Assembly (NCBI GenBank): GCA_963575745.1
Contig: CAUYUJ010000002.1
Span: 1,674,001 to 1,738,000 of the forward strand
DNA length: 64,000 nucleotides
DNA from: Prorocentrum cordatum
Lineage: Eukaryota
Reading direction: 5' to 3'
Shown here: positions 1 to 64,000 of the stretch, in pieces
Layout of the letters: the number at the start of each line of letters is the position of its first letter
How positions within the stretch are numbered: position 1 is the stretch's first letter
Notes under the pieces: model-generated
Database searches by the model: none
What the model was told of the DNA's origin: nothing
What the model saw: only the letters and a program-made list of their open reading frames with translations
Position numbers and translations under genes: made by a program

Positions 1-21
1 CCTCGTCGTAGCCGTTCGCCG

Positions 22-29
22 CCACGACG

Positions 30-64
<35 letters not shown>

Positions 65-201
65 AGCCCTCCGCCCGCACCGCAGGCGCGCGCGCGCGGC
101 AGACAACCCGCCGCACCGGGCGGCGAGCAGGCGGCCACGGCCAGGGCGGCCGCGAGGCGCGCGGGCCGCGCGGGCCGCGGGGGCCGCGGGGGACACGGGG
201 C

Positions 202-238
<37 letters not shown>

Positions 239-264
239 TGTCGACGTTCGGCAAACGACGACGA

Positions 265-322
<58 letters not shown>

Positions 323-335
323 GACGACGACTACG
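22..335. repeat. (GAC)n / (CACGAC)n microsatellites in GC-rich low-complexity DNA
   Basis: Runs of acgacc and gacgac are directly visible at 25-63 and 208-335. Confidence 0.9.
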
Positions 336-1179
336 AGACGACCACGGCCCTGAGATCAAGGCGTCGGGGAGAGGTCACGGCGGGCGATTCTGCGCCGTGC
401 AGGGCCCCCCTGGGGGGACGCTCAGGGATCGGAGAGGGCCGCACGGAGACGGGGGCAAGAGCTTCAGCTGCGTTTCTGCACGACGCTGTGGTTTTTCCCC
501 TGCGTCGGGCACTCGCTTTGAGTACAGCACTGCTCATTCATTCTCTGTCCGCCCCTCCTCATTCCTCATCCTCCTCTTACTCCTCGTTGCCTACTCGTTT
601 CCTCTCTAGTTCCTCATCGCTTATCCGTAAGAGCTTCGCCCCTGCCGACGGCCCCCTCTCTATCATAATGGGATCTATCAGAGTCGCGGCGGTGCGTCTC
701 GGCGCTGCCTTTGCGCATCTGGGAACATCGTGCGGGGGCGGATAGGAATCATCAGCGCATGCTGAGACGTTGGCGTTATCGAAGTCGCCTACGGCGAATC
801 ACCGCCGCCCCTTGCCCTTTTGGAAGCGCCTGCGTTGCCGAAAGGTGCGTTTGAGCTTGGCCAAGCTATCGGGCCACGTGTTCTCCGAGTGGGTTTCGAA
901 AGCATTCGGGGAACACGGAGTCGGGCGGGCTATCGGACAAGGTGGTTTCCGAGCTTTCGGGCCTCCTGGAGGACGTCTTGGAGGGGTCTTGGGCCGTCTT
1001 GGAGGCCTCTGGCGGGCTTTTTGGGTAGTCTACGGCCATCTTCACGCCATTTTTTCTCGGAGAGGGCTTAGGCCCAGGGTTCTCTTTTAGAAGTTTACCC
1101 CCGGACCTGACTTGAGGTGGGCCGGCGGAATTATTCCCCGATAAATATCGATGTCGAGGTGGGGCGGCGGAATTATTTT

Positions 1180-1610
1180 TGAGGATGCCCCTAATTAGCG
1201 AAACGCTTGTTTTTCAGAATGTGTTGAGGATGTCTCGAGCGAAACGCTTGTTTTGTATTATAGCTTGTCCTCTCCTGGGGACCTGAGTTCAGAGGATCTC
1301 TCAAGTGAAATGCTTGTTTTCACGTGCCCAGGTCTTGAGGATGTCTCGAGCGAGACGCTTGGTTTCACGCCTCCAGGTTGCCCAGACAGATGTCTAGCAT
1401 GAGGATTTGTTGAGGATGTCTCGAACCAGAGGCTTGTTTTCACGTGTCCAGGTCGCCCAGGCGGATGTCTAGCATGAGGATGTGTCGAGAAAGTCTCGAT
1501 CGAGACGCTCGTTTGCACGTGTCCAGGTCGCCCAGGCGGACGTCTAGCATGAGGATGTGCTGAGAACCGCTTGAGCGAAACGCGTGTTTTCACGTGTCCA
1601 GGTCGCCCAG
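1180..1610 (+). repeat. Array of the GAGGATGTCTCGAGCGAAACGCTTGTTTT repeat unit
   Basis: A ~29-nt core recurs with variable, mutually related linkers. The same family occurs at 5020-5545, 8340-8610, 10765-11705 and 21457-21590. Confidence 0.85.
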
Positions 1611-2155
1611 GCACAGCACAGCCCTCGGCACGGTACATCAATATCGATACTTCTAGCACTGCAGCCTGGCATGTTGCCTGGCACGTTCCGCGGAGCGTCC
1701 CGTGGCGAGTCCCCCTGGCACGTCGCGCGGTGCACGTCCATTGGCACGTTCCGTAGCGCGTCCCCTCGGCACGTCCCGCGGTGCGTCCTCGTGGCACGTC
1801 CCCTAGCACGTCGCCTGGCGCGTCCCTTGGGACGTTCCGCGGCGCGTCCTCCTGGCATGTCCCCCTGTCCATTGGACCTGGGCCAGCTACTATGTGCTGA
1901 GGCAGCTCGAGCTGAAGATCCAGATCAGTTCGGTCAGGACTCGGATGCAAAGGAGGACTCGATCCACAACGCTATAGAGCACAATCGCGGCATGGCACAT
2001 CGCAGTTCAGCACAGCGCAGCACAGCACAGCCCTCGGCACGATACATCAACATCGATACATTCAGCATTGCATTTGCCCGTCGTCCAATCAGGTGTCTCT
2101 GAAACGTTGCCATGCCTTACATTTCTATATTCCTTTCCGGGTTCGTGGGTCAATC
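1610..2155 (+). repeat. Dispersed composite repeat module (GGCACGTCC units + GCTGAAGATCCAGATCAGTTCGGTCAGGACTCGGATG block + CACAG units)
   Basis: Closely similar copies occur at 6615-7450 (two) and 21590-22015. Confidence 0.8.
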
Positions 2156-2159
2156 ATGT

Positions 2160-4705
2160 TGGGCCCCCCGTCTTGGGTGCATCTTCGGGCCATCTGAGCC
2201 GTCTGGACGGCCATCTTGGGCGTCTTGGAGACATCGTGGAGGCCAACTTGGCCGTCTTGGAGGCCATCTTGGCCATCTTGGGGGCCTCTTGGGCAGTCTT
2301 GGGGCCTTCTTGGGGCCTCTTGGGAGCCTCTTGGGAGCCTCTTGGGCTGTCATGGGGTCATCTTGAAGGCCTCTTGGGGGCTCTTGGGACGATGTTGGGG
2401 GTCTCTTGGGCCGTCTTGGGCCGTCGGAGAGCTGAAAAGAAGAACATGCCAAAGTCATTCGAACACCATTGGACAATCAAGGATTTTGGCCCTGTCGGGC
2501 TTTCCTGGGAGACGTCTTAGAGGGCTCTCGGGCCGTTTTGGAAGCCTATTGCGGGCCTATAGGGCCGTCTTAGGCCATCTTGAGGCAATATTGGGGCGTC
2601 TTGGGTGCTTCTTCGGGCCATCTTACCCGTCTCGACAGATATCTTGGGCGTCTTGGAGGCATCTTGGAAGCCAATTTGGCTGTCATGGAGGCCATCTTGG
2701 GCGTCTTGGGGGCCTCTTGGGCCGTCTTGGGGCCGTCTTGGGGGCCTCTTGGGCTGTCATGGGGCCATCTTGAAGGCCTCTTGGGGGCTCTTGGGACGAT
2801 GTTGGGGGTCTCTTGGGCCGTCTTGGGCCATCGGGGAGCCGAAAAGGAGCAAAAGCCAAAGTCCTTCGAACAACATGAGGACATCAATGATGTTGGCCCT
2901 GTCGGGCCTTCCGGGATAATGTCTTGGAGGGCTCTTGGGCCGTCTCGAGTGCTTCTTCGGGCCATCTTGAGGCAATACTGTTGGGCCGTCTTGGGTGCTC
3001 CTTCGGGCCATCTTACCCGTCTTGACGGCCATCTTGGGCGTTTCGGAGGCATCTTGGAGGCCAACTTGGCCATCTTGGGCGCCTTTGGGGCCTTTTGGAC
3101 CGTCTTGGAGCCTTCTTGGGGCCGTCTTGGGGGCCTCTTGGGCTCATGGGGCCATCTTGGAGGCCTCTTAGACGCTCTTGGGTCGATGTTGGGGACCGCT
3201 TGGGCCGTCTTGGGCAGTCGGAGAGCCGAAAAGGAGCAAAAGCCGAAATCCTTCAAACACCTATGGGAAATCAATAATCTTAACCCTGTCGGGCCTTCCG
3301 GGAGGACGTCTTGGAGGGCTCTTGGGCCGTCTTGGAGGCCTCTTGAGGGCCTTTGGGGCAGTCGTAGGCCATCTTGAGGCAGCATTGGGCCGTCTTGGGT
3401 GTATCTTGGAGCCATCTTGGCCGTCTTGGAGGCCAATTTGGCCGTCTTGGAGGCCTCTTGGTGGCCATCTTGGGAGTCTTGGAGGCCATCTGGGGCTTCT
3501 TTGAGGCCTCTTGGGCCTTCTTGGGGCCTTCTTGGGGCCGTCTTGGGGGCCTCTTGGGCCGTCCTGGGGCCGTCTTGGAGGCTTCTTGGGCACTCTTGGG
3601 GCGATCTTGATGGCCTGTTGGGCACTCTTGGGCCGTCGGATTCCGAAAAGGAACAAAAGCCAACATCATGTTCAAACAACCTATGGCAAATCAATGACTT
3701 TGACCTAGTCGGGTCGTCCTTGAGGACCCTGGAGGACCTCTTCGAGGCCTCTTGGGCCGTCTTGGAGGCCTCTTGGAGGCCTCTGGGGCCGTTTTGGGCA
3801 ATCTTAGGTGTTTCTTGTGCGAACTTGGACGCATCCTTGACTTTCTTGGGCCGTCTTTGAGGCCATCTTGGATCATCTCGGGCGAACTTGGAGGCCATCT
3901 TGGAGCCGTCTGAAGCCGAGCAACCTCTTGCAGCCACCTTTGGCGCACCCCTCTGGGTGGCCGGCGGGACGGGCCGAAGCCCCAGTGGGAGATTTTTTCT
4001 GAAAAAAGAACCAAAACCAAAATCGAAAGGATCTTGAGCCGTCGGAAGGCCGAAAAGTCGAAAATGCCAAAATCCTGCAACCACCTATGGAATATCAATG
4101 ATGTTGGCCTCTTCGGACCCTCCTGGAGGACCTCTTGGAGGCCTCTAGGGCCGTCTTGGAGCCATCTTGGAGGCCTCTTGGGCCGTCTTAGGCCATCTGG
4201 ATGCCATATCAGGTCGTCTTGGGTGCATATTGGGCCGTGTTGTATGCATCTTGGGGCCATCTTAGCAGTCTTGGAGGCATCTTGGGCGTCTTGGAGGCCT
4301 CTTGGGCCGTCTTGGGGCCCTCTTGGGGGCATCTTGGGGGCCTCTTGGGCCGTCATGGGGCCACCTTGGAGACCTCCTGGGCGATCTTAGGGCGATCTTG
4401 GGTGCCCCTTGGGCCGTCGGAAGGCCGAAACAGCGAGAATGCCAACATCCTTCAAAAACCTAAGGAGCATCAATGATGTTGACCTCTTCGGGCCCTCCTG
4501 GAGGACCTCTTGGAGGCCTCTAGGGCCGTCTTGGAGGCCTCTCTGGGGACTCTTGGGCAGTCTTGGGCCATCTTGGGGCTATCTTAGGCCGTCTTGGGTG
4601 CATCTTGGGCAGTCTTGGAGGCATATTGGGAACATCTGAGCCGTCTTGGATGCCATCTTGGCAGTCTCGGAGACATCTTGGAGGCAATCTTGGGCCATCT
4701 TGACC
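2160..4705 (+). repeat. Degenerate TCTTGG-based satellite (TCTTGGGCCG / TCTTGGAGGCC / CCATCTTGG units) with interspersed A-rich modules
   Basis: TCTTGG recurs every ~9-12 nt with strong strand bias. This produces many spurious LG/WA/PR-rich ORFs. Confidence 0.9.
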
Positions 4706-5019
4706 GAAAAAAATTAGGATTGATGTCCTGGGCAATCTTTCCGTGTGGCCAGCGGGACGGGCCGTAGACAAAGAACCAAAACCCAAATCGCAAGGGTCCA
4801 GCACGCCAGGCAGCCCTGCGATGAATCGACAGGGGGCGGAGAATCGAAGACGCCCACGGCGAATCACCGCCGCCCCCTGCTTTTTTCCCAGAGAGGGCGC
4901 CGGCCCAGGGTTCTCTTTTAGTCGGTAAACCTATCCCCGGTGCCTCAACTGAGGTGGGCTGGCGGATTCTTTCTTTGATAAGTACAGAGGTCGAGGTGGG
5001 CCGGCGGATTAAAATTTGA

Positions 5020-5545
5020 GGATGTCTCAGGCGAAACGCTTGTTTTTGAAATCCCGATCGATAAATCACAGGGTGCGGGCCACTCTTTTCGTGTGTTGAG
5101 GATGTCTCGAGCGAAACGCTTGCTCCGCAGAGTTACCGAGGATGTCTCAAGCGAAGCGCTTGTTTTGTAGAACTTGAGGGATCTGGGCGCCCCAGAGATT
5201 TGTCTTCTCCAGGTGCACGAACCCGTGTGTTTTTACGTATGTGCCTGTAGATTTGCCTTCTCCAGGTGCACGAATCCATGGTTTGCGATGAATAATGAAT
5301 TTGAAGGAGGCCGGCGGAATTTCTGTTGAGGACGTCTCAGGCGAAACGCTTGTTGTTTTCAGAATTTGTTGAGGATGTCTCGAGCGAAACGCTGGTTTTG
5401 CAGAGTTGGGGGATCCAGAGGAAGTCTCAGGCGAAATGCTTGTTTTCACGTCCCGCTCGCAGGAATTCCGAGGATGTCTCGCGCGTGCCGCGTCCCGCGC
5501 GCAGGAATTTCGAGGATGTCTCGGCTTGTTTTTCCAGGATTTCCT
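5020..5545 (+). repeat. GAGGATGTCTCGAGCGAAACGC repeat array
   Basis: Same core unit as 1180-1610. Confidence 0.8.
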
Positions 5546-5554
5546 TGGCCACAC

Positions 5555-6610
5555 AGGGGTGTATCTAGCATGTTCTGCCCGAGCTGGAACCACCTCGCTT
5601 CACGTGTCCAGGGCACCCAGGTGGGTATCTAACATGGTGGTCCCGAGCTGGTACCACGTTTCCCGTGTCCTGGCCACACAGGTGGGTATCTGACATGGTG
5701 GTCCCGCGCTGGAGCCACGTGTTTTCACGTGTACAGGCCACCCAGGTGGGTATCTAACATGTTGGTCCCGAGCTGGAACCACGTGTTTCACCTGTCGAGG
5801 CCACCCAGGGGGTGTCTAAGATGGTGGTCCCGCGCTGGAACCATGTGTTTTCACATGCCCAGGTCGCCCAGAGGGTGTATCTAACGTGGTGGCCCCGCGC
5901 TGGAACCGCGTGTTTTCACGTGTCCACGCCACCCAGGGGGGTATCTAACATGGTGGTCCTGAGCTGGAACCGCGTGCTTTTACGTGTCCAAGCCACCCAT
6001 GAGGTATCTAACATGGTGGTCCCAAGCTGGAACCACATGTTTTCGCGTGCCCAGGCCACCCAGGGGGTATCTAACATGGTTGTCCCTCGCTGGAACCACG
6101 TGTTTTCACGTGTACAGGCCACCCAGGTGAGTATCTAATATGGTGGTCCTGAACTGGAACCGCGTGTTTTCACGTGTCCACGCCACCCAGGGGGGTATCT
6201 AACATGGTGGTCCCTCGCTGGAACCACGTGTTTTCACGTGTCCAGGCCACTCAGGGGGTATCTAACATGGGCCTCCTGGATCCTTCCTGGGACTCGGAAC
6301 GGAACGTCGAGAGTTCATTTGTATGTAGTATCGATCGATTCGTTTACTTTTTGGCCTCCAGGCGCCTTTGGGCGTTCTTGGGCCCTCCTGCGCTTCAGAC
6401 TACCGCATGTTAGATATCCCCCCTGGGTGGGCTGGACCATGTGTTTTTACCTGTGCAGGCCACCCAGGGGGGTATCTAACATGGTGGTCCCGAGCTGGAA
6501 CCATATGTTTTTACGTATCCAGGCCACCCAGGGGGGCACCATGTGTTTTTAGGTGTCCGGGCCATCCAGGGGGATATCTAACATGGTTGCCCCGAGCAAG
6601 GACCACGCAT
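5555..6610 (+). repeat. ~62-bp tandem repeat (GGTATCTAACATGGTGGTCCCGAGCTGGAACCACGTGTTTTCACGTGTCCAGGCCACCCAGG)
   Basis: GGTATCT recurs at 5624, 5685, 5749 and onward. The array is interrupted around 6270-6420. Confidence 0.9.
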
Positions 6611-7539
6611 TTTAACGTTCCGTAGCGCGTCCCCTCGGCACGTCCCGCGGTGCGTCTTCGTGGCAAATCCCTTGGCACGTCGCCTGGCGCGTCCTTTGGG
6701 AAGTTCCGCGGCACGTCCTCCTGGCATGTTCGCCTGTCAATTAGCTCTGGGGCAGCTACTATGTGCTGAGGCAGCTCGAGCTGAAGATCCAGATCAGTTC
6801 GGTCAGGACTCGGATGTAAAGGAGGACTCGATCCACAACGCTGTAGAGCACAATCGCGGCATGGCACATCGCAGTTCAGCACAGCGCAGCACAGCACAGC
6901 CCTCGGCACGGTACATCAAGATCGATACACTCAGCATTGCAACCTGGCACGTTCCGTGGCGCGTCCCGTGGCGAGTCCCCCTGGCACGTCGCGCGGCGCG
7001 TCCCTTGGCACGTCCCGTGGCACGTCCATTGGCACGTTCCGTAGCGCGTCCCCTCGGTACGTCCCGCAGTGTGCCTTCGTGGCAAATCCCTTGGCACGTC
7101 GCCTAGCGCGTCCCTTCGGACGTTCCGCGACGCGTCCTCCTGGCATGTTCGCCTGTCAATTAGCTCTGGGGCAGCTACCATGTGCTGAGGCAGCTCGAGC
7201 TTAAGATCCAGATCAGTTCGGTCAGGATTCGGATGCTAAGGAGGATTCGATCCACAACGCTATAGAGCACACTCGCGGCATGGCACATCGCAATTCAGCG
7301 CGGCGCTGCACAGCACAGCCCTCGGCACGGTATATCAAGATCGATGCACTCAGCATTGCGTTTGCCCGTCGCCCAATCAGGTGTCTTTGAAACGTTGTCA
7401 TGCCTTACATGTCTATATTCCTTTTCCGGGTTCGTGGATCGATCATGTTGGAAGCGTTTGTGTGGCCGAACGTTGAGGCCAGACCTGCCAAGCTATCGGA
7501 CCATGTGTTCCCCGAATCGGTTTGGAAAGCCTTCGGGGA

Positions 7540-8160
7540 ACACGTGGGCATCTTGAAGGTCATCTTGGCCGCCTGGAGGCCATTTTGACCCTTTCGGGCC
7601 TTCTTGGGGGACGTCGTTGAGGGCTCTTGGGCCGTCTTGGAGGCCGTCTTGAGCGTCTTGGAGGCCTCGTGGGCCGTCTTGGGGGCCTCTTGAGGCCGTC
7701 TTGGGCCTCTTGGGCGATTTTTGGGGGCACTTGGGCCGTCTCGGGCCGTCGGAAGGCAGAAACCAAGCAAGTGCCACACTCCTTCAACAACTCATGGGAA
7801 ATCAATGATTGTGGCCTTTTCGGGCCTTCCTGGAGACCCTCTTGGAGGCCTCTTGGGCCGTCTTGGGCCATCTTGGTGCCATCTTCGGCCGTCTTGGTGG
7901 GCCCCTTGCCCGTCCAACGCCGTCGGAAGCCGTATGGGGGGCCTCTCTGAGCCGACTTGGGGTCCTCTTAGAATGCCTCAGGGCAGTCTTGGAGGCCATC
8001 TTGGGCGTCTTAAAAGACTCCTGGGCCGTCTTGCGGGCCTCTTCGGGCCGTCTTGGGAGCCTCTTGGGCCGTTCTGGGGCCATCGTGGAGGCCTCTTGGG
8101 CGATCTTTGGGCGATCTCTGGGGGCTCTTGGGCCGTATCTGGCCGTCGGAAGGCCGAAAC
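7540..8160 (+). repeat. TCTTGG satellite block
   Basis: Same family as 2160-4705, closely similar to 23600-24210. Confidence 0.85.
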
Positions 8161-8609
8161 GAAGCAAATGTCACACTCTTTCAAACACCAATGGGAAATC
8201 AGTGTTTTTCCCGGAAAGGGCTGGGGCCCAGGGTTCTCTTTTAGTAGGTAAACCTGTCCCCCGGTGCCAACTTGAAGGAGGCCGGCGGATTTTTTCCCTG
8301 ATAAATATCGAGGTCGAAGGAGGCCGGCGAATTAAAATTTGAGGATGTCTCGAGCGAAACGCTTGTTTTTGAAATCCCGATCGATAAATCACAGGGTGCG
8401 GGCCACTTTTTCGTGTGTTGAGGATGTCTCGAGCGAAACGCTTGCTCCGCAGAGTTTGCCGAGGATGTCTCGAGCGAAACGCTTGTTTTGCAGAGCCGAC
8501 CGCGACGCGGAAAAGCGCCCCGCGCGAAGGAATTTCGATGATGTCTCGACTAATTCCTTTGTTTTTGTACGATTTCCTGGAATTTTGGCAGGATGTCTCG
8601 AGCGAAATG

Positions 8610-9292
8610 CACGACCCCACCCTAGCACGACCATACCCCAGCACGACCACACCCCAGCACGACCAGACCCCAGCACGACCCCACCCCAGCACGACCCCAC
8701 CCCAGCACGACCATACCCCAGCACGACCACACCCCAGCACGACCCGACCCCAGCACGACCCTACCCCAGCAAGACCACACCCCATCACGACACGACCACA
8801 CCCAGCACGACCACCCCAGCACGACCACGCCCCAGCACGACCGCCCCAGCACGACCACGCCCCAGACCACACCCCAGCACGACCACCCCCCAGCACGACC
8901 ACCCCCCAGCACGACCCAGCACGACCAGCACCCACACCCCAGCACGACCACTCCCCAGCACGACCACACCCCAGCACGACCACACCCCAGCACGACCACA
9001 CCCCAGCACGACCACACCCCAGCACGACCCCACCCCAGCACGACCCCACCCCAGCACGACCCCACCCTAGCAAGACCACACCCCAGCACGACCACACCCC
9101 AGCACGACCTCACCACAGCACGACCACACCCCAGCACGACCACGCCCCAGCACGACCACGCCCCAGCACGACCACGCCCCAGCACAACCACCCCCCAGCA
9201 CGACCACCCCCCCAGCACGACCACACCCCAGCACGACCACCCCCCAGCACGACCACACCCCAGCACGACCACTCCCCAGCACGACCACACCG
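8610..9292 (+). repeat. ~16-bp minisatellite (CCCCAGCACGACCACA)n
   Basis: Directly visible tandem array. Confidence 0.95.
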
Positions 9293-9317
9293 CCTTGGTT
9301 GAGTGGTTGCCTGTCGT

Positions 9318-9475
9318 CGTGGAATGTTTCGTGGGGTGTCTCGTGGAATGTTTCGCGGGGTGTCTCCTGGAATGTTTCGTGAGGTGTCTCGCGGAATGTT
9401 TCGTGAGGTGTCTCGTGGGATGTTTCGTGAGGTGTCTCGTGGGATGTTTCGTGAGGTGTTGCGTGAGGTGTTGCC
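9318..9475 (+). repeat. 24-bp tandem repeat (GGAATGTTTCGTGAGGTGTCTCGT)n
   Basis: About six tandem copies are visible. Confidence 0.9.
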
Positions 9476-9559
9476 CCGTTGGGTATCGTGAAAACGTGCC
9501 CATGCTCCACATGTCTATATCCCTTTCCGGGTTCGTGGGTCCATCATGTTTGCTTTTCT

Positions 9560-10630
9560 GGCCTTCCTGAGGGCCCTCTTTGAGGCCTCTTGGGCCGTCT
9601 TGGGCCAGCTTCGAGCCAACGGAAACTGTTTGGGGGGCCTTTCTGGGCCGACTTGGGGCCCTCTGGGGGTGCTCCAGGGCCATCTTAGATGCCATCTTGG
9701 GCGTCTTGGAGGCCTCTTGGGTTGTCTTTGTGCCCTCTTGGGGCCGTCGTGGGGGCCTCTTGGGCAGTCCTGAGGCCATCTTGGAGGCCTCTTGGGCGCT
9801 GTAGGGGCGATCTTGGGGGCCTCTTGGGCCGTCTTGGGTCGTCGGAAAGCCGAGAAGAAGCGAATGCCAAAATCCTTCAAAAACCTAAGGAGCATAGATG
9901 ATTTTGGCCTCTTCGGGCCCTCCTGGAGGACCTCTTGGAGGCCCCCTGGGCCGACCTCTGGGGGGCCTCTTGGGCCGTCTTGGACTCTCTTGGGCCGTCT
10001 TGGAGGCCGTCTTGGACCATCTTGGGCGAGCTTGGAGGCCATCGGAGGCCATCTTGAAGGCCATCTTGGGCCAACGTGGCCATCTTGGAGGACATGTTGA
10101 GCCGTCTTGGAGGAACAAGTGTGCAATTCGGCACCTTTCCGTGTGGCTGGCTGGACGGGCCGAAGCCCCAGGGGGGGTTCTTTTAGACAAAGAACCAAAA
10201 CCCTAACCGAAGGGTCCAGCGCGCCAGGCACCCTTGCGATGAGTAGACAGGGGGCGGCGGATCGAAGACGCCTACAGGGAATCACCGCCGCTCCCTGCCT
10301 TCGTGGAAGCGCCTATGTGGCCGAAAGTTGGGTTAGAGCTTGGCCAAACTATCGGACCATGTTTTCCCCGAGTTTGTTTGGAACGCCTTCGGGGAACACG
10401 TGGTCGAGGAAGAGGAGGATCATGAGGAAAAAAGAGAACGGGGGAGGAGGCCTCTTCGGAACCTCTTGAGACACTCTTAGGCTCGATTGGGCCATCTTGG
10501 CGGTCTTGGAGGCATCCTGAGGCCGCCTTGGCGGCCACATCGGGCCATCTTGGGCTCTCTTGGGGCCTCTTGGGTGTCTCTTGGGGGCCTTTGGGCGCCT
10601 CTTGGGGGCCTCTTTGGCCGTCTTGGGTTT
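9560..10630 (+). repeat. TCTTGG satellite block with hairpin-bearing module
   Basis: Same family as above. It contains CCATCTTGGGCCAACGTGGCCATC (~10063-10084), the uninterrupted version of element B's insertion site. Confidence 0.85.
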
Positions 10631-10764
10631 GTTCCCGGAAAGGGTTCCGTCCCAGCGTTCTCTTTTAGTAGGTCAACTTGTTCCCGGTGCCATGCGGGAG
10701 GTGGGCCGGCGGAATTATTTCCTGATAATTTTCGAGGTCGAGGTGGGCCGGCGGAATTAATTGG

Positions 10765-11705
10765 GAGTGTCTCGAGCGAAACGCTTGTTTTTCTGAATTT
10801 GTTGAGGATGTCTCAGGCGAAACGCTGGTTTTGCAGAGTTGGGGATGTCTCGAGCGAAACGCTTGTTTTCAGAACTTGTTGAGGATTTCTCGAGCGAAAC
10901 GCTGGTTTTGCAGAGCCGACAGCGACGCGGAAAAGCGCTCCGCGCGCAAGAATTCCGAGGATGTCTCGCGCGTGCCGCGTCCCGCGCGCAGGAATTTGGA
11001 GGATGTCTCGACTAATTCGTTTGTTTTGCCATGATGTCTTGGGATTTTGTGAGGATGTCTCGAGCGAAACGTTTGTTGTTCATAATTTGTTGAGGATGTC
11101 TCGAGCGAAACGCTGGTTTTGCAAAATTTGGGGATGCCTCGAGCGGGGGCCTCGTGGGGGGCCAGAATTCAGAGTATGCCTCAAGCAAAATGCTTGTTTT
11201 CACGTTCCGCTCGCAGGAATTCCGAGGATGTCTCGCGCGTGCCGCGTCCCGCGCGCAGGAATTTTGAGGATGTCTAAACTAATTAAAGTGTTTTGCCAGG
11301 GTTTCTTGGGATTTTGACAGGATGTCTCGAGCGAATAGCTTGTTTTCATACTTTGAGGATGTCTCGAGTGAAACGCTGGTTTTGCAAATTTTTGGGATGT
11401 CTCGAGCGGAGGCCTCGTGGAGGGCTAGAATTCAGGGGATGTCTCAGTCAAAATGCTTGTTTTCACGTCCCGCTCGCAGGAATTCCGAGGATGTCTCGCG
11501 CGTGCCGCGTCCCGCGCGCAGGAATTTTGAGGATGTCTTGACTAATTCGTTTGTTTTGCTAGGATTTCTTTGAATTTTGGGAGGATGTCTCGAGCGAGCT
11601 GCTTGTTTTTTCATACTTTGTTGAGGATGTCTCGAGCGAAACGCTGGTCTTGCAAAATTTGGGGATGTCTCGAGCGGGGACCTCGTGGGGGGCCAGAATT
11701 CAGAG
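10765..11705 (+). repeat. GAGGATGTCTCGAGCGAAACGC array, interrupted by element A and resuming at 21457
   Basis: Joining 11705 to 21461 restores a unit (CCAGAATTCAGAG|GATGTCTCAGG..AAATGCTTGTTTTCACG) like those at ~11162 and ~11428. Confidence 0.85.
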
Positions 11706-11812
11706 TGTGAATGCCATCCAGATTTTAATCCCTAGGTTCAGCGTTTGGAGAGTCCGACCGTTTCGCGTTCTGGCTCAAGGGAAAAACATCCCAGGGGCGA
11801 TCTGCTGCCACA
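11706..11812 (+). repeat. Element A 5' LTR
   Basis: TGTGAATGCC...CTGCCACA, identical to 21350-21456. Confidence 0.97.
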
Positions 11813-11814
11813 GT

Positions 11815-11826
11815 TGGTAGCGGAGC
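11815..11826 (+). promoter_or_regulatory. Primer-binding site, initiator tRNA-Met-like
   Basis: TGGTAGCGGAGC lies 2 nt after the LTR and is complementary to a ...GCUCCGCUACCA tRNA 3' end. The same 12-mer is present in elements B and C. Confidence 0.85.
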
Positions 11827-11951
11827 GGGGTGACCCCGCTTCGGGCCCATGGGAGCTCCGGCGCGGCGCTGAGGAGGCGCTGTCCAGGAAGCTCTCGAGC
11901 GCCCGGAGCGAGGACCTCGCTTCCAGGTCCGACTGGCGTGGAGATCCACGG

Positions 11952-14900
11952 ATGACGACGCGAGACGGCAAGGAGAAAGAGTCCCCAGCCGAGGCTCCAG
12001 CGAGCCCAGCCGCAGGGGACACGCTGGCAGCGGTCACACCGGCGCAGCTGAAAGAGATGATCGTGGGAGTAGTCCGCGAGACTATGGGAGCAGCATCATC
12101 GTCTCAGACGCCGGTGGCCGCGGCCACGACAGCAGCAGAAGATCCCTGGTTGCACGGCTGGGCCGACAGCAGTGCCAAGGGAGATCGCCAGGAGGACCCG
12201 TGGAACTGGTCCGACGCTGCCGGCTGGCGCTGGGGAGGCGCTGAACGGCAGCAGGGGGGCGATCAGGGCGACAGCACGAACCAGGCCTGGGAGCACTGGA
12301 CCGGCAGCAGCAGGGGCCATTTTGGCACCAGTGCCGGCGACTGGTGGGGATGGGCCGCCAGTGGCGGCAAAGGCGACTACTCTGATCCGCCGCCTTGGCC
12401 TGGTTTCGGACACTATCGACAGTGGAGCCGTGCTATCCGCAGATGGAATCAGAATACCGACGTAGCGATATGGCGCAGGGCTGAAAAATTGTTCAAGCTC
12501 TTCGACTGGAACCTCCAGGCCAAGTTCGAGGATATACCCGAGAGTACGCTCAACAGCGCCTCGTGGCTGGAGGTCATCCTGCGCCGCATGGACACCATGG
12601 CAGGAGAGCGTGAGGGCGACGACCTACGACGTGCCGGGCGCCGAGCTCTATATGAAGCAGCACGTGAGCCTCGAGAGACGCTGGTTCAGTATGTGATCCG
12701 CCGTGAGGCGCAGCTGACCGAGGCAGATGGGCACGACATGTGGTTTAGCCCAAAGTTGAAGGGATTGCTTCTAGAGGAAGGCGCCGGATTGTCTGCTCAG
12801 GGTCAGCAAAATCTCAGAACCCTGACTCACGGACGCCTGGACTACGATAGCGTGTCCTGGGCCCTCAGGCAGATGGACGCAACCAGTTCTGAGAGGCTTC
12901 TTCCAGGCCGTTCTACAGGCACACTGTTAGCAGGTCCCGCGGCCGAAGAGCCCGGCGACGACGAGCGTGCCACAGCAGCCTCTCAGCGTCCCTCCTCCAC
13001 TCCCTCGTTCCCCGCTGGTAGGTTCGAAGGTGGTGAGGAGACAGGCGACGGCTCCACGGACCAGGAGGAGGTTGACGACGACTTCGAGGACGAAGCTGTC
13101 CTTCTCGAGGAGCTCGAGGATCTCGACCTCTACGAGGATCAGTTGGACGCCGCCCTCGAGGCTTTCGCGGCCCGCCCGGCGGGGCGCTCCTGGAAGGAGA
13201 ACAAGGATCTCAAGCGCGCTGCCAAGCGCGACCGAGAATACTACGGAGGACGACGCCCAGCAGCCGGACCACGAGGAGCTACCGACAAACCCAAGGTGGA
13301 GCGCCCGTCTCCACCGTCCAAGGGTGCAGGTCGAGGCGACGGCCGTCGAGGAGATCGGTTCAGGCGCAGACCCACGCTCACCCTGGAGCAGAAGATGAAG
13401 GTGACCCGCTGTAGGACGTGCAACCAAAAGGGCCACTGGAGTCGGGAGTGCCCGAAGAACGCCGGAGCAGACCGACGCATGGCTGCATATGCATTCAACG
13501 GCATGGCATCGACCGACAAGGTGCTCAGTCCGGAGGCGATGGAGATCTGGAGGACCGTTCATCGGGAGATCAAGGAGGATGACACCTTCCTGGTATCGCT
13601 TCCGTGCCAAGGGCTGGTAGACCCTGGGGCAGGGAGTGATCTCGTCGGCGTCCAGGCTCTGAATCGAGAATCACAAGCACTAGCAGAGCACGGTCTCAGA
13701 TATGTTGAAGTTCCGGCCGAGCATAGACGACATGTCGCCGCCCACGGCGTTGGTGGGCCGGCCGAGGTAGTAGCCAGCATTATCTTTCCACTCTGTCTTT
13801 TCGGAGTTCTCGGAATAATCGGGACAGCAGTGCTAGCCGATGATGTCCCCCACATCATCAGCGTCAATCTTCTAGACTTCTTGGGCTGTGTTCTGGACCT
13901 ACCCGAGAATACGCTGGCGTCCAGTAGGCTCGGAGAGACGACGAAGCTCACGAAGCTAGGATCAGGCCATAGAATGGCCGACATCGTGGGGACCCTTCGG
14001 CCAGGAGCCTCTGCGCCAGCCGGAGCGCTTCAGAGGTGGCCGTTCCTCGCAGCCAATTCGTTCGAATATTCTGGCGGCCCGGTGCAGCGCATGTCAGACA
14101 CGGGTGTCGTGGGGCACTACATCTATCTCATCATCTCATGTGCCCTTGGTCTGAGTATCGCGTTAAGAAGAACCCGCTCCCATAGAAGGGGCCCCTGGAA
14201 CTCCGATTTCAAGGCCCACCTCAAGGACCCAGAGGCCCAGCAGACCACAGATCACGAGGACCCCGAAGACCTCCAGGGGGACGCTTGCGAGGAGTACACA
14301 AGGATAGCCGACACGGAGAACGTCCTCGGCTTCACAGGCCACTTAAGGATATACTCGACGGAGTTCGAGAGCAGTTGCGAGGACCTCTCGAGGACAGAGC
14401 AGTGCCAGGGTCAGTCCCGGGCTCAGCAGGGCCTAGCAGAACCAAATCGGGGCTTAGCGGGGTTCCGTCACACTAAGGTGATCCGGAGGGAGCTCGTCAA
14501 GGCTGAGGCCATAACTCGGACCCTGTCGAGAAACAGGATGTCACTCCATAGAAGCCGTATTCCTCAATGGGTCACGGCTCTTGCCTCCGTAGCCTTTCTC
14601 GGCTCGAAGCTTTCCGGCATCGACCGCCCCGAGAGTATCGGTTCTCTTTCCAGTCAAGATCAGAGACAGGACAATGCCTCTAGTCCTGGTGACGCTGATG
14701 TTTCTCAGCACCGCGGGCGTGGTCCACGGAGGACCAAAGAAAGCTCCACCCGACCTCCCGTCAAAGGAGGAACGGGCCCGCCAGCTCCGAGAGCAGATTC
14801 GTCGGGTCCAGCAAGAATACGAGGAGCTGACCAACGGGATGGAGAACGAGACGGGAGCGTATCCGCCGGAGACGGGAGCAGCCGCAGTCTCGAACCACTG

Positions 14901-17900
14901 GGTCGGCACCAGCAGCGGCAGCAGCTCGGGCGCAGCCCCAGCAGCGCCAGGGGCAGCAGCCGCGAGTTCAGGAGGTTGCGGACGGCCGAGCTGGCCTCAG
15001 CAGCATCCGCAGATACAGAAGCCCATGCCGAAGGCATCGAAGGTTCCCTACAAGCCGCCTCCTCAGTGCGACCATCCCGCAGACCGGAGGCAGCCATGCG
15101 GAAATCAGCACGGGCGAGGTTTCAAGTGCGGGCTGTGCGGCTACCGCCTGGAGTGGACGCCTCGGGAGCAGGAGGGCGGTGCTCCAGCCGAACGGCCCGA
15201 GTCGGCGGCTCAGGCAGCCCGTCGGGCCGCTGCCACGGCGGAGAAGACCATCCAGATGCTTCAGGAGAAAGAGGGTTTCGTCGACGGCGCAGCGACCCTC
15301 AACGCCGTGAACGGGATCTCGGCGATGATGACGTCTCTCTCCCACCATCTTCAGAATCTACCCGAGGGACTGCAGCTACTGGCCAACATCCAGCCGGTCG
15401 TCGAGCAGATGCAGCAGCTGGTGGCATCCAATCAGATCGGCAGCAACAGCCAGTTGGAGGAGGGACTCAAGCAGGTGTACCAGTCGGTGGTCCACGTCCA
15501 ACGCATGCTAGGCGTCTTCGAGAATTTCGGGGAATCCATCGACTCGATTGCCGATCAGTTGACCGCGATGCAGCTCGAGACAACGTCGATGCATCAGGCA
15601 GTCGACCACATGCTGAATCTTTTAGTGCAGGTAGCATCTTCTGTCACCGCAATGGCGCATGCGATGAATCAGCACGCAATGGCCAGCTCCAGCAGCGGGA
15701 GCGGCTGGCAGAGTGGAGATCCGTGGACTCCCACGGCACCAGCCTGGACGGCGCCTCTAGCGCAGCCGCCGGCCAAGATGCCGCCTGTCAAGCCGTTCCC
15801 AGCTCAGGCGACGGAGATCTGTTCGATCCCAGAGGGCTCAGAGGAGGAGGACACGACCTCCTCCACTACCACATCGGTCGGCACGTGGGACTTGGTGTAG
15901 ATCAGCCCCCTTGCCATTGCTACTCTCGCCACAGGGCGAGGGATTCCCAGTCACGACGCATGAGCGTCGCCGGCTCTTTTGCTGCCGGCTCTTGCGAAAG
16001 AAAAGAAAGAGAGGAAGGCCCTCCAGAACACCAAGGGGGCCTCGGGAGCTTCCCTGTAGGTTTCCCAGTCTTTCGGGCCGAGTCGAACGGGGCCTACGCC
16101 ACGGCTGGGCGGGGCTCGAAAACCACGGAGGACGGCCTCCTCGAGAGTTGGATTGATGGTGATCAATTTAACGACGATCACGAGTTGGCCTGGGGACCCA
16201 AGGTTCGGAGAGCTCTCGACAAGCAACTCGAGACCCACGGGTGCCAGTCCTCGGGAGCTTTCAGCGCGAGGCAGGCCACCAAGGCCAAGACCTCGTTCAT
16301 GGAGGTCTTCTCTCCCCCTCGTATAGCCCCCGAGGTGGAGAAGAGAGGGGGACGTCTGGGTTCGAGTGCGAGTTTCGACAGGCTGATGGGATGGGACTCG
16401 GGGATCAAAGAACACGTTCGGCACCTCTGGAGGGAAATCAAGAAGAACGATCCCGAAACGATATGGCTTAGCTCTGAGTGCAAGGTCTTTTCCGCGATCA
16501 ACAGGATCAATCGAGATCGCCGCGATCCCCAAAGGTGGCACCAGCAAGTCCTCGAGGGTCTCAGAGATCTCACGTTGTGCATCGAAATTGCTAAATATCA
16601 ACACTCGAGAGGCAGGTTCTTTGTGTTTGAACATCCCCTGTACGCCAGCTCGTGGCACACTGAGGTCGTCCAGCTGATATCCTCTCTCCCCTCTGTCAGA
16701 CGACTAAGGGTAGATATGTGCGCTTTTGAGCTACGAGTGGACGACCGTGGCCTCAACAAGAAGCCCGCCGGTCTGCTGACTAACCATCCTAGGATATTGT
16801 CTTTGTTGGACGGGAAGCTGTGCACAGGGGGCCATAGACACGCCATTCTTGAGGGAAGCCGTCAGACCTCCAGGGCTGCCATTTACTCAAGTAAATTTGT
16901 GAGGACTGCCGCGAGAGCCATTGTTGAGCACTGGAGCGGGTCTGACGACAAGGTCAGGCCTACGTGGGCCCAGCTGGTCGACGAAAGCTTTCCCACGAAA
17001 ATGGCAGGAGAAGGTCTGGGAACCATCCCTGAGGAAGAGGAAGTCGGAGGAAGTGAAGCGAGCGATGGTGACGAACCCGAGACCAGGCCCCAGCAAAACT
17101 CCAAGAGTGCCGAGATCCCAGACGAAGAACCCAACGAGGATGAAAAGAGACTCCTGTATAAGATTCATGTGAACATGGGGCATCCCGACTCACGCAAATT
17201 TTGTCGGGTGCTCAGGGCTGGGGGAGTCGGAGCTCATTTAATCCGGTGGGTCCGCCATAAGTTTCAGTGTTCCGAGTGTGAAGAGAGGAGCAAGCAGGGC
17301 ACGCACCGACGGGTCGCGCTGCCTCGCACTTTTCGTTTCAACCACATAGTTGGTGTGGATCTCTTTTATTTGGAGTTCCTGCGCCAAGCGGTTCCTTTTC
17401 TTAATGTTGTCGACCACGGGTCGAACCTTCAGGTCTGCACCCGCGTGGCGGACGCCAGAGCGGCCACGGTGTGGTCGGGGTTTGTGCAGTCCTGGATTAG
17501 ACCCCTCGGTGCTCCCCACCTTCTCATCTCGGATGGAGGCTCCGAGTTTGGGGGTCGTTTCGCCAGAGGACTGGAGCACTGGGGGGTCAAGCACCATGTG
17601 TGTGACGCTGATTCTCCGTGGCAAAACGGGAGAGTCGAGCGCCACGGGGGATGGATAAAAGAACGTGCGCGCCAGGAAATTGACTCGGGTCCTGGGGCCC
17701 CGGTGTCGTTGGAGGAGCTGGATATCCTCGTGTACGAGCTGACTGCTCACAAAAACAGATTTTGGCACAGAGGGGGCTTCTCCCCGTTGCAGTTGGTCTT
17801 TGGGGAAAATCCCAGACTCCCACACGAGTTGCTCTCTGACGACGCTTCTGGTCTCCCGGGCTGGCAGGACCTGACTCGCAATCCAACAGAGCTGGACGAG

Positions 17901-20150
17901 GCTGGCGCTGAGTTCTGCCGGGCTCAGGAAATCAGAGCGGCGGCCAGAAGGCTCGCTATGGAAGCCGCGGCCAGAGAAAAGATCAGCAAGGCTTCCCGCG
18001 CCAGGAACCCCAACCCCAGGAGCTACGCACCTGGCCAGTGGGTGTACGTTTGGCGCCACATGGCGAGAGCCACGTCCCGGGCCGACAGTCTCGGAAGACG
18101 TCGAGACGGCTGGTGTGGTCCTGGGGTGGTGGTCCTGGCCGAGGGCGGAACCGTGTGGGTGGCCGTCCGGGCCCGGCTGTGGAAATGCTCGGCGGAACAG
18201 ATCCGCCTCGCCAGCCCAGAAGAAGAGTACGGTATACAGCTTGCCCAATCCCCGCAGTGGCAAGAACTGATGCGTCAGGCCCACACTCGGAGGGCCACGG
18301 CCGTCGATGTCCAGAGAGAAGGACCTCCTCCCGAAGACGCTTGGGACGATGCCATTCGGAGAGAGTTGGATTCGGGCCCTCAGCTCCCCGGGGCACCATG
18401 TCCTCCCGTTCGAGAGGAAGTCCCTGCTCCAGAGACGCGACGTACCGACGGAACGCCCGATACCTCCGGTCTCCCTCCGACTCCCGGAGTGATCCTCCGA
18501 CGCAGCCCCAGAGAGGCTCCGTCAGAGAATGGATCCATGGAGGCGCAGGCGGGATCAGAGGTGACGAGGGTCCCGTCAACCGGAGGGCCCGAGGAAAGCT
18601 CAGGCAGATCGTCTCCCCACGGAGGCAGCGCACCTGGGCATGAAGTGAGGAGTGAAGAGGCTGAACCTACCCACACCCCTGTTCTCGCTCCCTCTGAGTC
18701 TCCCGACATTCCCCTTGACGAGGGGCGAGAAATCGAGGATCCTGAGAGAGATCACCCGGAGTCACGGCTGGAATCGCCTCAGGAACACGCGCGAGGGCCC
18801 GTCACCCAGGTTCCGAGACCGAGAAGACTCACCCAGCCCCAGGACGTTCCCGCTTGCATTTTAAGATCTCGCAGCGGCAGAGCTGCCAGCGAGCCTCCCG
18901 ACAAAAGGGTGAGGATCGAACCGCCCCCTGGCCTCTCGGAACCATCCACTCCTCGTCCCGCTGATCCTTCCTCCTCCTCCTCCTCCGCCGCCAGAGTTCA
19001 GGAGATTCAGGGCGGCACCGAGCCACGCCGAAGTGTGAGTGAGATAGTCAAGGCTCTGGAAGCAGGACGTCGACCAGAACGTTCGAGGTCTCCGCCCAGA
19101 GAGCCAGAGAGGAGAGAGGAGCAGGAGGAGGAGGATTTCTTTTTGGTACCGGCTGGCGAGGCCGGGTCTGGTCTCCAGGCCAGGGCCAGGGAGCAGCTTG
19201 GAGAGACCTATGCTGCCAGTAGAGGAGGAGAGGTCTCGTTTAAAAACCTCACTCCGGCCGAACGGGCCAAGTTTCAGGCATCAGACGATAAGGAGTGGAA
19301 GTCCATGGTCGAGTCGGGAGCTGTGGAGGTCCTGGGGCCGAAGGAGGCGGAAGTCGCGCGGAAGGAATGTCCGGACCGGATCATCTCTAGCAGGATGGTT
19401 CGCAGGTGGAAGCCGGTAGAAGGTACTTTCAAAGAACCCGAAGCAAAGTCCCGTTGGTGCGTACACGGCCACAAGGATCCCGACGCCGGATCTCTGCAGG
19501 TGTATTCCCCGACACCACAAACGTCAAGCATCACCTTGTTCGTGCAGGTTCTCATGAACCTTGGCATGAGGGCCGATATCGCCGACGTGAAAAATGCTTT
19601 TTGCCAATCCGACAAGGTGGGGAGGTCCCAGGGAGAGATCTTCGTTGAACCGTGTGATGGCGTCCACCTTCCGGCAGGCTCCATCATGCGCCTCAAGGTT
19701 AACGTGCACGGCCTCGACGATGCCCCAGTAGCATGGAGACGAACTGTCGTGTCATTTCTAGAACAACAAGGGTTTTCTCGGACACTACTGGAACCGTGCT
19801 GGTGGTGTCGTTATGGATCGAAAGGGGAGTTGCTAAATATGATCCTGCTGGAGGTCGATGACTTCTTCATTGGGAGCCTCACGGAAGAGAGTCGGAAGTG
19901 GTTTCGAGAGCACCTTGAATCAAGATTCCGTTTCGGAAAATACAGGGACTGTCACGCAGGGCCAGTTGACTACGCTGGCAGACGGGTGACTATAGGCCCG
20001 AACCGGGCCACTATCGACATGGAAAAATACATTCTGGAAGAACTTCGGCCCATCTCTCTTGCCAAAGGCAGGCTTGCTGCCTGGGACACTCCTTTGGAGG
20101 ACAGCGTGTTCAAGGCACTACGCTTTCTGGTTGTCAGTTTAACTGGATAG
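11952..20150 (+). CDS. Element A gag-pol polyprotein (Gag, CCHC knuckle, aspartic protease, C5-DNMT-like domain, integrase, reverse transcriptase)
   Basis: Zinc knuckle CRTCNQKGHWSREC (~13410); protease LVDPGAG (~13620); DNMT-like MEVFSPPR/LSSECKVFS/FEHP/VDMC (~16296-16925); integrase HVNMGH..CSEC, VDLF, SDGGSEF, SPWQNGRVER (~17165-17830); RT KSRWCVHG, DVKNAFCQ, HGLDDAP, LEVDD. The first ATG is at 11952. Confidence 0.93.
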   Translation: MTTRDGKEKESPAEAPASPAAGDTLAAVTPAQLKEMIVGVVRETMGAASSSQTPVAAATTAAEDPWLHGWADSSAKGDRQEDPWNWSDAAGWRWGGAERQQGGDQGDSTNQAWEHWTGSSRGHFGTSAGDWWGWAASGGKGDYSDPPPWPGFGHYRQWSRAIRRWNQNTDVAIWRRAEKLFKLFDWNLQAKFEDIPESTLNSASWLEVILRRMDTMAGEREGDDLRRAGRRALYEAAREPRETLVQYVIRREAQLTEADGHDMWFSPKLKGLLLEEGAGLSAQGQQNLRTLTHGRLDYDSVSWALRQMDATSSERLLPGRSTGTLLAGPAAEEPGDDERATAASQRPSSTPSFPAGRFEGGEETGDGSTDQEEVDDDFEDEAVLLEELEDLDLYEDQLDAALEAFAARPAGRSWKENKDLKRAAKRDREYYGGRRPAAGPRGATDKPKVERPSPPSKGAGRGDGRRGDRFRRRPTLTLEQKMKVTRCRTCNQKGHWSRECPKNAGADRRMAAYAFNGMASTDKVLSPEAMEIWRTVHREIKEDDTFLVSLPCQGLVDPGAGSDLVGVQALNRESQALAEHGLRYVEVPAEHRRHVAAHGVGGPAEVVASIIFPLCLFGVLGIIGTAVLADDVPHIISVNLLDFLGCVLDLPENTLASSRLGETTKLTKLGSGHRMADIVGTLRPGASAPAGALQRWPFLAANSFEYSGGPVQRMSDTGVVGHYIYLIISCALGLSIALRRTRSHRRGPWNSDFKAHLKDPEAQQTTDHEDPEDLQGDACEEYTRIADTENVLGFTGHLRIYSTEFESSCEDLSRTEQCQGQSRAQQGLAEPNRGLAGFRHTKVIRRELVKAEAITRTLSRNRMSLHRSRIPQWVTALASVAFLGSKLSGIDRPESIGSLSSQDQRQDNASSPGDADVSQHRGRGPRRTKESSTRPPVKGGTGPPAPRADSSGPARIRGADQRDGERDGSVSAGDGSSRSLEPLGRHQQRQQLGRSPSSARGSSREFRRLRTAELASAASADTEAHAEGIEGSLQAASSVRPSRRPEAAMRKSARARFQVRAVRLPPGVDASGAGGRCSSRTARVGGSGSPSGRCHGGEDHPDASGERGFRRRRSDPQRRERDLGDDDVSLPPSSESTRGTAATGQHPAGRRADAAAGGIQSDRQQQPVGGGTQAGVPVGGPRPTHARRLREFRGIHRLDCRSVDRDAARDNVDASGSRPHAESFSAGSIFCHRNGACDESARNGQLQQRERLAEWRSVDSHGTSLDGASSAAAGQDAACQAVPSSGDGDLFDPRGLRGGGHDLLHYHIGRHVGLGVDQPPCHCYSRHRARDSQSRRMSVAGSFAAGSCERKEREEGPPEHQGGLGSFPVGFPVFRAESNGAYATAGRGSKTTEDGLLESWIDGDQFNDDHELAWGPKVRRALDKQLETHGCQSSGAFSARQATKAKTSFMEVFSPPRIAPEVEKRGGRLGSSASFDRLMGWDSGIKEHVRHLWREIKKNDPETIWLSSECKVFSAINRINRDRRDPQRWHQQVLEGLRDLTLCIEIAKYQHSRGRFFVFEHPLYASSWHTEVVQLISSLPSVRRLRVDMCAFELRVDDRGLNKKPAGLLTNHPRILSLLDGKLCTGGHRHAILEGSRQTSRAAIYSSKFVRTAARAIVEHWSGSDDKVRPTWAQLVDESFPTKMAGEGLGTIPEEEEVGGSEASDGDEPETRPQQNSKSAEIPDEEPNEDEKRLLYKIHVNMGHPDSRKFCRVLRAGGVGAHLIRWVRHKFQCSECEERSKQGTHRRVALPRTFRFNHIVGVDLFYLEFLRQAVPFLNVVDHGSNLQVCTRVADARAATVWSGFVQSWIRPLGAPHLLISDGGSEFGGRFARGLEHWGVKHHVCDADSPWQNGRVERHGGWIKERARQEIDSGPGAPVSLEELDILVYELTAHKNRFWHRGGFSPLQLVFGENPRLPHELLSDDASGLPGWQDLTRNPTELDEAGAEFCRAQEIRAAARRLAMEAAAREKISKASRARNPNPRSYAPGQWVYVWRHMARATSRADSLGRRRDGWCGPGVVVLAEGGTVWVAVRARLWKCSAEQIRLASPEEEYGIQLAQSPQWQELMRQAHTRRATAVDVQREGPPPEDAWDDAIRRELDSGPQLPGAPCPPVREEVPAPETRRTDGTPDTSGLPPTPGVILRRSPREAPSENGSMEAQAGSEVTRVPSTGGPEESSGRSSPHGGSAPGHEVRSEEAEPTHTPVLAPSESPDIPLDEGREIEDPERDHPESRLESPQEHARGPVTQVPRPRRLTQPQDVPACILRSRSGRAASEPPDKRVRIEPPPGLSEPSTPRPADPSSSSSSAARVQEIQGGTEPRRSVSEIVKALEAGRRPERSRSPPREPERREEQEEEDFFLVPAGEAGSGLQARAREQLGETYAASRGGEVSFKNLTPAERAKFQASDDKEWKSMVESGAVEVLGPKEAEVARKECPDRIISSRMVRRWKPVEGTFKEPEAKSRWCVHGHKDPDAGSLQVYSPTPQTSSITLFVQVLMNLGMRADIADVKNAFCQSDKVGRSQGEIFVEPCDGVHLPAGSIMRLKVNVHGLDDAPVAWRRTVVSFLEQQGFSRTLLEPCWWCRYGSKGELLNMILLEVDDFFIGSLTEESRKWFREHLESRFRFGKYRDCHAGPVDYAGRRVTIGPNRATIDMEKYILEELRPISLAKGRLAAWDTPLEDSVFKALRFLVVSLTG
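14674..15900 (+). CDS. Overprinted +1-frame ORF, 408 aa (hydrophobic N-terminus, Cys/His cluster, long coiled coil)
   Basis: Stop-free ATG-to-TAG ORF inside the polyprotein ORF, containing CDH..C.N.HG..F.C..C and heptad-like helices. The polyprotein frame over the same interval is R/G/S-rich and disorder-like. Confidence 0.65.
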   Translation: MPLVLVTLMFLSTAGVVHGGPKKAPPDLPSKEERARQLREQIRRVQQEYEELTNGMENETGAYPPETGAAAVSNHWVGTSSGSSSGAAPAAPGAAAASSGGCGRPSWPQQHPQIQKPMPKASKVPYKPPPQCDHPADRRQPCGNQHGRGFKCGLCGYRLEWTPREQEGGAPAERPESAAQAARRAAATAEKTIQMLQEKEGFVDGAATLNAVNGISAMMTSLSHHLQNLPEGLQLLANIQPVVEQMQQLVASNQIGSNSQLEEGLKQVYQSVVHVQRMLGVFENFGESIDSIADQLTAMQLETTSMHQAVDHMLNLLVQVASSVTAMAHAMNQHAMASSSSGSGWQSGDPWTPTAPAWTAPLAQPPAKMPPVKPFPAQATEICSIPEGSEEEDTTSSTTTSVGTWDLV

Positions 20151-21196
20151 GACGGGAAGCTCGTCCAGAGGCTTCAGGACCAGCAAGCATTCTCGCTAGT
20201 CGTCTCAGGGCAGCCACCACGGGAGACATCAGCCTGGCTAACAAGCTTGTCAAGCATCTCAGGGCCACCGCCTCCCGTGGTATCATCGCGTGGAAGCTCA
20301 ATCCAGAACATATGTCCTTCGCCTCGTTCTTAGACGCGGGGGGCATAGGGGGTCCTAGTTTAGACGACGAACGAGGTCTCCCAGAGGATCCCACACAGGG
20401 CGCTTGGATGGTATTGGCCTGCGACAAGAGCATTGCCGAGAATCGTTGCGTCAAGGCGTCAATTCTAGGATGGCGCAGCTCCAAGTTGCGCCGTAAGGTA
20501 CCATCCACTCTGGCTGGCGAGACACAAGCTCTGGCCGCAGCTATTGCTGAGGTAGAATACCTCCAGATACTGTATCGTGATGTGGTTTTCCGAGATGTGA
20601 CTATTCGAGATCAGCACAGATGCTCAGGCCCATTTACCACAGTGCTACGTCGTGAGTGCCGTTTGGGCGCTCGAGAGGGCCAGATTCATATTGTAGACGC
20701 AAAATCTATATACGATACTATGCTCAAGGAGGGTAACGCCAGTGCGAAAGACCGCCGTACGGCGATCGATTTAGCTATCATATGTGAGGCTCTGGAACAG
20801 GCATCAGGACGTATCCGCTGGATACCCCACGGGAGGATGCCTGTAGATGCGCTCACTAAAGACGACGCGACCAAGTGCGATGCTGCACTGTTCGATTTGA
20901 TGACCAGCGGGAGGATAGTATTGGTGGACGAGGGGGTCGAGGTGGACAGGGGGCGGGAGGACCCAGGCCTCAAGAACAGATCCCAGGCGGCCTCCCGGAA
21001 GCTCCTGGACAATCAGTTCGTCAGTGTCACGTATTCCCAGGAGGATCGACCACATCCAGGTCCCGGAGTACGACCAGTCTTCGGTGGTGGTAGTGTGGTT
21101 GGTGGTCTTTCCTCCTCCTCTTCCTTTCCCTCCTGCACTCCTCCCTGTCTGTTTCAGCCGGCCAGTGTCAGCCTCTCTGATTTCAATTTTCAGTGA
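20135..21196 (+). CDS. Element A RT C-terminus + copia RNase H (frameshifted continuation of pol)
   Basis: Adding 1 nt at ~20133 gives LVGQFNWIGREARPEASG..., in frame with FLDAG, SSKLRRKVPSTLAGETQA, VDAKSIYD and WIPHGRMPVDALTK. Confidence 0.88.
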   Translation, partial: QFNWIGREARPEASGPASILASRLRAATTGDISLANKLVKHLRATASRGIIAWKLNPEHMSFASFLDAGGIGGPSLDDERGLPEDPTQGAWMVLACDKSIAENRCVKASILGWRSSKLRRKVPSTLAGETQALAAAIAEVEYLQILYRDVVFRDVTIRDQHRCSGPFTTVLRRECRLGAREGQIHIVDAKSIYDTMLKEGNASAKDRRTAIDLAIICEALEQASGRIRWIPHGRMPVDALTKDDATKCDAALFDLMTSGRIVLVDEGVEVDRGREDPGLKNRSQAASRKLLDNQFVSVTYSQEDRPHPGPGVRPVFGGGSVVGGLSSSSSFPSCTPPCLFQPASVSLSDFNFQ

Positions 21197-21333
21197 TTGA
21201 TCTTTGAGCCATCCGCCCAGAGACAGGCAAGGAGACCTTGATGAATTCAAGCGCTCTCTGTCCCAAGGACAGGTTGTCGGACACAGGTTCGACGATCGGA
21301 ATCCTCATTGTTTCTAGAAGCTGCTGAACCTAC

Positions 21334-21349
21334 AAGAAAGTTTGGGGCA
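21334..21349 (+). promoter_or_regulatory. Element A polypurine tract (imperfect)
   Basis: AAGAAAGTTTGGGGCA lies immediately before the 3' LTR. Confidence 0.65.
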
Positions 21350-21456
21350 TGTGAATGCCATCCAGATTTTAATCCCTAGGTTCAGCGTTTGGAGAGTCCG
21401 ACCGTTTCGCGTTCTGGCTCAAGGGAAAAACATCCCAGGGGCGATCTGCTGCCACA
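21350..21456 (+). repeat. Element A 3' LTR
   Basis: Identical to the 5' LTR and followed by TSD AGAG. Confidence 0.97.
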
Positions 21457-22019
21457 AGAGGATGTCTCAGGCTAAATGCTTGTTTTCACGTCCCGCTCGC
21501 AGGAATTCCGAGGATGTCTCACGCGTGCCGCGTCCCGCGCGCAGGAATTCTTAGGATTTTGACAGGATGTCTCGAGCGAAACGCTTGTCCCCAGCACGTT
21601 CCGTAGCGCGTCCCCTTGGCACGTCCCGCGGTGCGACCCCATGGCACGTCCCCTGGCACGTCGCCTGGCGCATCCCTTGGGACGTTCCGCGGCGCGTCCT
21701 CCTGGCATGTTCTCCTGTCCATTAGCTCTGGGGCAGCCACTAGGTGTTCAGGCAGCTCGAACTTAAGATCTAGATCAGTTCGGTCAGGACTCGGATGCAA
21801 AGGAGGACTCGATCCACGAGGCTATAGAGCACAATCGCGCCATGGCACATCGCAACTCAGCACGGCGCAGCACAGCACAGCCCTCGGCAGGCTACATCAA
21901 GATCGATACACTCAGCATTGCACTTGCCCATCACCCAATCAGGTGTCTTTGAACACGCTGACATGTGTTACAGTTCTGTATTCCTTTCCGGGTTCGTGGG
22001 TCGATCATGTCTGAACCAA

Positions 22020-24830
22020 CTTGGGGCCCTCTCGGGGCATTTTGGGCGTCTTGGAGGCCTCTTAGGCCGTCTTTGGGCCCTCTTGGGGCCGTTTTGGGGA
22101 CGTCTTGGGCCGTCCTGGGACCATCCTGGAGGCCTCTTGGTCGCTTTGGGGGCGATCTTGATGGCCTCTTGGACCATCTTGGGCCGTCGGAGGACCGAAA
22201 AGCAGCAGATTCTGAAATCCTTCAAAAATCGAAAGGCAATATATGCTTGTTCCATTTTGGTGACCTCTCTTGGCACGTTTTGGCGGCCTCTTGGGGGCCT
22301 CTGGTGCCGTCTTGGGCCTTCTTGAGGCCATCTTGGGCAATCTTGAGTGCATATTGGGGCCATGTTGGCCGTCTTGGGCCTTCTTGAGGCCATTTTGGAA
22401 ACACCTTGAATCAACATTTAGTTTTCTTGGGGCTATCTTGGCCGTCTTGGAGGCCATCTTGGGCGTCTTGGAGGCCTCTTGGGCAGTCTTCGGGCCATCT
22501 TGGGGGCCTCTTGGGCCGTCCTGGGGCCATATTGGAGGCCTCTTGGGCGATCTTGGGGCGATCTTGCTGGCCTCTTGGATCGCCTTGGGCTGTCGGAAGC
22601 CGCTCCAAAATTTTTAGACAAATCTACAGGAAATCTCTTCGGGCCATTCTGGAGGACCTCTTGGAGGCCTCTTGGGCCGTCTTGGAGACCTCTTTGGGGC
22701 CTCTTGGGCCATCTTGGGCCATCTTGAGGCCATCTTAGGCCGCCTTGGATGCATCTTGGGGCCATCTTAGCCGTCTTGGAGGCCATCTTGGCTGTCTTGG
22801 AGGCATCTTGGGGCCATCTTAGCCGTCTCGGATGCCATTTTGGCAGTCTTGGAGGCCTCTTGGGCCCTCTTGGGGCCGTCTTGGGGGCCTCTTGGGCCAT
22901 CATGGGGCCATCTTGGAGGCCTCGTTGGCGATCCTGGGGCGATCTTGTGGCTGTCTTGAGCCGTCGGAAGGCCGTTTCGGAAGCCTCTTGGGGCCCTCTT
23001 GGGGCCGTCTTGGGGCCTCTTGGGCCGTCATGGGGCCATCTTGGAGGCCTCGTGCAGGATCTTGGGGGGATCCTGGGGGCCTCTTGTGCCGTCTTCAGCC
23101 GTTGGAATCCAGAAAAGACGCAAATGCCAAAATCCTGCAAAGACGTAATGAACATCAACGATTTTGGTCTCTTCGGGCCCTTCTGGAGGAGCTCTTGGAG
23201 CGTCTGGGAGGCCTCTTGGGGTCTCTTGGGCCGTCTTTGGCCATCTTGAGGCTATCTTAGGCCATCTTGGGTGCATTTTGGGCCGTCTTGGAGGCATATT
23301 GGGGCCATCTTAGCCGTTTTGGAAGCCATCTTTGGGCCATATTGGGGTCTGGGGCAGGAAAAGCGTTTGCAACAGGGTCTTCCAGAAGGCCGGCGGGACG
23401 CGCCGGAGCCCCAGGGGGAGTTCTTTTGGAAAAGACCAAAACCAAAACCGAAATCATCTAGCACGCCGGGCACCCTTGTGATGAATCAACAGGCCTTTTT
23501 GGAAGCGCCGATGTGGCCGAACGTTGAGGCCAGACCTGCCAAGCTATCGGACCATGTGTTCCCCGAATCGGTTTGGAAAGCCTTCGGGGAACACGTGGGC
23601 ATCTTGAAGGTCATCTTGGCCGCCTGGAGGCCATTTTGACCCTTTCGGACCTTCTTTGAGGACGTCTTGGAGGGCTCTTGGGCCATCTTGGAGGCCATCT
23701 TGAGCGTCTTGGAGGCCTCCTGGGCCGTTTGGGGGGCCTCTTGGGGCCGTCTTGGGCCTCTTGGGCAATCTTTGGGGGCACTTGGGCCGTCTCGGGCCGT
23801 CGGAAGCCGAAAAAAAGCAAATGCCACAATCCTTCAACAACTCATGGGAAATCAATGATTTTGGCCTTTTCGGGCTTTCCTGGAGGCCTCTTGGGCCGTC
23901 TTGGGCCATCTTGAGGCCATCTTCGGCCGTCTTGGTGGGCCCCTGGCCCGTCCGACGCCATCGGAAGCCCCTTGGGGGGCCTCTCTGAGCTGACTTGGGG
24001 CCCTCTTGGAATGCTTCAGGGCCGTCTTGGAGGCCATCTTGGGCGTCTTAAAAGCCTCTTGGGCCGTCTGGGGGGCCTCTTGGGGCCGTTTTGGGGGCCT
24101 CTTGGGCCGTTCTGGGGCCATCTTGGAGGCCTCTTGGGCTATCTTTGGGCGATCTTTGGGGGCTCGTGGGCCGTATCGGGCCGTCGGAAGGCCGAAACGA
24201 AGCAAATGTCAAAATCCTACAAAAACCCATGGAACATCAGAGTTGTTGGCCTGTTCTGGCCTTTCTGGCGGCCCTCTTGGAGGCCTCTTGGGCCGTCTTG
24301 GGCCAGCTTCGAGCCAACGTCGGCCATCTTGGTGGGCTCCCGGCCCGTCTGACGCCGTCGGAAGCCGTTTCGGGGGCCTTTCTGGGCCGACTTGGTGCCT
24401 TCTTGGGGTGCTCCAGGGCCGTCTTAGAGGCCATCTTGTGCGTCTTGGAGGCCTCTTGAGTCGTCTTTGTGCCCTCTTGAGGCCGTCTTTGGTGCCTCTT
24501 GGGCAGTCCTGAGGCCGTCTTGGAGACCTCTTAGGCGCTGTGGGGGCGATCTTGGGGGCATCTTGGGCCGTCTTGGGTCGTCGGAAAGCCGAGAAGAAGC
24601 GAATGCCAAAATCCTTCAAACACCTAAGGAAAATCAACGATTTTGGCCTCTTCGGGCCCTCCTGGAGGACCTCTTGGTGGCCTCTTGGGTCGTGGTGGGC
24701 CGGCTTGGAGGCTTCTCGGGCGAATTTGGAGGTGTCTTGGACTCTCTTGGGCCGTCTTGGAGGCCGTCTTGGACCGTCTTGGGCGAATTTGGAGCCCATC
24801 TTGGACCATCCTGGAGGCGATCTTGGGCCA
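22020..24830 (+). repeat. TCTTGG satellite (left flank of element B)
   Basis: Same family; it resumes at 41236 after the element. Confidence 0.9.
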
Positions 24831-25114
24831 ACTTTAAACGGAGAAGGTTAAAGGCGAGGTATAAATCGAGCATGTACCGCTGCCGTGCCTGGCTCAAGCC
24901 GGGCCCGGCCAATATATGACTGTGCCTCACTGAGGCGCACAACTTGCATCAGAGATCGGAAAATACCTTTTCCATTGACGATGCCCATCCTATCCTTTAC
25001 TCCAGATCCCATGCTTCGTCTTGCTCTCTTGCTCATGCGATATGAGCCAAAGCCTGGGATATGGCAACGCTTAAAGCGTAACACATACCTAAGCTTACCA
25101 GCTTGTTTTCGACT
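24831..25114 (+). repeat. Element B 5' LTR
   Basis: ACTTTAAACGG...GTTTTCGACT matches 40952-41235 at 282/284. TATAAA is at 24860-24865. Confidence 0.95.
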
Positions 25115-28100
25115 TGGTAGCGGAGCTGGCTACACTCTCGTGTGGCTGGCTCTCGCTCTGATTCCTGTAATCCACGGCACAACTTGGTGGACTACTACTA
25201 CGGTGGAATACCATGTTGCGCCGGCTCTGCGAGGAGCGGAGCCAGTCCGCGATCGAGCTAGCGGGGCAACCCGCGAACTCGAGACGCTCTCTCCTACTTC
25301 ACTGCGCTACTTCACTCCCGACTTCCACCAGATGCCAATCGGCAACTCGATCGAGAACGTGGTCACCCTGCGGGGCTACCCGCAGCGGGGCCACCTGCAT
25401 CCCGTGCCGGTCAGGCGCCTCACGGCTACCACGCCAGAGCCTGACAAACCACAGCCCAAACCAATCACCGAAGCCGAAATGCACATGCATTGGATTAAGA
25501 TAACTATCTTCGGCATTCTGTGGGTAATAATGGGATGTGCTGTGGGATACATGCGGCAGGGGATGGACGACACGCGTACTACTGGCCCTTCATGGGACCC
25601 TGCCGGTACTACGCCTTTCCGCGAATACGTTCGCGAAGTACATGCATGGTTAAACGTAACGAGTGGCAATATGACACCACCACAACAAGCTGCAGCACTA
25701 CAACGAGGCCTTCAAGGTCTGGCTCGTCGTATCGCCATGCAGGTCCCCTCCCAGATCATCAATTATGGTGTAACTGTCAATGGACAGCCAACGGATGCAG
25801 TAACATATATACTGTACTTACTGAGCACCAAATTTGAAAATCTGGAAGATGAGCGCCAGCTCAACTCTGGCACTGCCCTTATCGACTTCCGCGTCGAAAG
25901 GGGCGAGCGAATCGACTCAGTATTAGCTCGATTCGAGATGGCCCGTGACGAGGCTAACTCTGTTGGTTTTGTCATCCCCAACTTTCAGATCCTAACGCTG
26001 ATTCTCTTCAGAGCGTTAGGCGTTGGCGCGTCACGAGCCCAACACCTGCTTGAGCCCTTCAATCATCAGATGCCCCGAACACAAGCAGACTATGACAGGC
26101 TGCTGACCAGGATGAGGAACTACGGACATGTTGCCGAGCGCTCTCCTGGCAACATAGCGGGTATCTTCACAGGGCACCACTCACATGCAGGTGTCTACGC
26201 CACGACTGCGGGGTCACCCGCTGGTCCTGGCGAGCCAAATCCCTGGGCTGACCCAGCCGATATGCCCAACGAGGCCACTGCCCTCTTAGGGCAGACCGGC
26301 CAGGCATCGGCAGAGGCAGCTGAGGCGAACGCCTGGTCGAACTACTCGCCAGGCGCCGCCTACACTGCAAGCCCGCCCTCGGGCACAACCCTCTGGGGCC
26401 AAGCGGAGTCATCCGCTCAAGGGTCTCAGCCACCCTCACCGTTTGAATCTGGCACTGACACAGATACCTCATCTGACGATGAGCACAATGGCATAGTCTC
26501 TGCTGGTAATGACTACCCAGCGGATGACACTCACCTCTCTGAACAACAAAGAGCGGAAGCCGCTTTTATGGCTTATCGCAAATCAAAACGCCGTTGGAGG
26601 CGCTTTATGAAGAAACCAGTCAGAAAGGTGAGACGTGCAGTACGCCGACATTTCAAACGATTTGGAAAGGGTCGTGGCAAAGGGGGTCGCAGACGCCGCA
26701 TGCATGGTAGGGGTATTACTGCTTTCCTCACGTCCTTAACTGATATGGCTTTTGAAGAAGTTCTTATCGGAGGCAAAGGTCGGGGTCACAGGCGGACCTC
26801 CGGTAAGGGAAAAGGGCGGAGGGGCAACCCTAGGGACGCTTCTGGCAATACTATGAAGTGTCATACATGCGGTAGCACAGAGCATTTGCGCGATCAATGC
26901 CCGAAGGGGAAAGGAAAGGGATCCGTACATGTGGCTCAAAATTCTTTTATGGATGACATAGATTACATTGACTACGAGTTTTACGTCAATCCAGACGCGG
27001 CCCCCGCCGCGGGCTCCTCCACGTATTACGTGATGGCCCGCTACGCTGAAGCAACCGTAGCCCTGGAAGACTACGCAGAGACCCTCTTCGACGAGTTCCA
27101 CGGCTGGGACGAGGTCGACGAGGTCGCGTACAATGCTTGGTTCGGTCTTCCAGCGGGGCCACCCGCCGGCGACGAGGTCTCCGAAGCAGAGACCGTCCCG
27201 GCAACAGAGGAAGAACTCACCGCCGTGCTGGCACCGCAAGTAATTGGCACGCCGTTGCTGCCAAATCCTTCGCGGGCTGGTTCGGAGGCGGGAGACGCCG
27301 ATGACGAAATGCGGGGCCATCCCGCGTATTCCGACTCCGAAGAAGCCGAAGAAGATTATAAGGACATGCTCCAAGAGGAGGTCTCAGAAGCAATCCGACT
27401 CCTGAGTGCGCCAGCACATCAGCACATAACCATGAACGAACTGCTGTCACACCCAGGAGTTGCACGTCTACGTCCATACTTGGATTCGAACATGTCAGCA
27501 TCTCAGATGTTGACAGCACTCCAAGCTCTAGCGGGGTCACCCGCCGAAGAGACGCTAGACGCAACAGCGGGGCCACCCGCTTGGTCTATGGATGTATTCA
27601 TGCAAGGTTGTGATCAAATGGACATTAACGACCTCACGATGGAGCAGTTAAACGACATCGGGTATTTCAGAAGCCCGTATCAAAACGTGTTCATGGTCCA
27701 GGACAGCTCAGAGGACTCGGAGGACATGCGTTACGCCAAGAGGGACAGGCGACCGTCGCCTCCCCGAGACTCAGAGCATGACGACCAAAGGCCAATGACA
27801 CGTGGTAGTGCGTCAGCGGGGCCAGCCCGCGGAAGGAGCCGTTCAGCTCCTAGACGCCCTACGCATGATGAATCGGGCTATCCATACAGTACTGAGCACT
27901 CCGTTGGAGTATCTGCTCAACAAGTGCCGGATTGGTACATCAGATGGTACCCCGGCTACTCGATGGATACTCTTCGCCACTGGTATTCTAAGGAGTATTG
28001 CACTAAAAGGGACGAAACTGGCGCGATAATACGTACCAAGGGTGGCAAGACCAAGACGCCAGAGGCTTGGGACAAAAGGGCTAAGAAGCAGGAGATCATC

Positions 28101-31100
28101 AACGATCGCAAGACATACAGGAAACAAGTATGTCAGTGCGAGCCCTTCAAAGGTCACATGCGCAGGTGTCCGATGGACCGCCCCTCCAGGAGCCCTCATC
28201 ACGGTGAGACCCCGTGGAATTGGTCTCATGGAGATGACGCTGGCAACGTCCATGATCCTAATAAGGAGGTCCCTGGAGGAGGAAAGCGCATCACCGAAGC
28301 CGATCGTGTCCCTATGACCGAAGAGGTGGCCAACATCGTCAGGGAAAATTGGGTACAGCTTCCCAATGACCATCGCCTCAAAGAATGGAACCGCCGATTT
28401 CATAAAGAGGCGGGGTCACCCGCAGGATCCAGTAAAGAGGCGGGGTCACCCGCAGGATCCAGCAAAGAAGCGGGGTCACCCGCAGACGCGGCGCCCGCCG
28501 CTGGGTCCGCGGAAGACGATTGGATAGCTGTTGCATCTGCTGCTGAGTCCGCCGCCGGCACTGACCACACCGAACTGAATGAAGAATGGGCGGCGGAAGA
28601 CGGCTCAGAGAATCCATTCCCTGACGGAAGCGCTTGCTGGTACTACAGCTCTTCGGCGCAGAAGTGGTTCTGCACGAGGGTAATCTACCGCCATGAGAAT
28701 GGCAAGTACAAGCTGGCCATAAAAGGTACTGCCGACATCGACCAGATGAGGCAGGTCATCCATGATCATGGCCAGCCAGAAGGCCCTCCTAGAGACCCTC
28801 CTAGTCCACAACCGGGCAAGGGCAGCAGACCACCTCCAAGACCTAAAGCCGACTCCTCGTCTTCACCGACTCCTGCGAAAAGGCACCCGTCCAAGAGCCC
28901 CGAAGGCACACATGGGCGGGCGAAGGCCAGAGGGATCGCCAAGACGGACGACCCTGAGCCGGCAGATCCTCCCGGTCTGTCCGTGACAGAGAGGAAGAAG
29001 GCTTTTGCTGGACCATCGACCCCGATGCCACCGGCGACCCAAGGCGATGTCAAGGACGAAGTTCGTGACAAGCCTCAGGCAGCTTTCAGGGGTGACTGGA
29101 CTCCAACTCTGCATCAGCCGCGCCTTGCACCACGACCAGGTTCGGCACGAATGAAAGCGCAGCCGAAGCCCGAAGCTGGGATGAGGTCGGTACGGGCGGA
29201 AGCGGCCGCCAAGGCTAAGGAGGACAAGGGCTCTGCGGGGCCACCCGCTAAAGCGGCGCCAGCCGCAACAGCGGGGACACCCGCAGAAGGCACTCTCTCA
29301 AGAGAAGAACGCTTCAGAGTCCTCAAAGAGTTTGGCGACCAACAGAAACTAACCGATGATGCAGCTGCTGACGAAGGTCACCCGAACCCTGGCGCGGAGT
29401 CATCCGCAGGAGCTGCCTCGTCGGCCGCAGGTTCTGCAGGGCCACCCATTAAAGCGGCGCCAGCTGCATTAGCGGGGCCACCCGTTAAAGCGCCGCCGGC
29501 TGCATTAGCGGGGCCACCCGCACAAGGACAGCCAATAATGTCTGTTCTCAGGAACATCCCTTTGGGAGCCATCGAATACTGGCAAGGCATTGAAGGCAAA
29601 GGCCCGAAGCGCACCATAAACCCACGAGTCACTCCAGACGATACGGACCGATACGAAGTCATTAATTGTCCGGTTCGTCGTAACTTCGAGTGCCGCAACG
29701 ACTGGGAACGTGAACAACAAACCGTGGGAAATATGTTGCGAGACAGGCCGCCACTACGCGTTGCGCAGCATAAAGCAGAGCTCCTGAAGGTCATGGAGAG
29801 GTTCGGCATGGATCCGACTTTGCCGCGCGAAGGGCAGATGACCAAGGTGTCAATGTGGTTTTCTACAGCCCTACGCCACAGTCCATATTGGAAGGACGGA
29901 TTCAGCCGACACTTCGAAAAGATCAGCACTTACGATCCATACGATGGCTGGGTGGTCGTTGACGATCTGCTGACAAACTGGACTGAAAATGATCAGTGGA
30001 AAGGCTATCGTGAAATGCACGAGGTGCTGATCAAGGGCAGGCCCCACACGTCATACGTGTATTGGGTGCTGCTAAACTGCTGTGAGATGATTGACCATCA
30101 CGGCATGCAGAAGGGCAGGCTCCAGATGAAGTGCGTTGATGACAGCATGCTGCTGCCTCCCAGGTTTCGACCGAAGGCACGCAGGCCACAGTACTTCATC
30201 AGAGCCACGAACGGCCACAGCAGTCCAGGCATCCACTGTCCCGAGTCGCTGTGCAAGCCGATCACAACATGGATGAAAGAACCAGACGACCCAGTATATT
30301 TCATCCACGGGACACAGTGGGAGTATGTCAAGGACATCCTTGCTAATGGCCTTTCATGCCTCGCACAGGACAACCCTAAGAGGAAGGGGGGGCGCCAATT
30401 TGTGCACGGCTGCCCCTACCTCCCGGGCGACCCGAGGATTCAATCGGGCATCCGTCCTGACTCGGAGGTGCTCATATTCTGCAGCATCAACAAGATGCTG
30501 TCCAGTGGCTTCTCTCTATGGAGATCAGCAAATGACATAGTCATGACACGGGGCCACGACGGACGTATACCGCCCGATCATATCCTCCAGATTGTGAGCA
30601 TTGCGAAATATCGGGTCGGCGAAGCCTGGAGCAATCCGCTGGCTTATGACAAGTCGCGGAGGCGGGGCCAACCCGCGGACAGGATTCGCACCGATGACTA
30701 CCTGCCACTTAAAATGTGTGACAGAACTCTGGGTGTAATGGAAGATCACGCCATGTACCTAAAGGGCTGGACTAAGACGGACGGTCGCCCATTCAATTTG
30801 ATCATGACCGAGCAAGATGTTGCTCCACGACCGTACGACACACAGACAGTCCTCATGATGAATGCCCAGGAGGACGAGGTCATGCCTGAAGCGGGGCCAC
30901 CCGCAGGTGCGGGGACACCCGCGGTAGACACCTCGGACGGTTCATGGCAACAAGTGGTCACACCAGTAGCAACGGTAGCATCTCCTTTGAGGCCGGACCA
31001 GCAGTCATGGGTCCAGGCCCTCAACAGCCATTTGACATCAGCCGACGTCTCTGGACTGACCGATCAGCTATATCGTGCTGACCCGTGGGCGGTGCATACA

Positions 31101-34100
31101 GGTATCCAAGACGCACAGCAGAGGAACCTGCGCACTCCTGCGGGGCCACCAGGCGTCCTAGGACCACAACCACAACGCCCTCCGCAGCAGGCTGGAGGTG
31201 CGAGGTTTGTCCCTATGGGCGGTTCAGATGGTGGCTCGCCGTTTCGGACTCCGCCGTCTGAAACGAGCGAGAACAGCCTGTGGCAACGACTCCAGGCGAT
31301 TCGCGGAAATCCGGCGCTCGCAGCAGCACTCCAGGCGACCACTCCCTTTGGCACTCCGAGGGGTAGTGAAGGAGGAGTGGCTGCGGGGACACCCGCCGAG
31401 CGAACGCCTGCGGAGTCATCCGCACATGCGGGGCCACCCGCTGACGGACAGCAAGGTTCAGACTACGAACGTCGGGCAGCCAACTTGAGAGCACAGGCTA
31501 CCTTTCTGCAGCAACAAGCTGATAGAGTGCCCAGCCTGTTGCGGAACCGCAACATAGATGTTACGAATCATGGCGACTTTCGGCCTCTCTGGAGCTGGAC
31601 TTCTGAAGATGCTCCAAATGCTGATCCCACGAATCCATATCGACAGGTGTTTATTCCAGGAATAGCATCACACCCAATATATGGATGGGACAATCATGGA
31701 CCAGCAGAGGCACAGGCCATGGACGCGCCGATGTACCCGGAGTACTACGCGCAGATGAATAACACTCCTATGATTGCGGGGCCACCTGCGAACGAATACA
31801 CTCGGAATCTTGCCAATGAGATGTTTCGTTTGCAGTTTACACGAGCGGTCGATGCGCAGTCTATGCCGCACTACGCCTACATGCCCACGCCGACGGACCC
31901 CGAGACCGTAGTTCAGCCAGCTGGTCTCGCGGTGCCAGCCGCTATGGGCAGCATGCCAGACTACATCCGCGACGTGCACAACACGCAGCAAGCGATACTG
32001 GCATCTAGGCAGCAGGCTCGGGACAACGCCAGGCTGCGCCAACAGCGCGCGATCCAGAGAAGGATCGAGCGTGAAAACCAAGCGGGGACACCCGCAGACG
32101 CGGGGCCACCCGCTGAACGAACAGATAGACTGCCGCCACCGACGCCATATCGGGAGGGCGAAACCACTTTCGAGCGTCAGGCTCGGACTCGCCCCGACGT
32201 GCCTGCTCCAGTCATTTCAGACTACAACTTCACACAGTGCCCAATCTGTATGGACTCCTACGAGATGGGCACCACAGTGTGGAGACTGGCGTGCGGGCAC
32301 TTCTTCCACGATATATGCTGGGATCGTGTTGCACAGCAGCACGTCCGCAATCAGCGACCAGGTGCGCCGAACGAGGCCCCCTGCGCTGTATGTCGTGGGC
32401 CGGGCATAATTACAGCACATTTCCCGTATGCTGGACAGCGCGACGCTGAGTCGGAACAAGCGCGCCAGCAGGAAAGGTACGTGGTAGATGCCCGGGAACT
32501 GCGTCGGCTGCGGGAAGCAGTGGAGGCACTAGAGGCTCGAGCCGCACACTCGGCGGAGCCATCCGCACGTGCCCCAGCTGCACAGACACACCCCTGGCCA
32601 GCGCCAGAGCAAGGCATCCAGATGCCAATCCTGCCTACGCTTCGAGCGCAGGAGCCCCCAGCAGCGGGGCCACCCGCCGAAGCGGCTCCCGCCGCCAAAG
32701 CGGGGCCACCCGCAAATGGACCTCCGAATCCAGGATTCCTGAGGGCAATGGAGGCCAATATCAGGCGGAGTGGCAGGAGCGGAGGCGGGACGCGCAGGCC
32801 GACTGGATCATCCAGGACCTCACGTGTGGCGAGCCCGGTCAGCGCTAGGAGCCGGGCAAGCGCTGAAAGCGCGGAGGCAGCCCAGTTCCACACCACATTC
32901 ATGATTGATACAAAAGGGCTGACCTATGCACGTGACGACACGGACACGCTGCCGCCAGGAGGTGAATGGACGTCCACACTCTCTGCGAATTATTGGGTTC
33001 TTGAACAGGAACCAATTACCGTAGAGGAGCGCCGCCAATATGAGCAGATGTGGTGCACCGAGTTAACCATGAGCCAATGGGTGCTTGAGCAGCGCCTGTT
33101 GAAAGGCACACTCGGTTCACAGATTACGTACCACACTGATGACCATGGTACGATGGCTCTGGCAGCGCGGAACGGGACGTTCTTCCCTGACGAAGACGGA
33201 CTGCCGTGCATCTCGTTCATGCTAGACATTGGCTCCAACGTGAACATCATCGGAGCCAATACGGCGCGAACCTTCCAGGAGGCTATGGCCAGGTACAATC
33301 ACAGACCTGCCATATGCACCCTGAGCAAGACCCTCTACATCAACGGTGTCGGTGAGGGTGCTGCGATATGTCGGAAAATGGGCAACTTCAAGATCGGGGT
33401 GCAATACGCCAATGAGGCAAGCCCCCGTATCGAGGAGTATGCCTCCAACATCGCAGAAGGCTCGGGTGCCAACCTCCCGGCCATCTGGGGCCTTGGTGCC
33501 ATGGAAGCACGTGACACGATCATCGTGCTGAAGCCAGGCTACCAGAAGGTTATCTTCCCCAGCGGAGATTATACTCTGAAGCTGGGGAGGGGCGCCAAGG
33601 TCCTGAGGGCGAAGAAAACTCCCTCAGGACATCTAGCCATTCCCTGCGGTTTGTATGACGGGGCTAAAAGCCAGACGGTCACGAACACCTTCACAATCCG
33701 CAGCAGTCGAGATGGCTACACCGAGACGGAGAACGAAGAGGACCCCGTCAGTGCGGGGCCACCCGCCGGTGTAGGTGCGGGGCCACCCGCCGGAGTAAGT
33801 GCGGGGCCACCCGCTGAGACCACAGCGGGGCAACCCGCGACGGGACAGTCCATGACCGTCACGACTGATACGTACATTGTCGAGCCGTATCTCGACAAGC
33901 AGCTCCTGGAAGACACGACCCGTTTGATCGTGGACAGGACGCTGAACAGCTGGTGGGAGGGCCAACAGTGTCCCGAAGGGACCTGGCCACATATGAAGGA
34001 TGCCCTGAAGTCCAAGATATTTTGGGCAGTCCAGGAGGCGGTGAATAAATGGACGCCTGAGAACCAAGCGGGGCCACCCGCGACACCGCCACCACCACCA

Positions 34101-34247
34101 AGCTACACGGGCGGAGGTTCGTCGGATTCTGCGGGGCCAACCCGCGTGGAGATCGTGAGCGTAGCCGCACCAGCGACTCCTGCGGAGCCATCCGCTAACA
34201 GCATGCCCCCGAGTCAGACGGCAACGTGGTCACACGACCGCCGCTGA
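24981..34247 (+). CDS. Element B ORF1 (~3088 aa): hydrophobic N-terminal segments, Gag, CCHC knuckle, SH3/Tudor-like module, Tpt1/KptA domain, RING-H2, aspartic protease
   Basis: First ATG at 24981, positionally conserved in element C. Gag PSWDP..PFREYVREVHAW (~25590); CHTCGSTEHLRDQC (26859-26900); Tpt1 motifs 29838-30600; RING 32238-32396; protease FMLDIGSNVNIIG (~33225). Confidence 0.92.
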   Translation: MPILSFTPDPMLRLALLLMRYEPKPGIWQRLKRNTYLSLPACFRLGSGAGYTLVWLALALIPVIHGTTWWTTTTVEYHVAPALRGAEPVRDRASGATRELETLSPTSLRYFTPDFHQMPIGNSIENVVTLRGYPQRGHLHPVPVRRLTATTPEPDKPQPKPITEAEMHMHWIKITIFGILWVIMGCAVGYMRQGMDDTRTTGPSWDPAGTTPFREYVREVHAWLNVTSGNMTPPQQAAALQRGLQGLARRIAMQVPSQIINYGVTVNGQPTDAVTYILYLLSTKFENLEDERQLNSGTALIDFRVERGERIDSVLARFEMARDEANSVGFVIPNFQILTLILFRALGVGASRAQHLLEPFNHQMPRTQADYDRLLTRMRNYGHVAERSPGNIAGIFTGHHSHAGVYATTAGSPAGPGEPNPWADPADMPNEATALLGQTGQASAEAAEANAWSNYSPGAAYTASPPSGTTLWGQAESSAQGSQPPSPFESGTDTDTSSDDEHNGIVSAGNDYPADDTHLSEQQRAEAAFMAYRKSKRRWRRFMKKPVRKVRRAVRRHFKRFGKGRGKGGRRRRMHGRGITAFLTSLTDMAFEEVLIGGKGRGHRRTSGKGKGRRGNPRDASGNTMKCHTCGSTEHLRDQCPKGKGKGSVHVAQNSFMDDIDYIDYEFYVNPDAAPAAGSSTYYVMARYAEATVALEDYAETLFDEFHGWDEVDEVAYNAWFGLPAGPPAGDEVSEAETVPATEEELTAVLAPQVIGTPLLPNPSRAGSEAGDADDEMRGHPAYSDSEEAEEDYKDMLQEEVSEAIRLLSAPAHQHITMNELLSHPGVARLRPYLDSNMSASQMLTALQALAGSPAEETLDATAGPPAWSMDVFMQGCDQMDINDLTMEQLNDIGYFRSPYQNVFMVQDSSEDSEDMRYAKRDRRPSPPRDSEHDDQRPMTRGSASAGPARGRSRSAPRRPTHDESGYPYSTEHSVGVSAQQVPDWYIRWYPGYSMDTLRHWYSKEYCTKRDETGAIIRTKGGKTKTPEAWDKRAKKQEIINDRKTYRKQVCQCEPFKGHMRRCPMDRPSRSPHHGETPWNWSHGDDAGNVHDPNKEVPGGGKRITEADRVPMTEEVANIVRENWVQLPNDHRLKEWNRRFHKEAGSPAGSSKEAGSPAGSSKEAGSPADAAPAAGSAEDDWIAVASAAESAAGTDHTELNEEWAAEDGSENPFPDGSACWYYSSSAQKWFCTRVIYRHENGKYKLAIKGTADIDQMRQVIHDHGQPEGPPRDPPSPQPGKGSRPPPRPKADSSSSPTPAKRHPSKSPEGTHGRAKARGIAKTDDPEPADPPGLSVTERKKAFAGPSTPMPPATQGDVKDEVRDKPQAAFRGDWTPTLHQPRLAPRPGSARMKAQPKPEAGMRSVRAEAAAKAKEDKGSAGPPAKAAPAATAGTPAEGTLSREERFRVLKEFGDQQKLTDDAAADEGHPNPGAESSAGAASSAAGSAGPPIKAAPAALAGPPVKAPPAALAGPPAQGQPIMSVLRNIPLGAIEYWQGIEGKGPKRTINPRVTPDDTDRYEVINCPVRRNFECRNDWEREQQTVGNMLRDRPPLRVAQHKAELLKVMERFGMDPTLPREGQMTKVSMWFSTALRHSPYWKDGFSRHFEKISTYDPYDGWVVVDDLLTNWTENDQWKGYREMHEVLIKGRPHTSYVYWVLLNCCEMIDHHGMQKGRLQMKCVDDSMLLPPRFRPKARRPQYFIRATNGHSSPGIHCPESLCKPITTWMKEPDDPVYFIHGTQWEYVKDILANGLSCLAQDNPKRKGGRQFVHGCPYLPGDPRIQSGIRPDSEVLIFCSINKMLSSGFSLWRSANDIVMTRGHDGRIPPDHILQIVSIAKYRVGEAWSNPLAYDKSRRRGQPADRIRTDDYLPLKMCDRTLGVMEDHAMYLKGWTKTDGRPFNLIMTEQDVAPRPYDTQTVLMMNAQEDEVMPEAGPPAGAGTPAVDTSDGSWQQVVTPVATVASPLRPDQQSWVQALNSHLTSADVSGLTDQLYRADPWAVHTGIQDAQQRNLRTPAGPPGVLGPQPQRPPQQAGGARFVPMGGSDGGSPFRTPPSETSENSLWQRLQAIRGNPALAAALQATTPFGTPRGSEGGVAAGTPAERTPAESSAHAGPPADGQQGSDYERRAANLRAQATFLQQQADRVPSLLRNRNIDVTNHGDFRPLWSWTSEDAPNADPTNPYRQVFIPGIASHPIYGWDNHGPAEAQAMDAPMYPEYYAQMNNTPMIAGPPANEYTRNLANEMFRLQFTRAVDAQSMPHYAYMPTPTDPETVVQPAGLAVPAAMGSMPDYIRDVHNTQQAILASRQQARDNARLRQQRAIQRRIERENQAGTPADAGPPAERTDRLPPPTPYREGETTFERQARTRPDVPAPVISDYNFTQCPICMDSYEMGTTVWRLACGHFFHDICWDRVAQQHVRNQRPGAPNEAPCAVCRGPGIITAHFPYAGQRDAESEQARQQERYVVDARELRRLREAVEALEARAAHSAEPSARAPAAQTHPWPAPEQGIQMPILPTLRAQEPPAAGPPAEAAPAAKAGPPANGPPNPGFLRAMEANIRRSGRSGGGTRRPTGSSRTSRVASPVSARSRASAESAEAAQFHTTFMIDTKGLTYARDDTDTLPPGGEWTSTLSANYWVLEQEPITVEERRQYEQMWCTELTMSQWVLEQRLLKGTLGSQITYHTDDHGTMALAARNGTFFPDEDGLPCISFMLDIGSNVNIIGANTARTFQEAMARYNHRPAICTLSKTLYINGVGEGAAICRKMGNFKIGVQYANEASPRIEEYASNIAEGSGANLPAIWGLGAMEARDTIIVLKPGYQKVIFPSGDYTLKLGRGAKVLRAKKTPSGHLAIPCGLYDGAKSQTVTNTFTIRSSRDGYTETENEEDPVSAGPPAGVGAGPPAGVSAGPPAETTAGQPATGQSMTVTTDTYIVEPYLDKQLLEDTTRLIVDRTLNSWWEGQQCPEGTWPHMKDALKSKIFWAVQEAVNKWTPENQAGPPATPPPPPSYTGGGSSDSAGPTRVEIVSVAAPATPAEPSANSMPPSQTATWSHDRR
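25115..25129 (+). promoter_or_regulatory. Element B primer-binding site, tRNA-iMet-like
   Basis: TGGTAGCGGAGCTGG abuts the LTR end. Confidence 0.85.
29838..30600 (+). other. tpt1/kptA-like: Tpt1/KptA (PTS_2-RNA) NAD+-dependent RNA 2'-phosphotransferase domain within ORF1
   Basis: Ordered family motifs: STALRH, DGWVVVDDLL, KGRL, IRATNGHS, IHGT, ILANGL, GRQFVH, SGIR...EVLIF, LWRSANDIVMT, GRIPP. Confidence 0.9.
32238..32396 (+). other. RING-H2 (C3H2C3) finger within ORF1
   Basis: CPIC-x14-CGHFFHDIC-x21-CAVC, with W directly after the sixth ligand. Confidence 0.88.
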
Positions 34248-37200
34248 CGGGGGCAGGCGGGCGCGCCGGCGGCGCTCGCTTGCGAAGAGAAGCCGAATAC
34301 CGGCCTCCTCGCGACATACGTTGGCCGCGCTGAGGCCCGAGAAGAAAAATATCATTCAAAATGTCTCGTCATCGAAGATATTCGCACAGCTTGCGCTGAA
34401 CTCCGAACCCGTGGATATATATGCGACCGGATTACCCATAATGAGGTAATGACTTCAACTGGAACACAGTATTTGGGAAATTTGTTGGCAGGAGACTACA
34501 ATATGTTGTGGGTGGCCACACCCTCTGATTGGTACGTTCGTACTCCAGGAAAGAGGGCGGGACCACATTATCAACGTATACAAAATCTCCTGATCAAAGC
34601 GCGTGCTCTGAGAATGCAGATAGTTATCCTGGGGCCACCCGGGTATTTCTGGAAACAGGGTCCGATCAAAGATGTTATCGAAGATTTGAAGCTAAGCATT
34701 ATACGAATCAGACTCTGTCATTTCGGTATCAAGTTTGACCGATCCAGTAAATATCCCAGTGGTTCTTATATACAAGTTGCTACATCTTGTCCTCATATAC
34801 CGATAAACTTATGGAAATGTACTTGTGGCTCACACAAGGAGCATGATTTGGATTGGTATGGCCAAGATCAGCAACGTGCCGAGTTTCGGTATAAAACTTT
34901 GGCTATTATTATTGCACGCTTCCTTGATCAACTCGATAAAGCCAACATGATCAGGAATGAGCGGAGTGCGGTACACCTCAGTGTGTGTACACGCGTTGAC
35001 AAAAAGGTCAGACACTACGTCCAATGTCCACAAAAGGGCCCTCAATGGGACCATGTGGTTCGTAGGGTCACGACCGACCTGGACACGAACAAGATCGTTC
35101 AAGATATCAGAATCCAGGATCAGCCAACTGGGTACAATTATGTAGCTCCATTACCTGATGGGGTTACAAACATCAGTACTCGGCTATACTGGGAGCCTCC
35201 GGCTCCAGTTCTTCATGGCAATGGTGAGTCGCGAAGGCCACGCCCAAAGCGTGTGACGATCGTCGACGACGATCGATCTCCTCCCCCTTCGATTGAGCGT
35301 TGCCAAACGCGACCCACCAACAACCTTCCTGAAATTCCGCCATTTCCTGACTTTACAGCGGATTCCTCCGCAGCGGATCTCTCCGCGGAAACTGCGTTGC
35401 CCACTGATGCCAGGATAAAACAGAAAGAAAAGCAGAAAGCTGACAAAGAAGCCGGCATCAAACCGAAGAAAGTCCCGAAGAAAGTGGAAGACGGTAACGA
35501 CGACTGTGGAGAGGACCTCAAAGGGCTTGACTGCTCCACATATTTCAACGACGTTCCTCTTGACGACTCGGACTCGGACAGCGAATCAGAGGACATCTTC
35601 ATGATGTTACCGGCGGGGCAACCCGCTGACTCACATGCTGATGTCTTCTCGATAGTCCAGTCGTTATGCTACGGCAGAAACAATCAAGTGGACATGCTTG
35701 AATTATGTGGGGGCAAGGGTGGTATATCCATATTAGCCTTCAAGAGGGGACTCTCGTCAGGCGGGAACCTTGACAAGATATCTATGGTTGACCTTGGAAA
35801 CTCGGAAGTACAAAGAGCAGTCCTCCACTACCTCAAGACTTGCTTTGTCAAGATCACGATTCTGCAGCCAAGCTGCAGAACTACTGGACTTCCTTCCTAT
35901 TTCAATGCACAGGTCAATCATGATACGTGGCTTAAACACCACAAAGAGGACCTGCCTCACATCACGTTCTGTGGAACAGTCGCTCTATTACAAGACGACC
36001 TAAGACGTTTCTTTCTCAGGGAACAACCAATGGGCACGTGGGTGGATGAGATCCAGCCATGGAAGGAACTGGCACAACGCAAGGTCACTTGCCAAACGAT
36101 TATTGATCAGTGCACGACTGGTCTCAAAGATTCATTTGGACAATACATCCGCAAGCCAACACAGATGATGGCAAACAAAGAAGAGTTGTTGGCACCTTTC
36201 AGAGGCAAGCGTTGTCCAGGTAATCATGTGCACGCCAATGCTTGTAATAAAGAACTAGCAAGGGCGGCACAGTATACCTACAGAATGCAGTCACTGATCG
36301 TTGATGCGGTGCAAATCGCCAAAGACCTGTTTGCTTACGGTCGCGATCCATTCGCGAATCGTGAACGCAGCTATGCGTTCGTAACAAACAGTGCTGGCTA
36401 CGACTTGGACGACCCAACAATCCGGAGACACCCAAACGGAGAAATCTGGCGACCACCACCTGGCGGTCTTGGGTGCCCTGGCTGTGTGGACAACAACTAC
36501 AAGCAATCACCAAAGCACAGCAGGGATCCGAAGATGTGTCGGTGGTATGATGTTGAACCGTATTACTGGGACTGTCCAAGCTGTAAGAAGGAATATCAGA
36601 AGAGCAATCCTCACCACACCAAGATATCTGGCCAATGCAGATTCGCCGAAAAATGGAAGCTGCCAGATAACTTTGGCCAGCCGCGCCCGGCGGGGCAAGC
36701 CGCTCCTGCGGCGCCAGCCGCGGAAGCGGCTCCAGCCGCAGAAGCGGCGCCAGCCGCAAAAGCGGCGCCGGCCGCGAGAGCGCGCATACGCGCGCCTAGG
36801 CCGCCACGGCCTGGTGAGGGCGATCCAACCGCAGGCGCCAGCAGCCATGACATCACCAGAGCCGACGGGGCTAATGGTGGCAACAGTGGCGCTGGCAGCT
36901 CTGACGATCACCGTAGACTGCCACAAGTTGCAGCAAGGCGCGGACGCATGGAGGGAGGAGATCCTCCACCACCGCCGCAGCCTCAAGCAGAGCCGAGGCC
37001 AAGGCCAAGGCTCCCTGATTGGACTCGCTTCGACGTTCAGCTCAGCCTCCAAAACCTGCGCAGCTTCGACCCAGCTGTAGTGCAGCGAGAACTCCGCAAA
37101 CTCCACCTGAGATGGTTTCATGCCAAGGAGCCAAAAATGCGGATGATTCTAACCAAGGTTGGTCTGGGTGAAACCCGTTTGAGTCTGATCAAAGGCATTT

Positions 37201-40200
37201 GTGACTCGTGTAGAGAATGTCGAGCCTGGGACAAACCAGGCAACACGGTGATGCCTTCTGTGTCACTGCCAGGACGTTTCAACGAGGAAGTCGAATGTGA
37301 TCTTTTCTTTTACAAACAGGAACATATTGTTTTTCACATCATCGACCGTTGTATTCGCTGGGCAGCTGGCACAGAGATTCCTGATAAAGCCATGCATACT
37401 GTTCTCGATGCCTATCATACGACTTGGATGCAACATGGCCCTGCTAAAATCTTATACTCCGATGGGGAAGGAGCACTGAATAATGATACAGCAAAGGCCA
37501 TCCTTAAGGCTAAGGGAACAGAGCTTCGTATTCGAGCGCGTGGCCAACACGCTACAACTATCGAAGCTAGGAACGGCATCCTGCGACACCTCTTACACGT
37601 GATGGGAGAAGAATTGAATAGATTAAATATTCCTCTCAATTTCACTCGTCTCTTACATGAAGCCTTGTTTGCCAGCAACGCATTTACCTTCTACAATGAA
37701 GTGTCTCCGTACAATGCGCTGTATGGCAGACAACCAGCTATGCTTCCCGATTTCCCTGTCTTGGATCATGATCAGTCCGCTGAATCATCAGATCACTCAA
37801 GGGAGGAAACAATCAGGAGGGTTAGTCTGGAGGCAATCACGCAGGCCACTGCGGTTGCCAAGACGAACAGGGCTCTCCGTACGAAGACTACTGCTACGGG
37901 TGAATTTCACTACAAAGAGGGAGATCTCGTGGACTATCATCGCCCGACCACCACGAAAGACGACTGGGGTGGATGGAGTGGTCCATACCCGGTCATCCGC
38001 AACGAACCTGACCGAGGCCAGGTCATCGTGAAGGTCGGCAGTCGCGAAGTGCGAGTACAGTATCCTGACACACGACACACACTGTACATCGAAGCACTTA
38101 TGGTCCGCGAGATAGGATCGGACAATACGGCCCTTCGGACAGTATTGGCCTTTATTGCCGGTCTGCCAGCGGGGAAACCCGCCATGACTTTCGGATATCT
38201 ACCAGCGAAACAGGGTCGGCTGCAGATGACTGCTGCGAGCCGACTTTCGCCTAAGGTGCACTTGGCTCTTCAGTACCTCATACGCAACTACTTTCGTATT
38301 GAAAACGTTGTTGCTGTACGACTTGCCAAGAGCCTGACGAAGTTGCCTGCTGCACCCTATGCAGACAGCTGTACACTAGTGCACTATGATAATGATGTGA
38401 CCCCTGGTTTTCATTACTATGAAGCTGATGGCACTGCCTTGAACATCTATGACATCACAGGATCTACACACTCACGCATCATCCAGTGTCTTAAATCCAG
38501 GAAGCCGTCTGCTGGATTTGACCAAGACCTCACTAAGTTTGAGGAACTCGCTGATGGTCCACCACCAAGCGAATCACCTCCAGCAGCTGCTCCTGAGGAG
38601 CCTCCTACGGATAACGATGGTCGGCTCCCGACCATCATAGAGGAAACAGAAGAAGATCTGGATGCTTTTGTCTTGAAGTCGTGGTATGCTGAACTGATGG
38701 ATGACAGAACACTCCTTGAAGCTGACACAGAGGAAGTCATGCATACAGTTCCCACATACATGACAGACACACAGTGTGTGTTAGTCTCTACGACCTGTGA
38801 AGATGTGCAAGGCCACTTGCCGGAGCGGGGTCACCCGCCAGGATACGACATGGACACTTCTTACTACGTTCCTTTATGCTCCACGGATCCGGATAGCAAA
38901 TATGATCTGGACTCCGATGAGCACGGGAAGTACATCGAGCTCTGCTTCACTGCAGACATGTCCAAAGTCGTCCTGTCCGAGCAGCAACACCGATTGTTGG
39001 ATGACAGCAGCGTCACAACTATGCGAGTATACGTTAGCGCTGCCTCCAAACGTGCCGTGGTCGTCAAGGAAGACGATCTACTCACGAAGGCCGACATCCA
39101 AGCAAATCCGGTCAAAGTTTCCAAAGCCCTCTACACAGAATTGAAGACTTGGCTTGACAACAAATGCTTCCAGATGACTGACTTAAGCAAGGCGTCTAAC
39201 ATCATGACGTCACGCTACGTATACAAATGGAAGTTTGTCAAGAACGAAAAGGGCGAAATGGAAAGGACGATCAGGTTACGCTTGGTACTCCGTGGCTTCA
39301 TGGACCTCGAAGCCTTTGATGTCGAAACCTTCTCTGGCACGGCAAGGAGGTCAAGCCAGAGACTGCTCGCAAGTTCTGCTGCATGCAACAAAGCTTGGAT
39401 CATCGCTTCCCTGGACATCAACATGGCTTTCTTGAAGGGACTGACCTATGGCGAGCTCGCCGCGGCAACGGGCGAGAAAGAGCGTGTGGTGTGCTTCACA
39501 CTACCACCTGGGTCAGCAGCTGTCCTTCGCACACTGCCAGGCTTTGAGTCATATGACGAATCAAAGCATTGTCTCCGGTGTCTGAAACCGGGGACGGGCA
39601 CGAAGGATGCTCCCAGGGCATTCTCGCTGAAGCTCAGGTCCATCACTAGGAGCTTTGGGCTACAGCCTACTTCATACGACGAAGAGTTCGAGATGAGCCC
39701 AAACCTCTTGACAGCCAAGCACGTTGATGACATCAATATGACTGGGAAGGAAGAGGCTATTGACAAGTATGTCAAGTGTGTTGAAGATACGTTTGGGAAG
39801 TGCAAACTGAACAAGCACACATACACAAACTGTGCCGTTCGGTACAACAAGACCGATGATGGGAGCGTCACTCTCGATCAGGACGAATACATCAAACAGC
39901 TTCGTCCTATCACACATCCAGAACTCACAGGAGCTGATCCTGAGAGCAAAGCGACAAAGACGATTTCTGATATGTTCGTCAGTCTTCGTGGCGCTCTAGC
40001 CTATGCGTTGATCACGCAGGTATGGCTGATGGTCTATGTTGTCTCACTACAACGTATCCAGGAACCGACAAACATCCAGGTACGACGACTAAACGCGGTT
40101 ACCAGAAAGCTACAGGCAGGTCCGAAGAAGATCGTGTATCAAGCTATGACCCCAACAGGAGAAGTCGACCTGCATAGCGATTCTGGCTATCGTCGTCTCA

Positions 40201-40847
40201 ACGGAGATGAAGACGACGAAGTCAAAGGCTATGGTATCCGCGGGGCTAACCTGCTGAGGCGTGGCCACACGCAAGCGGGGAAACCCGTCGTGCACCTGGT
40301 GGACGCATACTGCAAGTCTCATCGACTGCAGGTGCGTTCGAGCTACTCTGCGGAAACACTGGCAGCAGCCCACAACTTGGAAGACTGCTACCCGACCATT
40401 GTAACGCTCCACGAGCTACACTCGGGACCATTGACCCCCACACAGTTAAAGAACATATTGGAAATGGGTGGTCTATGTATCAAAGTCACTCTGACTATTG
40501 ATGCCGAGTCTGTCTTCAAGTCTTTGTCTAGCAAAGATCTGAAGAAGCCCACAGAATGTACTCTGCTTGGGCACATCAGCTGGATCCGCCAGATGATGGA
40601 ACGCGGAATCGTGGAAAGCGTCCAATGGTGTGACACGCGGGATATGACTGCCGATGGTCATACCAAAGGTAGTATTGACCGCGCGTTGCTCCTACAAGTA
40701 ATGGCCGGCCAGCAATCCTTCAAGCACGAGCTGAAGAAACATACGCCGTATAGGGCGGGCAGGTCGTCTCAGGACGGCCCTGCCTCCCGAGCCAGCGGGG
40801 AAACCCGCGGGCAGGTGCGCTTTAGTAGCGAGGAAACTCGCCGGTAG
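34248..40847 (+). CDS. Element B ORF2/pol: degenerate DNMT-like + DNMT-like domain, CCHC fingers, integrase, RT, RNase H
   Basis: Open and in frame directly after the ORF1 TGA (first ATG 34449). DNMT ELCGGKGG/QPSC/EQP/RKPT (35688-36310); integrase HLRWFH..CREC, CDLF, SDGE, IEARNG; RT RLVLRGF, DINMAFLKG, KDAP, HVDD; RNase H HSDSG, SSYSAETLA, IDAESV, MTADGHTK. Confidence 0.93.
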   Translation, partial: RGQAGAPAALACEEKPNTGLLATYVGRAEAREEKYHSKCLVIEDIRTACAELRTRGYICDRITHNEVMTSTGTQYLGNLLAGDYNMLWVATPSDWYVRTPGKRAGPHYQRIQNLLIKARALRMQIVILGPPGYFWKQGPIKDVIEDLKLSIIRIRLCHFGIKFDRSSKYPSGSYIQVATSCPHIPINLWKCTCGSHKEHDLDWYGQDQQRAEFRYKTLAIIIARFLDQLDKANMIRNERSAVHLSVCTRVDKKVRHYVQCPQKGPQWDHVVRRVTTDLDTNKIVQDIRIQDQPTGYNYVAPLPDGVTNISTRLYWEPPAPVLHGNGESRRPRPKRVTIVDDDRSPPPSIERCQTRPTNNLPEIPPFPDFTADSSAADLSAETALPTDARIKQKEKQKADKEAGIKPKKVPKKVEDGNDDCGEDLKGLDCSTYFNDVPLDDSDSDSESEDIFMMLPAGQPADSHADVFSIVQSLCYGRNNQVDMLELCGGKGGISILAFKRGLSSGGNLDKISMVDLGNSEVQRAVLHYLKTCFVKITILQPSCRTTGLPSYFNAQVNHDTWLKHHKEDLPHITFCGTVALLQDDLRRFFLREQPMGTWVDEIQPWKELAQRKVTCQTIIDQCTTGLKDSFGQYIRKPTQMMANKEELLAPFRGKRCPGNHVHANACNKELARAAQYTYRMQSLIVDAVQIAKDLFAYGRDPFANRERSYAFVTNSAGYDLDDPTIRRHPNGEIWRPPPGGLGCPGCVDNNYKQSPKHSRDPKMCRWYDVEPYYWDCPSCKKEYQKSNPHHTKISGQCRFAEKWKLPDNFGQPRPAGQAAPAAPAAEAAPAAEAAPAAKAAPAARARIRAPRPPRPGEGDPTAGASSHDITRADGANGGNSGAGSSDDHRRLPQVAARRGRMEGGDPPPPPQPQAEPRPRPRLPDWTRFDVQLSLQNLRSFDPAVVQRELRKLHLRWFHAKEPKMRMILTKVGLGETRLSLIKGICDSCRECRAWDKPGNTVMPSVSLPGRFNEEVECDLFFYKQEHIVFHIIDRCIRWAAGTEIPDKAMHTVLDAYHTTWMQHGPAKILYSDGEGALNNDTAKAILKAKGTELRIRARGQHATTIEARNGILRHLLHVMGEELNRLNIPLNFTRLLHEALFASNAFTFYNEVSPYNALYGRQPAMLPDFPVLDHDQSAESSDHSREETIRRVSLEAITQATAVAKTNRALRTKTTATGEFHYKEGDLVDYHRPTTTKDDWGGWSGPYPVIRNEPDRGQVIVKVGSREVRVQYPDTRHTLYIEALMVREIGSDNTALRTVLAFIAGLPAGKPAMTFGYLPAKQGRLQMTAASRLSPKVHLALQYLIRNYFRIENVVAVRLAKSLTKLPAAPYADSCTLVHYDNDVTPGFHYYEADGTALNIYDITGSTHSRIIQCLKSRKPSAGFDQDLTKFEELADGPPPSESPPAAAPEEPPTDNDGRLPTIIEETEEDLDAFVLKSWYAELMDDRTLLEADTEEVMHTVPTYMTDTQCVLVSTTCEDVQGHLPERGHPPGYDMDTSYYVPLCSTDPDSKYDLDSDEHGKYIELCFTADMSKVVLSEQQHRLLDDSSVTTMRVYVSAASKRAVVVKEDDLLTKADIQANPVKVSKALYTELKTWLDNKCFQMTDLSKASNIMTSRYVYKWKFVKNEKGEMERTIRLRLVLRGFMDLEAFDVETFSGTARRSSQRLLASSAACNKAWIIASLDINMAFLKGLTYGELAAATGEKERVVCFTLPPGSAAVLRTLPGFESYDESKHCLRCLKPGTGTKDAPRAFSLKLRSITRSFGLQPTSYDEEFEMSPNLLTAKHVDDINMTGKEEAIDKYVKCVEDTFGKCKLNKHTYTNCAVRYNKTDDGSVTLDQDEYIKQLRPITHPELTGADPESKATKTISDMFVSLRGALAYALITQVWLMVYVVSLQRIQEPTNIQVRRLNAVTRKLQAGPKKIVYQAMTPTGEVDLHSDSGYRRLNGDEDDEVKGYGIRGANLLRRGHTQAGKPVVHLVDAYCKSHRLQVRSSYSAETLAAAHNLEDCYPTIVTLHELHSGPLTPTQLKNILEMGGLCIKVTLTIDAESVFKSLSSKDLKKPTECTLLGHISWIRQMMERGIVESVQWCDTRDMTADGHTKGSIDRALLLQVMAGQQSFKHELKKHTPYRAGRSSQDGPASRASGETRGQVRFSSEETRR

Positions 40848-40951
40848 CGAGGCTACTCGCGCGCCCTTTCCTTGTAGGCAGCCGCTGCTGCTTAGCACTG
40901 TTTTTCCGCATAATGTAAAAGTGCGGTACCTGCTCGTCTCCTCCCCCTCCG

Positions 40952-41235
40952 ACTTTAAACGGAGAAGGTTAAAGGCGAGGTATAAATCGAGCATGTACCG
41001 CTGCCGTGCCTGGCTCAAGCCGGGCCCGGCCAATATATGACTGTGCCTCACTGAGGCGCACGACTTGCATCAGAGATCGGAAAATACCTTTTCCATTGAC
41101 GATGCCCATCCTATCCTTTACTCCAGATCCCATGCTTCGTCTTGCACTCTTGCTCATGCGATATGAGCCAAAGCCTGGGATATGGCAACGCTTAAAGCGT
41201 AACACATACCTAAGCTTACCAGCTTGTTTTCGACT
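40952..41235 (+). repeat. Element B 3' LTR
   Basis: Matches the 5' LTR and is followed by TSD GGCCA. Confidence 0.95.
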
Positions 41236-44050
41236 GGCCAACGTGGCCATCTTGGAGGCCATCTTGAGCCGTCTTAGCGGATTTTTCCGGAATTGGGGAT
41301 ACTCCAGGTGGCCGGCGGGTTGGAAAAATAACCAAGACCAAAGGCGAAAGGTTCCAGCGCGCCAGGCACCCATGCGATGAATCAACAGGGGGCGGCGGAT
41401 CGAAAACGCCTACGGCGAATCACCGCCGCCCTCTGCCTTTGTGGAAGCGCCTATGTGTCCGACAGCTGGGCTAGAGCTTGGCCGACCTATCGGAACATGT
41501 GTTCCCCGAGTCGGTTTGGAAAGGTTTCGGGGAACGCGGGGGGAGGAAGGGGAGGAGGAGGACAAGGAGGAAAAAGGAGAAGGGGGAGGATGCCTCTTCG
41601 GAGCCTCTTGAGGCACTCTTGGGCTCGATTGGACCATCTTGGGACCGTCTTGGAGACCATGTTGGGGCTATCTTGGGCTCTCTTGAGGCCTCTTAAGGGC
41701 CTTTCGGAACCCTTTTGGAGCTTCTCGGGGGCCTCTTTGGCCGTCTTCGGGCTTTCCTGTCCCGTCTGACGCCGTCGAAGTCCGTCTTGGGGGCCTCTCT
41801 GAAACGACTTGGGGCTCTTTTGGGGCGCTTCGGGTCCGTCTTGGAGGCCATCTTGGGCGTCTGGGAGGCCTCTTGGGCCGTCTTGGGGGCCTCTTGGGGC
41901 CGTCTTGGGGGCGTCTGGGGCCGTCATGGGGCCGTCTTGGAGGCCTCTTGGGCGATCGTGGGGCGATCTTGGGAGCCTGTTGGGCCGTCTTGGGCTGTCG
42001 GAAAGTTGAAAAGGCGCAAATGCCAAAACCCTTCAAAAACCTAAGGAAAATAATTGATTTTGGCCTCGTCGGGCCTTCCTGGAGGACCTCTCTTGGAGGC
42101 CTCTTGCGGGCCTCTTGGGCCGTGTTAGACCATATTGAGACCATCTTGGGCCGTCTTGGATGTATCTTGGGGCCATCTTAGCCGTCTTGGAGGCCATCTT
42201 GGCTGTCTTGGAGGCATCTTGGAGGCCATCTTGGCCGTCTTGGGACCATCTTGGGCCATCTTGGGGCGGAACAGGCATTGACTTGTGCAGTTTCCGCGTG
42301 GCCGGCGGGACGGGCGGGAGCCCCAGGGGGAGTTCTTTTGGAAAAAGAACCAACACCAAAACCGAGAGGGTTCAGCACGCCAGGCGCCCCTGCGATGAAT
42401 CGACAGGGGGCGGCGGATCGAAGACGCCTACGGCGAATCACCGCCGCCCCTTGCCTTTGTGGAAGCGCCTATGTGGCCGAACGTTGAGGCCAGAACTGCC
42501 AAGCCATCGGACCAATGTTCCCCGAATCGGTTTGGAAAGCCTTCGGGGAACACGTGGGCATCTTGAAGGTCATCTTGGCCGTCTTGCAGGCCTCTTGGGC
42601 AAGCTTTCGGCGATCTTTGGGGGCTCTTGGGCCGTCTCGTGCCGTCGGAAGGCGGAAAAGAAGCAAATGTCAAAATACGTCAGAAACCTCAGGAAAATCA
42701 ATGTTTTTGACTTCTTCTGGCCTTCCTGGAGGCCCTCTTGGGGGCCTCTTGGGCCGTCTTGGGCCAGCTTCGAGCCAACTTCGGCCATCTTGGTGGGTTC
42801 CTGGCCCGTCTGACGCCGTCGGAAGCCGTTTGGGGGACCTCTATGGGCCGACTTGGGGCCCTCTTGGAATGCTCCAGGGCCGTCTTGGAGGCCATCTTGG
42901 GCGTCAGGCCATCTTGGGCGTGTTGGAGGCCTCTTGGGCCGTCTTGGGGCCCTCTTGGGGCCATCTTGGAGGCCACTTGGGCCGTCATGGGGCCCTCTTG
43001 GGGGCCTCTTGGGCGATCTTGGGGGCCTCTTGGGCCGTCTTGAGCCGTCGGAAAGCCGAAAATGCGCAAATGCCCAAATCCTTCAAACACCTAAAGGAAA
43101 ATCAAGTATTTTGGCCTCTTCGGGCCCTCCTGGAGGACCTCTTCGAGGCCTCTTGGGCCGTCTGGGAGGCCTCTGGGGGGCCTCTTGGGCCATCTTGGGC
43201 AGTCTTGGACTCTCTTGGGCCGTCTTGGAGGCCGTCTTGGACCATCTTGGGTGTACTTGGAGGCCATCTTGGGCCATCTTCGCGATTTGTTGAGGATTTC
43301 CCGAGCGAAACGGCCGTTTTTGGAGCCGTTTTGGGCAGGACATTGGGGAATTTAGCGCCTTCTGGGTGGCCGGCGGGACGGGCCGAAGCCCCAGGGGGAG
43401 TTCTTTTGGAAAAAGAACCAAAACCAAAACCGAGAGGGTCCAGCACGCCGGGCACGCCTTTGCTAAAGCAACAGGGGGCGGCGGATCCTGGTGTCCGTCG
43501 GCCCATCCCGCCACCACGCCTGGGTTGTGGGTATGAGGCCTCTTGTATATGTGTTGGGGTGTCGTGGGGAACCTCTCGGGGGCTTCTTGGAGGCGGTTTG
43601 GGCGCCTCTTGGGGGTCTCTAGAGGCCTCGTGGGGTATCTGTTGGGCCTCTTGGAAGCATCTTGGGCGCGTCTTGGGCGCCTCTTGGGGCCTCTTGGAGC
43701 CTCTTGGCGACATCTAGGGGCCTCCTGGGGGCTTCTCGGGCCACAAATGTTGAATGTTCGGTTCGTGGTCTCCTGCTTTGGCCCCTCTTGTGGCCGTCTT
43801 GGGGCCCTCTTGGGCCGTCTTGAGCGTTTATTGGGCCATCTTGGAGCTATCCTGGGCCGCCTTGGGGTCCTCTTTGAAAACTCTTGGGCTGTCTTGGGGC
43901 AGTCTTGGCAGCTTCTTGAGCCGTCTTGGTGCGTCGGAAAGCCGAAAATACGAGAAGATCCAAATACAAAAAGCGTCGTCAAATCCGGCCTCTTGGAGCG
44001 CTCTTGGGGCCTTCTTGGGCCGTCTTGGAACCATCTTCGGGCGCCTTGGA
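41236..44050 (+). repeat. TCTTGG satellite (right flank of element B) with hairpin modules
   Basis: Continuation of the satellite interrupted by element B. Confidence 0.9.
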
Positions 44051-44414
44051 GCACTATGGGCCTCGGCAGTGCGAATACGGACTAATTTGCAAAGGTGTAT
44101 GGCTTCGGAGACGCGAGTATTGTGTAATGTACGGTGGTTTGTTGCCTCGGGGGCCTCGGGGGCGCGAATATCCTGTATGTTTACATGTCGCGCGCCCCCC
44201 CGGGAATTCAGAGCACGCGATACGAGGTGGTAAATTGCTGGTTTGGGGTTCCCCCCCTCGCGCGGACTTCAACAATTTACAATAGGAAGCAGAAAGCAGA
44301 ACTGTAACATTGGAGACTTGGAACTGCAACTGGCGCAGGGAGCAGCAACCTTGTCCTGCATCCTGGTTGCCTCCCAAGGGGGCCAGCGGATGATGTGAAA
44401 AGTGTACGAGGTAG

Positions 44415-44720
44415 ACCCCCAAGAGCACTCCAAGAGGCACCCAGACACCTCTCAGGAGAGTCCCAAGACGGCCCAAGACGGGCCAAGAGAGCCCCAAGAG
44501 ACTCCCGAGAGCGCCCCAGGAGGCCCCCAAACGGCCAACGAAAGCCCCAAGACGGCCCCAGATGGCGCGGAGACGGACCAAGAAAGCTACAACAGATCCC
44601 TTCGATTCGCGCAGACAGCTCAAGAAGACCCCAGTAGCCCACAAGAGGACCCAACAGGCCCCCAGGAAGCCGCCAACAGGCCCCAAGACAACCCCGCGCG
44701 GCGCTAGGAGCCCCCAGGGT
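44415..44720 (-). repeat. TCTTGG satellite in inverted orientation (CCAAGA units)
   Basis: CCCAAGACGGCCCAAGA is the reverse complement of the main satellite. Confidence 0.8.
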
Positions 44721-45804
44721 AGCCCGATAGGGTCACCAGGACCCTCTCCTGATTCAGCGTCCTTCTCCACTTGCCTTTTACTGTCCTCCGTCGCCGTCGT
44801 CGTCGTCGTCGTTGTCGCCATGGTCTTCCGCATTCCTCCTCGTGCTCGCCCTCGTTCTCTTCGTCGTTGTCATCATCGTCCTCCGCATTCCTCCTCGTGC
44901 TCGCCCTCGTTCTCTTCGTCCTCGTCCTTGTGCTTCTATTCCTCCTCGTTGTCCTCATGCTCCTCCTCGCTATCCTCACGTTCTCCACGTCATCGTCGTC
45001 GTCGCCTCCTAGTCGCCCTCGGCTTTCTTTTCTCTTCTTCGGCCAATAAGCCCATTATACTAAAGCGGCGCTTCCCGTTCGTGTCCGATCAGGTTCCTGG
45101 CGTCCCTTTCTCGCCTTTCATGCGAAAGTGTCGCCACTGTCGTGCACACATGGGAGGTCCAGCGCAGCGCGGTCCTACGCGGGCCCAAACGAGACCTCGC
45201 TTTCCGTGGGTGCTGACGACTGCACAATGGCCGCCATTTTCGCCCACGCCGGGTGCTGCCAGGCGGCCGTTCAACAGACGCTATTCTGCTGCGCCCATGG
45301 CAGGTCCAGCGGAATGGTGTCTTGCGCAGATCAAGTGTCTCCCTCACCCTCCTTAGGTGCTTCCAGGCGTGCCGCTGTCGTTGTGGAATACCCTTGCTAC
45401 TGATATGCAAAGGTAATTAATAAAATGCACAAAGCTTTTCGCTGGACATCAGCGGGTCCACCGAAGTGGTGTTTGACGCACATCAAATTATAGATGCCTC
45501 GCCCCTTCGGAGTGCTACCAGACGTACATCTGCCGCCGCTGTCTTGAGCCCGCAGGGGTCCGGCGGAGTCGCGCCGTGCGCAGATCAAAGGCATCTGCCT
45601 CACCCTCCCTTGCAGCTGCCAGGCGCGCATCCGCCGCCTTGCTTGCACCGCCAGCGGGCCCAGTTGGAGGGTACCCCTGGCAGGTCCAGCGGGAGTGGTG
45701 TCGCACGTCGGTCAAAGTAGATCCCTCGCCCGCCCTGGGTGCTGCCATGCGTGCACTCTGCTACGCCTCTGGGGGTCCAGCGGGGTGGCGCCGTGTGCTC
45801 ATGG

Positions 45805-46109
45805 TTGTGTGTATGTGTGTGTGTGGTGTGTGGTGTGTGGTGTGTGGTGTGTGGTGTGTGTGTGTGGTGTGTGGTGTGTGGTGTGTGTGTGTGTGTTCGT
45901 TCGTTCCCCCGCTTGATGCGGGACGCCGTATCTTCACACCGTCTCAACCCAAACCGCGCGCCAAGGCAAACGATGCAGGCGGCGGTGGGTGAGGGGGAAG
46001 TACGTGGGTGGGGCACGGTCCGCTGTGCAGCCACCCAACACCAAAATACGCACCCCGAACGCCGCTCTTGAAAGCACCCAACCGCCAGGACGTGCCCCTT
46101 CCCCGCACT

Positions 46110-46177
<68 letters not shown>
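45805..46177. repeat. (GT)n / (GTGTGTG)n microsatellites
   Basis: Runs at 45805-45895 and 46110-46177. Confidence 0.95.
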
Positions 46178-46179
<2 letters not shown>

Positions 46180-46320
46180 GGGGGGGGAGGGGTATGGGGT
46201 GTATGTGCGGTTGTGTGGATATGTGCGTGCCTTCACTAAAGCAGACAGCCTCGATCCCGCCCGCCGCGCTCCTGCGTCCCCACCTCCGCCGCACTCCCTC
46301 CTCGTACACTCCCGCGCGCC

Positions 46321-47070
46321 ATGGCCGAGGCCGCCGCGGCCGTTGCCAAGTGGGAGGCGATGTGGTCGCGGGACGGCGGGCTGCAGCCCGGCCAGGCGTT
46401 CGACGCCTCTGCCGTGGAGCCTGCCTTTGCCGACTTGCTGCGAGCGGCGGACCCGCCACTGCCGCGGGAAGGCGCCGGTGGCGCACGGCCTCGGGCGCTG
46501 GTGCCCGGGTGCGGTCGCGGCTACGCGGTCGCGGAGTTGGCGAGGGCGGGCTATGAGGCGACGGGTCTCGAGCTCGCTCCCACGGCGGTGCAGGCCGCGC
46601 GCGAGCACCTCGGCGGGCAGCCAGACGCGCACGTGCAGGGAGGCGACTTCTTCGACTTCGACCCCGGCGCCGGCTTCGACCTCGTCTACGACTGCACGTT
46701 CCTGTGCGCCATCCCCCCCGAGCGCAGGGCCGACTGGGCGGCCAAGATCGAGCAGCTGCTGCGGCCGGGGGGCGAGCTCGTGGCCCTGATCTTCCCGTGC
46801 TTCCCGGACGGCCCCGACCCCGCGGACGCGCCTGACACCGCGGGCGGCGCCGGCGGGGGCCCGCCCTACGCGATGAGCCCGCGGCTGGTGGAGCGCCTGC
46901 TCGCCGGGCGCAGGCTCGCCAGGCTGTCCCTGGAGGCCGTGCCCGCCGAGAGGCTGGCGCGCCGCGTCAGCAGGGCCGGCGAGTTCGTCGGCCGCTGGCA
47001 GCGGCTGCCCGACGATGCCCCAGGCGGGGAGGCCCCAGCCGAGCTCGGGGAGGCCGCAGGCGAACGGTGA
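46321..47070 (+). CDS. SAM-dependent halide/thiol methyltransferase (TPMT family, HOL/HMT-like), 249 aa, apparently single exon
   Basis: WEAMW, RALVPGCGRGY (SAM motif I), GLELAPTAV, GDFF, FDLVYDCTFLCAIPP..R..WA, LLRPGGELVALIFP, GGPPY, C-terminal GEFVGRW. Strong GC3 bias and GCCATGG start context. Confidence 0.92.
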   Translation: MAEAAAAVAKWEAMWSRDGGLQPGQAFDASAVEPAFADLLRAADPPLPREGAGGARPRALVPGCGRGYAVAELARAGYEATGLELAPTAVQAAREHLGGQPDAHVQGGDFFDFDPGAGFDLVYDCTFLCAIPPERRADWAAKIEQLLRPGGELVALIFPCFPDGPDPADAPDTAGGAGGGPPYAMSPRLVERLLAGRRLARLSLEAVPAERLARRVSRAGEFVGRWQRLPDDAPGGEAPAELGEAAGER

Positions 47071-49651
47071 GTGCTGCAATGGGCCTCCGTCGGCGGCGGG
47101 CGGCGGAGGCGCCCAAGAGCTCGTCCGCTGAGGCTCGGCCGCCGACCGCCGAGCGGCCCGTAGCGAGAGCCTGGGCGGCCCCTGCGCGGCTCGAGGAGGC
47201 CCAGGGCCGCGGGCCCCGGGCGGCCTCGGTGGGGGGCGGCCGAGCCGCCGCACGGCGGGCGGCCGCCGCCCGCCGCCGCTCGCTGTTTTGTAGCCCGTGG
47301 CCTCGAGCTGGGGCGGTTGTGGGAGCCTCCTCCTCCTCCTCCTCCTCCTCCTCCTTCTCCTCCTCCTCCTCATCATCATCATCATCCTTCTCCTCCTCCC
47401 ATGCCGAGCCGCGAGAGGCCCTGGGCACAGCACAGTGTGTACAGTAGGGCGTGCTGCGAACTTCGGGCGTGCGTCTGCGGCTCGTGGGCTTTTTATTGTT
47501 TTTGCTGGTGCGGAGAGGACTCGTGCTGACGCAGCCCTGGATATATGATGGGCACAGCGGACATGCGCGCAGTTGCTCTCGCACTTTGCCAGGAGCATGG
47601 GGCATTCTCGAGCGCAGTGGCTATGCTCCCAGACAGCATGCGCTTACACAGTTCAAGTTGATCCAACGGTCGTGGGCGGGAAACATGTCCATACCAACGG
47701 CCACGCGGGCCGACCCCCAGGCCGCGACCCCATGGATAAGGGGTGTGTTTCGCGGAAGGCCCGCGTGGAACGTGTCCATGCGACCGCGTATCCACGGGGA
47801 TTGCGCCCCAGCATCCAGACCGCGAGGGCATGGATGTGGACATGATCACCGTTCGTGAAAAGAGCCCTCACGCCGTTCCGCCGACCCCCGCGTGGTGGAT
47901 GGACGCACGCATCCCGGGCTGCAGCGTGCTGCCCGGCCCGCCGCACGGGCTTCACGGCTTCGCTTGCAGAGAAGAGCCCCGGCCCGCCGCCTGCGCTTCT
48001 TTGCTGGCGACGAGCGATATGAAGTAACCTGTCCCGCCGTCGGGGAGGCCCGACCCAGGGCGGCCGGGAAGTTCATACCCCCATTTGCCACCGTAGGCTC
48101 CCCAGCCGCCCTGGGGCAGGTGTCCCCAACGGCGGAAAAGGCTGTTTCATACCGTCCGATGTCCGCTACATTCAAAACTCATAGTAAGGGCGCACGGATG
48201 TCTTTAGGGTACCCTTGCCTCCTTGCCTCTGCAGCCCGTCCGTCGCGGTTTTCATTGGCCAACTCTTCAGGGTGTTGGCAGTCCGCCGCCCCAAAAGTGC
48301 CAGTTTCGGCGTCCAAGGCCCTTGCGTCCTTGCCGCCCGTCCTTATTATACGGTGGGGGCGTTCGTTAAGGAATGTGCCCAGGATGCTTCAGACCCTGGT
48401 GGATTCTTTATCTGATGAGGGCGGCGATGCTGTCCATGACACGGCCTCAATGGGCGTTCCCCTGGCTGTCAGACCCTGGATTCCTTGTCGAAGCGTTCCT
48501 TATCCAGTAACCCCGCCGTAGACTTCGACTGCAAGCTTCGAGGGGCGGCCGGGCGGCGGGCAGGCGGGCGGACGGGCAGGCGGCGGCGGCGAGGGCCGCG
48601 GCGGCGTGCAGCGCACGGCGGCGAGAAGCGCCCCGCCCGCCGCGCATCTCCACGTCGAGGGGGCGGCCGGGCAGCAGCGGCGGGCGGCGGGCGGCGGCGA
48701 GGGCCGCGGCGGCGTGCGGCGCAAGGCGGCGGGCGGCGCAAGGCGGCGGGCAGCGCACGGCGGCGGCGGCGGCAACGGTCGGCCACGCGCACAAGGGGGG
48801 GGGGGGGGCAGAGGGAGGGGGTAACCCAGACATGATCGCGTCGACAAAAAATCAGGACGGCAGGTTTTTAGCCATTCTCGGCCGCGGGGGGCCCTCGCCG
48901 GGCCTCCGGACCGTCAAAAAACGACTCAGGATGAAAAGCTGGTCCTGGGGAAAGGGTCAGGACCTCCAGGGACCCCGTCTTTCAAAAATTCGGACGTCGC
49001 ATGTCTAGGAAGATTTCTTAGAAGCACCCCTGCCCCTTGGAAGGCGCGGGCCTCGTCCGCAGACGTAAGGCCGGCGCCCTCCATGAAGCAGCCTCCTTCC
49101 AAGAGGCTTTCCCCCTCCCCCTCCCTCAGACCCCGTCCTTCCAAGAAGCGTTCCCCCCCTCCTTCCAAGAAGCCTTCACCCCTCCTCCCCCATGCCCTGC
49201 CGTGCGCGCCGCCGAAGCGGCGGCGGGCAGCAGAGGGCAGCCAGGCCCAGGCTAGGGATAGACCGCTCTGGGGCGTTGTAGAGCGTGCTCACCGGGCGTT
49301 GCGGGGCGCCGTGGAACGGCCGGGGCGCCCCGGTGCATCCTCCAAGACCGCCAGGTCCCAGAGGTCCCCGATCTATTTCGAGTAGTGGCGAGGTGTCCAG
49401 GCTTGCCCATAGGCCCACCCAAGAATGTTCTAAGAACCTTTTGTGGTTTGCATCAAGTCTGGCCTGTCCCTCTACAGGAGAAATATTCAAAAATAGTTAC
49501 CTAACAGCGAAGGCTGATAGGTTTCTAGCGGGCTCAAAAGAGAGCATCTTGACTCCCCAGGGGTGTCTGGGCGGGTGCCGGGAGAAGCCGGGGAACCCGG
49601 GGACTCCCCAGGACTCCTATAGATTCCTATAGTTTCTTATGGATTCCTAAT

Positions 49652-49992
49652 CTTCGTGTTCCCAGAACACCATTCTCAGGCTACATTTTGGATGCCCGGA
49701 GCCAGCTGTAGGCCACTTCGTGTTCTTCGTCTTCCCAGGACACCACTCCAAGGCCACATTTTGAATGCCAAGAGCCAACTGTAGGCCACTTCGTGTTCTT
49801 CGTGTTCCCAGAACACCATTCCCAGGCGACATTTTGAATGCCCGGAGCCAGCTGTAAGCCACTTCGTGTTCTTCGCGTTCCCAGAACACCATTCCTGTAC
49901 CATATTTTGATTGCCCGGAGCCAGCTGTGGGCCCTTTCGTGATTTTCGCGTTCCCAGAACACCAGTCATGTGCCATATTTTGAATGCCCGAG
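49652..49992 (+). repeat. 73-bp tandem repeat (~4.7 copies)
   Basis: Units start at 49652, 49725, 49798 and onward. Confidence 0.9.
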
Positions 49993-51089
49993 CTGAGGCA
50001 CGCTAAGGCCGAGGCAGGCTGAGGCCGAGGCAGGCTGAGGCTGAGGCTGAGGCAAGCCGAGGCAGGCTGAGGCTGAGGCTGAAGCTGAGGCTGAGGCTGA
50101 GGCACGCCGAGGCAGGCTGAGGCTGAGGCTGAAGCTGAGGCTGAGGCTGAGGCAGGCTGAGGCTGAGGCCGAGGCAGGCTGACGCCGAGGCAGGCTGAGG
50201 CTGAGGCTGAGGCAGGCTGAGGCTGAGGCAGGCTGAGACTGAGGCTGAGGCAGGCTGAGGCTGAGGCTGAGTCTGATGCAGGCTGAGGCTGAGAGGCTGA
50301 CGCTGAGGCTGAGGCAGGCTGAGGCTGAGGCTGAGGCCGAGGCAGGCTGAGGCTGAGGCTGAGGCAAGCCGAGGCAGGCCGAGGCTGGGGCTGAAGCTGA
50401 GGCAGGCTGAGGCTGTGACTGAGGCTGTGGCTGAGGCTGAGGCAGGCTGAGGCTGAGGCAGGCTGAGGCTGAGGCTGAGGCTGAGGCTGAGGCTGAGGCA
50501 GGCTGAGGCTGAGGCTGAGGCAGGCTGAGGCTGAGGCCGAGGCAAGCCGAGGCAGGCTGAGGCTGAGGCTGAGGCTGATGCTGAGGCAGGCTGAGGCTGA
50601 GACAGGCTGAGGCTGAGGCTGAGGCAGGCTGAGGCTGAGGCAGCTGAGGCTGAGGCCGAGGCAGGCTCAGGCCGAGACAGGCTGAGGCTGAGACTGAGGC
50701 TGAGGCTGAGACTGAGGCCGAGGCAGGCCGATGCTGAGACAAGGTGAGGCTGAATGGGGGGGGAAGGGGGGGGGGAGGAGGGGAGGCTGAGGCAGGCTGA
50801 GGCCGAGGCAGGCTGAGGCTGAGGCAGGCTGAGGCTGAGGCTGAGGCAAGCCGAGGCAGGCTGATGCTGAGGCTGAGGCTGAGGCTGAGGCTGAGGCTGA
50901 GGCTGAGGCAGGCTGAGGCTGAGACAGGCTAAGGCTGAGGCTGACGCAGGCTGAGGCCGAGGCAGGCTGAGGCTGAGGCTGAGGCTGAGGCTGAGGCAGG
51001 CTGAGGCTGAGGCCGAGGCAGGCTGAGGCTGAGGCTGAGGCAAGCCGAGGCAGGCCGAGGCTGAGGCTGAAACTGAGGCAGGCTGAGGC
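49993..51089 (+). repeat. (GAGGCT)n / (GAGGCAGGCT)n satellite
   Basis: Directly visible. Confidence 0.95.
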
Positions 51090-51284
51090 ATCCGTAGGAA
51101 TCCATAGGAATCCTTAGGAATCCCTAGGAATCCTTCGGAATCCGTAGGCATCCTTAGGAATCCGTAGGCATATTTAAGCATCCTCAGGAATCCTTGGGAA
51201 TCCTTCGGAATCCTTAGAAATCCATAGGAATCCCTAGGAATCAGGATTCCTAAGGATTCCTAAGGATTCCATTGGATCCTAAGG
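51090..51284. repeat. 10-bp (GGAATCCTTA)n array that flips orientation at ~51243
   Basis: GGAATCCTTA units are followed by GGATTCCTAA units. Confidence 0.9.
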
Positions 51285-51810
51285 CCGTTGCCACTGCGAC
51301 TGTCATTGCTAATGCGACTGCGACTGCGAGAACAGCATAATTTTACAACTGGATTCTCACCTGAATCTTACGGGGAATGCGTCCAGATATGCTTATACAC
51401 ATCGCTCTTAGGTTGCTTTACCGTTTTTTCAAACAAAAAACAGTGAGGATGCTTTGTTTGTTTGGATATTTTCTGAGTATTTCCTGCGATTCCTCCAAAA
51501 TCCGCCTGTAGGGGAACATGTCTGACCTAAGGTGTGCACGAAATGTTCTTAGAACATTTCTGGCTGGGGCTGTTTTGTTTTAACACATCGGCGCTGTGCT
51601 GTAAGAGCATTGCGTTTGTTATTGAATCATTTCTGGGGTTCTAAGCACATGTCGTGGTAGGCGTATAGGAATGCCGGGACGACTGGTCGCTGCTCAATTA
51701 TCTTGATGTTGTGTTGTCACGTTCTTGGCCTCGTTTTGGGAAGGCGGGCAACGGCGGACGGGGTGACGGCCGCGGCGGAACGCAATTGACGGCGGCGTGG
51801 CGGCAGCGGC

Positions 51811-51847
<37 letters not shown>

Positions 51848-53279
51848 CCCCGACGACCACCACCACCACCACCACCACGGCAGAGACCCAAGTTCAGGAA
51901 GAGTTGTCTGTCGCCTTGGGTTCCTGGCGGCGAATCTGAGGAGCTCTGGCGCCGCTCCGCTTCCCCCGGCTATCCCCTCGGAGACCCGCCGACCTCCGGC
52001 GACTCGACCCCAGACATGCGACGTCCTGATCTTTGTCCATACGGGGTCCCTGGAAGTCCCGACCCTTTCCCCGGGACCGGCCTTTCATCCCGAGTTATTT
52101 TTTGACGGCCCCGAGGCCCGGCGAGGGCCCCCCGAGGCCCAAAGTGGCCAGAATTTTCCCGCCCTGATGTTTTTACGACTCGGTCCTGTCTGGGACAGTT
52201 GTTCGAGCCCCCAGCCCCCCGACGTCTCGACCCCTTCCCCGGGGGCCAGCTCTTCATCTGTGGACGCCCGAAATGGGTACGGAAAGAATGGGTACAATGC
52301 CCAACAGCAGTTCCTGTTCATTTTGAATAGGATTCGCTGTGCACGCCGCCGCGGCCTGTGCCCATTCGAGACAGATGGCCGCCTGCACATCAGCGGCCGC
52401 TGTTGGTTTGGGACAACATTTGTTGTTGGGCATTGTGCCCATTCTTTCCGTACACATTTCGGGCGTCCAAATCATCCCCAAAGCAGCTGATTTTGCTGCG
52501 CTGCGGCCCTACAGGTTGGGCCCGGAAGCGGCCGGCCTCCATGGACGCCGAAGACGGCGAAGAATACATATGCACCCCGATGTTGCTTCGTTGGGGTCCG
52601 TCCCTCTGGACCCTGTGCTGGGCGACGGACACCTTGTCTATATCGAAGAATTACGGGAAAAAAAGAGAGAAAAAAAAACGCCATCAGCATAAACTCTTGG
52701 CGCTCCGCGTGCATTTCTTGGCTCCGCCTACCAGGGAGGGGGGTCCAGCGCAGATCCAAGAAATCCGCGCAGAGCGTCAAAAGTTTATGTTTATGGCGTT
52801 TGTTTTTCTTCTTCTTCTTCTGCTATACCCAGGTTCCTGCTCCACCTGTCCGCGAGAATGGGGAGGGTGGCAGGGACAAGAAGCCGAGCCTCTGGAGCAC
52901 AGGGTCCGTACGCATGCCGCACAGTGGAGGCCAATGCCAAGAAATACCCTGTTCGCCTCCAGGGTGCCCTGGGTTTCTTGGTCTTCGATGGTTTTGCCAT
53001 GGAAAGCGTGACGTCCCCGCACCAGAAATCCATGGACGCCCTGGGGTCTCAGGGTTGAGTTTCTTGTGGAAGATTTCTTGCGGTCGGGCCACCACTGCAC
53101 AGACGGAACCTCACCGACGAGATCGGCTTGCCCGCAGGGGCCCCACGGCACCATCTGAGCTCCCGAGCGGCTCAGGGGCCCACAGAAGCTTTGGGGCACC
53201 TGAGGACCTAAACATATCGACGGAGACTGTGCCCCAAGGCTTCTTGCAGCACGCTTTCTACTTATATGTGTCCACTGTA

Positions 53280-53351
53280 TCCTCCCTACCTTCCTCCACC
53301 TCCTCATCCTCCTCATCCTCCTCCACCTCCTCCTCCTCCCCCTTCTTCCTC

Positions 53352-53382
<31 letters not shown>

Positions 53383-53500
53383 TCCTCCTCCTCCTCCTCC
53401 TCCCCATCCCCCTCCTGCTCCTCCTCCTCCTCCTCCTCCTCTCCCTCCTCTCCCTCCTTTCCCTCCTCCTCCTCCTCCTCCTCCTCCTCCTCCTCTTCAC
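53280..53500. repeat. (CCT)n microsatellite
   Basis: Directly visible; a smaller copy lies at 47325-47400. Confidence 0.95.
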
Positions 53501-56239
53501 CTCACGCTCCTGCGCCTCCAGCTCCAGCTTCGGCCCCTGGGTGTGGTCGTAATACCATTCCGCGCCCACTGCTAGGCCACTTCAGCCACAGCTGCCCGCC
53601 CCGGCGCGCTCATCCCGAAATGCTATCCGCGGTGAGTGCCCTCCTCCCCCTCCTGTCCTCCCCGGCCGCTCCCCCCTGCCCAGCCTTCGTCTTGCAGCCG
53701 GTCACTGCGTCTGCCGAGCGCCCCGGCAACGCGAGCGCGCGTGCGGATTGCCGCTGCCGCACCGCGACAAAAAATTGCATCCTCCCTACCACCCAGGGTG
53801 GGGGGCCTCAGCGTGCGCATGGCTACGACGCCGATCGCCGATGCGTGGGCCTCGCCTCCCACCCCTCCCGGCCGCAAGGCACGGCGTCCCGTGGCTGGAC
53901 CCCGCCGAGGCGCCGCTGGACCCCGACATCGTGCCAGGCTCCGAGGACCTCCCGCCCGACAGCCGGAGGGATGGCCGACGAGCATTTGCAGGGCTCAAGA
54001 GACGGGTTCAATGCAAACGGGTGTCATCGAAGAAGAAGAAGAAGAAGGAAACAAGGAAACAAAAAACACATAAACATAAACTTTTGGCGCTCCGCGCGGA
54101 TTTCTTGGATCCGCGCTGGGCCCACCTGGCGGCGCCTCCGGCGCCGCCCCTGGCGCGTTCCGGGCGCCAGGGAGGGGGTCCGGCGCGGATCCAAGAAATT
54201 CGTGCGGAGCGCCAAAAGGTCGTGTTTGTGTGGTTGTTCCTTCTTCGTTGTCAGCCAGAGCACCAGATCTTGCATGATCCTGCAGAACCCAGGGTGCACT
54301 GACCTGGGCTTGCGTGCAGGATGTTGCAGGATCCTGCAAAGCTTGACTGCCCGGGTTTGCATGGACCCGGGTCAGTAGAAGCCGCGCATCCTTAATAGAT
54401 GGATTGATTGTAGTCCTTGACATTCTCCCGCAGTGGGTAAACATCACGACGGGTAGTTTTTGCACATTTTCGGCCTCCTGGGGCTCTCCCTGAGCCTTGG
54501 GACCATCAAATTTGTAGGCAGGATGCTCAGAAAACGGTCCCGGGGAAGGTGTCCAGACCTTTGGGGAGCCAAGCTGTGGAAAACACGACAGCACGGATGG
54601 TTCATGTCATCTCGTGGGCTCCGAGGACCTTCCGCCCGACAGACGACGAGATGGCCGACGAGTGCTTTGCGTTCGGTACTGCAGCACGGTAGGTATGTGT
54701 CATGTCGGCGCGGCGGCGACCGCGGCGCGGGCGCTCCTGGCTGAAAGCCGTCGCAGCGCCAGAAACCGACGCCGACGTCGTCACGACACGAACTTTCAAA
54801 TGCCAAGGCGGTGTGCCAGCATGTGCCCTTCGGCGTTTTCTTTCTCCCTCGACGGCCCCGGGGGACCCACGGAGCACCGCGGAGCACGTCGGGAGGCGCA
54901 AAAGGATCGACGACACAAGTGCCCGTGGCATGTCCTGCAGCAGGATGTCGTGTCGTATGCATGTGCTATAAGCGTGCCCCCCAAAAGAGCAACACTGGAG
55001 TCTGGAGGTTGGACCCCCGACCTCCAGAGGTTGGGGTTTCCTATTTCGGAACCTTCCCAAAACACGGAAACAGAAGGGAAACAGCAGGGAAACCGAAGGG
55101 AAACAGGAGGGAAACAGAAGGGTACAGAGGGAAACAGGAGGGGAACAGGAGGGGAACAGAAGGGAAACAGAAGGGACAAAAACAAAACATAAGGGAAACA
55201 TAAGGGACACACCTGGAAACAGGAGGGGAACAGAGGGAGCTTCCACCCCCGACGGGGGGTCAACCTTGCCGCAGCGGCGCACCGCGCCGTGTGCTGGAGC
55301 GCCTCCCGCGAGCGGCTGTGGTCCGCGACGGCCTTCGATTCGAGGCTGCTGGGGCGGGGTTGGCGCCCGCCCGCCCCCCCCCACAGCGCCTCGGACGGAA
55401 CTCGGAGCAGCCGCGAGCGGAGGAAGGGTTTGATGACGTCGGGCATGTCCCTCTACAGGAGGAATATTCCAGCATCGTCAAACAGTAGTCGGGGTACGAT
55501 TTTTCTAATATTTCTACTATTTTGGGGCATTGTCGTACTATGTTCCACTTGTCCTGCATCTTGAGGCGCCCTCGTGACCACGGCCACCGCAGCTCGAAGA
55601 ATCAGTCGGGACGGCATTTGTGGAGGCGGCCTCGGGCCCTGCGGCCATGGAAACCCGCCCCGCAATCCAAACCCCAGCCCTGGGGATGGGGTCGAAAGTG
55701 CCGGCGGCCTTCCTGGTGAAAATCTCACCGAGCGCGCTCCATTACTCGCAAGGTGCCTGCTCGCAAACGTCCGAACAATAACACACGTGTCTGCGCCGAT
55801 GCAATGGATCGTACATCCCCCGCGGCGGATCCAGGCCACTTGCGAGTACTTTGCGAGTACTGAAGCGCGCTCGTCTGCAATCACAACCTCGTACCGTAAG
55901 TTCATGCGGCGATGGCGCGCTGGCGACGCCGACGAAGGCGTTCCAGGTTGACCTCCGCATGATGGAACGACGCGGAAGCACCGAGGGACATGGCATTGCC
56001 ACACGACCCGACGGAGCTCAACTTTGAACGCTCGGGGCCGCGATCGGTTCAGGGTTGAACGATCGACGCGGTGTCAACAACCTTTGCGCGCGCCGACGCC
56101 GCACGAACCTGCCGCGTGCCTGGGAGCATCGGGCCCTTGGCCTCGCCAGCGCGTGCGTCGGCGACGCCAGCGACGGCTGCAGGGCTCCTTGCCGCCAGCC
56201 TCCCGGCGCACTCGCGAGCACGGCGCCTCCCGAATGGCC

Positions 56240-56570
56240 GCCGCGGGGAAATGGTTCTTTCCCAAGTATCGTTGGGGGTCCTTCTCCGTCAATGAGCCCG
56301 CGCAGGAAAAAAACAAACATGCATTGTTCCATATTGAGAGGGGTCAAGAGCCGCCGCGGGGAAATGGTTCTTTCCGAAGTATCGCTGGGGGTCCTTCTCC
56401 GTCAATGAGCCCGCTCAGGAAAAAAGAATGCACTGTTCAATTTTTGGGGGGGGGTCAAGATCCTCCGCGGGGGAATTGTCCTTTCCCAAGTATCGCTGGG
56501 TGTCCCAATCCGTCAATGAGCCCGCGCAGAAAAAAATGCATGCATTGTTCCCATATTGGGGGGGGGTCCA
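56240..56570 (+). repeat. ~112-bp tandem repeat, 3 copies
   Basis: CCGCGGGGAAATGGTTCTTTCCCAAGTATCG...GTCAATGAGCCCGC recurs at ~56241, ~56354 and ~56465. Confidence 0.85.
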
Positions 56571-57364
56571 GATCCTCTGAGGCTGCTCGGCGCGCTCCAG
56601 GGCCAAGACGCGGCGGCCAGGGGGCCTCCGAACGATGGTGGTGACCACGCCGCGTGGTGAGCCAGTAGCTTTCGGAAGTGTTCGTGAGTTTCTGGTAGTC
56701 TCCGGAGGTTTCTGGACCCCGGCGGGGCCTCCATCAGCTGCGCCTCGCCGAGGGCGTTCCGGGGGTGCCAGAATCGTCCCGCACGGCCGTCGGAGAGCCG
56801 AGCTGTGGCCCGCAGGCCATGGGAGCGGTGACCACACCGCGCTGTGAGTCCGTGGGGGATCGGGGTCACCGCACGGGTTTTGGATCTCGGATCGTTCTCC
56901 GAGGACGTCTCGGGCGACCTGGGCTTCGAGGTCCCAAGACCGTGCAGTGACGGACCGCGCGGTGAGGTCTCTTGAGTTTTCGAGGGCACCGCGCGGTCCA
57001 TCACCACACGGTTTCTGAAGACCCCCGATTCAGGCGCACGAGTTCGCCGTTCGTTGCAGGAAGGATGGGGCGGTGACGCATTCCAGGGGTGGGGGCCACC
57101 AGTCAAAATCGGCCCTTACACTCAAGACGCTGAAATAAGGAACAAGTTGGTGTTCGGAAGGGGATGGACGTTCTCTAGGTCCTTCCATGGCTATTCCTCT
57201 AGCCCTCCTCGTGAGCGAAGGCAAGCTGGGGTCCTAAGAGGGGCTTCGTTCCTTCGCTGGCGTTCCTTATTTCAGTTGCCCGACTGTACAGGCCTCTCCT
57301 CTGGAGCTGTCTGGCCAGAGTCACGATGCGGATCCAACCGCGGCGGCTAGGCCCCCCAGGAGGT

Positions 57365-60300
57365 ACTCTAAAGTGAGCTGGGCGATGCAGGTGAGTGGGA
57401 ACGATCGTGCGCTCGCGGCCGCTTGGCTCAAAGCGGCCGGCCGCCCAGATCTGACTACACCTCAGTGCGAGGTGTACTATTTGCCATCGATGCCAAAACT
57501 GCTTGAGACGGCTCGCTTCCTACTGGGGCTATCGCTGCTACGGTACAGCAGAGCTGGAGCTTCGCTTCGCCTAAGGCGAAACTGCTGGTTGGGCCTCCCA
57601 ACCCTTTTTCAAACTTGGTAGCGGAGCTGGCCTATGGTGGTCAGCTCTTACTCTACTCCTCACCATCCACGGTATTATCTGGTGGACTACTGACGTGGTG
57701 GAACATCAGAGTGCAGTGGGTTTGCGCGGAGGAATGTATAGAACTACGCATCATAGCAAAGACACTTGCACTGACACCTCTGCCTACGCAGAAGCCTCTT
57801 ACTCGCGTCCTACATCCCTGCGCTACTACACCCCTGAAGTCCACCACCTACTCCAATTTGAAGCTTCTTCGAAGACATAATGAATTGAAACATGCGCTAC
57901 GACATTGCGCCGCCTCCACCCCCACGCAGGCTTACGACCACACACCGCAAACCCCAACCAACCACATCCGACTACGACGTGCGAGGCCGTTGGATTGGTA
58001 TTACTATCTTTGGGCTCACATGGGTTGCTATCGGGTGTGCGGTGGGACATATGCGTGGCGGAGACGACACAAGAACGACCGGCCCGCATTGGGGCCCGTC
58101 CGGTCAAGTACCATTCCGCGAGTTCGCTCGCGAGGTTCATGCCTGGATCAACGTGACCACAAGCAACATGGCGCCCTCCCAACAAGCTGCAGCCTTACAA
58201 CGCGGTTTTGGGGGCCTCGCACGGACCATAGCCATGAGACTTCCCCCAGCAGTTATCAATTTCGGCGTAGGTGGCCGCCATACCGATGGCGTCACCTACA
58301 TCATGTCCCTCTTAAGTGCGAAGCTCGCAAACTCAATTCTGGTACAGCTCCCATTGACTTCCGAGTCCATGCGGGAGAACGGATCGACCAGATTCTGGCA
58401 CGTTTCGAGACAGCCCGCTATGAAGCTGCAACAGCAAGATTTATCATCCCCAACATCCAAATTCTAACAGCTATTTGTTTTCAGAGCCCTTGGGGTGGGG
58501 ACGACGCGTGCGCCGCAACTCCTGCAACCACTAAACTACCACATGCCGAGGGACCGGCAACAGTTTGACTCTCTACTTGAACGCATAAGGTCATATGCTC
58601 GCATTGTTGAGAGGAGCCCTGGCAATATGGGTGGCATTTTCAGTCGCGGCCACCGAACCGAGACCTTACACGTTGAGGCAAACGCAGGGCAACCTGCTCA
58701 TGGCGTCCGGAATGACGATCCGCAACCAAAAGAGACCACCACTTTGCTGGCTCAGAATGGTGGTTCGGCCTCGGGGTCGCAAGATTCCTGGGCCAGGTCT
58801 AGGGGGCCGCCCGATGCGATGGCCCCTGCGCAAGCCACGACCCTAGTGGGCTCAGCGGGGCAATCTGCTGAGTCCGACTTCGATTCTGGGACTGACGCCG
58901 ACGCGTCCTCGGACGACGAGGCTACCGCCCTAGACTACTCCGACATGCCCACGTACCTCGCGGAAGAACAACAGGCGCAATGATTATTCCTAGGGCACCA
59001 GAAACATAAACGCAGGTGGAGGCGATTTATGAAGAAGCCAGTTCGCAAGGTTCGGCGCACTATCCGACGGGCGCTCAGGGGAAAGGGCAAGGGTTGAGGC
59101 ACGGGTAAAGGTAAACGGTGGCGATTGCATGGCAGAGGCATGTTAGGACTTCTAGCATCCCTTACCGGACCACACTACGAAGAGATGTTCCTAGGTGCAG
59201 GCAGGAACCGCAGGCATACATCAGGAAAAGGTAAGGGACGTCGGGGCAACCCGAAGGATGCAAACGGTAACCTATGGAGTGCGATATCTGCCATAGCACT
59301 CAACACTTCCGTCGCGAATGCCCCCCCAGGGCGATGGGGGAGGCAGAGGTCCGTTGATGCATCTGGCTCAAACTGATTCGGACATGCAGTATGTTGACTA
59401 GGAGTCGCTTCTGGCCGACCCTGCCGATAGCTCAGTTGCAGTTGTTCATTTCATGGCTGCCAGGCATTCGAGTGCCGGCATATCTCTCGAGAGTTGCGCC
59501 GACGAGCTGTTCGAGGAGATATTCACTGGCCACAATAAGATTGATCTGGCAGACTGGCTGGCTATACCCATCGCGGGGCAACCTCCCGATATTTAATTAG
59601 TCGAGGATTTCTACCTGCCCGGCGAAGGAGATGATGAAATGGCGGTGGCATCCGCAGACTCAGAAGCCACTACTCCTGCAACAGAGGAGGAAACGCAATT
59701 CACGCTTCATCCTCGGGTCAGTGGTAACTCGACAAACATGGACTGGAGTGATGATGCCCCTTTGCGGGGGAACCCGCGAAATGCTGGCTATCTGTCTGGG
59801 CGCATCCAGTGCGAGCTCGGCCACGACGAAGGACTTCAATATGCATTCGCAGCTTCGGGCCGCTCCAGGAGCCGCCAGGAACGATCGGCAAGCCGCCAGG
59901 CCTGGAGACGCAGGTATCGCGCCGACGACGATGACGAGGAATGGTCACGGTCGGGTCCGCAGCGGCTCACCCGACCGCGCGCGCGCGCTCCAGCGGCGCT
60001 CGCTCTAGCGGCCTTCAGCGCCCTCCCTCATCCTCCTGATGCGAGGAAGCCAAGGACCCCTCCGAGGAAGGGCAATGGGCCCGACACTCCTCCGAGGGGG
60101 GGGCGCCCGCGGGGGCGCCCGCTTCAGGGGGGGGGGGGGGGGGGGTCCGCGAATAATATCCAGAAGACGAAATGCAGCGCCTCGTTGGCTACTCGGATGC
60201 TGGATTGGCTCGTCAGCGCAAAGGGCCTATATGCAATGCGACACTGGTTGAACAAGGGTTGGACTGAGCACCAGATTCGTCGCTGGCATTCGCTTCGCAA

Positions 60301-63300
60301 TGTTGATCGACATGAAAAAAGGCAAGGTCAAGACTGAGGCTATCCAAACACGAAGCCCTTATAAAGCGCGACCTTAAGAGGGCCATCATCGAGGAACGGA
60401 AACTTCACAGAGGCGTTGCTTGCACATGCTTCGAGCATGCCGACCACAGGCCCGGCTGCCCCACGAGGCGCCCATCAAGAGGCCCCAACTTCCGCAAAAC
60501 ACCGCGGGTCTGGTCTCACGGCGGCGGTCGGGGGTTGCTGCGCCGACCCGAATGCGACGCCATGCAACGAGCAGTTGACGGAAGACGACTACGAGCGAGT
60601 TACAGCCCAATAAATATCCGAATATATTAAGATATGGAAGACTATCTCACCTATTCATTATTTAATGATATCCAGTCGCGATTACAATGCGGGGAAACCT
60701 GCTTCGCCCAAACCAGGAGAAGACGACCGGCAGGAAGATGGCGAAGCCGACGACATGGCCGAAGCGGTAGACCCCACGGCAGCTCCTGCCGGGCACGCCT
60801 CGGATTACCCCGACTCCCTGACGCCACTTACGAAACAGACACCCCCACTAACCCTGTGGACATCATCGCGGAAGACATGGATCTGTCCCCAGGAAGAAAT
60901 GTCGCTTACCGCGCTGGAACTGTAGGTTGGGAAGAGACTACTATTGATGAAAGGCATAGCGCTACTATATACTATATATATAACTTGTGGGCAAGACCAC
61001 TATCGGAAATATGGCATGCAGAAAGCCTGATGGGGGGGGGCCTCGACCCCGACAAGGATCCCACGTGAGCCACGGGCACCTGCAGGGGCCGCGCCGAAGG
61101 CGCCTCCTCCCAAGACAAGGATCAAGTCAAAAACAGATAAACTTATTGGTATGCCTGAGTCTTCCTCGGGCTCTCCCAGGTCAACCGGTCCTGACCAGCC
61201 CAGGCCACCTCCTAGACAGAACGATAGGAAAAGCCCAGGTGGCCCTAATTTTGGGGATAGCAAGCAACAGCGACCTGCGGGGCAACCTGCTGATCGACGT
61301 CGATCCAGAGGGCCAGCAGTGGCCGCCGCAGCAGCTGCATTTACAGGCGCCAGCACTCCTACTCCAAAGGACCCTGTACCACGTCGCGGCCCTACACCTG
61401 GCCGGACACGCAGGACTGGCTGGGCGCCGACACTGGAGGGATCATCGATGGATGCTTCTTCATCGAGGCGCGGTGCCGAGCAGAGATTGCTGGAGACAAC
61501 GTCAAAGGCATCAGTGGCAGCTCCCAAAGACAAGAAGTGCGAGTACTACAGCATCAATGAGAAGAGACGCCAGGATTTCGACAGCAGTGCCCCTCCAAGG
61601 ACCCCATCGGACGCCCAGGGGATCTGCAGGCGCTGCCCAATCATCGGCAGGGTCCCGCGCACCTGCGGCATCGGCAGCAGCCAAGTCTGCAGGGCGGACT
61701 GATGAGCAAGATCAGAGTTCCGCGGGGCAACCTGCTCTTACTTTGGAAATGCCCGTTGGATGCCGACAGTAGTGGGAATGTATACGCACTACCAGGCGTA
61801 CGGACATCAACCCAGGATATCACCCCCGTAGTGGTGACGGGTCTGATCGATACATCGTGGTGGAGTGCGACATCAAGGGCGCTGCCGCCACTGCCAATCA
61901 GGGCGCTCATACGCGCCAGGTTGTACGCGACATCCAGCGTAGGCGCTCGGCGCTCACGTATCTGTCCGAGAAGAACGACTTGATGAGGATCTTTAAGACA
62001 GACAGAGCTGTTGGTCCAGATTTGACCAATGAGGAGCAGCGCTGCTGCACAGAGTGGCTTACTACTGCCACTCGCCACAAACCATTCCACCACAAGTACC
62101 TCTCTGATAGGTCTCTGAGAGCAGTACTTTTTTTCGACGAGTTCGATGGATGGGTGGAGCTCTCGGAGCTGCTTAACAAGTGGCCACCTGAGGGATGTGA
62201 TCGTTACCGCCCAAAACACCTGGAGACTGTCCGGCGTTGCCTCAGCAAGCGCCATTGGGCAGATCAAGCACTAACTGTGCTGAACTTGATTGGCATGGTC
62301 GACGACGCTAGCATGCAGGAAGCCAGGCCCCATATCAAAAAGTGCAAGTTCGCTGCCGAGATGTACGAGACATTTCATACACCCAAGTAATGGACACAGG
62401 AGTCCTGGGATCAAATGCGCAGAATCACTGTATGTGAGGATGACGGATTTGACCATTCCAGGTGCACCTTGTTATTTTACTCGTGGTACCCAATTGCAAA
62501 ATATCCAGGATAGACTTCGCATAGGACTACCATGCCGTGCCGGCGACACCATCAAGAGAAAAGGCAGGCAGCTTGTTCATGCTTGCCCATATTTACCTGG
62601 TGACAACAGAATCCAGTTCGGCCTGCGCGTCGACTCCGAAGTATTAATTATGGCGGGCCTGAAAAACCAGCTTCGTGACAATATGGCTGTTTGGCGCTCA
62701 GCAAATGATATTACTATGTCGGCAGGCGGGATCGGCATAATTCCTCCGATTCACATCGTCCAGCTCATAGGCGTTCTGCCCAACGATAAGTGCAGGTATA
62801 ATCGCGTGGGACATGTACGGATCAATCCCTTATACCTGTGGGGCAACGCGCAGACATACATGAACAGTGATCTTACCCTCGACGAGTTGTGCGAAGTCCA
62901 AAATGATGCATCATCGTTTAAGGATTGGGTTGATCCAACAACCCAACAATTTGAAGTGTCCCGAACCGGCGCTTATCCAGGAGGTCGAGTTCTCCGCGGT
63001 ATTTATGACGCAAAGAGGGGTACCAAGCGGGGACACCTGCAGGGAGATCCGACGGATCATGGATTCAGGCCCAGAGTGAGGACGCGAATGGTATGACATC
63101 AAGCGGGATTACTCCCAAAGACATGTTGCACGCCCACGATCCGTGGCGTGCCCAGACGCAGCAGTTGCCTGCACCTGCAGGGCAACCTGCATCGTTTGCA
63201 CTTATGAGTAGGGCCACAACTCATTTTGGGACGCCACAGAGTGCTGAGAGGACCAACACCCTACAGGCGAGGCTCCAGAGCATTCGGATGGACCCACAGC

Positions 63301-64000
63301 TCTACCAGGTTTTGCAGGCGACATCGCCGTTCGCATCGCCGCGTCCACGCGCGGGGCAACCTGCTTTCCCTGACCACGACGCTGTACAGAGGACAGAGTT
63401 TCTTGGTCAGCGAGAGTGGATGTACCGGCAAATGCGCGAAGCCGCGCAGAGCATGCGCTGGGGCGGCATCGACCTTCCTAGCGCTAGGTGGACGCCGCCT
63501 TGGGAGTATGTCCCGGGCCCAAATCCATCACCGGACAACCCCAATCGGTACGGATACGTGCCAGCATTTTCCAGTCATCCGACATGCGATCCGACAGCTG
63601 CAGAGCGCCCTGCGCCACCACCGATGGACTTTCCTTGATTTCCTGACTACCATGCTCAGGTGACGGGTAACTCTCGCGCGGGAACGCAGCGGGAGAACCC
63701 GCGTGCACGAGCGACAGCTGACGACACCTAGCAGTCTCAGTTGACACGCGGTTCTGGTTACGCGTCAGGTGCGCTGGGCCAGAGTCCTCCTTATGGGAAT
63801 TTGGCTACCCCTATGGACTCAGATGTGACTCAACAGGCCCCCGGCCTGGTAGCGCCATCATCCATGGGGGAGTTGCGCCCGGAGATTCTGGCCACTCGCG
63901 AGGCGCAGCAGGCCAACCTCTCAATGCAAGTGGCCCGCCAGCGTCGCAATCATGAACGTCGGGCGAAAGGGTGCTGGGTCTCGCGGGGCAACCTGCTATT
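57365..64000 (+). mobile_element. Element C: decayed copia element related to element B (runs off the window end)
   Basis: LTR-like 57365-57615 (ACTCTAAA...TTTCAAACT) and PBS TGGTAGCGGAGCTGG at 57616. Fragmented ORFs align to B ORF1 (ITIFGLTWVAIGCAVG, PFREFAREVHAW, RRWRRFMKKPVRKVRR, Tpt1). Confidence 0.9.
57490..64000 (+). pseudogene. Element C ORF1 pseudogene (Gag ... Tpt1 at ~62040-62770)
   Basis: Multiple frameshifts and stops. Retains TATRH, FDGWVELSELL, SNGHRSPGI, GRQLVHACPYLPGD and VWRSANDITM. Confidence 0.88.

Follow-up and report, generated by a model that had tools for sequence, protein, structure and literature searches.

The 64-kb stretch of DNA that we analysed (the window) contains an LTR retrotransposon of the Ty1/copia superfamily that is intact, present in many copies and recently inserted; matches to named proteins indicate Prorocentrum cordatum as its most probable host. 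It belongs to a clade common in marine metagenomes. The members of this clade are predicted to share a Gag-protease polyprotein with an N-terminal membrane anchor and a RING-H2 finger, and their Pol opens with two C5-methyltransferase-fold domains that are followed by integrase, reverse transcriptase (RT) and RNase H. The sublineage represented here has gained a Tpt1 domain and about 1,700 linker residues. We also observed an array of hairpins on the sense strand, a new finding beyond the initial annotation of this DNA. Overall, we consider our explanation of the element, taking its structure and the proposed functions together, to be probable.

The element is 16.4 kb long, with LTRs in direct orientation and a short duplication on both sides (Table 1). 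The LTR identity and the intact target duplication claimed in the initial annotation were both reproduced, with GGCCA flanking each LTR, and a TATA-like box can be read inside the 5' LTR at 24860-24867. The LTRs lack TG...CA termini, starting with AC and ending with CT, and there is no polypurine tract upstream of the 3' LTR, where the bases before 40952 are pyrimidine-rich; both features are usual for Ty1/copia elements and not strictly defining of them. The translation of the primer-binding site recurs near the start of the related elements E3, L047, L062 and L009, and no tRNA gene was found within the window. In DNA run X9, a contig connects 24825 directly with 41236 and so lacks 16,410 bases, the length of the element plus one copy of the duplication. 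The flanks are satellite DNA, so this junction, which resembles an empty site, may derive from another repeat unit.

Table 1. Features of the element, in positions of the window.
Feature	Position	Strand	Basis or remark
Target-site duplication, left copy	24826-24830	+	GGCCA, 5 bp, abuts 5' LTR
5' LTR	24831-25114	+	284 bp; 282/284 identical to 3' LTR
Putative primer-binding site	25115-25126	+	TGGTAGCGGAGC; TGG-led 12-mer abutting LTR, read from sequence
Probable 5' leader	25127-25478	+	4 hairpins, out of ORF frame
Hairpin array	25261-40860	+	49 hairpins, 5-bp stem, GNNA loop
ORF1	25479-34247	+	From Met just before hydrophobic segment; ends TGA
Hydrophobic, transmembrane-like segment	25485-25556	+	Directly ahead of Gag core
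Gag core to CCHC zinc knuckle	25569-26906	+	tblastn conservation; knuckle 26856-26906
Tpt1/KptA RNA 2'-phosphotransferase domain	29859-30554	+	PF01885, structure matches
RING-H2 finger	32235-32396	+	Three RING models past cut-offs; PDB matches
Putative aspartic protease	33210-33686	+	tblastn conservation in 20 loci; motif columns
In-frame TGA	34245-34247	+	Between protease and Pol; next codon CGG; probable read-through site
ORF2 (Pol)	34248-40847	+	Methylase-like 1, methylase-like 2, Cys/His module, integrase, RT, RNase H
C5-methyltransferase-fold domain 1, degenerate	34338-34970	+	Predicted model, structure search
C5-methyltransferase-fold domain 2, catalytic-type residues kept	35679-36338	+	Predicted model, Foldseek, second search
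Cys/His-rich module (approximate limits)	36432-36647	+	Conserved Cys/His columns, after domain 2
Integrase	37083-38090	+	Aligns to rve-positive integrase of neighbouring element, E 2e-8
Reverse transcriptase, copia type	39159-39938	+	PF07727 RVT_2
Putative RNase H (approximate limits)	40095-40697	+	Position after RT; motif columns
3' LTR	40952-41235	+	284 bp; 2 mismatch columns vs 5' LTR
Target-site duplication, right copy	41236-41240	+	GGCCA, 5 bp, abuts 3' LTR

Several observations speak to copy number and distribution. In run X1, 50,888 contigs were placed on the element; all 30 bins of the element were covered in three DNA runs, and near-identical sequence was found in 20 runs from 15 studies. 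Proteins named as P. cordatum, with 64-98% identity, come from at least seven different contigs. Metatranscriptome matches comprised 12 contigs of one library, and such libraries can contain DNA. Among 77 related metagenome loci, the membrane-anchored Gag, the RING finger and both methylase-like domains are widespread.

The multi-enzyme architecture described in the initial annotation proved correct. That an assembly chimera or a nested insertion joined host Tpt1, RING and methylase genes to a normal copia element is hardly credible: the window is indeed rich in repeats and other elements, and the short-read contigs each cover only part of the element, but the coding frame is continuous apart from one conserved stop, only one LTR pair and its target duplication are present, and relatives from other sources are colinear. 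The relative P0162, at 33% identity, can be aligned colinearly across 1,512 columns that take in Tpt1, RING and protease, and E3, a decayed relative within the same window, has a layout like that of the element. Furthermore, an X2 contig (34095-34537) bridges the stop between ORF1 and ORF2, and an X9 contig (35109-36335) bridges the linker between the methylase-like domains. As to whether other copies lack the accessory domains, a question posed with the initial annotation, we found RING in ORF1 of all eight relatives tested (seven over the Pfam cut-off), and 1,289 proteins matched the N-terminal, methylase-like part of Pol at E ≤ 0.001; only Tpt1 is limited to a sublineage.

The two stop-to-stop ORFs, 24852-34247 (3,131 aa) and 34248-40847 (2,199 aa), share a common frame. 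The initial annotation had counted about 5290 codons in one frame broken by one stop; the single internal TGA was confirmed, and the open frame is in fact 5,331 codons long. The stop does not represent damage, as an in-frame Gag-protease/Pol boundary with a single stop ahead of Pol recurs in eight related loci. The TGA is thus a probable read-through site. ORF1 runs in the order anchor, Gag, CCHC knuckle, linkers, Tpt1, linkers, RING and protease.

Membrane segments had been proposed, and one of these is real. ORF1 residues about 212-235 are hydrophobic, with 19-residue windows starting at 212-217 exceeding a hydropathy of 1.6, and by eye 10 of the 11 related sequences carry a hydrophobic stretch at the equivalent point, conserved in position with no sequence identity. 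Another stretch lies upstream, at residues about 88-107, and may not be translated, since it starts in the translated primer-binding site, in the probable leader; because the frame is open from within the LTR, translation of the leader is possible. In the Gag region, residues about 200-690 of ORF1 are conserved in 14 loci by tblastn, and the Pfam match to the CCHC knuckle is weak (E 0.0088, under the cut-off).

The protease and RNase H also claimed earlier were found at consistent places with the appropriate motif columns, and profiles did not recognise them. In the protease region, 16 sequences share invariant Asp-x-Gly, Gly-Val-Gly and Pro-Ser-Gly-His columns, the middle residue of Asp-x-Gly being Ile, Pro, Leu or Thr, compared to Ser or Thr in the retropepsin active site; Pfam and PDB profiles did not recognise the region, and the best Pfam match was to Peptidase_A2_2 (E 0.17), for one of the 16 members. 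The RNase H region has invariant Asp/Glu/Asp/Asp columns in a seven-sequence Pol alignment and no profile match. We infer both identities from position and conserved motifs. The integrase and copia-type RT are secure, as annotated, the former through the rve integrase of the neighbouring element and the latter through RVT_2 (E 2.4e-10, 40.9 bits vs a cut-off of 31.6; Pol residues 1638-1897). The integrase occupies Pol residues 946-1281, upstream of RT, which is the Ty1/copia order.

The RING finger passes three Pfam cut-offs (zf-C3HC4_2, 29.8 vs 27; zf-RING_2, 29.3 vs 27.3; zf-RING_11, 28.6 vs 27), its eight Cys/His ligands can be read in the translation in C3H2C3 order, and its PDB matches are the RING domains of RNF126, Arkadia and RNF165. 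The domain assigned earlier as a RING E3 is therefore well founded as a RING, and its predicted function is that of a ligase.

The Tpt1 assignment likewise stands well over its curated cut-off, with PF01885 matching at E 2.1e-15 and 57.6 bits (cut-off 26) over profile positions 10-177 of 177. The mammalian TRPT1 structures 7yw3 (E 2e-13) and 7yw2 (E 3e-12) also match. A catalytic tetrad is described in the excerpted text of PMC10622864; two of the four positions, both distal Arg, align to solved TRPT1, and the Arg-His pair in the Pfam-matched N-lobe is kept in E1, P0162 and E3, the reference alignment covering only the distal Arg. Like the cellular Tpt1/KptA enzymes, as far as that text (PMC10622864) and the structures 7yw3 and 7yw2 describe them, the element's domain is a Pfam member above the cut-off whose C-terminal NAD lobe aligns to TRPT1; unlike them, it forms part of a retrotransposon polyprotein, and a long insertion interrupts its N-terminal lobe. 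The domain is conserved in P0162, P0170 and E3.

Tpt1 occurs in none of the 77 related metagenome loci, 10 of which fully contain the Gag-to-RING or Gag-to-protease interval, still without it. It is thus dispensable for the clade, and its distribution points to a sublineage addition by later capture. This absence, together with the largely low-complexity character of the extra ORF1 sequence, could suggest that the accessory parts are passengers, with Tpt1 and the long linkers being inert captured host sequence tolerated since the family is young. We regard this as improbable, because Tpt1 is colinear in P0162, where overall identity is 33% and conservation of the domain is strongest at the active-site strands, because the domain scores above the Pfam cut-off in the two lineages (57.6 bits, and 62.9 bits in P0162, where RING is present too), and because the frame is open across 3,131 codons. 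A literature search found no report of Tpt1/KptA or RING within an LTR element. One paper reportedly concerns a KptA-like gene in gammabaculoviruses.

The two DNMT-like domains of the initial annotation are supported at the level of predicted fold: a C5-methylase fold is indicated for both, and catalytic-type residues are kept in domain 2 and absent from domain 1. Domain 1 was modelled with pLDDT above 90, and the best 50 VIA matches listed are all C5 methyltransferases or DNMT3L (M.HhaI, Z 10.8, rmsd 4.5, 186 residues aligned; DNMT3L, Z 9.8). Its strand ends do not carry the expected Gly-rich loop, Cys or Glu, and different residues are invariant at the cofactor and catalytic places. At most one of the two domains could therefore be such an enzyme. 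Domain 2 (pLDDT 87) gave Dnmt2, DNMT3B and DNMT3A as best Foldseek matches, at E 3.6e-4 and up, and in a Foldseek-independent search the best 8 of 48,161 chains were all C5 methyltransferases (Z 11.1-9.3). In the domain 2 model, Gly-Gly follows strand 1, an acid strand 2, Pro-x-Cys strand 4 and Glu strand 5, an arrangement equated with motifs I, IV and VI by strand order rather than by residue-level superposition. These four features are near-invariant in 41 relatives (Cys in 34/34, Glu in 34/37, Gly-Gly in 24/26 and Asp in 26/29 sequences). The Cys/His module that follows domain 2, at the place where a target-recognition domain and motifs IX-X would be expected, has low model confidence.

We also considered that these domains might be not methyltransferases but a diverged Rossmann-type module with fold resemblance only, serving in nucleotide binding, scaffolding or a different chemistry. 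Indeed, no Pfam methylase family (PF00145) matched either ORF at E ≤ 0.1, a PDB sequence search gave no match, Foldseek reached only E 1.7e-4 to 1e-3 with TM 0.3-0.5, and only 170-190 residues align to C5 enzymes of 290-350 residues. In addition, no target-recognition domain was identified, domain 1 is without every cofactor and catalytic position, and Rossmann dehydrogenases come near the methylases for domain 2 (Z 9.2 vs 11.1). However, they trail by about 2 Z, the top matches of both domains listed above all belong to the C5 methyltransferase family, and the domain 2 residues fall in the order of that family. A non-methylase module is thus somewhat unlikely, and we favour a C5-methyltransferase fold for both domains.

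The hairpin array is a feature of the genomic strand, with 49 hairpins on the + strand vs 8 on the − strand; 29 of the 49 are GCGGG-GNNA-CCCGC. In 300 synonymous-codon shuffles the mean was 2.25 hairpins and the maximum 7, compared to 48 observed, and non-canonical stems numbered 19 against a shuffle mean of 1.5. Paired changes are seen in 13 distinct stems, and in E3 the equivalent pair is G-C, G.U or A-U. The hairpins sit in linkers that bracket Tpt1, RING and protease, none within folded domains, and their density is highest in the leader, at about 11 per kb, where those at 25261 and 25370 are in frames 1 and 2. The enrichment does not extend to the clade as a whole: 438 kb of relatives had 51 on the + strand vs 50 on the − strand.

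Because 34 of the 49 hairpins share one frame, reading A-[GEA]-x-[PSA]-A, a protein-level role of the peptide is also possible. In its strict form, this view holds that the 14-nt motif matters solely as peptide: duplication or gene conversion would have spread A-G-x-P-A linkers or protease cut sites, and nucleotide identity and hairpin potential would be by-products. The location in linkers around the Tpt1, RING and protease modules fits this explanation, as do the three copies carried by a 30-nt tandem repeat at 28410-28483 and the A-G-Q-P-A of P0162 at comparable linker spots. However, the other 15 hairpins lie outside this frame, 4 of them in the leader, and all copies are on one strand. 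Paired stem changes, Gly to Glu jointly with Pro to Ser, alter the peptide and keep the pairing, and synonymous positions are fixed contrary to the codon usage of the element: GGG is used in 26 of 28 motif codons and CCC in 25 motif Pro codons, whereas elsewhere in the element GGG usage is only 15% and CCC 16%. Together with the excess of non-canonical stems and the G.U and A-U variants in E3, these findings make a protein-only motif unlikely.

A bolder reading, less likely than not, is that the hairpins are a self-identity code, threaded through the codons and recognised by one of the element's own proteins. The reader could be the nucleocapsid, with the array as a dispersed packaging signal to choose and condense an unusually long RNA. 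Another candidate reader is the Dnmt2-like domain, which would methylate a loop or stem cytosine and so mark the RNA as self. The commonest loops are GCCA and GUCA, then C, which presumably recalls the anticodon-loop context of the known Dnmt2 tRNA targets.

The functions proposed for the parts of the element are all predictions and can be combined as follows. ORF1 would be translated up to the TGA, and occasional read-through would yield a Gag-Pol fusion and set the Gag:Pol ratio. The protease would cut the polyprotein into modules, with the A-G-x-P-A linkers as candidate cut sites. Tpt1 may remove internal 2'-phosphates or ADP-ribosylate 5'-phosphate ends on the element RNA or the primer, such that damaged, religated RNA could still be copied. 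The RING domain may ubiquitinate a host factor or Gag itself. Methylase-like domain 2 would be an active SAM-dependent enzyme that marks the element's DNA or RNA, and the degenerate domain 1 a non-catalytic partner. Finally, the RNA hairpins would be bound at many sites by a protein of the element, in the simplest case the nucleocapsid, and this binding would lead to selection and packing of the 16-kb genome. Such parts could make up the counter-defence or self-regulation system suggested in the initial annotation. If the code is real, and is combined with the anchored Gag, the RNA-repair-type enzyme and the E3 ligase, the clade would be virus-like, a group of retroelements equipped to mark their RNA and to interfere with the host.

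Descriptions of LTR retrotransposons usually stop at gag-pol, with at most a chromodomain or env-like gene in addition. Here we find a copia lineage with virus-sized coding capacity, in which the ubiquitin-ligase finger and the methylase-fold pair are stable clade-wide parts. The hairpin array would be an RNA structure overlaid on mobile-element coding sequence, open to direct testing, with covariation visible within a single element copy. Dinoflagellate genomes are huge, heavily methylated and Copia-rich, and an abundant element with a possible nucleic-acid methylation activity is relevant to how these genomes are shaped.

Gammaretroviruses and the Candida copia-like element Tca2 make Gag-Pol by read-through of a single in-frame stop. 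As in these, Gag(-protease) and Pol of our element are in frame, separated by a single stop (UGA here, UGA or UAG in those systems) that is followed by C or G; in contrast, the fold predicted downstream of the element's stop is unsupported (z -0.59, no better than shuffles). Retroviral packaging signals contain tetraloop hairpins and lie in the 5' leader only, single-stranded RNA viruses have dispersed packaging signals, and these viral stem-loops are bound by capsid or nucleocapsid protein. The element's hairpins are similarly short genomic-strand stem-loops with a defined loop. Unlike the retroviral signals, the array, predicted from sequence, has about 50 copies that span 15.6 kb of coding sequence, within codons.

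The closest described dinoflagellate elements also have LTRs and an integrase ahead of RT and RNase H: the Ty1-copia-like SmTCL1-4 of Symbiodinium are large (SmTCL3 is about 10 kb), recently expanded and multi-copy, according to the excerpted text of PMC5776459. Compared by description, SmTCL1-4 are presented there with RT, integrase, RNase H and LTRs only, and the Tpt1, RING and methylase-like domains, the anchor and the hairpins of our element go unmentioned in that text (PMC5776459). Methylase-bearing retrotransposons are known as SymbioLINE-DNMT, SymbioDIRS-Dnmt3 and KnitGypsy-Dnmt3, and the self-methylation idea originates in the same work, as its excerpt indicates (PMC5890265). They resemble our element in having a C5-methylase-type domain inside the Pol polyprotein, dinoflagellates included, and differ in their class (LINE, DIRS and Gypsy) and in that Pfam recognises their DNMTs, according to that description (PMC5890265), whereas here a Copia element has two tandem Pfam-invisible domains, one of them degenerate. 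The excerpt states that Symbiodinium Copia "lacks any DNMT domain" (PMC5890265); with dinoflagellate Copia stated to be DNMT-free and these domains invisible to Pfam, profile-based surveys probably missed the methylase module. An envelope-like gene is present in Sirevirus and some other copia elements, which, as outlined in part of PMC3599292, likewise encode a membrane protein within the copia superfamily. In these the env-like ORF comes after Pol (PMC3599292, same part), whereas in our element a signal or anchor lies at the Gag N-terminus, where the relatives also have an N-x-S/T-rich region.

E1, the 16.4-kb Ty1/copia-type element at 24831–41235, is bounded by direct repeats of 284 bp (24831–25114 and 40952–41235) that mismatch in 2 columns when aligned with their flanks. 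The pentamer GGCCA lies directly outside both LTRs, and a TGG-led 12-mer of the tRNA primer-binding-site type abuts the 5' LTR. By its LTR divergence of 0.7%, the insertion is recent. The initial annotation had reported the boundaries, the LTR identity, the target duplication and a frame broken by one stop, and all of these proved correct, as the LTR alignment, the GGCCA pair and an ORF scan placing both ORFs in the same frame demonstrate. We found no polypurine tract before the 3' LTR in 40848–40951, the last ~20 bases of which are pyrimidine-rich, and TG...CA termini are absent from the LTRs. GC content is higher in ORF1 (0.565–0.607) than in ORF2 (0.51–0.53), in keeping with the concentration there of GC-rich hairpins and of linkers rich in Ala, Gly and Pro.

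The same satellite, made of ~397-bp units of 21–32-bp subrepeats, flanks E1 on both sides (22452–24830 and 41236–43300) and is also seen at 2–4.6 kb, 7.4–10 kb and 22–24.8 kb of the window. One contig from a DNA run joins position 24825 straight to 41236, like an empty site. Two microsatellite-like arrays lie elsewhere, at 8609–9291 (16-bp unit, ~43 copies) and at 49995–51089 (AGGCTG-based, ~190 copies), and Rfam at gathering thresholds gave no matches in the whole window.

Coding features of E1 (window positions for reading frames, residues for domains)
Feature	Position	Strand	Details
ORF1, stop to stop	24852–34247	+	3,131 aa
Single TGA between ORF1 and ORF2	34245–34247	+	
ORF2, stop to stop	34248–40847	+	2,199 aa, same frame as ORF1
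CCHC knuckle	ORF1 residues 669–685		Pfam, weak, below cut-off
Tpt1/KptA	ORF1 residues 1670–1901		Pfam E 2.1e-15, 57.6 bits against a cut-off of 26
RING finger	ORF1 residues 2462–2515		three Pfam models slightly above cut-offs
Protease (putative)	ORF1 residues ~2787–2945		position and conserved columns
Integrase	ORF2 residues 946–1281		supported by alignment to the neighbouring element's integrase (rve-positive)
RVT_2	ORF2 residues 1638–1897		sole Pfam match in ORF2
RNase H (putative)	ORF2, after RT		position and invariant acidic columns

In the Tpt1/KptA domain, the C-terminal lobe aligns to structures of mammalian TRPT1 (7yw3, E 2e-13), and the alignment includes the two distal arginines of the catalytic tetrad defined in PMC10622864. 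The Arg-His pair lies in the Pfam-matched N-lobe and is kept in E1, in P0162 (a database protein from another source) and in E3, a decayed relative near the window end. The RING finger is of the H2 type and resembles those of RNF126 and Arkadia. In the putative protease, Asp-x-Gly, Gly-Val-Gly and Pro-Ser-Gly-His are invariant across 16 related sequences; its profile gave a single chance match against the PDB (E 0.95), and nothing below E 0.05 against Pfam.

The initial annotation also proposed membrane segments. One of these, at ORF1 residues ~212–235 immediately before the Gag core, holds up: by eye, a hydrophobic stretch occurs at the matching place in 10 of 11 related sequences, with no sequence identity there, and the Gag of this clade therefore looks membrane-anchored. 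The segment upstream of it starts in the translated primer-binding site and falls in a probable leader. Because the hairpin copies in 25127–25478 are out of the ORF frame, this stretch is probably a leader, with ORF1 likely starting from the Met at 25479, although the frame is open from within the LTR. In two related metagenome loci, L043 (717–1500) and L062 (2549–3543), a signal-peptide-like start and many N-x-S/T sites precede the Gag anchor, which suggests that this N-terminal part of Gag may be lumenal and glycosylated; the pre-anchor region of L043 also contains a repeated unit.

The N-terminal part of Pol had been described as two DNMT-like domains. Among 1.84 billion representative proteins, the first 900 residues of ORF2 have 1,289 relatives at E ≤ 0.001, most of them fragments spanning one of the two domains. 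Searches of PDB sequences with Pol residues 1–800 gave a chance match only (E 1.5), and the profile of a 7-sequence Pol alignment gave none at E ≤ 0.1. AlphaFold2, run with a 49-sequence alignment, predicted two confident domains (pLDDT > 90) with disordered linkers between them. The top Foldseek PDB matches of the domain 1 model run were DNMT2, DNMT3L, DNMT3B, ZMET2 and M.HhaI, and in VIA-align this domain (model residues 12–222) superposed on M.HhaI with Z 10.8 (rmsd 4.5 over 186 residues) and on DNMT3L with Z 9.8, all 50 of the 50 matches listed belonging to the C5-methyltransferase family. Similarly, domain 2 folded alone (pLDDT 87) had Dnmt2, DNMT3B, DNMT3A and DNMT1 as its top Foldseek matches, and a Foldseek-independent search of 48,161 chains placed C5 methyltransferases in all of the top eight positions (Z 11.1 to 9.3), with short-chain dehydrogenases starting just beneath them at Z 9.2. 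Because these structure searches favour C5 methyltransferases for both domains, the DNMT-like assignment is right at the level of the fold.

It does not extend to catalysis in both domains. The domain 2 model has a Gly-rich loop after strand 1, an Asp ending strand 2, a Pro-x-Cys after strand 4 and a Glu-x-Pro after strand 5, and in a 41-sequence alignment these residues are highly conserved (Cys 34/34, Glu 34/37, Asp 26/29, each Gly 24/26). Domain 1 has none of these cofactor- or catalytic-type residues and keeps other invariant residues. Domain 2 thus has the appearance of an active enzyme, and domain 1 that of a non-catalytic copy; the arrangement recalls DNMT3L beside DNMT3A, as a resemblance only. 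A profile–profile comparison aligned the two domains colinearly over 169 columns at a non-significant E of 0.067 (probability 0.8), too weak a match to establish an origin by duplication. A complex prediction for the two domains, run without the alignments, scored 0.00 and is uninformative on their pairing.

We then asked the relatives of E1 how much of this architecture they share. P0162 (1,627 aa) is colinear with ORF1 residues 1570–2960 at 33% identity and carries both Tpt1 (62.9 bits) and RING by Pfam. E3, on the plus strand from ~57.3 kb to the window end, which cuts it, is a sister-family member decayed by frameshifts and stops; it shares the primer-binding site, the anchored Gag, Tpt1 and the linker motif with E1, and only 531 and 44 nt of the two are alignable as DNA (65% and 84% identity). 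The full-length Pol relatives P0005–P0010 have 42–61% identity to ORF2 and both methylase-like domains. A scan with the 7-sequence Pol alignment yielded 77 related metagenome loci, of which, by tblastn with ORF1, 14 have Gag, 18 the RING region and 20 the protease. Tpt1 was found by tblastn in none of the 77, including 10 that fully contain the Gag-to-RING or Gag-to-protease interval. By Pfam, RING is present in ORF1 of 8 of the 8 relatives tested: seven exceed the cut-off, and the eighth reaches 25.1 of the required 27.3 bits. Two of these relatives, L040 and L062, are probably one element. At 8 of the 16 loci inspected, ORF1 runs in frame into Pol across one stop codon (TGA or TAG), with C, G or A as the next base. 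ORF1 and Pol of L030 and L033 lie in overlapping, different frames with no in-frame stop, which suggests that frameshifting as well as read-through may occur in the clade.

From these comparisons, the anchor, the RING finger, the tandem methylase-fold module and, in most members, the in-frame stop are traits of the clade, and Tpt1 and ~1,700 residues of extra linker are additions in the sublineage of E1, E3 and P0162. The initial reading, a multi-enzyme element with a counter-defence or self-regulation toolkit, is supported in part: the architecture is real, is conserved among the relatives above and is probably functional, with counter-defence as a candidate role. At 11736–21196 (+) the window contains another giant copia-like element, from a different family, with a 2,804-aa open frame containing CCHC, rve and RVT_2 and, after a frame change, a 408-aa frame. 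It shares methylase-like domain 2 with E1 (E 9e-10), has no RING or Tpt1 by Pfam and has only 1 GNNA hairpin.

E1 also contains a hairpin array that is absent from the initial annotation. Wherever the peptide A-G-x-P-A occurs in E1 it is written with identical codons, GCG GGG NNA CCC GC; outside the motif GGG makes up 15% of Gly codons, CCC 16% of Pro and GCG 24% of Ala. The underlying 14-mer, GCGGGGNNACCCGC, occurs 34 times in E1 (≤ 1 mismatch) and 9 times in E3, always on the plus strand and nowhere else in the window, against a chance expectation of 0.87 matches. It forms a 5-bp stem with a GNNA tetraloop (−9.3 kcal/mol). Perfect 5-bp stems of any sequence closing a GNNA loop number 49 on the plus strand of E1 versus 8 on the minus strand, and 4 of those 8 are two sites doubled by the LTRs.

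The canonical stem is found in 29 of the 49 hairpins; the other 20 have 12 different stems with changes in both partners (five cases of G-C to A-T and three of G-C to C-G, plus others). Of all 49, 15 are not in the frame that encodes A-G-x-P-A. Synonymous-codon shuffles (n = 300) gave a mean of 2.25 hairpins and a maximum of 7, versus 48 observed, and for non-canonical stems a mean of 1.5 and a maximum of 8, versus 19 observed. The loops (n = 48) are mostly GCCA (24), GTCA (10) and GACA (4). With one G.U pair permitted, the leader is the densest region (4 in 361 nt), ahead of ORF1 (4.0 per kb) and ORF2 (2.9 per kb); the LTRs have none. Tpt1, RING, protease and the Gag core have no hairpins inside them and are bracketed by hairpins. 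The E3 variant of the hairpin ends in CCTGC, making a G.U pair, and the equivalent pair in E3 is G-C, G.U (6 sites, canonical stem) or A-U (2 sites); the G.U variant is compatible with pairing in RNA, not in duplex DNA. We conclude from these sequence patterns that selection likely acts on base pairing in the sense-strand RNA, at sites where the protein tolerates it; the A-G-x-P-A peptide may additionally be a linker or cut site. The relatives show no overall enrichment (51 hairpins on the plus versus 50 on the minus strand in 438,002 bases of the 77 loci). Some have plus-strand 14-mers of their own with a GNNA centre (≤ 1 mismatch; 5 in L009, 4 in L011 and 5, all imperfect, in L006), in numbers too small to separate sequence from structure.

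Database proteins named as Prorocentrum cordatum match pieces of ORF1 at 64–98% identity, most at 93–98%, and come from at least 7 different contigs. Some of these gene models splice together far-apart parts of E1, for example the Tpt1 N-lobe straight onto the protease (models joining distant pieces are P0163, P0164, P0165, P0168, P0169 and P0011), and they therefore look like annotation artefacts of a repeat. In UniRef, some are named protein-tyrosine-phosphatase or 1,3-beta-glucan synthase. Three short peptides filed in the EukProt Pyramimonas sp. data set (P0171, P0173 and P0174) are 89–97% identical to ORF1 pieces and may reflect dinoflagellate contamination or a shared element.

Sequence nearly identical to E1 was present in 20 public runs from 15 studies, most of them metagenomes of marine, estuarine or plankton samples. 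We aligned contigs of four runs (X1, X2, X9 and X20) to 24500–41500 in 30 bins. The DNA runs contributed 50,888 (X1), 1,298 (X2) and 914 (X9) matching contigs, each run covering 30 of 30 bins, and differences from E1 across the four runs are mainly transitions. The E1 family is thus high-copy and not the product of one assembly. The metatranscriptome X20 gave 12 matching contigs over 15 of 30 bins, which is no proof of transcription. One of its contigs stops at flank position 24613 with loose letters, which we take to resemble part of the dinoflagellate spliced leader. Two RNA runs from one culture (X21 and X22) had next to none of the sampled E1 words and are uninformative on expression.

We infer a scheme in which the role of each part is predicted. 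Read-through of UGA-C would set the ratio of Gag-PR to Pol; a read-through structure gained no support from RNA folding of the stop codon and what follows it (100 nt in all), where the energy of −46 kcal/mol (z −0.59) was equalled by 55 of 200 shuffles. The protease would then free the modules of the polyprotein. When cleaved RNA is rejoined by healing-and-sealing ligation, 2'-phosphates remain that would hinder copying; Tpt1 could clear these, or alternatively could cap 5'-phosphate ends with ADP-ribose. Tpt1 enzymes have been reported to do both. The RING finger might ubiquitinate a host factor or Gag, domain 2 might methylate the DNA or RNA of E1, and the hairpins would serve as repeated protein-binding sites along the genomic RNA.

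Large (~10 kb), heat-activated Copia-like elements are known from Symbiodinium, for which the available text of PMC5776459 describes RT, integrase, RNase H and LTRs alone. LINE and DIRS elements of dinoflagellates, as well as a Gypsy element of a charophyte, are known to carry DNMT domains; dinoflagellate Copia elements are without them according to PMC5890265. An opinion paper on accessory domains names, in its opening part, chromodomains, exonucleases, helicases and methylases. In open-access papers and preprints we found no description of Tpt1/KptA in a retrotransposon or of a RING finger as an LTR-element accessory domain, and for tetraloops as packaging signals of LTR retrotransposons the open-access literature gave retroviral leader studies only. 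On the basis of open-access papers and preprints, we rate both the module set of this Ty1/copia element and its RNA feature as unreported.

Follow-up and report, generated by a model that had tools for sequence, protein, structure and literature searches.

A Tpt1/KptA-type RNA 2'-phosphotransferase domain within an intact Ty1/copia-type LTR retrotransposon of a Prorocentrum cordatum-like dinoflagellate

RNA 2'-phosphotransferases of the Tpt1/KptA family are present in all domains of life, and their established job is restricted to settings where tRNA splicing leaves a 2'-phosphate. Whether these enzymes have a role beyond tRNA splicing is posed as an open question time and again in the enzymological papers that we drew on (PMC6097658, PMC6573784). 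The locus described here raises this question from an unusual side, as an initial sequence-only reading had placed a Tpt1 domain in the first open reading frame of a copia-type retrotransposon. What would such an element do with an enzyme of this kind? The window, by which we mean the whole analysed stretch of 64,000 nucleotides, harbors the element in question, element B (24828-41235), which is an intact, 16.4-kb LTR retrotransposon of the Ty1/copia type from a Prorocentrum cordatum-like dinoflagellate and is probably active as a transposon. Its features are as follows.

24828..25114, + strand: 5' LTR of 287 nt, matching 40949-41235 in blastn at 99% identity (the alignment as printed has 3 mismatches)
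24852..34247, + strand: ORF1, 3131 codons from stop to stop; first ATG past the primer-binding site at 25332, terminal TGA at 34245-34247
25115..25131, + strand: primer-binding site TGGTAGCGGAGCTGGCT, abutting the 5' LTR and beginning with TGG
26856..26906, + strand: CCHC zinc knuckle, a gag/nucleocapsid marker (Pfam zf-CCHC, E 0.0019-0.0088, below the cut-off; CHTCGSTEHLRDQC read directly)
29859..30554, + strand: Tpt1/KptA RNA 2'-phosphotransferase domain (bounds of the Pfam envelope, the fold itself extending over approximately 29781-30650)
32235..32396, + strand: RING finger (Pfam zf-C3HC4_2, zf-RING_2 and zf-RING_11, all over their cut-offs)
33222..33239, + strand: putative protease motif LDIGSN, close to the end of ORF1 (direct reading)
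34245..34247, + strand: in-frame TGA in the context TGA-C at the ORF1/ORF2 boundary (both ORFs in the same frame; codon read directly)
34248..40847, + strand: ORF2 (pol), 2199 codons, terminal TAG (frame reading)
37083..38036, + strand: integrase-like region (tblastn to 17145-18167 of element A, E 6.6e-7, 23% identity)
39159..39938, + strand: Ty1/copia-type reverse transcriptase, RVT_2 (PF07727, 40.9-44.7 bits, cut-off 31.6)
40949..41235, + strand: 3' LTR, paired with the 5' LTR by blastn

The primer-binding site presumably resembles the 3' end of the initiator tRNA, and no tRNA genes were found when the 64-kb window was searched for a match to it. A stretch of 20 nt in this region, ACTTGGTAGCGGAGCTGGCT, is identical in the metagenome relative L001, in which the LTR upstream has diverged. 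When we looked for a polypurine tract, the stretch before the 3' LTR turned out to be pyrimidine-rich (CTCCTCCCCCT). The corresponding check for a 5-bp target-site duplication revealed GGCCAAC at both borders (24826-24832 and 41236-41242), the first copy overlapping the start of the 5' LTR as aligned. In addition, approximately 30 copies of a 14-nt hairpin motif of the GNNA type (GCGGG-GNNA-CCCGC) are scattered along the sense strand of the element.

ORF1 and ORF2 are separated by a single TGA, which is the sole stop across their 5330 codons, and this one same-frame stop is the arrangement from which gag-pol expression by TGA readthrough is predicted. Variant copies, or a subfamily, with a 34-nt skip just upstream of the TGA retain CTGACGGG. 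The integrase-like region, corresponding to residues 945-1262 of ORF2, lies upstream of RVT_2; a direct Pfam rve match is absent in element B, and the region owes its identity to the alignment with element A, where the matched stretch contains that element's own Pfam rve match. A methyltransferase-like motif in the N-terminal half of ORF2 (LELCGGKGG...QPSC) was considered as a DNA methyltransferase (DNMT) and set aside for lack of support: a Pfam match was absent, the best match in the PDB (E 0.2) was not significant, BLASTP revealed no similarity to the DNMT-bearing sequence P0106, and modelling with AF2 from two aligned rows was uninformative (pLDDT 32.3).

ORF1 comprises, in this order, gag with the CCHC knuckle, approximately 1000 residues to which no function was assigned, the Tpt1 domain, the RING finger and a protease-like segment. 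The LDIGSN motif has no Pfam match, and its assignment to a protease is therefore putative; its counterpart in the related sequence P0010 is MDIGSN. The initial reading of a copia element with Tpt1 upstream of a readthrough stop was borne out by the LTRs, the RVT_2 domain and the TGA at 34245-34247 preceding pol, and the reported continuity of the coding sequence is reflected in a frame (24852-34247) that is free of stops over 3131 codons. Its label 'Gag ORF1' needs to be amended: Tpt1 does reside inside ORF1, but ORF1 consists of gag plus approximately 2400 further codons, which include the RING finger and the D-I-G-S motif.

The assignment of the domain itself, for which a profile search and an AlphaFold model had been called for, rests on several comparisons. 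Pfam PTS_2-RNA (PF01885), which has its cut-off at 26 bits, matches ORF1 residues 1670-1901 with 57.6 bits (E 2.1e-15), and the excised 433-aa stretch reached 64 bits (E 2.4e-17) over profile positions 6-177 of 177. A phmmer search of the PDB returned three sequences at E<=0.01, all three being TRPT1 proteins, namely those from human (7yw3, 1.6e-13), mouse (7yw2) and yeast (7yw4). The AF2 model of the domain has a pLDDT of 86.1 and a pTM of 0.79. When it was compared with the PDB by Foldseek, 22 matches were obtained at E<=0.001, and the best 20 of these 22 were all Tpt1, TRPT1 or KptA; 7yw2 ranked first (E 3.3e-14, TM(target) 0.81), and the first match past the threshold had an E-value of 0.015. 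PHROGs yielded a single weak match on element B, again to RNA 2'-phosphotransferase (E 0.004), and the prokaryotic models of NCBIfam did not match the domain. As modelled, the domain is a true Tpt1 two-lobe fold, with a winged-helix RNA lobe and an NAD lobe of the ADP-ribosyltransferase type. We regard it as virtually certain that a genuine Tpt1 domain resides within a genuine copia element.

Tpt1 enzymes rely on a catalytic Arg-His-Arg-Arg tetrad, defined as R23/H24/R71/R138 in the yeast protein (Sc) and R40/H41/R86/R150 in the human one (Hs), and the SGR motif is described as specific for eukaryotes (PMC10415124). The tetrad of element B is R32/H33/R113/R205 in domain numbering. An alignment of 14 sequences, including cellular Tpt1s, revealed R32, H33, K111, R113, R141, G145, H146, H176, G177 and T178 as invariant. 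The Arg of GGRQFVH (R205) aligns to human R150, QSGIR aligns to the SGxR loop, and GHS, HGT and the eukaryote-type SGxR are likewise present. The tetrad and HGT had been named from the letters alone; both are supported by the 14-sequence alignment and by the alignment to TRPT1, and their positions proved exact in the translation of 29781-30680 (LRH at 29871-29879, the Arg of K-G-R at 30117-30119, HGT at 30306-30314, the Arg of GRQFVH at 30393-30395).

Among the transposon-type sequences that cover each site, R32 and H33 were retained in 17/17, R113 in 28/29 and R205 in 33/39. The fourth Arg of the tetrad was accordingly lost in six of 39 relatives, and the His of HGT was replaced in nine of 31, by Arg in eight cases and by Tyr in one. 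In B, L001 and L002, which are intact, the four catalytic residues were all retained together with GHS, HGT and SGxR. To judge from its sequence, the domain is likely to be catalytically active and NAD+-dependent.

Two further elements of the window bear on the history of the domain. The divergent element C, which spans approximately 57608 to beyond 63968, contributes one more feature.

61725..62832, + strand: decayed Tpt1 domain of element C (tblastn segments in frames 3 and 1)

The domains of B and C could be aligned by tblastn over 61725-62339 (28% identity) and 62359-62832 (49% identity), and they occupy the same relative position, as had been proposed. What had been overlooked is the decay of this copy. 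A three-frame reading showed a frame change and a stop inside the domain, and IHP stands in place of IRA, GHR in place of GHS, RGT in place of HGT and FG in place of SG, which marks it, as read from its sequence, as a pseudogene copy. Element A (11736-20150) belongs to another copia family and has no Tpt1 domain; Tpt1 is therefore not generally required for such elements in this host.

Better evidence for a stably inherited trait, as opposed to a one-off capture, came from outside the window. The independent metagenome contig L001 carries an open frame of 2653 codons with the same order of gag, CCHC, Tpt1 and RING; its gag is 49% identical to that of element B over 766 aa, its Tpt1 domain scores 61.8 bits with PF01885, and both the CCHC knuckle and the RING finger are kept. 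P0010 has the layout of element B as well, and the RING finger is co-conserved with Tpt1 in both L001 and P0010. The metagenome scan was performed with a profile from a 5-row alignment and gave 84 pattern matches, two of which were confirmed; in viral contigs scanned with the transposon-type profile, none of 33 pattern matches was confirmed as a relative.

Across 260 codons of the Tpt1 domain, dN/dS between L001 and L002 was 0.147 (dS 0.87, dN 0.13). The NAD lobe (ORF1 residues 1801-1900), with 55% identity between B and L001, is the best-kept block outside gag. Furthermore, 27 of 40 copy variants were synonymous where 30% would be expected (P 1.5e-6), these 40 being the best-supported of 756 and not a random sample; within the Tpt1 domain this applied to five of six variants (P 0.01). 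The domain is thus very probably under purifying selection, as these codon comparisons suggest. Neutral evolution and loss of catalytic residues across copies had been named beforehand as observations that would speak against a functional domain. The dN/dS value and the synonymous excess argue against the former; as to the latter, the first three tetrad residues are almost invariably kept, the fourth Arg is lost in some relatives, and element C is broken. Judged from these sequences, the acquisition of Tpt1 can be shown to predate the split of the B, C and L001 lineages.

The transposon-type domain is nevertheless set well apart from cellular Tpt1s. In a tree of 86 rows, the five transposon rows formed a clade that joined the other 81 without a resolved sister, on a stem of 2.96 changes per column. 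With PF01885 the domain scores approximately 60 bits, whereas six single-domain cellular proteins reach 123-188 bits, and three lineage-specific insertions are located in its RNA lobe. In view of these insertions, the substrate or the activity may have changed.

As the best explanation of the whole, we tentatively favor a Tpt1-bearing copia element whose enzyme clears 2'-phosphates from the element's own replication intermediates. Tpt1 would be produced within the ORF1 polyprotein and therefore be made in Gag amounts. Its substrate would be a phosphomonoester on these intermediates, the preferred reaction being the canonical one, in which a 2'-phosphate is removed, for instance where a Trl1-type ligase has sealed a tRNA or a break in the 16-kb genomic RNA; alternatively, 2'-PO4 ends might arise from endonuclease cuts. 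The outcome would be an unblocked template that can be copied by reverse transcriptase. The Arg of the K-x-R motif is essential for 2'-phosphotransfer and only partly needed for ADP-ribosylation of 5'-phosphates (PMC10415124), and its retention in 28/29 sequences was counted in favor of the canonical chemistry. Counted against this explanation are the lack of a companion RNA-repair domain and the loss of conserved residues in many relatives: RNA ligase, kinase, 2H/CPD, Macro and DTC domains were all absent from ORF1 and ORF2 in searches with Pfam (including sub-segments), NCBIfam and PHROGs. Moreover, 2'-phosphorylated RNA is only presumed to occur in this organism. That the selected role lies in clearing 2'-PO4 from the RNA or primer of the element itself is possible, and we advance it with due reserve. 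Healing of 2'-PO4, processing of the primer, capping of ends and packaging at Gag stoichiometry, all put forward in the sequence-only reading, are roles that we infer, and primer processing looks weakest among them.

Conceivably, the domain could instead transfer ADP-ribose from NAD+ onto the 5'-phosphate ends of element RNA, primer or linear cDNA, which would shield them from exonucleases, end-joining or sensing until integration. We regard this as rather unlikely. To our knowledge, 5'-end capping is performed by only some Tpt1 enzymes, and we know of no established biological role for the reaction. It would accord with capping that mammalian TRPT1s are the nearest relatives of solved structure, in sequence as well as in fold, as these are reported to ADP-ribosylate 5'-phosphorylated nucleic acids (PMC10415124; PMC12678800; PMC6182162), and that the equivalents of human R40, H41 and R150, which are needed for the 5'-P activity, are present. 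The RING finger co-conserved in ORF1 points the same way, since DELTEX RING ligases are described to ubiquitylate ADP-ribose on nucleic acids (PMC10810221). However, a DTC domain was not detected in element B, and neither was an ADP-ribose hydrolase, be it Macro or NADAR (the latter searched with Pfam). Furthermore, the K-x-R Arg is still kept in spite of being largely dispensable for the 5'-P activity.

A wider scheme of ADP-ribose-based marking of nucleic-acid ends, which we consider unlikely, would have Tpt1, made in Gag amounts and packaged, either cap the 5'-phosphates of the element's RNA, primer or linear cDNA or clear 2'-phosphates from them, and the RING finger and the approximately 30 GNNA hairpins would serve recognition and protection as parts of one machinery with it. 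Were this true, a natural biological role of Tpt1 other than in tRNA splicing would be on record for the first time, and no retroelement would have been found before to modify its own replication intermediates chemically with NAD+.

The target need not be the element's own nucleic acids. In a quite improbable setting of counter-defence or host manipulation, the domain would repair or modify host tRNAs or other RNAs cut by defence nucleases, or disturb immunity based on NAD+ and ADP-ribose. KptA does occur in other selfish elements, where it is read as an RNA-repair or conflict module (PMC9503650), and both the long branch, which would fit fast conflict-driven evolution, and the RING finger within the same ORF are compatible with such a use. 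Yet the dN/dS of 0.15 indicates conservation and not an arms race, a ligase or 2H partner is absent from element B, and defence nucleases of the host are not known from this setting. It is more improbable still that the domain is a pseudoenzyme, which the capsid polyprotein would keep for RNA binding or for its structure and not for catalysis. The strong sequence divergence, the insertions in the RNA-binding lobe and the Arg that replaces the HGT His in eight relatives would suit such a module, but B, L001 and L002 have kept the four catalytic residues and the GHS, HGT and SGxR motifs, and the NAD lobe is the best conserved, which would be unexpected for a mere RNA binder. Finally, although retrotransposons do capture host sequences, the element C copy is decayed and chimeric 'genes' with spliced-in parts of the element occur among the public gene models of the species, a neutral passenger (a captured piece of a host gene, devoid of function) or an assembly or annotation artefact is hardly credible given the uninterrupted ORF1, the same architecture in independent contigs of other collections, the low dN/dS with its synonymous excess and the coverage of the internal region in 30/30 bins by three independent sequencing runs.

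We return to 2'-phosphate clearance as the preferred reading. A retrotransposon lineage in which purifying selection maintains a Tpt1 with all its catalytic residues would point to a second selected role of this enzyme, tied to reverse transcription or to RNA and cDNA ends, and the element would provide a compact system for testing it. Tpt1 would be a new enzyme class among the accessory domains captured by retroelements, and the record of polyprotein-embedded KptA, so far confined to viruses, would be extended to retrotransposons. There is also a practical side: the public gene models of P. cordatum contain spliced fragments of element B, so that a 'host gene' resembling Tpt1 in a genome of this kind may be a piece of a transposon. 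The initial reading knew of no prior description of Tpt1 in an LTR retrotransposon, and our full-text literature searches, which had Repbase, Dfam, subscription journals and supplements outside their scope, likewise found none that links Tpt1, KptA, TRPT1 or PF01885 with a retrotransposon. PF01885 and the word retrotransposon do co-occur in three papers, but these are on other subjects to judge by their titles, and in one of them both terms stand in a table of no relevance here.

How does element B compare with known systems? With the cellular Tpt1/TRPT1/KptA enzymes (7yw2, 7yw3, 7yw4) it has in common the two-lobe fold, with TM(target) values of 0.78-0.81 in Foldseek, the tetrad and the GHS, HGT and SGxR motifs. 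Those enzymes, however, are stand-alone proteins of approximately 200-250 aa, whereas the domain of element B is embedded in a retrotransposon polyprotein, has its RNA-lobe insertions and low profile score, and forms a long-stem clade of its own. Among dinoflagellate retrotransposons, SmTCL of Symbiodinium microadriaticum, which we compared by its description (Chen et al. 2018, PMC5776459), likewise carries LTRs and a reverse transcriptase of the RVT_2 type that is preceded by the integrase; element B differs in its length of 16.4 kb, its approximately 5300 codons, Tpt1 and RING in ORF1, the in-frame TGA and the dispersed 14-nt hairpins. DNMT-bearing DIRS-like and LINE elements are described from Symbiodinium, and Gypsy elements with a DNMT from Klebsormidium (de Mendoza et al. 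2018, PMC5890265). They set a precedent for a dinoflagellate retrotransposon lineage with a stably kept accessory enzyme domain that modifies nucleic acids, but that domain is a cytosine methyltransferase, and here it is Tpt1 in a copia-type element; according to PMC5890265, the Copia elements of Symbiodinium have no DNMT domain, and Tpt1 is not mentioned there. A parallel in terms of the enzyme is provided by viruses. KptA is described in jumbo phages, sawfly nucleopolyhedroviruses, Bodo saltans virus and the polyproteins of a picorna-like virus and a nidovirus (PMC9503650, 2022), a paper in which the terms retrotransposon, retroelement and transposon are absent. There, too, a selfish element has its own KptA/Tpt1, in two cases within a polyprotein, with a proposed role in processing RNA ends of the element or the host. 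The carriers in those cases are viruses, whereas element B is an LTR retrotransposon, the RNA of which is reverse-transcribed and integrated.

Element B, a copia-type LTR retrotransposon of 16.4 kb, carries a single in-frame stop across ~5330 codons. Its features are as follows.

Features of element B, in window coordinates
24828–25114 and 40949–41235, + strand: LTRs, a 287-nt repeat, 99% identical
right after the 5′ LTR, + strand: PBS, TGGTAGCGGAGCTGGCT
24852–34247, + strand: ORF1, one open frame of 3131 codons
26856–26906, + strand: CCHC knuckle in ORF1, weak Pfam match, motif read directly
32235–32396, + strand: RING finger, over the Pfam cut-offs
33222, + strand: protease-like motif LDIGSN, read directly
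34245–34247, + strand: TGA ending ORF1, next base C
34248–40847, + strand: ORF2, 2199 codons, directly after ORF1 in the same phase
within ORF2, + strand: integrase-like region, similar to the integrase part of element A
within ORF2, + strand: reverse transcriptase RVT_2, over the Pfam cut-off

The PTS_2-RNA profile of Pfam (PF01885, the Tpt1/KptA family) matched ORF1 residues 1670–1901, corresponding to positions 29859–30554; the match scored 57.6 bits (E 2.1e-15), the curated threshold being 26 bits. When a stretch of 433 residues was excised, the score was 64 bits and profile positions 6–177 of 177 were spanned. Searching all PDB sequences with phmmer (E≤0.01) returned three matches, all of them TRPT1: human 7yw3 (1.6e-13), mouse 7yw2 (2.7e-12) and yeast 7yw4 (0.0033). 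An AlphaFold2 model of the domain, based on a 50-row alignment, reached a mean pLDDT of 86.1 and a pTM of 0.79. Foldseek gave 22 PDB matches at E≤0.001, the best 20 of which were all Tpt1, TRPT1 or KptA structures; 7yw2 ranked first (E 3.3e-14, TM(target) 0.81), and the next match after these 22 had an E-value of 0.015. The likeness to Tpt1 in sequence and structure far exceeds chance, so that profile and predicted fold both bear out the Tpt1/KptA domain that the sequence-only reading had placed inside ORF1.

The motif coordinates of that reading proved exact when the translation was re-read. The 2′-phosphotransferase tetrad is described as Sc R23/H24/R71/R138, equivalent to Hs R40/H41/R86/R150 (PMC10415124). 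An alignment of 14 rows that takes in cellular Tpt1s shows no variation at, among others, R32 and H33 (LRH), K111 and R113 (K-x-R), R141, G145 and H146 (IRA..GHS), and H176, G177 and T178 (HGT). In the HMMER alignment, the GGRQFVH arginine (R205) stood opposite that of human GRTHIH, which is R150 when counted from the alignment start. The proposed Arg-His-Arg-Arg tetrad and HGT are therefore all in place. The same alignment set QSGIR opposite the human SGMR loop; eukaryotic TRPT1s are reported to conserve the SGR motif, whose place other residues take in the bacterial and archaeal enzymes (PMC10415124). Since the tetrad, GHS, HGT and an SGxR-type loop are present, the domain is predicted from its residues to be a catalytically complete, eukaryote-type Tpt1. 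In agreement with this type, the prokaryote-oriented NCBIfam models gave no match to it.

Together with the mammalian best matches, the SGxR loop points to a putative eukaryotic source. Among 1.84 billion representative proteins, 703 matched at E≤0.001. Of 86 domain rows placed in a tree, the five of transposon type grouped as a starred clade whose stem measures 2.96 changes per column, and no sister was resolved. Unusual architectures occurred in cellular-type relatives among P0106, P0152, P0019, P0027 and P0061: a protein of 1513 aa joins Tpt1 to a C-5 cytosine DNA methylase, another of 1700 aa has Tpt1 together with SPRY and a tRNA-ligase CPD and kinase-like region, and others carry two to four tandem Tpt1 domains per protein. 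Transposon-type Tpt1s with 55–72% identity to element C, a divergent relative of element B, were also seen in P0003 and P0006 from a EukProt set whose label names a green alga, Pyramimonas sp.; these could reflect contamination or a wider host range of the family.

The sequence-only reading had called the domain a stably inherited lineage trait on the strength of element C (~57608 to the window end). The presence of the domain there was upheld (28–49% identity to ORF1, with changing frames), whereas stable inheritance through this copy was not, as its Tpt1 segment switches frame, is interrupted by a stop and carries substitutions in IRA, GHS, HGT and SG. Element C reads as a dead copy, yet as evidence of the domain's presence. 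Better evidence for a lineage trait, and against a one-off capture, came from relatives outside the window. The JGI metagenome contig L001 has an uninterrupted frame of 2653 codons, its gag is 49% identical to that of element B over 766 aa, CCHC, PF01885 (61.8 bits) and RING follow in element B's order, and 20 nucleotides at the PBS are identical. The NAD lobe is 55% identical between the two, and beyond the gag core no block is better kept. PF01885 and RING also occur together in the metagenome protein P0010 (1627 aa). Element A (11736–20150) belongs to a different copia family; its single 2804-codon frame contains CCHC, rve and RVT_2, and Pfam detected neither Tpt1 nor RING on it.

Purifying selection on the Tpt1 domain was shown by comparing L001 with a second contig, L002, which aligns without gaps over 260 codons of the domain (Nei-Gojobori dN 0.129, dS 0.875, dN/dS 0.147). 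Among the 40 best-supported of 756 copy variants of element B, 27 were synonymous, against 30% predicted from the observed mutation spectrum (P 1.5e-6); within the domain this held for 5/6 (P 0.01). These 40 are a selected set and no random sample, which tempers the count. When only rows covering each site were counted among 59 transposon-type rows, R32 and H33 were each kept in 17/17, R113 in 28/29 and R205 in 33/39. The HGT histidine was kept in 22 of 31 transposon-type sequences, while eight, including element C, have arginine. Its loss suggests either many decayed copies through repeated decay or a sublineage with a putatively altered or inactive site.

The domain order of element B is that of copia. 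No polypurine tract was found before the 3′ LTR in 40848–40948, which is pyrimidine-rich (CTCCTCCCCCT). GGCCAAC stands at both outer borders (24826–24832 and 41236–41242) and overlaps the aligned LTR start, and hence no unambiguous target-site duplication was found. Contigs of three sequencing runs covered 30/30 bins of the internal region, with many variant contigs, which fits a multi-copy family. In runs X1 and X10, some of the copies lack 34–44 nt shortly before the ORF1 stop and retain the CTGACGGG context (34199–34250), so that conservation of the TGA extends across subfamilies. About 950 ORF2 codons upstream of the integrase (34251–37100, especially 35631–36530) had no family assignment; one block is common to element A (16230–17129, 25% identity). 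A methyltransferase suspected there from a G-x-G-G-like motif found no support: neither Pfam nor PDB searches nor a BLASTP comparison with a DNMT-bearing protein yielded a match, and an AF2 model reached a pLDDT of just 32.

The best named protein matches of element B were fragmentary Prorocentrum cordatum models (81–98% identity), which makes this dinoflagellate or a near relative the host. Seven public models (P0002, P0009, P0011, P0012, P0162, P0005 and P0013) hold pieces of it (29556–30167, 33000–33629), some under host-gene names, so that the transposon has been mis-annotated as host genes. P0002, P0005 and P0009 join two distant pieces like exons, and none of the seven bears a Pfam Tpt1 label. 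The elements are embedded in satellite-like DNA (1–10000, 20200–24800, 41250–44000 and 49980–51140) with units of ~400 bp in which CTCTTGGGCCGTCTTGGGG-type sub-repeats follow one another; arrays of 16–22-nt period lie at 8545–9293 and 49981–51137.

A 14-nt motif, GCGGGGNNACCYGC, occurred at 38 sites in the window against 0.03 expected, 31 in element B (25261–40808) and seven in element C (59764–63996), always on the + (sense) strand; it was not found in element A or the flanks. It is mostly translated as AG[PSTQK]PA and occurs also in the other two frames and the 5′ leader, which argues for a nucleotide-level signal. The motif folds into a hairpin of five base pairs (GCGGG/CCCGC) closed by a GNNA tetraloop, and a looser form, GCNGGNNNNCCNGC, has 17 sites in the distant relative L001 (599–8494), at least one at an aligned position. 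One idea is that these hairpins serve packaging or nucleocapsid binding.

A complete Tpt1 active site lies in ORF1, upstream of the TGA. Translated within the ORF1 polyprotein, Tpt1 would be made in Gag-like amounts, could be released by the element's protease and, as an active enzyme, would act on the element's own nucleic acids. A 2′-phosphate would be expected to block reverse transcriptase. Because every Tpt1 studied, to our knowledge, performs 2′-phosphate removal, and because the K-x-R arginine is kept, we favor the canonical reaction, which would clear 2′-phosphates from the long genomic RNA or the tRNA primer and thereby unblock reverse transcription. The strongest alternative is that the domain would cap 5′-phosphate ends of RNA or cDNA with ADP-ribose, an activity described as within reach of mammalian TRPT1s; the K-x-R arginine is reported as only partly needed for this 5′-P ADP-ribosylation but essential for 2′-phosphotransfer (PMC10415124). 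Capping would suit the co-conserved RING finger if the ADP-ribose were further ubiquitylated, as is described for DELTEX ligases (PMC10810221). Less likely are a part in counter-defence, which has been suggested for KptA domains of viruses (PMC9503650), and a non-catalytic role of the domain. Pfam, NCBIfam and PHROGs revealed no partner domain of the ligase, kinase, 2H or Macro type in the ORFs of element B. Among the earlier ideas, primer processing seems to have least in its favor, since a PBS pairs with the intact 3′ end of a tRNA and initiator-type tRNAs, which such a PBS resembles, usually lack an intron.

Compared with cellular Tpt1s, the domain has three insertions of its own in the RNA lobe, and its Pfam score is ~60 bits versus 123–188 bits for six single-domain cellular proteins. 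A search of the full-text literature, outside Repbase/Dfam, subscription journals and supplements, returned no description of a retrotransposon that bears Tpt1/KptA, as the sequence-only reading had supposed. On this basis element B adds an apparently new accessory enzyme to the copia type, and its nearest precedents are the KptA domains described from phages, from large DNA viruses and from the polyproteins of two RNA viruses (PMC9503650), and the DNMT capture described for dinoflagellate DIRS-like and LINE elements (PMC5890265).

Follow-up and report, generated by a model that had tools for sequence, protein, structure and literature searches.

The question raised by this locus is how the pol proteins of a retrotransposon are produced when the reading frame that precedes them ends in a stop codon. 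In the 64-kb window (the whole stretch of DNA that was analysed), an open reading frame of 3131 codons closes with TGA and, as the first-pass annotation had noted, the same frame then stays open for 2199 codons up to 40847; that annotation proposed that pol is made by programmed readthrough, directed by UGA-CGG and a stem-loop. Comparison with other copies strongly supports this proposal, since stop and stem are kept across families: the TGA appears to be a fixed boundary between gag-protease and pol, very probably read through into pol by a minority of ribosomes, with the CGG triplet and the stem, the latter likely part of a pseudoknot, predicted to help.

The stop lies within an intact 16.4-kb copy of an abundant Ty1/copia-order LTR element (24831–41235, forward strand), flanked on either side by the target-site duplication GGCCA (Table 1). 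TG...CA termini and a polypurine tract are usual features of Ty1/copia LTR elements; in this one the LTR ends are ACT...ACT, and the tract ahead of the 3′ LTR (40930–40951), where a polypurine tract is expected, is pyrimidine-rich. Despite these termini, the element was filed as copia-order because of its domain order (gag, protease, integrase, reverse transcriptase and RNase H) and its RVT_2-type reverse transcriptase; its integrase and RNase H gave no Pfam match and were both read from motifs by eye. The first frame encodes, in order, a gag-like region with a zinc knuckle, a Tpt1/KptA domain, a RING finger, the protease and a 190-codon tail, and pol contains two predicted methyltransferase-like domains, integrase, reverse transcriptase and RNase H in copia order. 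ORF1 is giant in this element, the upstream frames reaching only about 950–990 codons in several distant families.

The placement of the junction after the protease, regarded as unusual in the first-pass annotation, is borne out, the whole predicted protease domain lying upstream of the TGA. Its catalytic-type Asp (codon at 33225, in LDIGS) is invariant in 62 aligned sequences, a C-terminal SGHL motif is found at 33624, and the structure model (pLDDT 90) has the FIV and XMRV proteases as its best fold matches (E 5.6e-4). Sequence searches against PDB and Pfam named neither the protease nor the methyltransferase-like domain; fold comparison did. For the second pol domain, the top fold matches are DNMT1 and Dnmt2 (E 5e-4 to 9e-4, TM 0.33–0.39), and for the first (34350–34970) a predicted DNMT fold (score 0.88) is to be taken as a lead only; a profile comparison between these two domains gave no similarity. 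That two predicted methyltransferase-like domains open pol (34350–34970 and 35628–36380) contrasts with the statement in PMC5890265 that Symbiodinium Copia elements lack DNMT domains.

Table 1. Positions of the features of the element within the 64-kb window
Feature	Positions	Strand	Remark
5′ LTR	24831..25114	+	284 nt; two differences from 3′ LTR
ORF1, stop to stop	24852..34247	+	3131 codons; first ATG 24981; ends TGA
Primer-binding-site-like stretch	25115..25132, end approximate	+	begins TGG; sequence and established knowledge
Tpt1/KptA RNA 2′-phosphotransferase domain	29859..30554	+	between gag and protease; E 2e-15
RING finger	32235..32396	+	between gag and protease in ORF1
Retropepsin-fold aspartic protease	33180..33720	+	predicted fold; upstream of TGA
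In-frame TGA closing ORF1	34245..34247	+	TGA in 670 of 672 copies
3′ context CGG GG	34248..34252	+	type II readthrough triplet and G-rich spacer (PMC3159437)
ORF2 (pol)	34248..40847	+	2199 codons open, in frame of ORF1; RVT_2 at aa 1638–1897
Stem 1, 5′ arm	34253..34264	+	12 bp with 3′ arm, two G:U pairs
Loop word CGGC, predicted 5′ strand of stem 2	34267..34270	+	complement GCCG
Stem 1, 3′ arm	34272..34283	+	pairs with 34253..34264
GCCG, predicted 3′ strand of stem 2	34292..34295	+	past 8-nt purine-rich linker
Conserved coding block upstream of first in-frame ATG (34449)	34350..34445	+	compared with L063
Second pol domain, predicted C5-methyltransferase-like fold	35628..36380	+	fold search
3′ LTR	40952..41235	+	284 nt; two differences from 5′ LTR

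At the junction itself, the stop is followed by CGG and by the 12-bp stem with two G:U pairs that the first-pass annotation had described, and this stem is the minimum free energy structure of 34245–34290 (−24.8 kcal/mol; z −2.2, a stability matched in 5 of 200 shuffles). Its z value is only −0.6 when longer windows are folded, and the stem alone, in GC-rich DNA, is modestly unusual. The combination of UGA-CGG and a stem matches the known viral readthrough context as presented in PMC3159437; the spacer measures 5 nt from the stop to the full stem and 9 nt to the core retained by RNAalifold, against a range of 7–12 nt in that source. The earlier count of 67 codons before the next ATG is correct (the first in-frame ATG, at 34449, is codon 68), whereas their likeness to the start of a DNMT-like fold stands only in part: about the last 33 (34350–34445) are conserved protein, and about the first 34 form a variable linker. 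In comparison with L063, a metagenome contig of a related family (B), the 32 codons of the conserved block comprise 15 identical, 13 synonymous and 4 non-synonymous ones, and this excess of synonymous changes indicates that coding selection acts upstream of the first ATG.

Two other structures touch the junction. One is an alternative hairpin (34204–34255, z −3.8) that encloses the stop together with the opening bases of stem 1; it was rejected as a signal, since L063 lacks it, about 180 copies have a shortened form and others carry mutations in it. The reading of stem 1 as one of the mini-hairpins that code for AGxPA was likewise rejected, those being 5-bp GCGGG/CCCGC units with other pairing. 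These mini-hairpins (GCGGGG-N3-CCCGC), 29 of which occur within the element (26208–38183) against 2 in the remaining 64-kb window, cluster in linkers, and similar units are present in families B–D.

Copies of the same family (A) were searched for in a genome of 4.1 Gb. TGA occupies the stop position in 670 of the 672 places with the exact 36 nt downstream of it, and two sense codons, GGA and CGA, were found with a related pattern; because nearly all copies share the TGA, it is no nonsense mutation, the reading for which the first-pass annotation had expected a sense codon in sister copies. In 30 young copies, chosen by downstream protein similarity, none of the 39 positions of the element from the stop to the end of the stem varies, against 10, 11 and 16 of 39 in neighbouring windows of the same length. 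Pol is open for 2199 codons in many copies, and a fused frame over the pol start was found in none of 150 protein-scored copies, where the longest open frame has 2203 codons; searches for fused relatives without the stop, themselves weak, returned none, and viral contigs gave no match. Another upstream-context pattern occurs in 183 copies, and the 30 of these that were retrieved lack 33 nt immediately ahead of the stop, with the frame preserved; in this short subfamily, the 33-nt deletion takes out the middle of the alternative hairpin.

Related families extend these observations. Family B, represented by L063, is 74% identical in amino acids and has the same stop and context with a different ORF1 tail; in its stem a C-G pair is changed to U-A, which alters two amino acids. 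With L063 as query, the older, decayed families C and D were reached, and families A–D, mutually 58–68% identical in nucleotides, retain stop and stem. In 38 old copies (40 loci minus one that did not align and one of family A), the stop position reads TGA in 21, CGA in 7, TGG in 4 and otherwise in 6; its first base is C in 10 of the 38, about twice the T-to-C background in TG (14–15%). Among the changes in decayed copies, T to C and A to G (12–13%) are commoner than C to T and G to A (6–10%).

Covariation of the stem was assessed in an alignment of 32 rows (the window, L063 and 30 old copies, the 8 with indels in the element being left out). Paired cells amount to 89% of the stem, and one pair is G-U, A-U or C-G depending on the family. 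Stem cells with a double change number 15 against 6.6 in shuffles, a value that 0 of 500 shuffles reach; counted by pairs, double changes occur at 3, which is matched by 186 of 500 shuffles. The outer pair 18-30 is broken in 19 of the 32 rows, and of the stem pairs RNAalifold retains the inner five only. Between families the stem does covary, with few independent events within A–D.

Two public relatives of the protease, used as queries, led to distant families in the genome; one set of 20 loci was obtained, 16 of which were examined, the 4 judged to belong to family A being left out. In family E, whose protease is 29% identical, all 6 copies have UGA-CUA-GGG, and the stem core is shifted one base outward, hence its letters are read in another frame; families F (2 loci) and G (1 decayed locus) have UGA and stems with further compensatory changes, and the remaining 7 of the 16 loci are decayed C- or D-type copies. 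CGG follows the UGA in families A–D, F and the more distant J, and CUAG in family E. TGA predominates in each family of the A–G clade, and the tree unites A, D, E, F and G in a single supported clade. The conservation of the TGA and the covariation of the stem in other copies, both suggested as checks in the first-pass annotation, are found, six related families keeping UGA and stem with compensatory changes. Despite the other changes, all seven families A–G retain CAGG/CUUG, including the G:U pair, at the base of the stem, which hints at a possible recognition beyond pairing. Of a 3-kb stretch, one metatranscriptome contig matches 34245–34283 only, its unmatched ends agreeing with the flanks of family D.

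The sequences on either side of the stop differ in length between families and keep the frame. The first conserved pol motif follows the stop at a distance of 120 nt in A, 234 nt in B, 204 nt as the mode in C (7 of 16) and 195 and 228 nt as modes in D (8 and 6 of 22), all five being multiples of three. From the protease to the stop, families A, C and D are in frame; the raw distances in decayed C and D copies fall at 2 mod 3 in 16 of 29, and the aligned core columns of C and D, 567 and 624, are in frame, the private one-base losses of D being scattered.

The hairpin may also be more than a simple stem-loop. In families A–D, the loop word CGGC and the downstream GCCG are paired in 93% of cells, without covariation, and the third codon positions of both words are kept, against a four-family identity at fourfold sites of about 20%. 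Complements of 6–8 bp between loop and downstream sequence, with unrelated letters in each family, occur in E, F, G and the distant families I and M. Measured against windows of the same locus, with search windows set after seeing the data, the pairing has p values of 0.02 (E), 0.001 (F), 0.001 (G), 0.013 (I) and 0.001 (M), and of 0.09 (A), 0.04 (B), 0.28 (C), 0.13 (D) and 0.19 (the distant family L); in family M it needs a 40-nt window, p being 0.81 at 22 nt, and family L lacks such a complement. These different pairing letters per family point to an H-type pseudoknot, which is likely across the clade and of which the hairpin is probably the first stem, a possibility missed in the first-pass annotation. 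In this element the predicted pseudoknot is uncertain: the stem 2 of family A has 4 bp, is invariant and is the weakest, and GCCG is also claimed by a competing local hairpin.

With the protease as query, 470 relatives were obtained, and of the 150 that were listed, 106 carry the C-terminal motif; all but 4 of the latter, 102 public relatives, end within 150 residues of the motif (median 53), some of them possibly at contig ends, and none of the 150 listed matches the four pol proteins. In 43 of the 60 places examined (the top 20 and 40 spread by hand over the 150), one in-frame stop is found about 30–85 codons past the protease end, with the frame continuing, in families H (11), I (12), J (4), K (5), L (1), M (8), N1 (1) and N2 (1); the other 17 comprise 4 with CGA at such a site, 5 without a stop (the 4 loci of family O, which is a single open reading frame, and one N2 sister) and 8 decayed or indistinct ones. 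N1 is thus represented by one copy, and N2 by one copy with the stop and one without it. The contexts are UGA-GGG, UGA-CGG, UGA-UCG, UGA-UGG, UGA-CAA and, in family M, UAG-GGA, again located after the protease. Of 15 family representatives, 13 have a downstream frame that matches pol proteins; in 9 the 66 nt past the stop rank among the top 3% of local windows for stability, but in only 5 of the 15 do they reach z ≤ −2. Families K and N1 have no unusual fold downstream of the stop. As judged from these sequences, the stop after the protease is a clade-wide layout in copia families, not seen in the first-pass annotation, and the contexts switch between families among known readthrough types.

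Among other explanations, the one that survives best, although unlikely, is alternative splicing of the Ogre type, in which an intron in the ORF1 tail would end at CAG|G (34254–34257, phase 0) and remove the stop from a fraction of the transcripts. By the usual branch-point and acceptor consensus, CUGAC would serve as branch point, and the stem would hide the acceptor. An AG ends 9 nt past the stop in families A, B, C, D, F and G, but the first AG lies at +4/+10 in E, +17 in H, +23 in I, +11 in J, +6 in K, +12 in L and +4 in M, so that there is no fixed acceptor site or phase. According to PMC6317226, GAG-PROT lies in ORF1 in Ogre (Ty3/gypsy) and other plant groups, and in Ogre it is split from the rest by a spacer of about 274 bp that is removed as an intron; the break after the protease is shared with them, but here it consists of one codon in a continuous frame, with no non-coding spacer and no donor conserved upstream. 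Joints between other sequence and the acceptor were found in 0 genomic copies, with a pattern that misses exon ends with G at −4, and in none of the contigs of two runs, which drop rare forms and may be DNA; a contig from an RNA library crosses the junction unspliced, weak evidence as contigs may be DNA. Splicing also leaves unexplained the CGG, CUAG and GGA contexts and the single in-frame stop per family, which readthrough would account for together with the frame-keeping linkers and the structure.

Less probable still is the expression of pol from a separate mRNA, through spliced-leader trans-splicing or an internal promoter, or by internal initiation or re-initiation past the stop. A minor promoter is reported within the Tca2 junction (PMC2194720), and family C has an ATG directly after the stem, but this ATG is not conserved (GAA, ATA, ATG and CCA in A–D), three out-of-frame ATGs lie before the first in-frame one at 34449, conserved codons are found upstream of the latter, and the linker keeps the frame with the stop at five lengths; a separate or spliced pol mRNA is disfavoured. 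The chance is smaller again that the UGA is recoded otherwise, by A-to-I editing or selenocysteine insertion. The stop of this subfamily does sit in the stable hairpin at 34204–34255 (z −3.8), where editing might take place, but that hairpin is lost or damaged in other copies, as described above, and the sole RNA contig over the stop is listed without a change there; for selenocysteine, no Rfam match, SECIS included, was obtained in 24800–41300 at E ≤ 1, and the UAG of family M speaks against such recoding. Finally, that a non-autonomous master copy acquired its TGA from CGA by nonsense mutation has a negligible probability. CGA was found in one young copy and one copy of family I, in 7 of the 38 old copies and in 3 of the 14 copies of family H, but TGA predominates throughout the A–G clade, the three H copies sit on separate tips of the tree, a T decays here most often to C, pol is open for its full length in many copies, and the 670 TGA copies together with the stops in family E and the distant families refute this reading.

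Under stop-codon readthrough, the explanation preferred here, most ribosomes would stop at the TGA and release Gag-cargo-protease, and a few per cent, by analogy with viruses, would insert an amino acid by means of a near-cognate tRNA. The product would be a polyprotein, about 5,300 residues long, in which the two methyltransferase-like domains, integrase, reverse transcriptase and RNase H are added, and the protease would then cut the pol parts out of it. With the stem beginning 5 nt from the stop, its lowest three or four pairs would be unwound inside the ribosome, leaving a purine-rich spacer of 8–9 nt before the G-C core, as in Moloney murine leukaemia virus (MoMLV). The Gag:Pol ratio would be set in this way, and the protease made at the level of Gag. 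Avian sarcoma-leukosis virus likewise makes its protease at the Gag level and has its recoding site after it, although by −1 frameshifting instead of readthrough.

Type II readthrough, as described in PMC3159437 for alphaviruses and Virgaviridae, relies on UGA-CUA or UGA-CGG, 3′ stems and spacers of 7–12 nt. The present junctions resemble it in UGA-CGG (CUAG in family E), in a stem of 9–12 bp and in a polymerase downstream in frame, but differ in the loop (7–15 nt, against about 100–150 nt in the viruses), in the shorter spacer (5–6 nt), in the predicted second stem and in the host, a nuclear retrotransposon. The gag-pol junction of MoMLV combines UAG, a purine-rich spacer of 8 nt and a pseudoknot of the H type (PMC13517186, PMC2194720); an in-frame stop before pol, a G-rich spacer, a predicted pseudoknot and, in family M, UAG-GGA are common to both, although the MoMLV stop precedes the bulk of the protease, whereas here the whole protease and its tail are upstream and the stop is mostly UGA. 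This element accordingly has UGA-CGG after the protease and not the MoMLV-type UAG-GGR with the stop before it. Also close is Tca2, a Ty1/copia element of Candida albicans with a gag-UGA-pol arrangement, a purine-rich spacer and a potential pseudoknot (PMC2194720), although its stop is described there as the gag stop and it is one yeast element against a clade of families here. In the same source, the Tca2 junction alone, which looks similar, gave no readthrough in Saccharomyces cerevisiae, a point against readthrough here.

We think it fairly probable that a copia radiation in a dinoflagellate-type genome sets Gag:Pol by readthrough after the protease, employing all known context classes (UGA-CGG, UGA-CUAG, UAG-GGA and possibly UGA-CAA), mostly with pseudoknots of unrelated sequence. 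If so, these elements would provide a naturally occurring library of readthrough signals, and stop codons would be read through in a programmed way in a lineage for which no report was found, the literature search for readthrough in dinoflagellate retrotransposons having missed most subscription papers and supplements. Readthrough before pol is proven in few retroelements, and in PMC2194720 the copia case, Tca2, is left mechanistically unresolved; at least ten families with independent-looking signals at one position would allow the contexts and structures that drive readthrough, and their interchangeability, to be tested, and would open a handle on translation termination in dinoflagellates. 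The layout would also account for the splitting of these elements behind the protease by gene callers, and an in-frame stop at this place would be no mark of a dead copy.

Some minor observations concern the surroundings of the element. A second copia element (11736–20150) has a single frame of 2804 codons with zinc knuckle, integrase and reverse transcriptase, without a stop after its protease-like motif and with methyltransferase-like motifs recognized by eye. Both LTRs of the element under study contain a 16-nt stretch (24883–24898 and 41004–41019), which we take to resemble a worn dinoflagellate spliced leader. The element is embedded in a host satellite of 10–11-nt units (950–10500, 22000–24830 and 41600–44600), and the contig of family B ends in a repeat similar to this satellite.
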